Shown: positions 1 through 38,901, numbered from the stretch's first letter. The stretch is DNA of 38,901 bases from Candidatus Parcubacteria bacterium (GCA_026004535.1 BPJI01000001.1:390523-429423); one strand, 5' to 3'. Program-made: numbers and translations. Notes: a model not told the origin generated them from the sequence alone.

Positions 1-2
1 TT

Positions 3-338
3 CTTTACAAAAAATTTGAACCACCAAAATTAAAAAAAGAAGAGATTTTGAATTTAGAAGAAGAAATTAAAAAAATTGAAACAAAAGTGCCTTCTCATAA
101 ATTTATTATTTATGGTAGTAATAAAGATTCTGCTTGGCTTGATTATTTAAGAGCAGTAACAAGAAGAGTTGAAAGAAGAATAGTGAAATTTCTTAGCCAC
201 GGATTTACGCGGATTCCTAAACAGATTAACACTGATGATATTTTAGCTTATCTTAATAGGCTTTCAAGTTATTTTTATGCTTTAGCAAGATTTATCTGTT
301 ATAATAAGAAAATTAAAGAAAAAGAACCTTGGTACTAA
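3..338 (+). CDS. pduO: PduO-type cob(I)alamin adenosyltransferase, 5'-truncated by window edge
   Basis: Frame open from position 3; RAVTRRVERR and YLNRLSSYFYALAR match the PduO/MMAB C-terminal motifs. Confidence 0.8.
   Translation, partial: LYKKFEPPKLKKEEILNLEEEIKKIETKVPSHKFIIYGSNKDSAWLDYLRAVTRRVERRIVKFLSHGFTRIPKQINTDDILAYLNRLSSYFYALARFICYNKKIKEKEPWY
196..237 (+). repeat. CACGGAT-family half element, in frame inside pduO
   Basis: gccacggatttacgcggattcctaaacagattaacactgat, read as SHGFTRIPKQINTD; same motif as 12661-12840. Confidence 0.7.
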
Positions 339-383
339 AATAGAAGGTCGAATTTTATAAAGAAAAATTAAAACCTCAGAAAA

Positions 384-947
384 ATGAATATAGTTTATAT
401 CGTCTTAGGCGTTTTATTTTTGTTTATTATTTATTTGATTTATATCTATAATCGACTTGTTAGTAAAAGAGAGCAAGTTAAAGAATCTTCTTCTGATATT
501 GAAGTTCAACTTAAAAGAAGAGCAGATTTAATTCCTAATTTAGTTGAAACTGTTAAGGGTTATGCTAGTCATGAAAAAGAGGTTTTCGAAAAAGTAACTC
601 AAGCACGAAGTAAAATCTTGGAAGCAAAAACAGTTAAAGAAGGACTGGAAGCAGATAACATGTTAACCTCAGCTTTAAAAACCCTATTTGCAGTGGCTGA
701 AAACTATCCAGATCTAAAAGCTAATCAAAATTTCTTACATTTGCAGCAAGAATTAGTTGATGCTGAAGATAAAATTCAAGCCTCAAGGAGATTTTATAAT
801 GCTGTTTTAAGAGAATATGAAGCTTTCAAACAATCTTTTCCAAATGTTATTATTGCCAATATGTTTAAATTCCCAACTTTTGAATATTATGAACTCGAGG
901 AAGAAGAAAAAACAGCCGCCCAAAAACCTCCTGAAGTAAAATTTTAA
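384..947 (+). CDS. lemA: LemA family protein
   Basis: N-terminal TM helix; QLKRRADLIPNLVETVKGYA, AVAENYPDLKA, RRFYN motifs. Confidence 0.95.
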   Translation: MNIVYIVLGVLFLFIIYLIYIYNRLVSKREQVKESSSDIEVQLKRRADLIPNLVETVKGYASHEKEVFEKVTQARSKILEAKTVKEGLEADNMLTSALKTLFAVAENYPDLKANQNFLHLQQELVDAEDKIQASRRFYNAVLREYEAFKQSFPNVIIANMFKFPTFEYYELEEEEKTAAQKPPEVKF

Positions 948-951
948 AAAC

Positions 952-980
952 TTGACAAAGAAAAATTTTTATGATACTAT
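952..980 (+). promoter_or_regulatory. sigma70-type promoter
   Basis: TTGACA(952-957)-17 nt-TACTAT(975-980) with TG extension at 972-973. Confidence 0.75.
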
Positions 981-1011
981 TTTATTAGAATTCTTAAAAG
1001 AGGTGTAAGCG

Positions 1012-1194
1012 ATGAAAGGTAAGATTTTGCATCGAACAGTAAGATGTGTATGTGGCAACGGCCCCATGGCTCTAGAGTGCCTCATTGGTTCACCGGACAA
1101 CAAAGGAGTTTACCGATCCTATTGGTACCGATGCGATGAATGCGGCAACTGGGCTTTTGTTCGGTTGAACCTTTCGGAGGTATATTATGGATAA
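1012..1194 (+). CDS. Small Cys-rich (zinc-ribbon-like) hypothetical protein
   Basis: SD-like GAGGTG upstream; CVC and CDEC motifs; lies between a promoter and a terminator; GC above background. Confidence 0.55.
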   Translation: MKGKILHRTVRCVCGNGPMALECLIGSPDNKGVYRSYWYRCDECGNWAFVRLNLSEVYYG

Positions 1195-1313
1195 ATCATT
1201 GAGCTCAAGCAAAATCCGATGCAGCTATCCAGGCTGGCGTGGATATTGGGTTGTCAATTCTTTCTCAGTTGTTTAATAGGAAAGGAGGTAAGAAGAACAA
1301 GAAATAAAAATTT

Positions 1314-1342
1314 AAAGCGGAAGGGATTCCTCTCCGTTTTTT
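1314..1342 (+). terminator. Probable intrinsic terminator
   Basis: aaagcggaagggattcctctccgtttttt, imperfect GC stem followed by T run. Confidence 0.6.
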
Positions 1343-1425
1343 GTAAAGAAAAAGTTTGCTAAATAAAAATAATAATTCAAAATCTTAATATGAAGCAAAT
1401 TTTAAACAAAATCTTTTAATAAATT

Positions 1426-1454
1426 TTGACAAATTGCAAATTTTATGATATAAT
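1426..1454 (+). promoter_or_regulatory. Consensus sigma70 promoter
   Basis: TTGACA(1426-1431)-17 nt-TATAAT(1449-1454) with TG at 1446-1447. Confidence 0.85.
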
Positions 1455-1538
1455 ATATAATATTTGTAGGACTCTTAAAATAAAAAAGAAAAGCCGACCC
1501 CCCTTAAATGGGGGCTCTGGCCGGAAAGGAGGTGAACA

Positions 1539-1787
1539 GTGATGGAAGTAGCGATTGCATTGGCGGTAGTTAGCTTGGCCGCCCTGGCCTTTCTGGGGGT
1601 TTATCTTGCCACCAGGAGAAGGCCTGAGTCTATCGAAACTGGTTTCTGGTTCTGGGGAGAGCCCCAAGGCCAATTCCATGAGATCGTAGCTGGCCTCTGG
1701 GACCCCCAGCAGGGAGTTCTGGAGGGTCGGCTGGAAGCACGTCATGGTGCCTCGACCCTCAGGGAGTCTATCTCCCGGAGGGTCTGA
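1539..1787 (+). CDS. Small membrane-anchored hypothetical protein, GC-rich
   Basis: Strong SD AAGGAGGTGA; GTG 1539 or ATG 1542; N-terminal hydrophobic helix then RRR; about 60% GC in counted lines. Confidence 0.6.
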   Translation: MMEVAIALAVVSLAALAFLGVYLATRRRPESIETGFWFWGEPQGQFHEIVAGLWDPQQGVLEGRLEARHGASTLRESISRRV

Positions 1788-1814
1788 TTGGTCTGACCCT
1801 CGGCCCGCCACGAT

Positions 1815-1850
1815 GGGGTGAGTCTTATGACTCACCCCTTTTTGTTTTTT
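1815..1850 (+). terminator. Intrinsic terminator
   Basis: Perfect 10-bp stem ggggtgagtc-ttat-gactcacccc followed by tttttgtttttt. Confidence 0.9.
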
Positions 1851-1932
1851 AAAAAATTTGGGTTAAAATTAATATTGAACCACTTAGGGCTCGGGGTTAT
1901 CTTCAACCCCCACGTGATTTGGGATAAAATAA

Positions 1933-3153
1933 ATGAGTCCAGAAGGTTTGCAAATGAAATCAGTAGAGACATTAGAGAAAGAAAAAAGATTAGAGATTTT
2001 GCCAGAAAGACAAAGAAGAATTTACGAGACTTTTTTAGATTCTATAGATAAAATAAAAACAAAAGCACATCAAAAAATAATTGAGTTTAAAAGGATAAAC
2101 AATCGAGAACCAACACGTGATGAATTAAACTCCCTCTTTTATGAAAATCCTGAGTTTCAAAAATATTACAATTTTACAAAGAATGTTTTATTAATTTTAG
2201 ATGTTCCAGCAGAAAGCATTATTCGGGATTTAGTCATGGAAGGCAAAATTGAAACAACAGCTTTATCAAAAGATTATAAAAAGGCTGTTGATACTTTCTA
2301 TTATTTACTTTTGACTTCAACGACAACTGGAGAAATCAATGAAGATGAAATAAAAAAACAATTACGCAACTTAACACCAGAAACCATGGAAAGGATCGGA
2401 AATATATGGGAAAACAATTCTGAAGGTTTATTATTTAATTTTTCTGATCTACCCGATGAAGAAGTTAAAAAACTAAAAGAAAGCGCAGGAGAAGTGAAGA
2501 TGTCAATAGAAACTGACAAGGATTTTATTTTTTTAGAGCCAAAAGCTGATTTTTGGTTAGTAAGATGGAAATTAGAGAAAGAACCTGAAGAAGCATCTTT
2601 TGCTACTGAATTACTTAAAGCAGCTGAAAAAATGAGACAATTAGATGAGAGATTAAGTAAAGTTAAGTTTCCTAAAGAAGTCAGGGATGTTTTATTAGAA
2701 AAAGATGAAGTAAGAAGAAATGAAAAACTGGAAAATATTAATAAGGAAGATGCTGGTTTGGGTGCTTTGATTAGAATTATCTTAAACATAGAAGGCAATT
2801 TAAAAGAAATATTTGAAAAGATTAAGAGTCTAAAAGAATTAGAGAAGACAACATCGCCTGAGGAACTCGCTCGTTTAAGAGAGGATATAAGAAATAAATT
2901 TCAAAAAGAGATAGAAAGTTATGAAAAAGCCATAGAAGAATTAGAGAAAAGATACGGAACATCTTATCAACTGGATAAAGAAATTTCTAAGAGATTGCAT
3001 GAAAGAATAGGTAGTTGGTTCAAAGAAAAAGGTCCAATAATTTTAAGTGGTTTAGGACTTTGGGGATTGGCAATTGGTTGGTTTTTACCGTTGGGTATAA
3101 TAGCTGTTTTGAATAAATATATAAGTGAAAATCTTTTAAAAGAGAAAAGATAA
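1933..3153 (+). CDS. Hypothetical E/K-rich coiled-coil protein with C-terminal transmembrane segment
   Basis: 406-aa ORF, host-like codon usage, hydrophobic stretch GPIILSGLGLWGLAIGWFLPLGIIAVL near the C terminus. Confidence 0.8.
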   Translation: MSPEGLQMKSVETLEKEKRLEILPERQRRIYETFLDSIDKIKTKAHQKIIEFKRINNREPTRDELNSLFYENPEFQKYYNFTKNVLLILDVPAESIIRDLVMEGKIETTALSKDYKKAVDTFYYLLLTSTTTGEINEDEIKKQLRNLTPETMERIGNIWENNSEGLLFNFSDLPDEEVKKLKESAGEVKMSIETDKDFIFLEPKADFWLVRWKLEKEPEEASFATELLKAAEKMRQLDERLSKVKFPKEVRDVLLEKDEVRRNEKLENINKEDAGLGALIRIILNIEGNLKEIFEKIKSLKELEKTTSPEELARLREDIRNKFQKEIESYEKAIEELEKRYGTSYQLDKEISKRLHERIGSWFKEKGPIILSGLGLWGLAIGWFLPLGIIAVLNKYISENLLKEKR

Positions 3154-3190
3154 TCGAAAATAATTTTTATAAAAAATAAAAAGGCAGTTC

Positions 3191-3219
3191 ATGATACTAT
3201 AAATTTTTATTTTTGTCAA
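3191..3219 (-). promoter_or_regulatory. Possible antisense-facing sigma70 promoter
   Basis: Minus strand TTGACA(3219-3214)-17 nt-TATCAT(3196-3191). Confidence 0.45.
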
Positions 3220-3230
3220 GAGATGTGAAT

Positions 3231-3304
3231 TCGGGGCAGTGGGACTCGAACCCACAACCTCTGGCTCCCAAAGCCAGTGCGCTAACCAATTGCGCTATGC
3301 CCCG
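3231..3304 (-). tRNA. tRNA-Pro(TGG)
   Basis: Reverse complement folds as a cloverleaf: cggggca acceptor, ctggc-tt-TGG-ga-gccag anticodon arm, GTTCGAG T loop; no encoded CCA. Confidence 0.95.
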
Positions 3305-3367
3305 TAATCAGCTTCTCAGCTTATTATCTTCGTAGCTTTTAATTTTTTAATTATACCATAAATTTTT

Positions 3368-3393
3368 AGTTAACGAATTCCAGTTAACGAGTT
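3368..3393. repeat. CGAATT-family short repeat between divergent tRNA-Pro and htpX promoters
   Basis: agttaacgaattccagttaacgagtt; same motif as 9746, 10376 and 26357. Confidence 0.55.
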
Positions 3394-3424
3394 TATTTTT
3401 TGTGATATAATTTTAATAATAAAA

Positions 3425-4318
3425 ATGAAAACAGCTTATAGTGTGGTGGCAGAAAATAATTTTAGAACTTTGTTTTTGATGACAATGTTTTTGGTTTTAG
3501 TTTTTGGTTTAGGTTATATTTTTAGTTATTTACTACAAAATAGAGAAATTTTTTATGGTGCAGTAATTTTTGGTGTTTTAGTTAATTTGTTTTCTTTATT
3601 GTGGGGAGATAAAATAACTTTAGCTTTAACTGGTGCTAGAGAAATTAAAAAAGAAGATTTGCCTGAAGTTTATCGACTGGTTGAAAATTTAGCAATTACT
3701 GCTGGGCTGCCAACAACACCAAAAGTTTATTTAATTGATTCACCTGCTTTGAATGCTTTTGCAACTGGTAGATCACCAAAAAATTCGGTCGTTGCTTTAA
3801 CTACGGGAATCATTGAAAAATTAAACAAAGAAGAGCTTGAAGGAGTGATTGCTCATGAAATCTCTCATATTAAAAATTTAGATATTCGAGTAATGATGAT
3901 AGCTACGATTTTAGCGGGAATAATTGCCATTATGGCCGATTTATTTCTAAGAATGACTTTTGCGGGAAGTAGAGATAGAGACAAAAGTAATGCTTTATTT
4001 CTCTTAATTGGTTTTGTTTTGGCTATATTAGCACCAATTTTTGCTCAATTAATTACCTTGGCAATTTCAAGAAAAAGAGAGTTTATGGCTGATGCTTCTG
4101 GAGCATTACTAACGCGAAATCCAGAAGGTTTAGCTTCGGCTTTAGAAAAAATTTCAGCTTCAACAATATCTCTAGATACTTCACCAGCAACTGCTCATTT
4201 ATTTATTGTTAATCCATTTAAGGATAAAAAAGGGTTTATTACTTGGTTAGGCAATTTATTTTCAACCCACCCACCAGTTGAAGAAAGAATTAAAGTTTTA
4301 AGAGGAATGATTATTTAA
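3425..4318 (+). CDS. htpX: Zinc metalloprotease HtpX (M48)
   Basis: NAFATG, HEISH zinc motif, REFMADA, STHPP; TM helices. Confidence 0.95.
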   Translation: MKTAYSVVAENNFRTLFLMTMFLVLVFGLGYIFSYLLQNREIFYGAVIFGVLVNLFSLLWGDKITLALTGAREIKKEDLPEVYRLVENLAITAGLPTTPKVYLIDSPALNAFATGRSPKNSVVALTTGIIEKLNKEELEGVIAHEISHIKNLDIRVMMIATILAGIIAIMADLFLRMTFAGSRDRDKSNALFLLIGFVLAILAPIFAQLITLAISRKREFMADASGALLTRNPEGLASALEKISASTISLDTSPATAHLFIVNPFKDKKGFITWLGNLFSTHPPVEERIKVLRGMII

Positions 4319-4324
4319 AAGTGT

Positions 4325-4410
4325 TACAGAATTTACGCAGAACCCTCAGGAAAATTCAGCAAGTTCAACGTCGGTTCTGCGCAGTTCCGTGTCAGTTCAG
4401 TTAGTTCTGT
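4325..4410. repeat. CAGAAC-family fold-back element, intergenic
   Basis: acagaattt/cgcagaacc units followed by inverted gttctgcg/agttccgt/agttctgt units. Confidence 0.75.
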
Positions 4411-4421
4411 GATTAAAAATA

Positions 4422-7400
4422 ATGAATTTACCCGAGATAGAAAAAAGGATAATAAATTTTTGGAAGTCAGCTGAGATATTCGAGAAATCATTAAGAAAGA
4501 ATTTTAAAAAGAAAAGATTTAATTGGATCGAAGGACCTCCTTATGCTAATGACAAACCTCATATGGGTCATTTTTTGACTCGTATTTATAAAGATTCAAT
4601 TTTAAGATTTTTCTCAATGCTTGGTTATTATGTGCCTCGAAGAGCTGGCTGGGATACTCATGGGCTTCCAATTGAAGTTGCAACTGAAAAATTGTTAGGT
4701 TTTAGAGATAAAAAAGAGGTTATCAGTTATGGTATTGATAAATTTAATGAAAAATGTAAGGAACTAGTGATGAAATTTAAAGATGCTTGGGAGAAGATGG
4801 ACGAAAGAATGGGATTTTGGCTTGATCATAAAAATGCTTATGTAACCTATGATCCATTTTATATGGAAAGCGCTTGGTGGATTATTAGAGAAATTCATAG
4901 AAAAGGATTATTAAAAGAAGAATATCGAGTTGCTCCCTACTGTCCAAGATGTGAAACTGTTTTAGCTCAAGCAGAATTGGGTATGCCAGATGCTTACAAA
5001 GAAGTAAAGGATCCAAGTGTTTGTGTGAAATTTAGAATTGCTCAGAACTACTCAGAACTAACACGGAACTTACAGAACAATAAAAATGTAAAACTTAAAG
5101 AATCAACGCAGAACTCGCAGAAATACTCTGTTAGTTCTGTGTTATCTTCTGCTAGTTCTACGAAAGATGAGTATTTGCTTGTTTGGACAACTACGCCTTG
5201 GACATTACCAGGAAATTTAGCCTTAGCTGTTCATCCAGATTTTGATTACTATTTGTACGAAACTCCCAAAGGAAAAATTTGGACTCATCAAAAATTAGAA
5301 GAATTTAAAATTTTAAAACAAGTAAAAGGTAGAGACTTGGTTGGTTTAAAATACGAGCCTCTTTTTAAGATTGAAAATTTTGATATAAAAGAAAATCATT
5401 ACAAGGTGTATCCAGCAACATTTGTTAAAGAAGATGAAGGAACCGGTATTGTTCATATTGCTCCATCTTATGGTGAAGAAGATTTTGAATTAGGCGAAAA
5501 ACATAAGTTAGGGATTATTAATTATTTAGATGAAAAAGGAAGATTTAAAGAAGAAATAATACCGAGTATAAGAGGATTATTCTTCAAGGAAGCAGATAAA
5601 TTAATTTTTGAAAATTTAAAAGAAAGAGGTTTAATTTTTGAAGGAAGTTTAGATGGCTATCTACATGACTATCCTCATTGCTGGCGCTGTAAAACTCCTC
5701 TGATTTATTATGCTACTAAATATTGGGTTATTAAGGTTTCAGAAATAAAAAATAAAATTATTGAAAATAATAAAAATGTAAATTGGTTACCATCATCAGC
5801 TGGCAATCGTTTTTATGAATGGATTAAAGAAGGAAAAGATTGGAATTTATCGCGGACAAGATTTTGGGGTATTCCGCTTCCAATTTGGAAATGTGATCAA
5901 TGCAATCAACTAAAAGTAATTGGCAGTTTAAAAGAATTAGCCTTTTATAAAAAAGCTAATAATAATTATTATTTAATGAGACATTGTGATGCTTTGTCAA
6001 CTCAGAAAAATTTTCTTTCTGGTTATCCAGAAAATGTTTTTAACCCTTTAACTCGTAAAGGTGTTTTAGACGCTAAGCAAAAAGCAAAAAGTTTAAAAGG
6101 CAAAATTGATTTAATTTATGCTTCACCAATCCTAAGAGCTAAACAAACAGCAATGATTATTGCTGATGAATTAAAAGTACCTTTGTTTATTGATGAAAGA
6201 TTAAGAGAAATTGATATGGGGATTTTGCAAAATAAGCCTTATGAAGAATTTGATAAATATATTGTTGATAAAATAACTGGTAAAAGAGATTTGACAAAAA
6301 AAATTGAAAATGGAGAAAGTTTGGAAGATGTTAGAAAAAGAGCGATTAATTTTGTTTTAGACTTAGAAAAAATTTATCGAGGTAAAAATATTTTAATTGT
6401 TTCCCATGGTGGTGTTTTGTGGATGTTAGAAGGAGAAATGAAAGCTTTAAGTTCTGAACAGATTAGAAATTTTGAAGTTAAAAATTATGAATTGGGAGAA
6501 ATAAGAAAAGTTGATTTATTAATTGTCCCTCGCGATGGAGAAGGGAAGATAAATCTTCATCGTCCTTATGTTGATGAATTTGTTTGGCAGTGTAAATGTG
6601 GTGGTTGGTATAAGAGAATTCAAGAAATAGCAGATATTTGGTTTGATTCTGGTTGCGCTTCATTTTCTGCTTATCATTATCCATTTGAAAACAAAAAAGA
6701 AATTGATCAAGGAATGATTTTTCCTCAAGATTTTATAATTGAAGGCATCGATCAAACCCGAGGTTGGTTTTATACTTTATTAGTAATCAGTAGTTTAATA
6801 AAAAACAAAGCTCCTTATAAAAATGTTTTAGCAACCGGTCTTGTTTTAGATGAGAAGGGAATAAAGATGTCAAAATCTTTGGGTAATGTTGTTGACCCAA
6901 TGGAAATAATGGAAAAATATGGCGCTGATGTTTGTCGTTTTTATTTGTTTTATCTAAATGAAGTTGGTGATAATAAAAGTTTTAATGAGGAAGAAGTTAA
7001 AAAATTAAAAAATGAATTTTTTGACTTATTATTTAATGTTTTGAGGTTTTATAAATTTTATTACCAGGAAATCAATCTTAAACAATCGGTAAACTTGTCG
7101 GGAAATGTTCTTGATTTATGGTTTAACGCTCGCATAAAAGAAAGTTATGCTAAATATTATGAAGCAATGACGAATTATAATCTTCATAAAGCTTCAAGAT
7201 TTTTAGTCGAGCTTTTAAATGATTTTTCTCGCTGGTGGTTAAGAAGGTCAAGAGAAAGATTTCAAAATCCAAAAGATAAAAAAGAATTACAAATTGCTTT
7301 AATTAATTTTGAAAATTTATTTTATCAATTTTTAAAAATGTTAACTCCTCTTTCACCATTTATGAGTGAATATCTTTATCAAGAAATTAAAGATGAATTA

Positions 7401-7985
7401 AGAAAAAGAATGCCAGTTGAGGAAAGTATTCACTTGGCTAATTTAGGTAAACCAATTAAGCTTTCAGCTAAAGAAAAATTATTATTAATCGAAATGGAAA
7501 AAATAAGAGAATTAGCAAGTGAAGTGCATAGGTTAAGAAAAGAAAAGGGAATTAAAGTGAGACAGCCATTAAAAACATTAATTTTAAAAACTAAATTTTC
7601 TCCAGAAGTTTTAGAAGTTTTAAAAGATGAAGTTAATGTTTTAGAAATAAAGATTAATCCTAAGCAAATAGAAGAAATAATTTTAGATTTTGAAATTACT
7701 CCTGAACTCAAAGAAATTGGGATTTTAAATGATTTTGTCAGATTTATTCAAGATTTAAGACAAAATGCCGGTTTGACTCCTAAAGAAATTGTTAAGGTAA
7801 AAATTGAAGCAAATAAAATATTGATGAATATTTTAAATAAAAGAATGAAAGAATTAGAAAAAAGGACAAAGGTTGTTTTTCTGCATAAGTCAGCGTCTAG
7901 CCTACGTAAGTCAGCGTTATTATCAGAAAAAGAATTTAATTATGAAAATTTTGGTAAAGTAAAAATTAATTTATTTCGAAAATAG
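4422..7985 (+). CDS. ileS: Isoleucine-tRNA ligase (type 2) with inserted histidine-phosphatase domain
   Basis: GPPYAN..HMGH, GWDTHGLP, WTTTPWTLP, DWNLSRTRFWG, EGIDQTRGWF, KMSKS; inserted domain RHC...SPILRAKQTA...GES...VSHGG at about 5958-6512. Confidence 0.95.
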   Translation: MNLPEIEKRIINFWKSAEIFEKSLRKNFKKKRFNWIEGPPYANDKPHMGHFLTRIYKDSILRFFSMLGYYVPRRAGWDTHGLPIEVATEKLLGFRDKKEVISYGIDKFNEKCKELVMKFKDAWEKMDERMGFWLDHKNAYVTYDPFYMESAWWIIREIHRKGLLKEEYRVAPYCPRCETVLAQAELGMPDAYKEVKDPSVCVKFRIAQNYSELTRNLQNNKNVKLKESTQNSQKYSVSSVLSSASSTKDEYLLVWTTTPWTLPGNLALAVHPDFDYYLYETPKGKIWTHQKLEEFKILKQVKGRDLVGLKYEPLFKIENFDIKENHYKVYPATFVKEDEGTGIVHIAPSYGEEDFELGEKHKLGIINYLDEKGRFKEEIIPSIRGLFFKEADKLIFENLKERGLIFEGSLDGYLHDYPHCWRCKTPLIYYATKYWVIKVSEIKNKIIENNKNVNWLPSSAGNRFYEWIKEGKDWNLSRTRFWGIPLPIWKCDQCNQLKVIGSLKELAFYKKANNNYYLMRHCDALSTQKNFLSGYPENVFNPLTRKGVLDAKQKAKSLKGKIDLIYASPILRAKQTAMIIADELKVPLFIDERLREIDMGILQNKPYEEFDKYIVDKITGKRDLTKKIENGESLEDVRKRAINFVLDLEKIYRGKNILIVSHGGVLWMLEGEMKALSSEQIRNFEVKNYELGEIRKVDLLIVPRDGEGKINLHRPYVDEFVWQCKCGGWYKRIQEIADIWFDSGCASFSAYHYPFENKKEIDQGMIFPQDFIIEGIDQTRGWFYTLLVISSLIKNKAPYKNVLATGLVLDEKGIKMSKSLGNVVDPMEIMEKYGADVCRFYLFYLNEVGDNKSFNEEEVKKLKNEFFDLLFNVLRFYKFYYQEINLKQSVNLSGNVLDLWFNARIKESYAKYYEAMTNYNLHKASRFLVELLNDFSRWWLRRSRERFQNPKDKKELQIALINFENLFYQFLKMLTPLSPFMSEYLYQEIKDELRKRMPVEESIHLANLGKPIKLSAKEKLLLIEMEKIRELASEVHRLRKEKGIKVRQPLKTLILKTKFSPEVLEVLKDEVNVLEIKINPKQIEEIILDFEITPELKEIGILNDFVRFIQDLRQNAGLTPKEIVKVKIEANKILMNILNKRMKELEKRTKVVFLHKSASSLRKSALLSEKEFNYENFGKVKINLFRK
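5033..5160. repeat. CAGAAC-family fold-back element, in frame inside ileS
   Basis: ctcagaacta ctcagaacta acacggaact tacagaac ... agttctgt ... agttcta; adds about 40 aa between VKF and YLLVWTTT. Confidence 0.85.
7881..7918 (+). repeat. Right-arm-type half element in the ileS 3' end
   Basis: taagtcagcgt twice, 21 nt apart; read as HKSASSLRKSA. Confidence 0.55.
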
Positions 7986-8012
7986 GAACTTATTATGTAG
8001 TGTTATTTATAA

Positions 8013-8277
8013 TTTACCCGGATAACCAACCGGATAGATTACCCGGATGAATACCGGATAAAAATATTACCCGGATGAATATCGGATTAAAAATATTTTA
8101 TGAATCATCCGGTCTAAATCTGGGTAGCTATTATCCGATTTACATCCGGGTAATTATATCCGGTTTAAATCCGGGTAACCTATCCGGTAAAAATCCGGGT
8201 GATATTATCCGGTTATAATCCGGGTAACTTATCCGGTTATAATCCGAGTAGTTCTATCCGGTTTATATCCGGGTAAA
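8013..8277. repeat. CCGGAT-family fold-back element (copy 1)
   Basis: Units TACCCGGAT-N4-ACCGGAT, AT-rich centre at about 8088-8106, then inverted units ATCCGGT-N4-ATCCGGGTA. Confidence 0.95.
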
Positions 8278-8288
8278 AATTTAAAATA

Positions 8289-9047
8289 ATGGATTTTGAT
8301 ACTAAATACAATTTAATGAAGACAGCAGGAGCGATATTAGCTGAAATATTATTTAATCTAGAAAAAGAAGTTAAAGAGGGTGTTGAACTTAAAAAATTAG
8401 ATAATTTAGCAGAAGAAATGATAAGAAGTTATAATGCTGAACCAGCTTTTAAAAATTATAAAGCCCCATTTGCTAAAAGTGTTTATCCTTATACTCTCTG
8501 CATTTCTTTAAATGATGTTATTGTTCATGGTTATCCTCAAGAAAAAGTTTATTTTAAAAATGGTGATGTTGTTAAATTAGATCTTGGTCTTAAATATCAA
8601 GGAGTGTATGTCGATTCAGCTTTAACAACCTATGTTGGCGAAGTTGGCGAAGAAATAAAAAATTTAATTTTAGTAACTAAAAAAGCCTTAAAAAATGCTA
8701 TTGATGTTGCTTTACCTGGAAGAACCTTAGGAGACATTGGTTGGTGTATTGAAACAACAATTGAGGATGCTGGTTTTAAAGTTATAAAAAATCTTTGTGG
8801 TCATGATATTGGAGAATTTTTGCATGGAGAACTGCAAGTCTTAAATTTTGGTGATCCAGGAAAAGGTAAAAAAATTTTACCAGGAATGTTCTTTACAATT
8901 GAACCAATGGCATCAATTAATAGCGAAAATGCTATTGCTGACGATGATTATGTCTATAAAACAGAAGATGGAAACATAGGTACTCATTTTGAAGCAACGA
9001 TTGTTATTCTAGAAAACAAAAATGAAATTTTAACTCCGATTATTTAA
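8289..9047 (+). CDS. map: Methionine aminopeptidase type I
   Basis: CISLNDVIVHG, DLG...DSA, GHDIG..LH, TIEPM, HFEAT metal ligands. Confidence 0.95.
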   Translation: MDFDTKYNLMKTAGAILAEILFNLEKEVKEGVELKKLDNLAEEMIRSYNAEPAFKNYKAPFAKSVYPYTLCISLNDVIVHGYPQEKVYFKNGDVVKLDLGLKYQGVYVDSALTTYVGEVGEEIKNLILVTKKALKNAIDVALPGRTLGDIGWCIETTIEDAGFKVIKNLCGHDIGEFLHGELQVLNFGDPGKGKKILPGMFFTIEPMASINSENAIADDDYVYKTEDGNIGTHFEATIVILENKNEILTPII

Positions 9048-9360
9048 TTTTTTCTCCAACAAATACCTGTTCCAAAGGAACAATAAGCACTGGACCATTT
9101 TGCGAATCAACTGCTAAAAGCATTCCTTCACTTTTTATACCCTTTATTTCTTTTGGTTCTAAATTAACAACAACAATAATTAACTGTCCGACTAATTCTT
9201 CGGGCGAATATTTTTCGCCAATTCCAGCAACAATTGTTCTTTTTTCTTGGCCTAAATCAATTTCTAATTTAATTAATTTATTAGAATTTTCAATTCTTTC
9301 GGCCTGTAAAATCTTTGCTACTCTCAAATCAATTTTTTGAAAATCTTCCAAAGTTATCAT
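9040..9360 (-). CDS. tRNA-binding OB-fold protein (Trbp111/CsaA/MetRS C-terminal-like)
   Basis: EDFQKIDLRVAKI, RTIVAGI, NLEPKEIKGIKSEGMLLA. Confidence 0.92.
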   Translation of the reverse strand: MITLEDFQKIDLRVAKILQAERIENSNKLIKLEIDLGQEKRTIVAGIGEKYSPEELVGQLIIVVVNLEPKEIKGIKSEGMLLAVDSQNGPVLIVPLEQVFVGEKIK

Positions 9361-9382
9361 TTAAAGTATTTAATTATAGAAC

Positions 9383-9727
9383 TACCCGGATATGAACCGG
9401 ATAATACTACCCAGATATAGACCGGATAGAACTACTCGGATTATAACCGGATAAGTTACCCGGATTATAACCGGATAATATCACCCGGATTTTTACCGGA
9501 TAGGTTACCCGGATTTAAACCGGATATAATTACCCGGATGTAAATCGGATAATAGCTACCTGGATTTAGACCAGATGATTCATAAAATATTTTTATCCGG
9601 TATTCATCCTGGTAATATTTTTATCCGGTATTTATCCGGGTAAAATAATCCGGTATTAATCTGGGTAATCTATCCGGCTGACTATCCGGGCAAAATAATA
9701 CGATAATTATCTGGTAATTATCCGGTT
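9383..9727. repeat. CCGGAT-family fold-back element (copy 2), inverted near-duplicate of copy 1
   Basis: 9408-9592 is the reverse complement of about 8091-8275 with only a handful of mismatches. Confidence 0.95.
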
Positions 9728-9745
9728 AAATCAATTATAAATTTT

Positions 9746-9774
9746 TAACCCGTTAACTCGTTAATTCGCTAACT
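9746..9774. repeat. CGAATT-family arm upstream of efp
   Basis: taacccgttaactcgttaattcgctaact, 8-nt period; reverse complement matches 10376-10404 at 25 of 29 positions. Confidence 0.7.
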
Positions 9775-9809
9775 AAAGAATTGGTTAATTTTTAGTATAT
9801 AATAATTAT

Positions 9810-10365
9810 ATGTTAAAACATTCAGATTTAAAGCCAGGGATAAAATTTATTTTAGATGGCGAGCCCTATGAAGTAATTGATTCGACTTTCATTTTTAAGG
9901 GTCGAGGCAGTTCAACTATTCAAGCAAAAATTAGAAACCTAATTAATAACAAAGTTTTAACTAAAACATTTCATCAAAATGATGAATTTGAAGAAGCAGA
10001 AATTGATAAAGAAAAAATAATTTTTTTGTATTCAAAAAATAATAAGTTTTATTTTTTACATGGAAATCAGAAAATTGAAATCGATAAATCTATTCTTGGT
10101 AATAAAAATTTATTTCTTAAAGAAAAGGATGAAGTTATTGGCATATTCTTTAATGAAAAACTTATCGGGATTGAACTTCCATTAAAAATGCAATTTAAGG
10201 TGATTTCTGCTCCTCCAGGAATAAAAGGGGGTAGAGAAACCCCCGGAACAAAACCAGTTATAATTGAAACCGGAGCAACTATTCAGGTGCCCTTTATTTA
10301 TTGAAGAAGGAGATGTAATTGAAGTTAATACTGAAATAGGAGAATATGTAAGAAGAATTTATTAA
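9810..10365 (+). CDS. efp: Elongation factor P, interrupted by a +1 frameshift near 10290
   Basis: KGRG loop (Arg32), PGIKG, KPVIIETGATIQVP; ORF stops at 10304 but the +1 frame continues LFIEEGDVIEVNTEIGEYVRRIY to TAA 10363-10365 (184 aa total). Confidence 0.9.
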
Positions 10366-10375
10366 TGGGTTCGCG

Positions 10376-10411
10376 AGTTGGCGAATTAACGAATTCACGA
10401 GTTAAAGAGTT
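10376..10411. repeat. CGAATT-family arm downstream of efp
   Basis: agttggcgaattaacgaattcacgagttaaagagtt, 8-nt period. Confidence 0.7.
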
Positions 10412-10438
10412 CAAATTTATATGATATAATAAATAAAT

Positions 10439-10523
10439 CCAGGGGTGGCAGAGTGGACAATTGCACCTGGCTGTAGACCAGGCGGCCTTTGTGCCTGCGG
10501 GGGTTCGAATCCCTCCCCCTGGA
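10439..10523 (+). tRNA. tRNA-Tyr(GTA) with C1:G72 and a variable arm
   Basis: ccagggg/cccctgg acceptor, cctgg-ct-GTA-ga-ccagg anticodon arm, TTCGAAT T loop; TG-n-TATAAT at 10422-10430. Confidence 0.93.
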
Positions 10524-10668
10524 CATTGTTAATGGACAGGGGGAGGATGAGAACCCCCTACAACCTAACGGGCAATTTAGTGATTAACAGGAACGAAAGC
10601 GTTGGAGCTTTATTTTTTAACACAGAACATCGAGTTTACCGTTTTCGAATCCCCCTGGACATTGTTAA
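10524..10668. mobile_element. tRNA-anchored mini-element ending in a duplicate of the tRNA-Tyr 3' end
   Basis: Inverted tRNA 3' copy at about 10537-10553; direct copy ttcgaat-ccccctggacattgttaa at 10644-10668; 10624-10653 matches 32830-32859 at 28 of 30 positions. Confidence 0.6.
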
Positions 10669-10679
10669 AAAATAAAAAT

Positions 10680-11531
10680 ATGAAAAAAATAGATATAAAA
10701 ATTACTAATAAGATTCTATTTCAACCTCTGACCAAAACCATAATTGTTGATTTAATAGATAAATACCATATTAAAGATATGAATGATTGGTACAATGTAA
10801 ATGCAGATTTAATTATCACCGATCCACCATTCGGTATAGGTTTTAGTGGCAAAAAGGGGAATTATCATCGAGATGAATCATATGTTGTGGATGGTTATGT
10901 AGAATGGGATGTTAATGAATATGATAAGCATATAAGAAACTTATTAGATGTAATTTATAGGAATTTAAAAGATAATGGACAATGTTTAATATTTTCTGGT
11001 TGGAATAATAGTTATATAATTCATCAAGAAATTAAAAAATTTAAAAAGCTGGAGCTTAAGGGTAAACTTTATTGGATATACAATTTTGCTCCAGCATCTT
11101 TTCGCCGGCCCTCCCATAATATATACGAGATTTTCTGGTTAACAAAAGGAGATAAATGGACATTTCATAAACGCTGTTCTACCCATCATTGTCTTGAGGG
11201 TGAGCCAAATCTAACCTCTCTTATATTCAAAAGAGATTATAAAGTCAAAATGCCTAAATACCCCACAAGATTACCATTTAAACTTTTACAATGTCTGATC
11301 GAACATTTTTCAAATGAAAAAGATTTAATATTTGATCCTTTAGCTGGTAGCGGAATGGTTGGAATTGTGGCCTATTATTTAAATAGAGATTTTATTTTAG
11401 GAGATTTAAATCCAAATGGAAAAATCGTCTTTGAATCTTTATTAGATTATTATTTTAATAAAAATGGTTTAGAAAAAGATAAACAAATTTTACTATGGTG
11501 GAAAAAGAAACTTATGAAAAAGCAAGATTGA
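10680..11531 (+). CDS. Site-specific amino (N6-A/N4-C) DNA methyltransferase, beta class
   Basis: LIITDPPF (motif IV) precedes IFDPLAGSG (motif I); ATG 10680 preferred over 10602. Confidence 0.92.
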   Translation: MKKIDIKITNKILFQPLTKTIIVDLIDKYHIKDMNDWYNVNADLIITDPPFGIGFSGKKGNYHRDESYVVDGYVEWDVNEYDKHIRNLLDVIYRNLKDNGQCLIFSGWNNSYIIHQEIKKFKKLELKGKLYWIYNFAPASFRRPSHNIYEIFWLTKGDKWTFHKRCSTHHCLEGEPNLTSLIFKRDYKVKMPKYPTRLPFKLLQCLIEHFSNEKDLIFDPLAGSGMVGIVAYYLNRDFILGDLNPNGKIVFESLLDYYFNKNGLEKDKQILLWWKKKLMKKQD

Positions 11532-12139
11532 TATTTTTGGATTTTAAAAAAGAAGCAGAATCTGCCCGAAACAAAGAAAAAATAAAAGAATTTAAATTAG
11601 CTGCTAATGAACTAATTAAAGAATATAATACCGCTAATCGCGAAAACAGATTTATAGTAGGTGGGGCAATAGAAATTTTGTTTTCTGTGCTCCTTAAATC
11701 ATTAAATTTTAGAGTCAAATGGTTAAGTGGAGAAATGAGATATGATTTAATGATTGATAATATTGGTTTTTCTTTAAAAACGAATTTCACAGGTAATGGA
11801 GATATAAGACTTATTAATATTTTAGGTAATAAAGAGGCAAAATGGGAGGAGCCAACAATTTTCTTAATAAGCGGTATAGGAATGTGTTATTCTGATCCTG
11901 AGATAGGAAATTTTCAAACTAAACATACAAACGATGCCTTGACAATTAATGTTAAACAAATTATAAATTTTGTTAAAAATCATCCTCAATTTTTGATAAA
12001 GATTATCTTGAAGAAAAAACAAAGAGATATACAAAATAGTACTAAAACTGCAAGCATGGATGTTGCTAAGGTTATTTTAGAAAAAATTCAAAGTAGACAT
12101 TTGATAAAATATATTAAAGACATTATAAAAAATAGGTAA
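11495..12139 (+). CDS. Probable type II restriction endonuclease
   Basis: Overlaps the MTase stop; E...YDLMID..FSLKT resembles a PD-(D/E)xK variant; 214 aa. Confidence 0.6.
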   Translation: MVEKETYEKARLIFLDFKKEAESARNKEKIKEFKLAANELIKEYNTANRENRFIVGGAIEILFSVLLKSLNFRVKWLSGEMRYDLMIDNIGFSLKTNFTGNGDIRLINILGNKEAKWEEPTIFLISGIGMCYSDPEIGNFQTKHTNDALTINVKQIINFVKNHPQFLIKIILKKKQRDIQNSTKTASMDVAKVILEKIQSRHLIKYIKDIIKNR

Positions 12140-12140
12140 G

Positions 12141-13540
12141 ATGAAAACTGGGGTGGCGACAATTCCTTTAGATTATGGTAAATGTCCTCCTTGGCTCTTT
12201 AAAAGAATCAAAACCCTTGGTGGAATAATGGCTGAATTAATGATTGAAGAATTTGGTGTTGATGAATTTTTAAAAAGACTTTCTCATCCAGCTTGGTTTC
12301 AATCATTTGGTTCTTTACTTGCCTTTGATTGGAATTCTTCAGGACTTTCGGTTGTTTTAACTGCTGCTTTAAAAGCCTCTTTTAAAGAAAGAAATTTAGG
12401 AGTTTACGTTGCTGGCGGCAAAGGAAAAACTTCAAGGAAAACACCTGACGAACTTTTAATTATTGGTGAAAAAATTGGTCTTAATGGTGCAAAATATGCT
12501 CAAATTTCAAAATTGGTTGCTAAAATTGATAATTCATTGATTCAAGATGGATTTAGTCTCTATCATCATACTTTTTTTGTTACTGAAAAAGGGAATTGGG
12601 CTGTGATTCAACAAGGAATGAATACAGGATCGAGTAAAGCAAGAAGATATCATTGGCTAAGCCACGGATTACCACGGATTAATAAAAGCCACGGATTAAC
12701 ACGGATGGATATGAACCACGGATTCACACAGATTAATAAAAGCCACGGATTAACACGGATGGATATGAACCACGGATTCACACAGATTAATAAAAGCCAC
12801 GGATTAACACGGATAAATAAAACCACGGATTAACACAGACAGATATTTGTCAATCTATGGATAATTATCCACATACAGTGTCTCAATATAATCCGCGTGA
12901 ATCAGTGGACCAATATAATTCGTGCAAATCCGTGGACGAATATAATCCGTGCAAATCCGTGGACGAATATAATCCGTGTAAATCAGTGGACCAATATAAT
13001 CGGCGCAAATCCGTGGATTTAACTGAAGAGCCTCATTCAGGTATTGCTTCTGATATTTTTTTGAAAAAAGTTTTGAATTTAACTGCTAAAGAAAGTAAAG
13101 GAAATAAAGAAGGGATGATTAAAGTCTTAAATGAAGAACCAAAAATTGAAAAAGAGATTGTTAAAATTTTTGGGCAACCAGAAAAAACATTATTCTTGCC
13201 TAATATTGAATTTCATTACCACCCAGTTGTTGAAGAAAAATTCGACTTAAAAAGATTAAATAAAATAATTGCCAAGGCAAAATTTTTACAACCAAAAACA
13301 ATGGAAGAAATTTTATTAATTGAAGGAGTTGGACCAAAAACAATCAGAGCCTTATCTTTAGCTTCAGAATTAATTTATGGAGCCAAACCTTCTTTTGAAG
13401 ATCCAGCTCGTTATACGTTTGCTCACGGTGGCAAAGACGGAACTCCTTACCCAGTTGATCGTCAAACCTATGATGAAACAATAAAAATTTTTAATAGAGC
13501 TTTATTGATTTCCAGACAAAAGAAACTATTCATAAATTAA
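12141..13540 (+). CDS. DUF763 family protein carrying a ~355-nt repeat insertion; frameshifted near 12822
   Basis: WFQSFG, DWNSSG, QQGMN, ARRYHW in ORF1; EEPHSGI, GVGPKTIRAL, FAHGGKDGTPYPVD in ORF2; one added base joins the two ORFs. Confidence 0.85.
12661..13016. repeat. CACGGAT-family fold-back element with 27-nt units inside the DUF763 gene
   Basis: Left arm ccacggattaacacggat units with a 54-nt exact duplication; right arm has five 27-nt units of aatataatccgtgcaaatccgtggac type. Confidence 0.95.
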
Positions 13541-13556
13541 GACGTCGTACGTCTTA

Positions 13557-13782
13557 AATACAGAAGGGACAGAAACTGACACTTAATGAACGGAACAGAT
13601 AGAAATAAATACGTAACAAACAGAAACGGACACGGAAAAAACGGAATGAATGGAAGCGGACATGGAAGGAATAGAACGAACGGAAATAATTCTTCCGTTC
13701 GTTCCGATGATTCTGTGTCCGTTTCCGATTATTCCGCTTTAATTTCTAATAGGTCTGCGTTAATTACGTATTTTTCTGTGTT
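13557..13782. repeat. ACGGAA-family fold-back element, intergenic
   Basis: gaacgaacggaa(13674-85) pairs with ttccgttcgttc(13693-704); gaaacggacacggaa with ttctgtgtccgtttc; aaatacgtaa with ttacgtattt. Confidence 0.85.
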
Positions 13783-13785
13783 TTA

Positions 13786-14520
13786 ATGAAATTGAAAAGA
13801 GATTTTTTTACTCAACCAACTCTCAAAGTGGCTAAAAAACTTTTAGGCAAATATATTGTTAGAAAATATAGAGGTAAATTATTAATCGGTAAAATTGTTG
13901 AGACCGAAGCTTATATTGGACCAAAAGATAAAGCTTCTCATGCTTACTCAAACAAAGAACAGCCTGAAAAAGAGAAATTAAAAATTATTGATCAAAATTG
14001 GCAAAGAATTAAAAATTATGTTGAAAATAGAGAAAGATTTATCAAAAGAATTTTAAAACTTAAAAATGCTAAAGTAACCAAAAGAAATTTAGCTGAATAT
14101 TTAAAAGGAGGACATATTTATATTTACTTAGTTTATGGTAATTATTATCAATTAAATATAACTACTTATAAAGAAGGCTATCCTGAATGTGTTTTAATTA
14201 GAAGTTTGGAGCCAGTGGCCACAGATTTACACGGATTAAATATGGCCACAGATTTACACAGATATAAACGACGATTATTAAAGGTTAATATAATACCCAA
14301 TGGTCCAGGTAAATTATGTCAATATCTAAAATTAGATTCTTCTTTTTGGGGTGAAGATGTCTATCAAAGTGAAAGAATTTGGTTAGAAGATAATTCATCA
14401 TTAATTTCTTCAAGTGATATAATTAAAACAAAAAGAATTGGCATTGATTATGCTGGTGATGATGCTAATTTACCTTGGAGATTTTACCTTAAAAATAATA
14501 AATGGATATCAAAAAAGTAG
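13786..14520 (+). CDS. mpg: 3-methyladenine DNA glycosylase (MPG/AAG family)
   Basis: GKIVETEAY, DKASHAY, YIYLVYG, VLIRSLEP, NGPGKLC, RIGI, PWRF. Confidence 0.93.
   Translation: MKLKRDFFTQPTLKVAKKLLGKYIVRKYRGKLLIGKIVETEAYIGPKDKASHAYSNKEQPEKEKLKIIDQNWQRIKNYVENRERFIKRILKLKNAKVTKRNLAEYLKGGHIYIYLVYGNYYQLNITTYKEGYPECVLIRSLEPVATDLHGLNMATDLHRYKRRLLKVNIIPNGPGKLCQYLKLDSSFWGEDVYQSERIWLEDNSSLISSSDIIKTKRIGIDYAGDDANLPWRFYLKNNKWISKK
14216..14264 (+). repeat. CACGGAT-family half element, in frame inside mpg
   Basis: tggccacagatttacac twice at 27-nt period; read as ATDLHGLNMATDLHR. Confidence 0.8.
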
Positions 14521-14531
14521 ATAAGTTCTAA

Positions 14532-15899
14532 ATGATTATAAAAAATTTTAATCAATTGGCAATTAATAAAGAAAGAAAAATTGCTTTGGCAATGATTGAG
14601 AATGGTTTAAAAGCTTTGAATTATAGAAAAGTTATTCAAGAAAAATTCTTCAATAAATATTTAGATAAAGTTAAAAAATATAAAAATGTCTATTTAATTG
14701 GTTTTGGAAAAGGCTCAGCTCAGGTCGCTAACATTCTAAAAAGGAAAATTAAATTTAGAGAAATTTATGTTATTGATGTCATTGGTAAATATTATCGAGG
14801 AACCCATCCTCTGCCTTCATTAAAGAATTATCAATTTACAAAAAAAATTATTGAAAGATTTTCAGGACAATTAACAAAAAATGATTTAGTAATTGTTGTC
14901 GTTTGTGGCGGTGGTTCAGCAATGTTAGTTCAGCCAAAAATTTCATTGAAACAATATATTCAAATTAATCAACAACTTTTAAAATCGGGAGCGAATATTT
15001 ATGAAATGAATACAATTAGAAAGCATTTGGATTTGGTTAAAGGTGGGGGTTTGGCAAAGATTTTATATCCAGCAAAACTTATAAGTTTAATTTTTTCTGA
15101 CGTGCCAGGTAATGATTTAAGTTTTATTGCTTCGGGGCCAACGGTTAAGGATAAAACAACAATTAAAGATGCTTTAGGAATAATAAAAAAATATAAATTA
15201 AAAATAAAAAAAGAAGACTTAATTGAGACGCCGAAAGAAAATAAATATTTTCAAAATATTAAAAACTTATTAGTTTTGAGTAATTTAACGGCTTTAAGAA
15301 CAATGAAAGAAAAAGCAGAAAGATTAGGCCTGAAAGCAAAAATTTTAACTGATAATTTAAGAGGCGATGTTAAAGATGTAGCGAAATTTTTATTAACGGA
15401 AATAAAAAATTTTAAAGGAAATATTTTATTAGCTGGAGGCGAAACAACTGTTAAGGTAAAAGGACAGGGAAAGGGAGGAAGGAATCAAGAATTAGTAATA
15501 TGGTTTTTAAAGTACTTAGCGGAAGAAACGGACTTAACGCGGAATGTGCGGAATTATCGGAACATCAATAACAATTTAGGCCAAAATATATCTATCTATT
15601 CCGTTTCTTCCGTTCGTTCCGTGTCCGTTTCCGGTATTTCCGTACCATCTTCTATTTTAATTATTTCAATTAATTCTGATGGTTGGGATAACACTCCTTT
15701 TGCTGGAGCAATTGGTGATAAAATTACTTTAGAAAAATTAAAAAGATTAAATTTAGATGTTGATTATTTTTTAAACAATAATAATAGTTATGCTTTTTTT
15801 AGAAAGGTTAAAGATGGGATAATAACAGGCAGATTATCAATTAATGTTTCTGATTTAATTCTGGTCTATAATTTAAACAATGATCGAGGAACTTCATGA
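14532..15899 (+). CDS. Glycerate 2-kinase (DUF4147/MOFRL family)
   Basis: GFGKG, HPLP, GGGSA, KGGGLA, SDVPG, ASGPT, GGETTV, GGRNQE. Confidence 0.9.
   Translation: MIIKNFNQLAINKERKIALAMIENGLKALNYRKVIQEKFFNKYLDKVKKYKNVYLIGFGKGSAQVANILKRKIKFREIYVIDVIGKYYRGTHPLPSLKNYQFTKKIIERFSGQLTKNDLVIVVVCGGGSAMLVQPKISLKQYIQINQQLLKSGANIYEMNTIRKHLDLVKGGGLAKILYPAKLISLIFSDVPGNDLSFIASGPTVKDKTTIKDALGIIKKYKLKIKKEDLIETPKENKYFQNIKNLLVLSNLTALRTMKEKAERLGLKAKILTDNLRGDVKDVAKFLLTEIKNFKGNILLAGGETTVKVKGQGKGGRNQELVIWFLKYLAEETDLTRNVRNYRNINNNLGQNISIYSVSSVRSVSVSGISVPSSILIISINSDGWDNTPFAGAIGDKITLEKLKRLNLDVDYFLNNNNSYAFFRKVKDGIITGRLSINVSDLILVYNLNNDRGTS
15519..15643. repeat. ACGGAA-family fold-back element, in frame inside glycerate kinase
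   Basis: gcggaa/acggac/gcggaa units then ttccgtttcttccgttcgttccgtgtccgtttccgg; adds about 40 aa after GGRNQE. Confidence 0.85.
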
Positions 15900-16743
15900 T
15901 GAAAAGGTGAAATTTTTAGAAGAGAAAGCAAATGAAATAAGACAATTGATAATTGAAATGCTTTTAGAGGCTGGTTCTGGTCATTCTGCTGGACCATTAG
16001 GAATGGCTGATATTTTTTCAGCTTTTTATTTTCATATTTTACGTCATGATCCTCAAAATCCTGATTGGCCTGATAGAGATAGATTAATTTTATCTAATGG
16101 TCATATTTGTCCTGTTCGCTATGCAGCAATGGCACTTGCTGGTTATTTTCCGATTGAAGAATTAAAAACTTTAAGAAAAATAGATTCTCGTCTTCAAGGT
16201 CATCCTCATCGAACAACACTTCCAGGAGTAGAAACCAGTTCAGGTCCATTAGGCGAAGGAATTTCTCAAGCAATTGGTATTGCTTATGCTGGAATTTTAG
16301 ATAAAAAAGATTATCATGTTTATTGTCTTACTTCTGATGGTGAGCATCAAGAGGGAAATACCTGGGAAGCCTATATGTGGCTTGGCAAAAATCCTTTACC
16401 TAATTTAACAATAATAATTGATCGAAACTACATTCAAATTGATGGAGTAACTGAAGATGTTATGCCCCTTGAACCATTAAAACAAAAACTAGAATCTTTT
16501 GGACTCCATGTTTTAGAAGTTGATGGTCATAATATTCGTTCTTTTGTTGATGCAATTAGAGAAACTAAATCAGAATGGAGAAGAACTTCAGTTATTATTG
16601 CTTATACAATTCCAGGAAAAGGAGTAAGTTTTATGGAAAAGAAATTTGAATGGCACGGTAAGCCACCAAACAAAGAAGAAGCCAAAAAAGCTTTAGATGA
16701 ATTAAGAACATTAGGAGGAAAAATAATTAGTGAGCATCAGTAA
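15880..16743 (+). CDS. Transketolase, N-terminal (TPP-binding) subunit
   Basis: GSGHSAG, DRDRLILSNGH, LQGHP, SDGEHQEG...IDRN, WHGK. Confidence 0.93.
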   Translation: MIEELHDEKVKFLEEKANEIRQLIIEMLLEAGSGHSAGPLGMADIFSAFYFHILRHDPQNPDWPDRDRLILSNGHICPVRYAAMALAGYFPIEELKTLRKIDSRLQGHPHRTTLPGVETSSGPLGEGISQAIGIAYAGILDKKDYHVYCLTSDGEHQEGNTWEAYMWLGKNPLPNLTIIIDRNYIQIDGVTEDVMPLEPLKQKLESFGLHVLEVDGHNIRSFVDAIRETKSEWRRTSVIIAYTIPGKGVSFMEKKFEWHGKPPNKEEAKKALDELRTLGGKIISEHQ

Positions 16744-16744
16744 A

Positions 16745-17947
16745 ATGTTAAATAATTTTAAAAAAATTTTAATTACAGTAATTATTGTCTCAATTTTATT
16801 TTCTTTTTTAAACGTTAATTTAACTATTTCTGAAGAAATGGTTAAATGTCAATTTAAAAGACATCTTTTCCCTGGCTTAAAAGGTGACGATGTTAAGTGC
16901 TTACAAACTTTTTTAAAACAATCAGGCTATTTTAGTGGTCCTGTTACTGGCTATTACGATGATTTAACTAAAGAAGCTGTAATAGAATGGCAGAAGACAA
17001 ACAATATATTTCCTGCTCATGGTTATTTTACTTTAGCTTCTAGAAAATTCTATCTAAATTTAATTAATAAACAGCAATTAACAAATCAGATTAAACAACA
17101 AGAACAATATAGATTGGTTTTACCGGAAATCAAAGATGACGAAATAATAATTGATAACGATGATGGTTTTAATCAAATAGATCTTTATTTTAAACATATT
17201 TTTATTGATAATATTCCTAAAATTGATTATAATGAATTAGAACGACTTTTTAAAACAGAACCTTTTTCTTTAGAATTTTTAATTGATAAGACATTAAATA
17301 ATGAAAATTTTGATAAACAGTTGATTAAACAAAAAACAGAACTATTTGAAAATTTTTATAAACAAAGATTATCAATTCTCAAAAAAGTATCAATTAGTAA
17401 AAATTTAATAGATTTACACAAAACCTTCATAGTAAGTGATATTCTTTCACAAGAGTTAGTTACTAAATTTAATGATTATTTGGATGGAAAAGTATCCAAA
17501 GAAGACTTTGATAAATATTATAAAGAATACAAGGAAAAAATCAATTTTCTCAAAACTTCATTTAATTTAGCTTCGGTAAAATATTCCAATAATACAAAAG
17601 ATTTATTGTCTTTATTAATGGGTTTTTTGATTAAACCAGCTTTTGCTCAAACCAGTTTGGTTTTTAAACCTTTTGGCGGACGTATCTTATTTACTCTAAT
17701 CTGTTCTTGTAACCTTGGGCGATTAATTTATGTTGGCCCACCAAGGCTAATTACATTATTTGTTCCACTTGGCTTTGAAGCCTCTCCTCTGGTATATTTA
17801 TGGAAAAATACATATACGCCTGGTGTTTGGTTATTAGGCTTAACTTTTCATATCCCAGTTTCGTGTCTTATTATTACATCATCTGCATGTGCTCCTGTGG
17901 GCTCAGGATCATTAATTTATATGACCGGAACAAGTTTAATACCGTAA
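16745..17947 (+). CDS. Secreted protein with peptidoglycan-binding domain and Cys-rich C-terminal module
   Basis: N-terminal signal/TM; G.KGDDVKCLQTFL...VTGYY..LTKEAVIEWQ is PG_binding_1-like; ATG 16745. Confidence 0.75.
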   Translation: MLNNFKKILITVIIVSILFSFLNVNLTISEEMVKCQFKRHLFPGLKGDDVKCLQTFLKQSGYFSGPVTGYYDDLTKEAVIEWQKTNNIFPAHGYFTLASRKFYLNLINKQQLTNQIKQQEQYRLVLPEIKDDEIIIDNDDGFNQIDLYFKHIFIDNIPKIDYNELERLFKTEPFSLEFLIDKTLNNENFDKQLIKQKTELFENFYKQRLSILKKVSISKNLIDLHKTFIVSDILSQELVTKFNDYLDGKVSKEDFDKYYKEYKEKINFLKTSFNLASVKYSNNTKDLLSLLMGFLIKPAFAQTSLVFKPFGGRILFTLICSCNLGRLIYVGPPRLITLFVPLGFEASPLVYLWKNTYTPGVWLLGLTFHIPVSCLIITSSACAPVGSGSLIYMTGTSLIP

Positions 17948-17958
17948 CATATTTAATA

Positions 17959-18978
17959 ATGCTTAATCCCAAACTAAAATTAAATCCCAAAATTTTTGAT
18001 CAAGAGGTTGAACAAAAACCAATCAGAGATGGTTATGGTGATGCTTTAGTTGAACTTGGTGAAAAAAATCCTAATGTTGTTGTTTTAACTGCTGACTTAA
18101 CTGAATCAACTCGATCTAATAAATTTGCTGAAAAATTTCCCCAAAGATTTATTGAATGTGGCGTAGCTGAACAAAATATGGCTGGAATTGCTGCTGGTTT
18201 AGGTGTAAGTGGAAAAATTGCTTTTATTTCTTCTTATGCAGCTTTTTCTCCTGGTAAAAATTGGGAAACAATCAGAACAACAATAGTTTATAATGATTCC
18301 AATGTAAAAATTGCTGGTCATCATTCAGGTATTGTCACTGGTCCTGATGGTGCTACTCATCAAGCAACTGAAGATATTGCTATTACCAGATGCTGGCCAA
18401 ATATAAGGGTTATTTCTCCTTGTGACTATTGGGAAGCAAAAAAAGCAACATTATATTCAGCAGAAGTTTATGGTCCGTTTTATATCAGATATGTAAGAGA
18501 TAAAACACCAATAATAACAACAGAAGAGACTCCTTTTAGATTCGGTAAGATTGAAGAATTCTGGGTACCACAGACTAACGCAGACAAAAATTTAGTTGCA
18601 GTGTTTGCAACTGGCCATTTAGTCTATCAAGCACTTTTAGCTGCTAAAGACTTGGAAGAGGAGGGAATAGATGTTTATGTTTTAAATGTTCATACAATCA
18701 AACCACTTGATGTTGAAAAAATTTTTGAAATTACTAAAAAAGTTAAAGGAATCATTACTTTAGAAGATCATCAAGTTCAAGGTGGAATGGGAAGTGCTAT
18801 TGGTGAAGCTTTAATGAATATTGATTTTCAAAGACAATATGGATTTTTTTCTATTCCACCAATAAAATTTTTAGGACTTCAAAATACTTTTGCTGAATCA
18901 GGCAACCCTGATGAATTAATTCAAAAATATGGAATGAATAAAGAAGCAGTAAAAAGGGCTGTCAAAGAACTTATTTAA
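17959..18978 (+). CDS. Transketolase, C-terminal subunit
   Basis: ADLTES, GVAEQNM, GPDGATHQ, TIKPLD, EDHQ..GG; ATG 17959 preferred over 17800. Confidence 0.93.
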   Translation: MLNPKLKLNPKIFDQEVEQKPIRDGYGDALVELGEKNPNVVVLTADLTESTRSNKFAEKFPQRFIECGVAEQNMAGIAAGLGVSGKIAFISSYAAFSPGKNWETIRTTIVYNDSNVKIAGHHSGIVTGPDGATHQATEDIAITRCWPNIRVISPCDYWEAKKATLYSAEVYGPFYIRYVRDKTPIITTEETPFRFGKIEEFWVPQTNADKNLVAVFATGHLVYQALLAAKDLEEEGIDVYVLNVHTIKPLDVEKIFEITKKVKGIITLEDHQVQGGMGSAIGEALMNIDFQRQYGFFSIPPIKFLGLQNTFAESGNPDELIQKYGMNKEAVKRAVKELI

Positions 18979-18992
18979 AATTAATATAACTA

Positions 18993-20813
18993 ATGTGTGG
19001 AATAGTTGGCTACTTGGGAAAAAGAAATGCGTTAGAAATTATTCTTAAAGGATTAGAAAAATTGGAATATCGAGGTTATGATTCCTGCGGGATTGTTGTT
19101 TATGGTGAAAAATTGATTTTGAAGAAAACTGTTGGTATGGTGAAAGATTTAAAAGAATTATTTAAAGAAAAAATTAAAGCTGATATCGGCATTGGGCATA
19201 CTCGTTGGGCAACTCACGGAGGAGTAACTGAATTTAATGCTCATCCTCATTTTGATTGTCAAAAAAATATTTTTATTGTTCATAATGGAATCATTGAAAA
19301 TTATCAAGAACTAAAAAAAATCTTAGTTAATAAAGGACATCTATTTAATTCAGAAACTGATAGCGAAGTTATTGCTCATTTAATCGAAGACTTTATTAAT
19401 CAGGGTGATAATTTTGAAGCTTCTGTTCATAAAACTTTAAATTTAATTCAGGGAACTTTTGCTCTTTTAATTTTTAATAAAAATGAACCGAATAAGATAA
19501 TTGCTGCTCGTTTTTCAAGTCCATTGGTTTTAGGGATTGGTAAGAATGAATTTATCTTGGCTTCAGATCCTTTGCCAATTTCACTTATTACTGATAGAAT
19601 GATTTTTTTAGATGATAGCGAAATGGCTATTGTTAATAAAGAAGGTTATGAAATTAAATCTTATGTTAATAATTTAAAAATTGATAAAAAGACTGTTGGT
19701 TTAGATTTAAAAGTTAAGACAACTGAGAAAGAAGGTTTTAAGCATTATATGATTAAAGAAATTTTTGAAGAACCAATAGCAATTGAAAATACGTTACGAG
19801 GAAGGATTTTAAAAGATAAAACAGGAACAAAAATAAGGGGCTTGGAAGAGATTTATCATAAATTGAAAAATTTAAAAAGAATAATTTTAACTGGCTGCGG
19901 CACTGCTTATTATGCTTGTTTATATGGTAAATACTTATTTGAAGAATTTCTGCCTTATATTATTGAAGCTGAGATTGCTTCAGAATTAAGGTATCGAAAG
20001 ATAAATTATGATCAAGAGACCTTGGTAATTGCTATTTCTCAATCAGGCGAAACAATTGATACTTTAGAAGCTCTTAAAGAAGCAAAAAATAAAGGAGCGA
20101 TAACTTTTGGAATTATTAATGTTCCTGGTTCAACAATTGCTAGGACAGTTGATGCTGGAATGTATACTTATGCTGGTCCAGAAATGGCAGTTGCTTCAAC
20201 TAAAGCTCTAATTTCACAAATAACTGCTTTAATTTTAATAATGATTTATTTAGCAAGGAAGAATTTAATGAAACCAGAGGAAGCAAAAAATATTTTAGAA
20301 GAATTAGAAAAGATTCCTGATAAAATTCGTTATATTTTAGGTCAAGAAAGTTTAATTATTGATTTGGCCAAAAATTTAATCAATTATAAGAATTTTTATT
20401 TTTTGGGCAGGAAATTCTCTTTACCAGTTGCTTTAGAGGGCGCTTTGAAATTAAAAGAAATAAGCTATGTTCATTCAGAAGCTTATCCCGCTGGAGAGAT
20501 GAAACATGGGCCAATTGCTTTAATTGATGAGAATTTCCCTGTTTTTGTCATTGCCCCTAATGATTCTTTGTATCAAAAAACGATTTCTAATTTAGAAGAA
20601 ATCAGAGCAAGAAAAGGAAAAGTTATTTTAATTAGCGATAAATTTCCAGAAAATAAAATTGATTATTTAATTTCAATTCCTTCGAGCTTAGAAATTCTTT
20701 ATCCTTTATTAACAATACCATCACTGCATCTTTTTGCTTATTATTTTGCCAATCTACTTGATTTATCCATTGATCGACCAAGAAATTTAGCTAAATCAGT
20801 GACAGTTGAATAG
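18993..20813 (+). CDS. glmS: Glutamine-fructose-6-phosphate transaminase
   Basis: MCGIVG, LEYRGYDS, HTRWATHG, SQSGET, PRNLAKSVTVE. Confidence 0.97.
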   Translation: MCGIVGYLGKRNALEIILKGLEKLEYRGYDSCGIVVYGEKLILKKTVGMVKDLKELFKEKIKADIGIGHTRWATHGGVTEFNAHPHFDCQKNIFIVHNGIIENYQELKKILVNKGHLFNSETDSEVIAHLIEDFINQGDNFEASVHKTLNLIQGTFALLIFNKNEPNKIIAARFSSPLVLGIGKNEFILASDPLPISLITDRMIFLDDSEMAIVNKEGYEIKSYVNNLKIDKKTVGLDLKVKTTEKEGFKHYMIKEIFEEPIAIENTLRGRILKDKTGTKIRGLEEIYHKLKNLKRIILTGCGTAYYACLYGKYLFEEFLPYIIEAEIASELRYRKINYDQETLVIAISQSGETIDTLEALKEAKNKGAITFGIINVPGSTIARTVDAGMYTYAGPEMAVASTKALISQITALILIMIYLARKNLMKPEEAKNILEELEKIPDKIRYILGQESLIIDLAKNLINYKNFYFLGRKFSLPVALEGALKLKEISYVHSEAYPAGEMKHGPIALIDENFPVFVIAPNDSLYQKTISNLEEIRARKGKVILISDKFPENKIDYLISIPSSLEILYPLLTIPSLHLFAYYFANLLDLSIDRPRNLAKSVTVE

Positions 20814-20858
20814 TTTTAGGTTAAAATTATATTAGTCGTAGTTAAAAATTATTTCATA

Positions 20859-21146
20859 ATGCCAACCAGAGTTCAAAAAAGAAAAGGATTTCAGGAGGAA
20901 TTTAAGGTCGAAAAGTTAAAAGCTTCGATTGAAAAAGCTGCCAAAGAAGCAGGCTATCCCGAAGATCAAATTTTTCGAGTTGTTGAGGAAATAAGTTCCT
21001 ATGTTTTAGAAACTCTAAATGGCATGGATTCTGTTGATACTCAATCAATGAGAACTTTGATTTTAAATAAACTTGACGAAACTTATCCCGAGATCTCTGT
21101 TGCGTGGCGAAAATATGATCGAGAGGTAAAAGGTAGAGAGGACTAA
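20859..21146 (+). CDS. Stand-alone ATP-cone domain protein
   Basis: VQKRKG..EEFKVEKLKASIEKA pattern; 95 aa. Confidence 0.8.
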   Translation: MPTRVQKRKGFQEEFKVEKLKASIEKAAKEAGYPEDQIFRVVEEISSYVLETLNGMDSVDTQSMRTLILNKLDETYPEISVAWRKYDREVKGRED

Positions 21147-21228
21147 TAAATTGCAAATAACTGGATAAAAATTTTCGGGGAGCAGATGGCTGTTGAAACA
21201 TATTCTTCAGCTGTTTGCAGTAAAAATA

Positions 21229-22884
21229 ATGGATTTATCAGAAATTTTAAAAGATTTTGACTTTTCAGTTGATGATAGAGTTTTAGAAGAATATTCTCAA
21301 GATACAAGTATTTTTAAGATTAAACCAAAAGCTGTTGTTTTTCCTAAAAATTCTGAAGAAATAAAAAAATTAATAAAATTAGCTAAAGAAAATAATTTTA
21401 GTCTAACTTGTCGGGCCGGTGGTACCGATATGTCTGGTGGTCCATTGACTGACTCAGTTTTGATTGTTTTTACTAAATATATGAATAAGATTTTAGAAAT
21501 TAATCCTCAAGAAAAATATGCAGTAGTCCAACCAGGAGTTTACTTTAGAGACTTAGAAAAAGAATTGAATAAATATAATTTAATGTTTCCTTCTTATCCC
21601 GCTTCAAAAGAAATTTGTGCTATTGGTGGTATGATTGCTAATGATTCTGGTGGAGAAAAGAGTTTAAAATATGGCAAAACTCATAATTATGTGATTGATC
21701 TTAGAGTTGTTTTAAGTGATGGTGAGGAGTATAATTTAGAATTGCAGACTAATGCAGAACTAATACAGAACTTGCAGAAAAATTCGATAAGCTCTGCGTC
21801 AGTTCAGCTTAGTTCTGCGTCGATTAAAAATACCGACTTTTATCAAAGAACATACCAGCTTTTAAAAGAAAACTATGAATTAATTCAAAAAACGAAACCT
21901 AAAGTAAGTAAAAATTCCTCTGGTTATAATATTTGGGGTGCATTGGATGGTGAAAATTTAGATTTAATTAAATTATTTGTTGGTTCACAAGGAACGTTGG
22001 GAATTATTACTGAGATAAAAATTAAATTGGTTGAGAAGGAAAACTTCTCTCAACTTTTGACTATTTTTATTAAAGATTTAAAGAATCTACCTCATTTTAC
22101 TCAAGACGTTTTAAAACTCCAACCAACATCTTTGGAAATTACTGATGATCATACTTTTAAAATTTTTCTTAGGTTTGCCAAAGAGATGGCAAGTTTACTA
22201 GGAGCAAAAGGAATTTTTTCAACAATAAAATTATTTTTACCTGAAATTTTTATTATTTTAAAAATAGGGCTTCCGAAATTAATTGTTTTAACTGAATTTA
22301 CTGGGAATAATGAAAAAGAAATTTATGAAAAGATAGAGCAAACAAAAGAGATCGCTAAGAAATATAAATATCTTTATCGTCAGCCAAAAAATGAAAAAGA
22401 AGCAGAAAAATATTGGCGATTAAGAAGAGATACTTATAAACTTTTAAGAGAAAAAATCAAAGATTTAACTGCTTCACCTTTTATTGATGATTTTATAATT
22501 TTACCCCAGTATTTACCGGAATTTTTGCCCAAGCTTTATCAAATTTTAGATGAATATAAATTAATTTATACAATTTCAGGTCATTTAGGTGATGGTAATT
22601 TACATATTATTCCTTTGGTTAATTTGAAAGACGAAAACCAAAGAAAAAATATTTTAGCAATAACGGATAAGGTTTATGACTTAGTTTTAGAGTACAATGG
22701 TATTTTAACTGCTGAGCATAACGATGGCTTGATCCGTGGTCCTTATTTAGAAAAAGAATTTGGTCAAGAAGTTTATAATATTTTTAGAGAAATAAAAAAT
22801 ATTTTTGATCCTCAAAACATTTTTAATCCTTATAAAAAAATAACAGCTAGAAAAGAAAATATTGAAAAATTTATGATTAAATGA
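21229..22884 (+). CDS. FAD-linked oxidoreductase (GlcD/D-lactate dehydrogenase-like)
   Basis: RAGGTDMSG, IGGMIAN, GSQGTLGII, GHLGDGNLH, AEHNDG, FDPQNIFNP; ATG 21229. Confidence 0.9.
   Translation: MDLSEILKDFDFSVDDRVLEEYSQDTSIFKIKPKAVVFPKNSEEIKKLIKLAKENNFSLTCRAGGTDMSGGPLTDSVLIVFTKYMNKILEINPQEKYAVVQPGVYFRDLEKELNKYNLMFPSYPASKEICAIGGMIANDSGGEKSLKYGKTHNYVIDLRVVLSDGEEYNLELQTNAELIQNLQKNSISSASVQLSSASIKNTDFYQRTYQLLKENYELIQKTKPKVSKNSSGYNIWGALDGENLDLIKLFVGSQGTLGIITEIKIKLVEKENFSQLLTIFIKDLKNLPHFTQDVLKLQPTSLEITDDHTFKIFLRFAKEMASLLGAKGIFSTIKLFLPEIFIILKIGLPKLIVLTEFTGNNEKEIYEKIEQTKEIAKKYKYLYRQPKNEKEAEKYWRLRRDTYKLLREKIKDLTASPFIDDFIILPQYLPEFLPKLYQILDEYKLIYTISGHLGDGNLHIIPLVNLKDENQRKNILAITDKVYDLVLEYNGILTAEHNDGLIRGPYLEKEFGQEVYNIFREIKNIFDPQNIFNPYKKITARKENIEKFMIK
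21742..21821. repeat. CAGAAC-family fold-back element, in frame inside the FAD oxidoreductase
   Basis: tgcagactaatgcagaactaatacagaacttgcagaa ... tctgcgtcagttcagcttagttctgcgt; read as QTNAELIQNLQKNSISSASVQLSSAS. Confidence 0.85.
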
Positions 22885-22892
22885 AATATAAA

Positions 22893-23209
22893 TTTACCTG
22901 GATTTAGACCGGATAATGTTTTATTATTTTACCCGGATATTAACCGGATATACTACCCGGATTTAGACCGGATATAATACCCGGATGTGAACCGGATTAT
23001 TAATTACTCAGATGTACACCGGATAAAGTTACCCGGATTTAAACCGGATGTAAAATTCCCCAAAATAGAATCTGATTTTCTAAAATATAATCCGGTTAGT
23101 TATCCGGGCATATATTATCCGGTAATCATCCGGGTGAATAATCCGGTATTCATCCGGGTAATCTATCCGGTAATCATCCGGGTAATCTATCCGGTAAGTT
23201 ATCCGGATA
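22893..23209. repeat. CCGGAT-family fold-back element (copy 3)
   Basis: acccggat/accggat units to about 23049, AT-rich loop, inverted units from 23090 to just before the murB ATG. Confidence 0.95.
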
Positions 23210-23216
23210 GTCCGTA

Positions 23217-24149
23217 ATGAAAATAATTAAAAATAAAAAATTAGCACCACTGACAAGTTTTAAAATTGGAGATCGAGCTGATTATTTTGTAGAAATTCAT
23301 AATTTAGATGAATTTTTAAAATTTCATTCATGGCAAAAGAAAAAGAATTTGCCTATTTTTGTTTTAGGCGGTGGAACAAACTTACTAATTGATTCTTTCC
23401 CCGGAATAGTTTTAAAACCAGAATTTAAATATATTTATAAAATTGACCAGGGCATTTTAAAAGTTGGAGCTGGAGTTTCAGTTAGTGAACTTTTAGATTA
23501 TGTTATTGGTTTAGGTTATCGCGGGCTTGAATGGGCTGGAGGACTTCCAGGAACAGTTGGTGGAGCAATTGAAGGTGGTGTTGGTTGTTTTGGTGGAGAA
23601 TTTAAAAATTTAGTTTCAGAAGTTTTAGCTGTTAATTTAAAAACTGGTGAAGACAGAATTTTTAAAAAAGAAGAATGTCAGTTTGAATATCGTGGTTCTT
23701 TTTTCCGGCGAAATAAGGATTGGTTGATAGTTGAAACTACTTTAATTTTTGAAACTGGTCATAATGAAGAAGAATTAAAAAAAATTGCTAAGGAAAAAAT
23801 TGATTATCGCAAACAAAAACATCCTCTAGAATATCCTAATGCTGGCAGTATTTTTAAAAATGTTCCTTTTGACAAAGCACCAAAATTTATTCAAGATTTG
23901 GCTTTAGAAAAAAATAAAATTAAGAATGATCCCTTTTTAATAATTCCAACAGCTTTTTTGATTTCTGAATTAGGACTTAAGGGAAAAAGAATTGGTGATG
24001 CTCAAATTTCTGAAAAACATTCTAACTTTATTATTAATTTGGGCAAAGCGACATTTGCTGACGTTTATAATTTAATTTACTTGGCAAAAAAAACTTTGGA
24101 GGATAAATTTTTAATCGAACCTGAAATTGAAATAAAAATTATAAAATGA
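23217..24149 (+). CDS. murB: UDP-N-acetylmuramate dehydrogenase
   Basis: LGGGTNLL, GLPGTVGGA, FEYRGS, NAGSIFKN, SEKHSNFIIN. Confidence 0.95.
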   Translation: MKIIKNKKLAPLTSFKIGDRADYFVEIHNLDEFLKFHSWQKKKNLPIFVLGGGTNLLIDSFPGIVLKPEFKYIYKIDQGILKVGAGVSVSELLDYVIGLGYRGLEWAGGLPGTVGGAIEGGVGCFGGEFKNLVSEVLAVNLKTGEDRIFKKEECQFEYRGSFFRRNKDWLIVETTLIFETGHNEEELKKIAKEKIDYRKQKHPLEYPNAGSIFKNVPFDKAPKFIQDLALEKNKIKNDPFLIIPTAFLISELGLKGKRIGDAQISEKHSNFIINLGKATFADVYNLIYLAKKTLEDKFLIEPEIEIKIIK

Positions 24150-24168
24150 ATTTTTTATAACTTTTCTC

Positions 24169-24197
24169 TTGACTTTAGTGAAAAAAATATGTATAAT
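24169..24197 (+). promoter_or_regulatory. sigma70 promoter
   Basis: TTGACT(24169-74)-17 nt-TATAAT(24192-97). Confidence 0.8.
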
Positions 24198-24313
24198 TAA
24201 AATATAATCTCAGCTGTAATTGATAAAAAATCTAAAACTAAAATCTTATAAAGTTAGATTGCATATTAAAGGGGGTTGGTCGGTCCCCTGTAAAAAAAAT
24301 TAAGTAAAGAGAG

Positions 24314-24376
24314 ATGGCAAAGGCAAAAGCAAAGACAAAAGCAAAGGCAAAAGCAAAAAAAGGTGGTCGAAGATAA
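24314..24376 (+). CDS. 20-aa Lys/Ala-rich basic peptide MAKAKAKTKAKAKAKKGGRR
   Basis: ATG to TAA between a promoter and a terminator; purine-rich leader; below the ORF-track cutoff. Confidence 0.65.
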   Translation: MAKAKAKTKAKAKAKKGGRR

Positions 24377-24382
24377 GCCACC

Positions 24383-24416
24383 AAAACCGCCGGCATCAGT
24401 CGGCGGTTTTTATTTT
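24383..24416 (+). terminator. Intrinsic terminator
   Basis: aaaaccgccggc-atca-gtcggcggtttt followed by tatttt. Confidence 0.88.
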
Positions 24417-24551
24417 AACCACAAATTATTTATTTTTAAAAAAAACATTAATTTAATCAATTATAATGGACTTATACAGATACATCTAAACAGCGATTAA
24501 AATAATTTTATATTATATCTTTTTGTTAAAAAATTGTGAAAATAATTAATT

Positions 24552-24578
24552 AGCCTGCGTAAAAGCAGGTTTTTTTTA
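24552..24578 (+). terminator. Probable intrinsic terminator
   Basis: gcctgc-gtaaaa-gcaggt followed by T run. Confidence 0.6.
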
Positions 24579-24628
24579 TTAGGTAAAAATTTTTAATTGA
24601 TTTAAAAATTGTATAAATTTAAATTAAA

Positions 24629-24673
24629 GTGGTAAAAAGTGGTGATATGTGGAAAAATATGTGGAAATTGTGG
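24629..24673 (+). promoter_or_regulatory. MraZ binding repeats
   Basis: GTGG at 24629, 24639, 24649 (10-nt phase), 24661 and 24670, directly upstream of mraZ. Confidence 0.8.
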
Positions 24674-24688
24674 AAAAACAAAAAATAA

Positions 24689-25120
24689 ATGTTAATAGGA
24701 GAATTTCATTACAACATTGATCAGAAAGGGAGATTAATGATTCCGTCAAAATTTAGACAAAGATTTGGTTTAGAAGCAATAGTTACTAAGGGTTTAGAAA
24801 ATTGTTTATTTGTTTTTCCTAAAGATGAGTGGGAGAAAGTGGTGGAAAAAATTTTGAAATTACCACTAAGCCAAGCTAATTCAAGAGCCTTTGCTAGATT
24901 GATGCTTGCTGGTGCTTATGAAACTTCAATTGATAATCAAGGTCGAATATTAATACCAGAATATTTACGTCAATACGCGAAGTTAACTAAAAAAGTAGTT
25001 ATTGTTGGTCTTTATTCTCGAATTGAAGTTTGGGATGAAAAGTTATGGGAGGAATATAAACAACAAAGCGAAGAACAAGCACAAGACATTGCTGAAAAAC
25101 TTAGTGATTTAGGGATATGA
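24689..25120 (+). CDS. mraZ: Transcriptional regulator MraZ
   Basis: IDQKGRLMIP and IDNQGRILIP repeats; upstream of rsmH. Confidence 0.96.
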   Translation: MLIGEFHYNIDQKGRLMIPSKFRQRFGLEAIVTKGLENCLFVFPKDEWEKVVEKILKLPLSQANSRAFARLMLAGAYETSIDNQGRILIPEYLRQYAKLTKKVVIVGLYSRIEVWDEKLWEEYKQQSEEQAQDIAEKLSDLGI

Positions 25121-25157
25121 CGCAGAATTTACATAACTAACGGAGAACTTACAGAAA
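25120..25157 (+). repeat. CAGAAC-family half element between mraZ and rsmH
   Basis: acgcagaatttacataactaacggagaacttacagaa. Confidence 0.55.
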
Positions 25158-25175
25158 TATATTGACTTAGATATA

Positions 25176-26051
25176 ATGCATCAGCCAGTACTCTTAAAAG
25201 AAATAATTGAAATCTTAGAACCAGGAGAAAATGAAAACTTTATTGATGCAACTTTTGGCGAAGGTGGTGTGAGTTTTGGGATCTCTCAATTAACGGGACC
25301 AAACGGTAAAATTCTTGCTTTCGAATGGGATCCAGAACTTTATAAGTTAGGAGTCAAAAAAATTAAAAACTTAAAAATGGAGAAAAGGATAAAACTCGTC
25401 AATCAAAATTTTAAAAACATCAAAAGAGTTGTTAAGCAAGAAGGTTTTAGTCAAATCAAAGGTATTGTTTTTGATTTAGGAATTTCTAGTTGGCATTATG
25501 AAAAATCAAGTCGAGGATTTTCCTTTAAATATGATGAACCACTTGATATGAGAATTAACCCTAATATTAAAATTACTGCTTTTGAGGTTATTAATTATTA
25601 TTCTTATAAAGATTTGGTTGAAATTTTTAAAAATTATGGCGAAGAAAGAAATGCAGAAAAAATCAGTCGGACAATTATTGATCGTCGCAAAAAAAAGAAA
25701 ATTGAAACTTCAAAAGAATTAGCTGAAATTGTTGCTGAAGTTTTGCCAACAACAAAAAAAATTCATCCAGCAACAAAAATTTTTATGGCGCTTCGAACTT
25801 TTATTAACAGTGAATTAGAAAATCTTGAACAAGGCTTAAAAGACTCTTATGATGTTTTAGATAAAGGAGGCAAAATTATTGTTCTAAGTTTTCAAGGATT
25901 AGAGGATAAAGTTATTAAAAAAATTTTTAGGATGTTGAAAGCTAAAGGAGCTAAAGTTATTACTAAAAATGTTGTTCGCCCAACTAAAGAAGAAATTTTA
26001 AAAAATCCTAAAGCAAGGTCGGCCAAATTAAGAGCTATTCATAAACAATGA
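25176..26051 (+). CDS. rsmH: 16S rRNA m4C1402 methyltransferase
   Basis: HQPVLL, DATFGEGG, FDLGISS, PLDMR, HPATK.FMALR, RSAKLR. Confidence 0.96.
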   Translation: MHQPVLLKEIIEILEPGENENFIDATFGEGGVSFGISQLTGPNGKILAFEWDPELYKLGVKKIKNLKMEKRIKLVNQNFKNIKRVVKQEGFSQIKGIVFDLGISSWHYEKSSRGFSFKYDEPLDMRINPNIKITAFEVINYYSYKDLVEIFKNYGEERNAEKISRTIIDRRKKKKIETSKELAEIVAEVLPTTKKIHPATKIFMALRTFINSELENLEQGLKDSYDVLDKGGKIIVLSFQGLEDKVIKKIFRMLKAKGAKVITKNVVRPTKEEILKNPKARSAKLRAIHKQ

Positions 26052-26335
26052 AAAGAAGAAAATATAAAACACTCTCACCGCCAATTGATTATTGGTTCTT
26101 GTTGACACTTTTTTTAGCCTCTATTTTGCTCATTTTTTCGCTTCTCTTGATTAAAGAGAGAATATTTTTAGCCAATATGCAAATTATTTTAGAAAAATAT
26201 AAATTAAGCATTAACGGGTTTCTAAATTTTAATGCCAAAATAAATTCTAATAGCCATCTCTCTTTACCGACCAATCCTTCGTCTTCATCTCAAATAATTT
26301 ATATTGCTCCCGAAAGCTTTACTTTTTCTCGTTAA
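26048..26335 (+). CDS. Small bitopic membrane protein in the ftsL position
   Basis: One TM helix; lies between rsmH and the PBP gene; assignment by position only. Confidence 0.55.
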   Translation: MKRRKYKTLSPPIDYWFLLTLFLASILLIFSLLLIKERIFLANMQIILEKYKLSINGFLNFNAKINSNSHLSLPTNPSSSSQIIYIAPESFTFSR

Positions 26336-26356
26336 AATTATTAAATTCTTCAATTC

Positions 26357-26452
26357 CGAATTGCGAATTACGAATTCAATTATAAAAACTCATTTAATTA
26401 AGATTTAATTAAGAAATAATAAAAAGAATTCGTTAACTCGTAATTCGTTAAC
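26357..26452. repeat. CGAATT-family fold-back element
   Basis: cgaattgcgaattacgaattc ... gaattcgttaactcgtaattcgtt. Confidence 0.7.
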
Positions 26453-26482
26453 TAATGAATTAAGAATTAAGAGTAATAAATA

Positions 26483-28165
26483 ATGAAAATCAAAAAACTT
26501 AAAACCGATGGATTAATAATTTTCTTTTTTATTTTGATAGTTGTTGTTTCTTTTTCTCTTTTGATTTTAAAATTTTATCAACTCCAAATTGTTAAAGCAG
26601 TAGCTAATAACAATCTAAGCAAACTAATAAAAATTCCTCCTTTGCGTGGAAATATTTATTTAAAAGATAAAGATGGCAATTTATTTTTAGCGGCGACTAG
26701 TTATTATCTTTATGATTTATATTTTTATCCACCCAAAGCAAAAAACATCGAAGAAGAAATAAAAACAATCAGTCAATATGTTGATATCCTAAATCCATAT
26801 ATTGAAGAATTGAAAAAGTCTCAAAAAAGTTTTTTATTGGCAAAAAATTTAACAAATGAAGAAAAGAAAAAAATTGAAAATTTAAAATACGATTCTGTTT
26901 TCTTTGAGGAAAAAGTCTATCGTGATTATCCTTTAAAAGATCTTTTAGGAACAATAATTGGTTTTACTCGTTTTAACGAAGAAACAGGACTCTTAGAAGG
27001 ACAATATGGTTTAGAAAAATATTATGACGAGCTTTTAAAAGGAGAGGTTGGTTATCGAAATAATTTACAAATAATTAAAAATCCTAAAAAAGGTGCTGAT
27101 CTTGTTTTAAATCTCGATTACTATATTCAAAGAAAAATAACCGAAATTTTAAAGGAAGCAGTTAATAATTTCTATGCTGCTGGTGGTTTAATTATTGTTG
27201 CTGAAACTAAAACTGGCAATATTTTAGGCGTGGCTGAATTGCCTAATTATGATCCTAACAACTTTTATCAACAAAAAGATTACTCAATTTTTATATCTCG
27301 TTTAAGCAAAAATTATGAACCAGGTTCAGTGATGAAACCATTTTTTTATGCTGGTGCTTTTCAAGAAAATTTAATTAAACCAGAAGATACTTATGAAGAT
27401 AAAGGCTATGTAGTATTAAATAATTGGAAAATTGAAAATTTTGATAAAAAGGGAAGAGGGGTTATTGATTTTAAAACTGCTTTAGAGCAATCATTAAATA
27501 CTGGTTCTGTTTATATTTCTCAACTTTTAGGTAAAATAAGATTTTTAAAATATATTGAAGCCTTTCGCTTAAATAACAAGGCTGAAGTTGATTTCCCAAT
27601 TTTAGAAGAACCCAATTTTAAGAACTTAAAAGATCCAGGAAAGGAAGTAAATTTTGGTACAGCAAGTTTTGGTCAAGGTATTGCTTTATCGCCCTTGAGT
27701 TTAATTCAGAGTTTCAATGCTTTTAGCAATCAGGGCAAAATTATCAAATTAAATTTTGTCAGTCAGATTATTTATCCTGATAACACTTTCAAACAAACTC
27801 AACCCCAAATTATTGCCCGAGTCTTAAACCAAAAATCATTAGAAACAATAGTGCCAATTTTAGAAGGAGTTGTTGAAAATCAAGCTAAAAAAGCAAAAAT
27901 TCTAGGATTTAGAATTGCCGGTAAAACTGGTTCGGCTTTAATTCCGGCAGCTAAAGAAACTCCCGAAAAACCATCTGGTTATACTAATGATGTAATTACA
28001 ACTTTTATAGGTTTTTTGACCGTTTCTAATCCTCAATATATTGTTTTAGTTAGATTAGATAAGCCAGCCAAAGGACTTTTAGCTTTTGGAACAGCCGCAC
28101 CAACATTTAAAAAAGTCGCTGAATTTTTAATTAATTATTATAATATTGAACCAGATAAATTATAA
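26483..28165 (+). CDS. ftsI: Class B penicillin-binding protein (FtsI-like)
   Basis: TM anchor, RGNI, GLEKYYD, EPGSVMK, SLN, KTG; dcw position. Confidence 0.88.
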   Translation: MKIKKLKTDGLIIFFFILIVVVSFSLLILKFYQLQIVKAVANNNLSKLIKIPPLRGNIYLKDKDGNLFLAATSYYLYDLYFYPPKAKNIEEEIKTISQYVDILNPYIEELKKSQKSFLLAKNLTNEEKKKIENLKYDSVFFEEKVYRDYPLKDLLGTIIGFTRFNEETGLLEGQYGLEKYYDELLKGEVGYRNNLQIIKNPKKGADLVLNLDYYIQRKITEILKEAVNNFYAAGGLIIVAETKTGNILGVAELPNYDPNNFYQQKDYSIFISRLSKNYEPGSVMKPFFYAGAFQENLIKPEDTYEDKGYVVLNNWKIENFDKKGRGVIDFKTALEQSLNTGSVYISQLLGKIRFLKYIEAFRLNNKAEVDFPILEEPNFKNLKDPGKEVNFGTASFGQGIALSPLSLIQSFNAFSNQGKIIKLNFVSQIIYPDNTFKQTQPQIIARVLNQKSLETIVPILEGVVENQAKKAKILGFRIAGKTGSALIPAAKETPEKPSGYTNDVITTFIGFLTVSNPQYIVLVRLDKPAKGLLAFGTAAPTFKKVAEFLINYYNIEPDKL

Positions 28166-28167
28166 TT

Positions 28168-28635
28168 ATGATAATGAAAATTTTTATAGGCGCTGATCAT
28201 CGAGGTTTTGAATTAAAGGAATATTTAAAAGAAAAATTAAAAGAGAATAATTACCACGTTGAGGACCTTGGTAATTTTGTTTATGATCCAAATGATGATT
28301 ACCCAGATTTTGCTCTTGAAGTCGGAGAAAGAGTTGCTTCAGAGAAGGGAAATGTTGGAATTTTGATTTGTGGTTCAGGTGCTGGCGTTTGTTTTACTGT
28401 CAATAAAGTTAAAGGAATAAGAGGATCATTGGCTTTCAATTCTGAAATGGCAAAAAAGATGAAAGCAGATGATGATATAAATGTTTTATGTTTGGCAAGT
28501 GATTTTATAGATGAAGAAAATGCTTGGGAAATTGTTAAGGCTTTCTTAGAAACAAAATTCAAAAACGAAGAAAAATATTTAAGAAGAATTAAAAAAGTTA
28601 ATGAATATGAAAATAAAAATTATACCGGCGATTAA
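28168..28635 (+). CDS. rpiB: Ribose-5-phosphate isomerase B
   Basis: GADHRG, DDYPD, ICGSGAG, NKVKGIR. Confidence 0.92.
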   Translation: MIMKIFIGADHRGFELKEYLKEKLKENNYHVEDLGNFVYDPNDDYPDFALEVGERVASEKGNVGILICGSGAGVCFTVNKVKGIRGSLAFNSEMAKKMKADDDINVLCLASDFIDEENAWEIVKAFLETKFKNEEKYLRRIKKVNEYENKNYTGD

Positions 28636-29293
28636 TGCTCAAAGTTTTGAGGAGATAAAAGAAAAATTAGATTTATTAAAAGATCTAGTTGATCATTTTC
28701 ATTTAGATGTTGCGAGTTTGGAATTTACTGGTTATCAAACTTGGCAAAATCCTGAAGATTTAGATAAAATACAGAACTATGAAGAACTTACGCAGAACTT
28801 ACTGAAAAATAAAATAACTTTTGATCTTCATTTAATGATATCTTTAAAGCCTCAAGAAATTTTAAAGTGGAATAAAGAAAATGTAAAAACTTTTATTTTA
28901 CATTTAGAAGCAAGTCCTAATCCTGATAGCTTATTGAAAATGGCAAAAAAGACAAAAAAGAAAATTTTTATAGCTTGGTCACCAACGGTTGAATTTGAAT
29001 TTATTGAAAAATATTTAAATTACATTGATGGTGTTTTAATATTAGGCGTTAATCCCGGTAGAGCAGGGCAGGAGTTTTTAGAAGAAACTTATAATAGAAT
29101 TAACCAGCTTCAAAGCTTATTAGCTTCTCAGCGAAAATTGAACAAAATTAAATTAATGATTGATGGAGGAGTTAATGAAGAAAATTTTAAGAAAATTTTA
29201 AGTTATAAACCAGATTTTATTGTCATGGCAAGTGCTATTTATAATTCCCCTAATCCCAAAGAAACTTATTTAAAATTTAAAAATATGGTATAA
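28607..29293 (+). CDS. rpe: Ribulose-phosphate 3-epimerase
   Basis: IIPAI, HLDV, DLHLM, VNPGRAGQ, IDGGVN; alternative start 28601. Confidence 0.88.
   Translation: MKIKIIPAINAQSFEEIKEKLDLLKDLVDHFHLDVASLEFTGYQTWQNPEDLDKIQNYEELTQNLLKNKITFDLHLMISLKPQEILKWNKENVKTFILHLEASPNPDSLLKMAKKTKKKIFIAWSPTVEFEFIEKYLNYIDGVLILGVNPGRAGQEFLEETYNRINQLQSLLASQRKLNKIKLMIDGGVNEENFKKILSYKPDFIVMASAIYNSPNPKETYLKFKNMV
28771..28806 (+). repeat. CAGAAC-family half element, in frame inside rpe
   Basis: acagaactatgaagaacttacgcagaacttactgaa, read as QNYEELTQNLLK. Confidence 0.65.
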
Positions 29294-29312
29294 ATTGTAA
29301 TAAAGATAAAAA

Positions 29313-29477
29313 TACCCGGATCGGCACCGGATACATTACCTCGATAGCTTACCGGATATATCCTGTTAATATCCGGGCAGTTCCATCCGGTTTATATCCG
29401 GGTAACTTATCCGGTAAAATCCGTGTAGTATTATCCGGTTTAAATCCGGGTAGTATTATCTAGTTTAAATCCGTGTA
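29313..29477. repeat. CCGGAT-family fold-back element (copy 4)
   Basis: tacccggat/accggat units then atccggt/atccgggta units ending shortly before the pcm ATG. Confidence 0.9.
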
Positions 29478-29484
29478 AATATAT

Positions 29485-30108
29485 ATGATCCAAAACAATC
29501 AAGAATTAGTCAAATATTTAATTGAAGAAAAAAAAGTTTTGAAAACAAAGGAAATTATTGATGCTTTTTTGAAAATTGATCGGCAAGATTTTGTCAGGGA
29601 AGAATATTTAACTGAAGCTTATAATGATTATCCTTTGCCTATCGGCTACGGACAAACAATTTCTCAACCTTTTACTGTTGCTTTTATGTTAGAGCTTTTA
29701 CAACCTCAAAAGGATAATAAAATTTTAGATATTGGCTTTGGTTCTGGTTGGACAACTTGTTTATTGGCTGAAATTTCTCAAAATAAAGTTTATGCAATTG
29801 AAGTCGTACCTGAGGTTTTTGAATTTGGCAAGAAAAATATTGAAAAATATAATTTTTTTAAAGAGGGTGTTATTGAGGTTTTTTTAATGGATGGTTCTAA
29901 GGGATTTTTAGAAAAAGCGCCTTTTGACAGAATTTTAGTTAGTGCTGCAGCTAAAAAAATTCCCGAAGAATTGATTCAACAATTAAACGAAAATGGTGTT
30001 TTGGTCATTCCTGATTTTGAAGGTATCTATAAAATTAAAAAATTTAATGGTAAAATTGAAAAAGAATATTATTATGGGTTTATCTTTGTGTCTTTAGTTT
30101 CAAAATGA
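29485..30108 (+). CDS. pcm: Protein-L-isoaspartate O-methyltransferase
   Basis: AYNDYPLPIGYGQTISQP, LDIGFGSGW, APFDRILVSAAA. Confidence 0.93.
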   Translation: MIQNNQELVKYLIEEKKVLKTKEIIDAFLKIDRQDFVREEYLTEAYNDYPLPIGYGQTISQPFTVAFMLELLQPQKDNKILDIGFGSGWTTCLLAEISQNKVYAIEVVPEVFEFGKKNIEKYNFFKEGVIEVFLMDGSKGFLEKAPFDRILVSAAAKKIPEELIQQLNENGVLVIPDFEGIYKIKKFNGKIEKEYYYGFIFVSLVSK

Positions 30109-30746
30109 ATAAAGAATTCTCTTGTGTGATACCTGCTTACAATGAGGAAGGAAGAATAGGTAATGTTGTAAGGGTGGCAAAGCGACATCCGTTAATTAAA
30201 GAAGTTATCGTAGTTTCTGATGGTTCAATAGATAGAACTGTTGAGGAAGCAAGACTTAATGGTGCCGATAAAGTAATTGAATTAAAGAAAAATATTGGTA
30301 AAGGCGGAGCTGTTTTTATTGGTTCAAATTTAGCTAAATCAGATTGGATACTTTTATTAGATGGTGACCTGATAGGAATTGAGCAAAAGCACATCGATCT
30401 ACTTTTAGAGCCAATTTTATCTGATAGAGCAGATATGACTATTGGTGTTTTAATCGACGAGCCATTAATTAAGATTTTTCCGGTAATTTCGGGTCAGAGA
30501 GTAGTCAAACGAGAATTAATTATTAAACACCCTGAATTAAAAGAAAGTCGTTTCCAATTAGAACTTCTCTTAAATAAATATGCCAAACAATTAGATTATA
30601 GAATCATTAATGTAAATTTACCAAATCTTAGTCATGTCAAAAAAGAACAGAAATATAACTTCTTAACTGTTTTGTCGCAAAGACTCTATTCATCTTCCGG
30701 TTACCTTCTTTATTTTTTTAAGAAAATAAAGACTTTAATAAAATGA
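30105..30746 (+). CDS. Glycosyltransferase family 2
   Basis: VIPAYNEE, VSDGSID, GKGGA, LDGD. Confidence 0.9.
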   Translation: MNKEFSCVIPAYNEEGRIGNVVRVAKRHPLIKEVIVVSDGSIDRTVEEARLNGADKVIELKKNIGKGGAVFIGSNLAKSDWILLLDGDLIGIEQKHIDLLLEPILSDRADMTIGVLIDEPLIKIFPVISGQRVVKRELIIKHPELKESRFQLELLLNKYAKQLDYRIINVNLPNLSHVKKEQKYNFLTVLSQRLYSSSGYLLYFFKKIKTLIK

Positions 30747-32542
30747 CACCATTTTTAGAATTAACAATTATTTTTCTTTTTACTGCTTTGATCGCTTTTC
30801 TTTTCCGTCTTTTAAAACAGCCATTAATTATTAGCTATATTTTTGCTGGTCTAATCTTAAGTAATTATTTATTTAAATTTACCGAAACTAAAGCTTTAAT
30901 TGAAATATTTAGTGATTTAGGTATTGCTTTTTTGCTTTTTATTGTTGGTTTAGAACTTAAGTTAAATTCTTTAAGAGAAATTGGCCGTCAAGCAATTATT
31001 ATCGGTACTCTTCAAGAAATTTTTACCATCATAGCTGGGTTTTTGATTGCTAAGATTTTAGGTTTTGGTACCACTCCAGCTTTATATTTAGGAGCAGCAC
31101 TTTCATTTTCAAGCACGATTATTATGGTAAAATTAATTTCTGATAAGGGTGATATTGAAAAATTATATGGAAAATTAGCAATTGGTTTTTTGCTCGTTCA
31201 AGATTTAATTACAATCTTAATTTTGTTTTTGCTCCCATTTTTTAAAAAAGAAATTTTTAGCCAAGAAGCTTTTTTGCAATTATCTTTAGGCTTAATCGCT
31301 ATTCCTTTAATTCCTTATTTAGCTTATAGATTCCTACCGCGAATAGAAAAATTTTTAACTCGATCAGAGGAATTTTTATTTTTATTTGCTCTTGCTTTTG
31401 GTTTGGGTATTAGTTCCTTATTTAAATATTTAGGTTTGGGAATTGAAGCTGGTGCTTTGATAGCTGGTATTAGTCTTTCTAATTTAATTAGTTCAACTGA
31501 GATTGCCTCTAAATTAAAACCCCTGAGAGATTTCTTTTTAATTTTGTTTTTCATTTTAATTGGTTCGAAAATTTTTATTTTTCATTTTGATCAATATTTA
31601 TGGCAGGTTATAGTTTTGTCTTTGTTTGTTCTAATTGGTAATCCGTTGATTATGCTTTTGCTGCTCGGCCTTTTAGGTTATAAAAGCAGAACTTCTTTTC
31701 TTTTGGGTTTAACTTCAGCTCAGATTAGTGAATTTTCATTTATTTTAATTAGTTTAGGTATTAAATTTGGTCATTTATCAGAAGAAATTTTGTCAATTAC
31801 TGCTCTAGTTGGTTTAATTACAATTTTTCTCTCAACCTATTTTTTTGCTTATGCTGAAAAAATTTATCTTTTGTTAGAAAGATATCTTAAGATTTTTGAA
31901 AGAAAAAAAACAAGAGAGGAAAAAGAAGAAATCCCCAGTTATGAGGTGATATTATTTGGCTGTGATCGAATTGGTTATAGTTTTTTGAATGTTTTGAGAC
32001 CACGGATTAACACGGATTTAAGAACGAATCAACACGGATTATTTAAACCACGGATTGAGATGGATAAAAATAGATCACGGATTAACGCGGATGTAGGAAC
32101 AGATAAACGTGGATTAGCAATTAAAAATTTTCTGATTGTTGACTATAATTTCGAATTGATTAAAAAATTAAAAAAAGAGGGGTTTAATGTTATTTATGGA
32201 GATGCTGAGGAAATTGATTTTTTGCAAAGCTTAAATTTAACAAAGACAAAATTAATTATTTCAACTATACCCGATTTTGAGACTAATTTATTAATCTTGC
32301 AAGAGTATAAAAAAGAAAATCCTGAAGGAATTTTTATAGCTACTGCTTATCGACTCAATGATGCTTTGGATCTATATAAAAATAATGCTGATTACGTAAT
32401 AATGCCACATTTTCTTGGCGGAGAATTTGCCAGTAATATTATTGAAAAATTTGGTTTCAATAAAGATGAATATTTGAAACTAAAAGAAAAATCAATAGCC
32501 CATATCCAACAAAGATACCGACTTGGACATGAACATCCATAA
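30743..32542 (+). CDS. Kef-type (CPA2) cation:proton antiporter with C-terminal RCK domain
   Basis: Multiple TM helices, LLFIVGLE, FSSTII, LVQD, QISEF; GCDRIG and IYGDA in the RCK domain. Confidence 0.92.
   Translation: MTPFLELTIIFLFTALIAFLFRLLKQPLIISYIFAGLILSNYLFKFTETKALIEIFSDLGIAFLLFIVGLELKLNSLREIGRQAIIIGTLQEIFTIIAGFLIAKILGFGTTPALYLGAALSFSSTIIMVKLISDKGDIEKLYGKLAIGFLLVQDLITILILFLLPFFKKEIFSQEAFLQLSLGLIAIPLIPYLAYRFLPRIEKFLTRSEEFLFLFALAFGLGISSLFKYLGLGIEAGALIAGISLSNLISSTEIASKLKPLRDFFLILFFILIGSKIFIFHFDQYLWQVIVLSLFVLIGNPLIMLLLLGLLGYKSRTSFLLGLTSAQISEFSFILISLGIKFGHLSEEILSITALVGLITIFLSTYFFAYAEKIYLLLERYLKIFERKKTREEKEEIPSYEVILFGCDRIGYSFLNVLRPRINTDLRTNQHGLFKPRIEMDKNRSRINADVGTDKRGLAIKNFLIVDYNFELIKKLKKEGFNVIYGDAEEIDFLQSLNLTKTKLIISTIPDFETNLLILQEYKKENPEGIFIATAYRLNDALDLYKNNADYVIMPHFLGGEFASNIIEKFGFNKDEYLKLKEKSIAHIQQRYRLGHEHP
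32000..32115 (+). repeat. CACGGAT-family half element, in frame inside the RCK domain
   Basis: ccacggattaacacggatt, aacacggatt, ccacggatt, tcacggattaacgcggat; read as PRINTDL...PRI...SRINAD. Confidence 0.85.
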
Positions 32543-32561
32543 GGTGTTATAATTTAACTAT

Positions 32562-32649
32562 GGAGGGGTGGCCGAGTGGTTAAGGCAAGGTCCTGCTAAG
32601 ACCTGCCCGGTTAAAAGCTGGGCCGTGGGTTCGAATCCCACCCCCTCCG
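32562..32649 (+). tRNA. tRNA-Ser(GCT)
   Basis: ggagggg/cccctcc acceptor, aggtc-ct-GCT-aa-gacct anticodon arm, long variable arm, G73; no CCA. Confidence 0.95.
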
Positions 32650-32878
32650 TACGCAAGCATATAAAAATGAGCGAATGAATATAAAGCAAGGCAAACAAGG
32701 GGTGGTTTCGAATACGGTAATATCCAAGTCGATTATACAAAACAAATTTTTTTTATTTCATCATTGATAATTAGTTAAAGATTGTTTAATTGCTGTGGCA
32801 TTCAGCCACACGACACAGCAGACAAATAAAGAACATGGAGTTTATCGTTTTCGAATCCCACCCACTCCGCATTCGCCC
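32650..32878. mobile_element. tRNA-anchored mini-element ending in a duplicate of the tRNA-Ser 3' end
   Basis: Inverted tRNA 3' copy at 32698-32712; direct copy 32850-32869 matches 32630-32649 at 19 of 20; shares a 30-nt block with the tRNA-Tyr element. Confidence 0.65.
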
Positions 32879-32928
32879 TATGTAGCACAAACGAAGAAGG
32901 TCATGTGAATTTTTAAAGAAATATTTTT

Positions 32929-34362
32929 ATGAATAACTTAATTCCTAAAATTGGGTTAGAGATTCATTTAGAGTTAGGTACTAAAACAAAACTTTTTTGT
33001 GCTTGTAAAAACGATCCTGAAGAAACTGAACCTAATAAAAATATTTGTCCTATTTGTACTGGTCAGCCAGGGGTTTTACCTGTTTTGAATAAACAAGCAG
33101 TGATTTATGCTTATTCGTTGGCTAAAGCTTTGAAAATGAAAATCAATCAAAAAAGTTTATTTGCTCGTAAACATTACTTTTATCCTGATCTGCCAAAAAA
33201 TTATCAAATTTCTCAATACGAACATCCTTTGGCAGTTGAAGGTGAAGTTTTGGTTATTCGGGAAAATTTTAGAAAAAAAGTCCGAATTCGCAGGCTTCAT
33301 TTAGAAGAAGATACAGCCAGCAATATTCATTTTGCTAATTATAGTTTGATTGATTTTAATCGCTCGGGTATTCCTTTAGTTGAAATTGTAACTGAACCGG
33401 AGTTAAATTCGGCTGAAGAAGTTGAAGCTTTTGCCGAAGATCTGGTTCTTTTAATTAGATATTTAAAAATTTCTGATGCTTCAGCCGAAAAGGGCCAGAT
33501 AAGGTTTGAAGCTAATATTTCTTTGGGCAAAGGTGAGGAATTAGGTACAAAAGTTGAAATTAAAAATATCGCCAAAATAAAATCTTTAAAGAATGCTGTT
33601 TTAACCGAAATTGAGAGACAAAAAGATTTAATTAGCAAAGGAGAAAAAATTATTCAAGAAACAAGAGGTTACGATGAAATTAAAAATATAACTTTTACCC
33701 AAAGAGCTAAAGAATTTGAAGAAGATTATCGTTATTTTCCTGAACCTGATTTACCACCTTTAATTATCGATCAAGAAATAGAAAATTCCGCTGTTTATGT
33801 TGAAACACCTTGGGATAAAAGATTGAGATTAGAAAAAGAATATAATTTAGATTATCAAACAATCATTTTATTGACTCAAAATCCATTTTTATCTCATTTC
33901 TTTGAAGAAAGTTTTTCTGAGCTTTATAAATTTACTTCCAATTTTGAAGAAACAAAAAAATTAATTGTTAATTTTATGATCAATGATTTACTTGGGCTTT
34001 TGAGTAAATTTAGGGTTGAATTGAGTGAAAAAATAATCCATCCTCATGAATTTGCTCATCTTTTATTTAATTTTTATCAAGAAAAAATCTCGTCTAAGGT
34101 TGTCAAGGAGGCGTTAGAAAAAACTATTAAAGGAGAGGGAATGATAGAAGATATTATTAAAGAAAAAGAAAAAATCAGTGATGCTCAGGTTTTAAGTAAT
34201 ATTATCGATGAAGTTATAAAGGAGAATCAAAAAATCGTTCAAGACTACTTAGCCGGTAAGGATAAATCTTTGGAATTTCTAATTGGCGAAGTGATGAAAA
34301 AAACTAAGGGCAGAGCAGATCCAAAATTAACTAGAGAAATTTTAATAGATGCACTACGATAA
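32929..34362 (+). CDS. gatB: Asp/Glu-tRNA amidotransferase subunit B
   Basis: [52 protein letters not shown]. Confidence 0.97.
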
Positions 34363-35065
34363 CAATCCTGCAATTTTAAATATTTATTCAGGAGTGGGAG
34401 GTAAAGATGCTGAAGATTGGGTTGGAATTTTAAAAAGAATGTATGAAAAATTTTTTAAAAGAAAAAATTGGAAATTTATTTTAGTTGATGAAGATCCTAA
34501 TGAATTTGGAGGTTATAAATTTGTCAGCTTTCAAATTAATACCCCTGGTGCTTATGGTGTTTTAAAAAATGAAAAAGGAGTTCATCGATTAGTGAGAATT
34601 TCGCCCTTTTCGGCCAAAAGATTAAGACATACAAGTTTTGCTTATGTCGATGTTTTGCCTTTAATTGAAAAACCTCAATTTAAAATAGATGAAAAAGATT
34701 TGGAAATTCAAACTTTTCGGGCTGGTGGTCGAGGTGGTCAAAATGTTAATAAGGTTGAAACAGCAGTAAGGCTTATTTATAAACCTTTAAATTTAGTTGT
34801 AACTTGTCAAAGTGAAAGATCTCAATTTCGTAATAAAGAAATTGCTTTAAGTATTTTATACTCTAAAATTCAAAATTTATTAGAAGAAAAGCGCAAAAAA
34901 GAAATTGCCGAACTTAAAGGTGAAAAAATTGAAATTGGTTGGGGCAATCAAATTAGGTCTTATGTTCTTGATCCTTATAAATTAGTTAAAGATTTAAAAA
35001 CGGGCAAAGAAACAAACAAGATTGAGGAGGTTTTAGATGGCAAGTTAGAATTAATCATGGTATAA
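34349..35065 (+). CDS. prfB: Peptide chain release factor 2, lacking the N-terminal domain
   Basis: [33 protein letters not shown]; upstream of ftsEX; only 238 aa. Confidence 0.88.
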
Positions 35066-35072
35066 TTAAAAA

Positions 35073-35756
35073 ATGCTAGTCGTTAAGAACATTACTAAGA
35101 TTTATTCTCCTAATATCATTGCTTTAGATAATATTAGTTTTGAGATTAATGCTGGTGAATTTGTTTTATTAATTGGTCGTTCGGGAGCAGGGAAGACAAC
35201 TATTTTAAAAATTTTAAGACGAGAAGAGGAGCCTACTCGAGGCCAAATTTATTTTAAAAATAGAAATTTATTAGAACTTTCAAGAAGAAGATTAGGTGAA
35301 ATTAGAAGAAAAATTGCTGCTATTCATCAGGGCTTTAAACTTTTAAACAAGAAAACAGTTTACGAAAATATTGCTTTACCATTAGAAATTTTAAATAAAT
35401 CAGCTAAGGATATCAAAAATGAAGTTTACCAAGTTGCCGAAAAATTAAAAATCAAAGCTAAATTAAACCAATTAGTTGAAACTTTATCTGGTGGTGAAAA
35501 ACAAAAAGTATGTTTAGCTAGATGTTTAGTGGCTAAGCCAGAAATTATTCTAGCTGATGAACCAACGGGTAATCTCGATCCAATTGCAACTTATGAAATT
35601 ATCAATATTCTTAAAGAGATAAATAAAGAGGGAATAAGTATTATTTTAGCAACTCATAGTAGGGAAATTGTTGAAAGTTTAAAAACAAGGACCTTAACTT
35701 TAAATGATGGTCGTTTGATTAGAGACGAAAATCCTGGTAAATATACTTTGGTATAA
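35073..35756 (+). CDS. ftsE: Cell division ATP-binding protein FtsE
   Basis: GRSGAGKT, LSGGE, ADEPTGNLDP; followed by ftsX. Confidence 0.92.
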   Translation: MLVVKNITKIYSPNIIALDNISFEINAGEFVLLIGRSGAGKTTILKILRREEEPTRGQIYFKNRNLLELSRRRLGEIRRKIAAIHQGFKLLNKKTVYENIALPLEILNKSAKDIKNEVYQVAEKLKIKAKLNQLVETLSGGEKQKVCLARCLVAKPEIILADEPTGNLDPIATYEIINILKEINKEGISIILATHSREIVESLKTRTLTLNDGRLIRDENPGKYTLV

Positions 35757-36661
35757 TGTCTAAGCTGAAAAAAATTTTAAAATACGGCTATGATTTATTT
35801 TGGCAGGAAAAAATTATTTCTTTAATTAATATTGGCACAACCATTTTGGTTGCTCTTTTTCTTTGGTTTGGTTTCTTGAGTTTTTATTTTTTTAATCAAA
35901 TGATTGCTTATTTACAAGAAAGATTGGATTTTTCAATTTATTTCAGGTCAAATATTAATCGTGAAGAAATTTTAAAATTACAAAAAATTTTGCAAAACTT
36001 TCCTGGAGTTAAAGAGGTTGAATTCGTACCTCAAGAAGTTGCTCTAAAAAAATTTCAACAAGAGGCAAGAGCAAACCCAGTTATTACCAGAGCCTTAAAA
36101 GAACTTCAAACTAATCCCTTAGTTGATTATCTGATTGTTCGAACTGATAATTCTGAAATTTATCCTCAAATTGCTGATTATATTGAAAAGTCTACCTATA
36201 GAGCGTATATTGATTATATTAGTTATTTTGAAAATCAAAAAGTAATTAAAAAAATTATTTCTATTTCAAATCAGACAAAATTTTTAATTTCGATTTTACT
36301 TATTGTTATTTTGATTTTTTCAGCTTTAATAATTTTTAATACTATTTTAGCTTCAATTTATTCTCAAAGAGAAGAAATTGAAGTATTAAGAATCATTGGA
36401 GCAGGGAATTGGTTTATTCGAGTCCCATTTTTTATTTATATCTTGATTTTTTCTTTCTTAGGTTATATAATTGCTTTAGGAACTTTGATACTATTTTTAA
36501 TGAAAACAGAAGACTTTTGGCCCACAATTGTTTCTAATTTTCAACCATCAATTTTTATTGCTGATAATTTTTTTGTTTTAAATGGAATTGCTTTCGGTTT
36601 AATTTTGTTAATCAATTTTGTTTCAGCTTTTATTGCCATGGAAAAATATATTAAAATATAA
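35756..36661 (+). CDS. ftsX: Cell division permease FtsX
   Basis: Four-TM topology, REEIEVLRIIGA.NWFIRVPF. Confidence 0.9.
   Translation: MSKLKKILKYGYDLFWQEKIISLINIGTTILVALFLWFGFLSFYFFNQMIAYLQERLDFSIYFRSNINREEILKLQKILQNFPGVKEVEFVPQEVALKKFQQEARANPVITRALKELQTNPLVDYLIVRTDNSEIYPQIADYIEKSTYRAYIDYISYFENQKVIKKIISISNQTKFLISILLIVILIFSALIIFNTILASIYSQREEIEVLRIIGAGNWFIRVPFFIYILIFSFLGYIIALGTLILFLMKTEDFWPTIVSNFQPSIFIADNFFVLNGIAFGLILLINFVSAFIAMEKYIKI

Positions 36662-38901: not shown

Follow-up and report, generated by a model that had tools for sequence, protein, structure and literature searches.

A gene-less element of about 125 nt with arms matching the local tRNA, identified behind 13 tRNA genes of a Candidatus Parcubacteria bacterium

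Large islands have their classic landing pads in tRNA genes; such an island usually encodes an integrase of its own and is confined to a single tRNA. The crossover sites used within tRNA genes are classed as anticodon-loop, T-loop and 3'-end sites. Smaller repeats are also known. The REP/REPIN repeats moved by RAYT are intergenic, hairpin-forming sequences of about 100 nt that occur in many copies and are not known to be tied to tRNAs or to copy their flanks. Integron attC sites are recognised by the core motifs RYYYAAC and GTTRRRY. According to the Islander report (PMC4383910), islands situated in tRNA genes regenerate their target and leave a displaced fragment of it. In a second source (PMC5704250), CIMEs are described as elements that have lost the genes for integration and transfer and have retained attL and attR. 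Integron integrases are described, in two further papers (PMC4792948, PMC5027507), as recombining single-stranded with double-stranded partners, the attC site having unpaired features.

The original prediction, made on the window considered here (the whole stretch of DNA analysed, 38,901 nt, from a Candidatus Parcubacteria bacterium), described two copies of one mini-element, behind tRNA-Tyr and tRNA-Ser. In the current analysis this element, referred to as E and about 125 nt long, has been identified directly 3' of 13 of the 45 tRNA genes of the 844-kb genome and nowhere else, using nhmmer and a covariance model, so the two copies are not isolated. Twelve of the occupied loci were recognised by the model and that of tRNA-Trp by the profile and a 17-mer. 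The predicted adjacency to tRNAs is borne out genome-wide, all profile and covariance-model matches lying 0-56 nt downstream of tRNA genes and none away from them. The features of the window are collected in Table 1.

The general layout is as follows: the tRNA is followed by a spacer of 0-85 nt, the arm LE, a conserved core, a GAGTTTACCGT block that is near-invariant across copies, and the arm RE. LE is an inverted copy of the T-stem/acceptor 3' strand of the tRNA, and RE repeats the tRNA directly, starting with the first base of the T loop. The left edge of the direct repeat is always this base, and a variant T loop is copied too (TTCGAGC for Ser-TGA). The right edge is variable: the majority of copies have a repeat of 20-21 nt, whereas that of Tyr measures 29 nt (less 3) and that of Ser-CGA exceeds 40 nt. 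The target tRNAs are intact; with Rfam, the Tyr and Ser tRNAs of the window score 54-59 bits, and the tRNAs Ser-CGA, Pro-CGG and Val-TAC score 58-77 bits.

At the Tyr locus a perfect direct repeat of 19 nt (10514-10532 and 10650-10668) extends 8-9 nt beyond the end of the tRNA; RE, in which 3 nt of the T stem are missing, runs on into the copied trailer ATTGTTAA. Positions 10499-10518 are 80% complementary to 10539-10558 over 20 nt, and a second inverted pairing of 16 nt, between 10512-10527 and 10531-10546, is 88% complementary with a loop of 3 nt. At the Ser locus, where a promoter-like TGGACA-18-TATAAT (32524-32553) is situated directly upstream of the tRNA, the direct repeat (32630-32649 and 32850-32869) is identical in 19 of 20 positions; the predicted direct copies of tRNA 3' ends have thus been confirmed at both loci. 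The predicted inverted copies of the T arm are likewise present at both, though LE is better seen as complementary to the right end, the T-loop bases 58-60 being bulged out.

The Ser copy, taken earlier for a longer form of the element of about 220 nt, is an inverted E core followed by a right-end stub, and in this stub nhmmer covers profile positions 94-132 only. The left arm of this copy, 27 nt long (32699-32725) and containing GTGGTTTCGAAT at 32702-32713, is the reverse complement of a right end (GGGGTGG-TTTCGAA-TACGGTAATATCC), namely that at ~32838-32866; the pairing was read from the sequence, the gapless repeat finder having given no such pair. A hairpin, GTGGC-ATTCA-GCCAC, is located within the inverted core at 32795-32809. 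The shared 30-nt block of the original prediction is present at 10624-10653 and 32830-32859 with no mismatch to its degenerate pattern, exactly twice in the window and not once in 100 dinucleotide shuffles of it. Across the family only GAGTTTAYCGTNTTCGA of this block is kept, and the leading AGAACAT is common to the Tyr and Ser copies alone.

Table 1. Positions and supporting matches of the tRNA genes and of the parts of E in the window
Feature	Position	Strand	Remarks
tRNA-Pro(TGG), unoccupied here	3231..3304	-	Full E behind the orthologous tRNA (97% identical) of metagenome locus L051
tRNA-Tyr(GTA), intact	10439..10524	+	ARAGORN; Rfam tRNA 54.2 bits
tRNA-Tyr, T loop TTCGAAT	10504-10510
tRNA-Tyr, T-stem 3' strand	10511-10515
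tRNA-Tyr, acceptor 3' strand	10516-10522
X1, Tyr-locus segment duplicated downstream	10504..10532	+	T loop to tRNA 3' end plus 8-9 trailing bases
E, Tyr copy	10536..10660	+ (tRNA orientation)	Covariance model R1 76.9 bits, E-value 1.9e-15; nhmmer E-value 1.7e-29; in the genome G000:C1:401058-401182 (R1)
Tyr copy, LE	10537-10554		CAGGGGGAGG-ATGAGAAC
Tyr copy, core	10555-10631
Tyr copy, right block	10632-10643		GAGTTTACCGTT
Tyr copy, RE	10644..10668	+	Direct tRNA-Tyr 3'-end copy from first T-loop base
tRNA-Ser(GCT), intact	32561..32650	+	T loop 32630-32636; ARAGORN, Rfam
Ser-type spacer/trailer	32651..32691	+	Homologous trailers behind tRNA-Ser(GGA) and tRNA-Ser(CGA) elsewhere in the genome (sequence comparison)
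E core, inverted, Ser locus	32692..32817	-	R1 minus strand 34.2 bits, E-value 3.9e-5; in the genome C1:423214-423339 (R1), nhmmer minus-strand match 423221-423323
Ser right-end stub, direct orientation	32838..32869	+	Block GAGTTTATCGTT 32838-32849, then RE 32850-32869

In the metagenome E has been identified behind tRNAs at 16 syntenic loci, all 16 real matches following a tRNA or being cut at a contig end. It is absent from the 150 relatives searched, 24 of which belong to the same family, and all 18 tRNA-Tyr loci compared from that family are empty. In relatives E is present behind Thr(TGT) and Pro(TGG), both of which are empty in this genome. Whether an orthologous tRNA site is occupied or empty varies with the lineage. 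The original prediction of a non-autonomous, T-loop-targeting element with tRNA-specific ends stands in so far as E occurs only at tRNAs and sites without it exist in relatives; the "universal T loop" named as its target is too broad, the T stem GTGGG/CCCAC being strongly enriched among occupied tRNAs (10 of 13, as against 4 of the 32 unoccupied ones, p = 6.4e-5). The cores of E cluster by genome lineage and not by tRNA, and the Thr copy is nearest to the Leu(TAA) copies (81-82%). Single tRNAs with pile-ups of partial tandem, head-to-head and tail-to-tail copies have also been found, with a third 3'-end copy at one locus (L060). Degenerate copies are seen at Leu-CAG, Val-TAC, Pro-CGG and Trp, and they speak against a host function that every site would require.

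The arms follow the local tRNA closely. In 19 copies RE has 0-3 mismatches to the tRNA, LE has 0-3 to its complement, and double changes are seen in 7 of 11 outer-stem pairs. Where RE and the tRNA differ within the paired part, LE complements the tRNA in all five informative copies. This would fit an arrival of LE together with the present 3' end of the tRNA, RE being a relic. Among the changes in the arms, 8 of 12 in RE are C>T and 5 of 5 in LE are G>A, and both arms decay toward A/T independently and without compensation. LE and RE make up an imperfect stem of about 20 bp, the inner 7 bp of which are 89% paired and almost invariant, with unpaired bases fixed on one strand (a 3-nt T-loop bulge, 58-60, and an 8-nt AGTTTACC bulge). 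The DNA-fold z-scores of the E hairpins are uneven (-4.9, -3.7, -0.9, -0.9 and +0.8).

Based on the sequence comparisons, E is tentatively regarded, at somewhat less than even confidence, as a gene-less and integrase-less miniature integrative element of about 125 nt that would be specific to the T loop and is decaying in this genome. The mobile unit would begin at the first T-loop base and comprise a replacement tRNA 3' end (X), the variable spacer, LE, the conserved core and the GAGTTTACCGT block. Its recombination with the tRNA gene would take place at the G53|T54 boundary; the tRNA would be rebuilt from the X brought by E and the original 3' end pushed to the far side as RE, the same displacement as in tRNA-integrating islands. 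Because LE is complementary to the block and X, a single strand can fold into the imperfect stem, mimicking the target duplex. This folded strand may be the substrate of recombination, as in integron attC or CTX-phage attP, and the recombinase would act in trans. We propose that the family is old and decaying in this genome and younger in sister lineages.

Some considerations count against a mobile E, among them the uneven stability of its hairpins. No excised form, circle junction or recent insertion came to light, the assembly unitigs breaking at tRNAs. If E arrives with a 3' end of its own, moving to another tRNA would result in a tRNA with mismatched acceptor strands, so that the colonisation of more than 13 tRNA species would need extra steps. 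A unit of 130-220 nt is very small for a double-stranded circle, and neither an autonomous relative nor a carrier phage or plasmid was found in the collections searched. The invariant blocks amid 45-70% identity would also fit a selected host function.

Among enzymes, none of six transposase and reverse-transcriptase families (Y1, IS110, TnpB, rve, DDE_Tnp_1 and reverse transcriptase) is found in the 97%-complete genome; the Y1 transposase profile PF01797 has no match in it, and a control search matched 6 of 14 reference genomes. The single tyrosine recombinase match (PF00589, C1:203909-204415) has an Xer-like two-domain make-up and is far from any E, and three serine recombinase genes are located on other contigs. 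The longer, recombinase-bearing copies envisaged in the original prediction did not come to light: viral, phage, plasmid, genome and metagenome collections gave no larger relative, the genome and metagenome scans yielding mini copies only. Viral contigs gave 8 chance matches to E, with none of 80 loci matched by R1, and the phage and plasmid collections no match. No description of such an element was found in the full-text literature outside subscription journals.

It is also possible, though unlikely, that no dedicated enzyme is involved and that ectopic gene conversion and template switching during replication spread E and supply its arms, with the palindromic T arm (GTGGG-N7-CCCAC) as the seed. 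A fold-back inversion would then account for the left junction and a switch at the common TTCGA..CCCAC microhomology for the right one, and quasi-palindrome correction would keep LE complementary to the adjoining tRNA. This agrees with the tracking of the tRNA rather than RE by LE, with the T stem common to occupied tRNAs, with the lack of a transposase among the families searched in the genome, and with the near-perfect palindrome, with a loop of 3-17 nt, that the tRNA 3' end and LE form in about half of the copies, including the 16-nt pairing of Tyr. Head-to-head (Ser-GGA) and tail-to-tail (L056) dimers point the same way; spacer and E are common to the Ser loci, and the acceptor stem of Ser-GGA varies by lineage with the arms following, as conversion tracts would. 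Template switching accounts poorly, however, for a right block and inner stem that are invariant in 18 copies whose remaining sequence is only 45-70% identical, which points to sequence-specific recognition, and for a repeat that starts at the identical T-loop base in every copy. At least 13 independent two-switch accidents with identical boundaries are improbable.

It is somewhat less probable that E works as a functional RNA, or in cis within the tRNA precursor. The anti-tRNA arm could pair with the 3' half of the tRNA and be released by the direct copy, as an RNA switch, or the closing helix could mimic an acceptor/T minihelix and direct processing in the stretch that separates the tRNA from the gene after it. 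E is located downstream of the tRNA promoter with its outer arms always on the tRNA strand, its unpaired blocks are conserved, and the model stems are paired in 81.4% of cells, a level reached in none of 500 shuffles (75.8%) and falling to 36-53% on sliding. The model helices contain 64 G-U/U-G cells and 15 A-C/C-A cells, a count that leans to the plus strand because the structure was derived from plus-strand folds. Against this, covariation is found almost wholly in the outer helix, where both arms copy the tRNA, and the arm changes are uncompensated; only 8 of 21 copies have the lower minimum free energy on their tRNA strand. The cores are inverted at 3 loci here and at one locus of relatives and truncated at others, and the gene downstream is co-oriented with E at some loci and convergent at others. 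At the gathering score Rfam matched tRNA only, four copies searched at E-values up to 10 gave nothing over E, and no terminator-like site was found. These observations, with the absence of E from the 150 relatives, speak against the RNA switch competing with tRNA folding that had earlier been considered.

It is very improbable that each copy is a separate scar of a large island or prophage that sat in the tRNA gene and had its interior deleted: the displaced tRNA 3' fragment is a classic island mark (PMC4383910), decay to att-flanked remnants (CIMEs) is described (PMC5704250), and E does have a variable stretch in mid-core, but independent deletions would not yield one 125-nt unit, its parts in unchanged order, at 13 + 16 loci, integrase or phage genes flank no copy examined, the viral, phage, plasmid, genome and metagenome collections as searched hold no related larger element, and one deletion derivative that then spread would amount to the mobile element preferred here.

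One gene-less 125-nt family is found here behind over a quarter of all tRNA genes in an 844-kb genome, with an inverted and a direct target copy at each. If E is mobile, it would be the smallest tRNA-integrating element known to us. It would also be a natural case of attachment-site specificity shifting between tRNAs and a hint at folded-strand recombination sites beyond integrons and Xer-exploiting phages. A more speculative and improbable model is that of a self-contained programmable attachment site, the hairpin of which, as a folded single strand, would show a replica of the T-arm/acceptor duplex to a recombinase of the host or of a phage, while the outer arms would be re-templated from the neighbouring tRNA. 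One 125-nt element could then retarget across many tRNA species, always restoring the gene, by a logic between attC and guide-directed transposition and in an ultra-small genome with almost no recombinases. For annotation, programs that look for tRNAs or islands can be misled by the displaced 3' ends and the anti-tRNA arms, and these also break assemblies at tRNAs.

Islands and prophages that enter tRNA genes by tyrosine integrases resemble E in the intact tRNA, in the T-loop-started 3'-end copy at the far end and in their pile-ups at one tRNA. E differs from them in that its repeats are only 125-220 nt apart and enclose neither integrase nor cargo, in occupying at least 13 tRNA species of one genome as a single family, and in its inverted target copy, which such islands do not need. 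CIMEs and MITEs are like E small, gene-less, repeat-bounded and multi-copy, and presumably served by an enzyme in trans. The repeat-bounded, gene-less make-up is that of a CIME, whereas the derivation of CIMEs from a related ICE or IME finds no counterpart among the larger elements searched for. The terminal inverted repeats (the LE/RE stem) are those of a MITE; what is repeated in E is however a piece of the target gene, from 20 to over 40 nt long and with only its left edge fixed, instead of a short target-site duplication of fixed length, and no cognate transposase-bearing element with the same ends was found in the genome. The outer halves of the inverted arms differ between copies because they are target sequence. 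E shares with REP/REPIN repeats the intergenic location, hairpin formation, size of about 100 nt and copy number, and differs from them in that its genome has no Y1 transposase (RAYT).

With respect to the attC core motifs, LE (YGAGAAC) and RE (GTTTTCG) fit in AAC...GTT only, and IntI and cassette arrays are lacking, E being single and behind tRNAs with the T loop, and not attI or dif, as its target. In predicted geometry only, the attC site and the CTX-phage attP hairpin are like E, being imperfect palindromes of about 60-150 nt with a stem imitating the duplex site and fixed unpaired bases. A comparable layout is seen in E, in which an inverted target-like copy, a loop of about 90 nt and a direct copy adjoin the restored target.

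In the current analysis, elements of ~125 nt situated 3' of tRNA genes have been identified at 13 tRNA loci of the source genome, an assembly of 844,316 bases in 16 contigs (97% complete, ~30% G+C) that encodes 45 tRNAs and one tmRNA and belongs to an order in which 400/400 sampled genomes measure 0.3-1.5 Mb. These RNA genes mark a bacterium, presumably of an ultra-small-genome lineage of CPR/Patescibacteria type, and the window covers positions 390523-429423 of its contig C1. Scans with repeated tRNA tails, a 17-mer, an nhmmer profile and a covariance model of the element (R1) agree. The 14 matches of R1 fall on 12 tRNA loci, namely Leu-TAG, Ser-TGA, Leu-TAA, Met, Ser-CGA, Tyr, Cys, Ser-GGA (two copies), Ser-GCT, Leu-CAG, Val-TAC and Pro-CGG; the profile and the 17-mer together raise the count to thirteen with tRNA-Trp. 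Leu-CAG (28 bits), Val-TAC (24 bits), Pro-CGG (16 bits) and Trp (profile only) are weak or degenerate. The profile and R1 have no match away from tRNAs in the whole genome, and the element starts 0-56 nt after the tRNA end in every copy there. The two copies of a shared block described in the original prediction are both present in the window, but they belong to this far larger family.

Each occupied tRNA is followed by a spacer (0 to ~85 nt, without conservation across unrelated loci), a left end, a core, a block and a right end. The left end is the complement of the T-stem 3' strand and of 4-6 acceptor bases (more in Tyr), followed by YGA(N)GAAC. The core has the conserved islands CAACC, GCAC and GAACGARAGC and a small hairpin. 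The near-invariant block GAGTTTAYCGT, written GAGTTTACCGT, precedes the right end, which starts exactly at the first T-loop base of its own tRNA and copies the T loop, the T-stem 3' strand, the acceptor 3' strand and the discriminator. Some right ends extend past the tRNA end, by 8-9 nt in Tyr and by >20 nt in Ser-CGA.

Both window copies carry the predicted 30-nt block (0/100 shuffles), and the direct and inverted tRNA copies claimed for tRNA-Tyr and tRNA-Ser were likewise recovered. In the Ser copy the core is inverted and a right-end stub comes after it, and this accounts for the "long imperfect inverted repeat" noticed there. The tRNA-Tyr gene is flanked by genes for EF-P and a DNA methylase and the tRNA-Ser gene by those for an Na+/H+ exchanger and GatB, all four being ordinary housekeeping genes. 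A 22-kb island joining the two copies was rejected on the flat base composition, on these four annotated flanking genes and because the two repeats come from different tRNAs. Contigs of three DNA runs mapped to window positions 1-20000 end as unitigs inside tRNAs and show no joint or insertion at either tRNA of that stretch. The A/T-rich inverted repeat that brackets the Tyr right end may be due to chance in A/T-rich DNA or may be a trace of another event.

Coordinates of the features in the window, the source genome (contigs C1 and C16) and loci of relatives
Feature	Sequence	Position	Remark
30-nt block, Tyr copy	window	10624-10653	
30-nt block, Ser copy	window	32830-32859	
Tyr direct copy of tRNA 3' end	window	10514-10532 = 10650-10668	perfect, 19 nt
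Tyr inverted copy	window	10531-10558	pairs with tRNA 3' half
Ser direct copy of tRNA 3' end	window	32850-32869	19/20 identical
Ser left arm	window	32699-32725	27 nt, mirrors right end
Ser copy, profile and R1 match	window	32692-32817	minus strand
Ser copy, last 39 profile positions only	window	32830-32868	plus strand
A/T-rich inverted repeat	window	10609-10622 / 10663-10676	perfect, 14 nt
Inverted repeat arrays	window	8009-8285, 9377-9727	24-25-nt repeat
Array arms	window	8088-8275 / 9408-9595	188 nt, 97% complementary
Methionine-aminopeptidase-like gene	window	8289-9047	
tRNA-binding-domain gene	window	9040-9360	minus strand
Opposite-strand joints	window	8048/9667, 8275/9452	run X1 contigs
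Phased 8-nt repeats	window	about 3311	upstream of tRNA-Pro
Phased 8-nt repeats, examples	C1	149557-149586, 365464-365501, 381875-381912	
Motif TTAACGAGTTCACGA	window	about 10387-10401	
Motif TTAACGAGTTCACGA	C1	321352, 327183, 47460, others	
tRNA-Thr(TGT)	C1	267181-267253	
tRNA-Thr(TGT)	L060	2330-2402	
Palindromic insert, ~85 nt	L060	2534-2640	
Palindromic insert, ~85 nt	L048	118-200	
Diverged cousin	L209 (G012:C3)	1604-1880	reverse strand
tRNA-Asn, recombinase and nuclease genes	C16	803-3520	

Other repeats have been observed in the window and elsewhere on C1. Two inverted arrays of a repeat of the form TTATCCGG-N-ATCCGGGTA bracket the genes for a methionine-aminopeptidase-like protein and a tRNA-binding-domain protein, and opposite-strand joints occur at the arrays, so the bracketed segment may invert or may be misjoined in assemblies. 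Repeats with an 8-nt phase, GAAGCTNN in form, often lie directly upstream of tRNA genes; a 14-mer for them has 65 matches at <=2 mismatches. The short motif TTAACGAGTTCACGA and its variants recur near several tRNA loci (13 matches at <=2 mismatches), and sister lineages have analogous ACGCGGAT-type repeats at the equivalent places.

Pairing of the left end with the block and right end falls into three parts. The outer one, a helix of 9-11 bp whose sequence derives from the tRNA, is followed by a 3-nt bulge corresponding to T-loop bases 58-60 and by a 7-bp inner helix, YGAGAAC/GTTTTCG, with 3-4 further pairs past the 8-nt bulge AGTTTACC. RNAalifold on the raw MAFFT alignment, in which the left-arm loop is misaligned, gave no structure, and the structure was obtained through the covariance model instead. 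The model alignment of 21 sequences has 81.4% paired cells against 75.8% when shuffled (0/500 shuffles as high) and 36-53% with the partner slid. Outer pairs are changed on both sides at 7/11 positions, and the inner helix, 89% paired, hardly varies. An alternative fold on the minus strand was rejected as inconsistent between copies.

Covariation in the outer helix stems from both arms being copied off the tRNA and not from selection for pairing. Mismatches between right end and tRNA within the part covered by the left end occur in five copies (Ser-TGA, Leu-TAA, Ser-GCT and the relatives' loci L043 and L076), and in 5/5 the left end complements the tRNA and not the right end. In the Tyr left end an A stands at the place of a G-U pair in the T stem of the tRNA; this left end therefore complements the 3' strand at the DNA level instead of repeating the 5' strand in sense. 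Base changes are C>T in 8/12 cases in the right end and G>A in 5/5 in the left end; these are the same A/T-ward drift on the strand carrying tRNA-like sequence. At the tRNA-Trp locus L056, with a T stem GCAGG/CCTGC, the left end reads GGAGGCAGG-TGAGAA-CCTGC and the right end is a perfect 21-mer.

The T-stem 3' strand CCCAC is found in 10/13 occupied tRNAs versus 4/32 unoccupied ones (Fisher p = 6.4e-5), and this preference explains the apparent one for the long-arm tRNAs Ser, Leu and Tyr. Thr(TGT) and Pro(TGG) are without the element in the source genome and carry it in the relatives' loci L060 and L051 respectively; the Thr(TGT) gene of the source genome has another T stem, that of L060 has GTGGG/CCCAC. 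Other arrangements also occur: at Ser-GGA a head-to-head pair is complete, with the hairpin GTGGC-ATTCA-GCCAC at its centre, Trp is arranged similarly to Ser-GCT, L056 has a tail-to-tail pair and Cys has a truncated second tandem unit. The four Ser genes have spacer and element in common.

A degenerate 21-nt right-end pattern matched seven loci in contigs of one genome per species, one of them real (L039, with a tRNA-Met region 97% identical to the source genome), and 37 in metagenomes, 16 of them real, ~30% G+C, 3' of tRNAs and in one case cut at the contig end. The remaining 6/7 and 21/37 are chance matches in high-GC coding DNA. The tRNAs preceding the real metagenome copies are Ser-CGA, Ser-TGA, Ser-GGA, Ser-GCT, Leu-TAA, Pro-TGG, Pro-CGG, Trp, Thr-TGT and Tyr. 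The real loci are mostly syntenic with the source genome (nucleotide identity 70-86% where the flank alignments are longer) and are therefore orthologues, in sister lineages, of its tRNA loci; the arms there follow the local tRNA as clearly. Copies independent of tRNAs are invisible to this T-loop-containing pattern, and independence was tested in the source genome only, plus viral contigs by a core pattern.

R1 has no match in 150 relatives (24 of the same family), and 18/18 same-family tRNA-Tyr loci recovered lack the element. The gene downstream of tRNA-Tyr at the sister locus L071 lies directly after the tRNA in G015, one of these 18. A strict architecture pattern is found, among 151 genomes, only in the source genome and in G012, a member of another genus. 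There a diverged cousin, spotted by eye, follows tRNA-Ser(GCT) as a ~160-nt insert with a left-end-like GGG-TGAGAA-GCCAC and then a perfect 21-nt copy of the tRNA 3' end from TTCGA. Its spacer is a 29-nt perfect palindrome and a GGGGC-TTCT-GCCCC hairpin replaces the conserved block. The 17-mer in 400 same-order genomes gave nine single matches, none near a tRNA and at a rate similar to that of a reversed-pattern control, and these were dismissed as chance.

Cores cluster by lineage and not by tRNA. Across lineages, Tyr copies are 52% and Ser-TGA copies 51% identical, the source genome's own copies are 45-71% identical, and those of sister lineages 57-88%; the nearest to the L060 Thr copy are the Leu-TAA copies (81-82%). 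Of the right ends in the source genome, seven are mismatched at 0-3 positions, that of Tyr lacks 3 nt and that of Cys has five differences, and none is recognisable at Leu-CAG, Trp, Pro-CGG and Val-TAC. Most sister-lineage right ends have 0-1 mismatch and two have 3, counting positions past the discriminator. With copies more diverged and right ends more eroded, the family looks old and decaying in the source genome and younger in the sister lineages.

Between the source genome and L060, the syntenic tRNA-Thr(TGT) genes diverge in the acceptor, anticodon and T stems, and much more so than the coding DNA on their flanks (~79% identical). The acceptor and T arm of the L060 gene resemble those of tRNA-Met in the source genome; this may reflect replacement or remoulding of a tRNA gene in connection with the element. 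After the element's right end, L060 and L048 have another A/T-rich palindromic insert (aaaagaaatctaaaattt...). In L060 a third tRNA-Thr 3'-end copy follows it, just before the start codon of the next gene, and unrelated small inserts thus also end in tRNA-tail copies. The extra DNA after the element in L051 is an ordinary convergent gene (213 aa) and not part of it. The contig of L039 (BPGX01000023.1), 8.2 kb long and bearing the title of a Bacteroidia MAG, matches the source genome over 1.47 kb including the Met copy; it may be mis-binned.

We tentatively prefer, at a little short of even chances, the reading that the element is a miniature integrative element mobilised in trans and probably recombining as a folded strand. 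The mobile unit would comprise an incoming tRNA 3' end, the spacer, left end, core and block, and the agreement of the left end with the present tRNA 3' end fits the two travelling together. Against this, excision was not observed, the recombinase is only putative and would act in trans, and, on the way to a tRNA with another acceptor stem, the element would have to cross a stage with a mismatched tRNA. It may plausibly have moved in small steps from one stem to a similar one, for example within the set of four Ser genes. Distinctly less likely is an enzyme-free route in which the palindromic T arm would nucleate template switching and gene conversion.

A functional RNA is slightly less probable again. 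Rfam searches, in gathering mode on the window and in E-value mode on four copies, give nothing over the element, and no terminator-like site was found there. Downstream genes are co-oriented at five loci but convergent at three, the tRNA-strand fold is the more stable in only 8/21 copies, DNA-fold z-scores are mixed, and cores can be inverted. A sub-threshold Rfam match to sX4 overlies the tRNA itself, and a tRNA pseudogene was rejected as no tRNA model matches the element on either strand. As an account of the copies, independent island scars seem less probable still.

The source genome encodes one tyrosine recombinase (293 aa, Xer-like domain make-up), two near-identical serine recombinases of 183 aa each on contig C3 and, on contig C16, a large serine recombinase reduced to a 248-aa fragment; Y1, IS110, TnpB, rve, DDE_Tnp_1 and reverse transcriptase have no match. 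Contigs C3, with its 19.3-kb repeat, and C16 were rejected as carriers, as neither holds an element or a tRNA 3' fragment. C3 (38,547 bases) consists of two tandem units of 19,261 bases, 95.5% identical, and in each of them the recombinase gene adjoins that of an HTH protein. A plasmid or phage-like replicon may account for this contig, or a head-to-tail assembly of two variants. L039 shares a 61-nt match with C3 exactly where its synteny with C1 stops. On C16, tRNA-Asn is followed by the truncated recombinase and a GmrSD_N+HNH nuclease gene, which may be an island remnant at a tRNA without the element. In viral contigs the right-end 17-mer gave eight matches, all chance, and a core 16-mer gave 93, with R1 matching 0/80 loci fetched. 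Phage and plasmid collections gave no blastn match.

No description of such an element was found in the full-text literature searched, which includes few subscription journals. A left repeat edge fixed at the T-loop start, a variable right edge, an intact tRNA and pile-ups at single tRNAs are all traits of elements integrating into tRNA genes. The miniature integrative element would belong to a known kind, tRNA-integrating and non-autonomous, with a minority chance that it represents a new recombination logic. The attP hairpin of CTX phage is similar in geometry to its fold. Elements that integrate into tRNA genes restore the gene and push its original end aside (PMC4383910), and CIMEs are integrase-less derivatives flanked by att sites (PMC5704250). 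Neither is known to combine, as the present element does, miniature size with the occupancy of many tRNA species, nor to have an inverted target copy through which, together with the conserved inner arm, one strand can take the shape of the target duplex, with bulges at fixed places. This geometry recalls integron attC sites (PMC5027507, PMC4792948).
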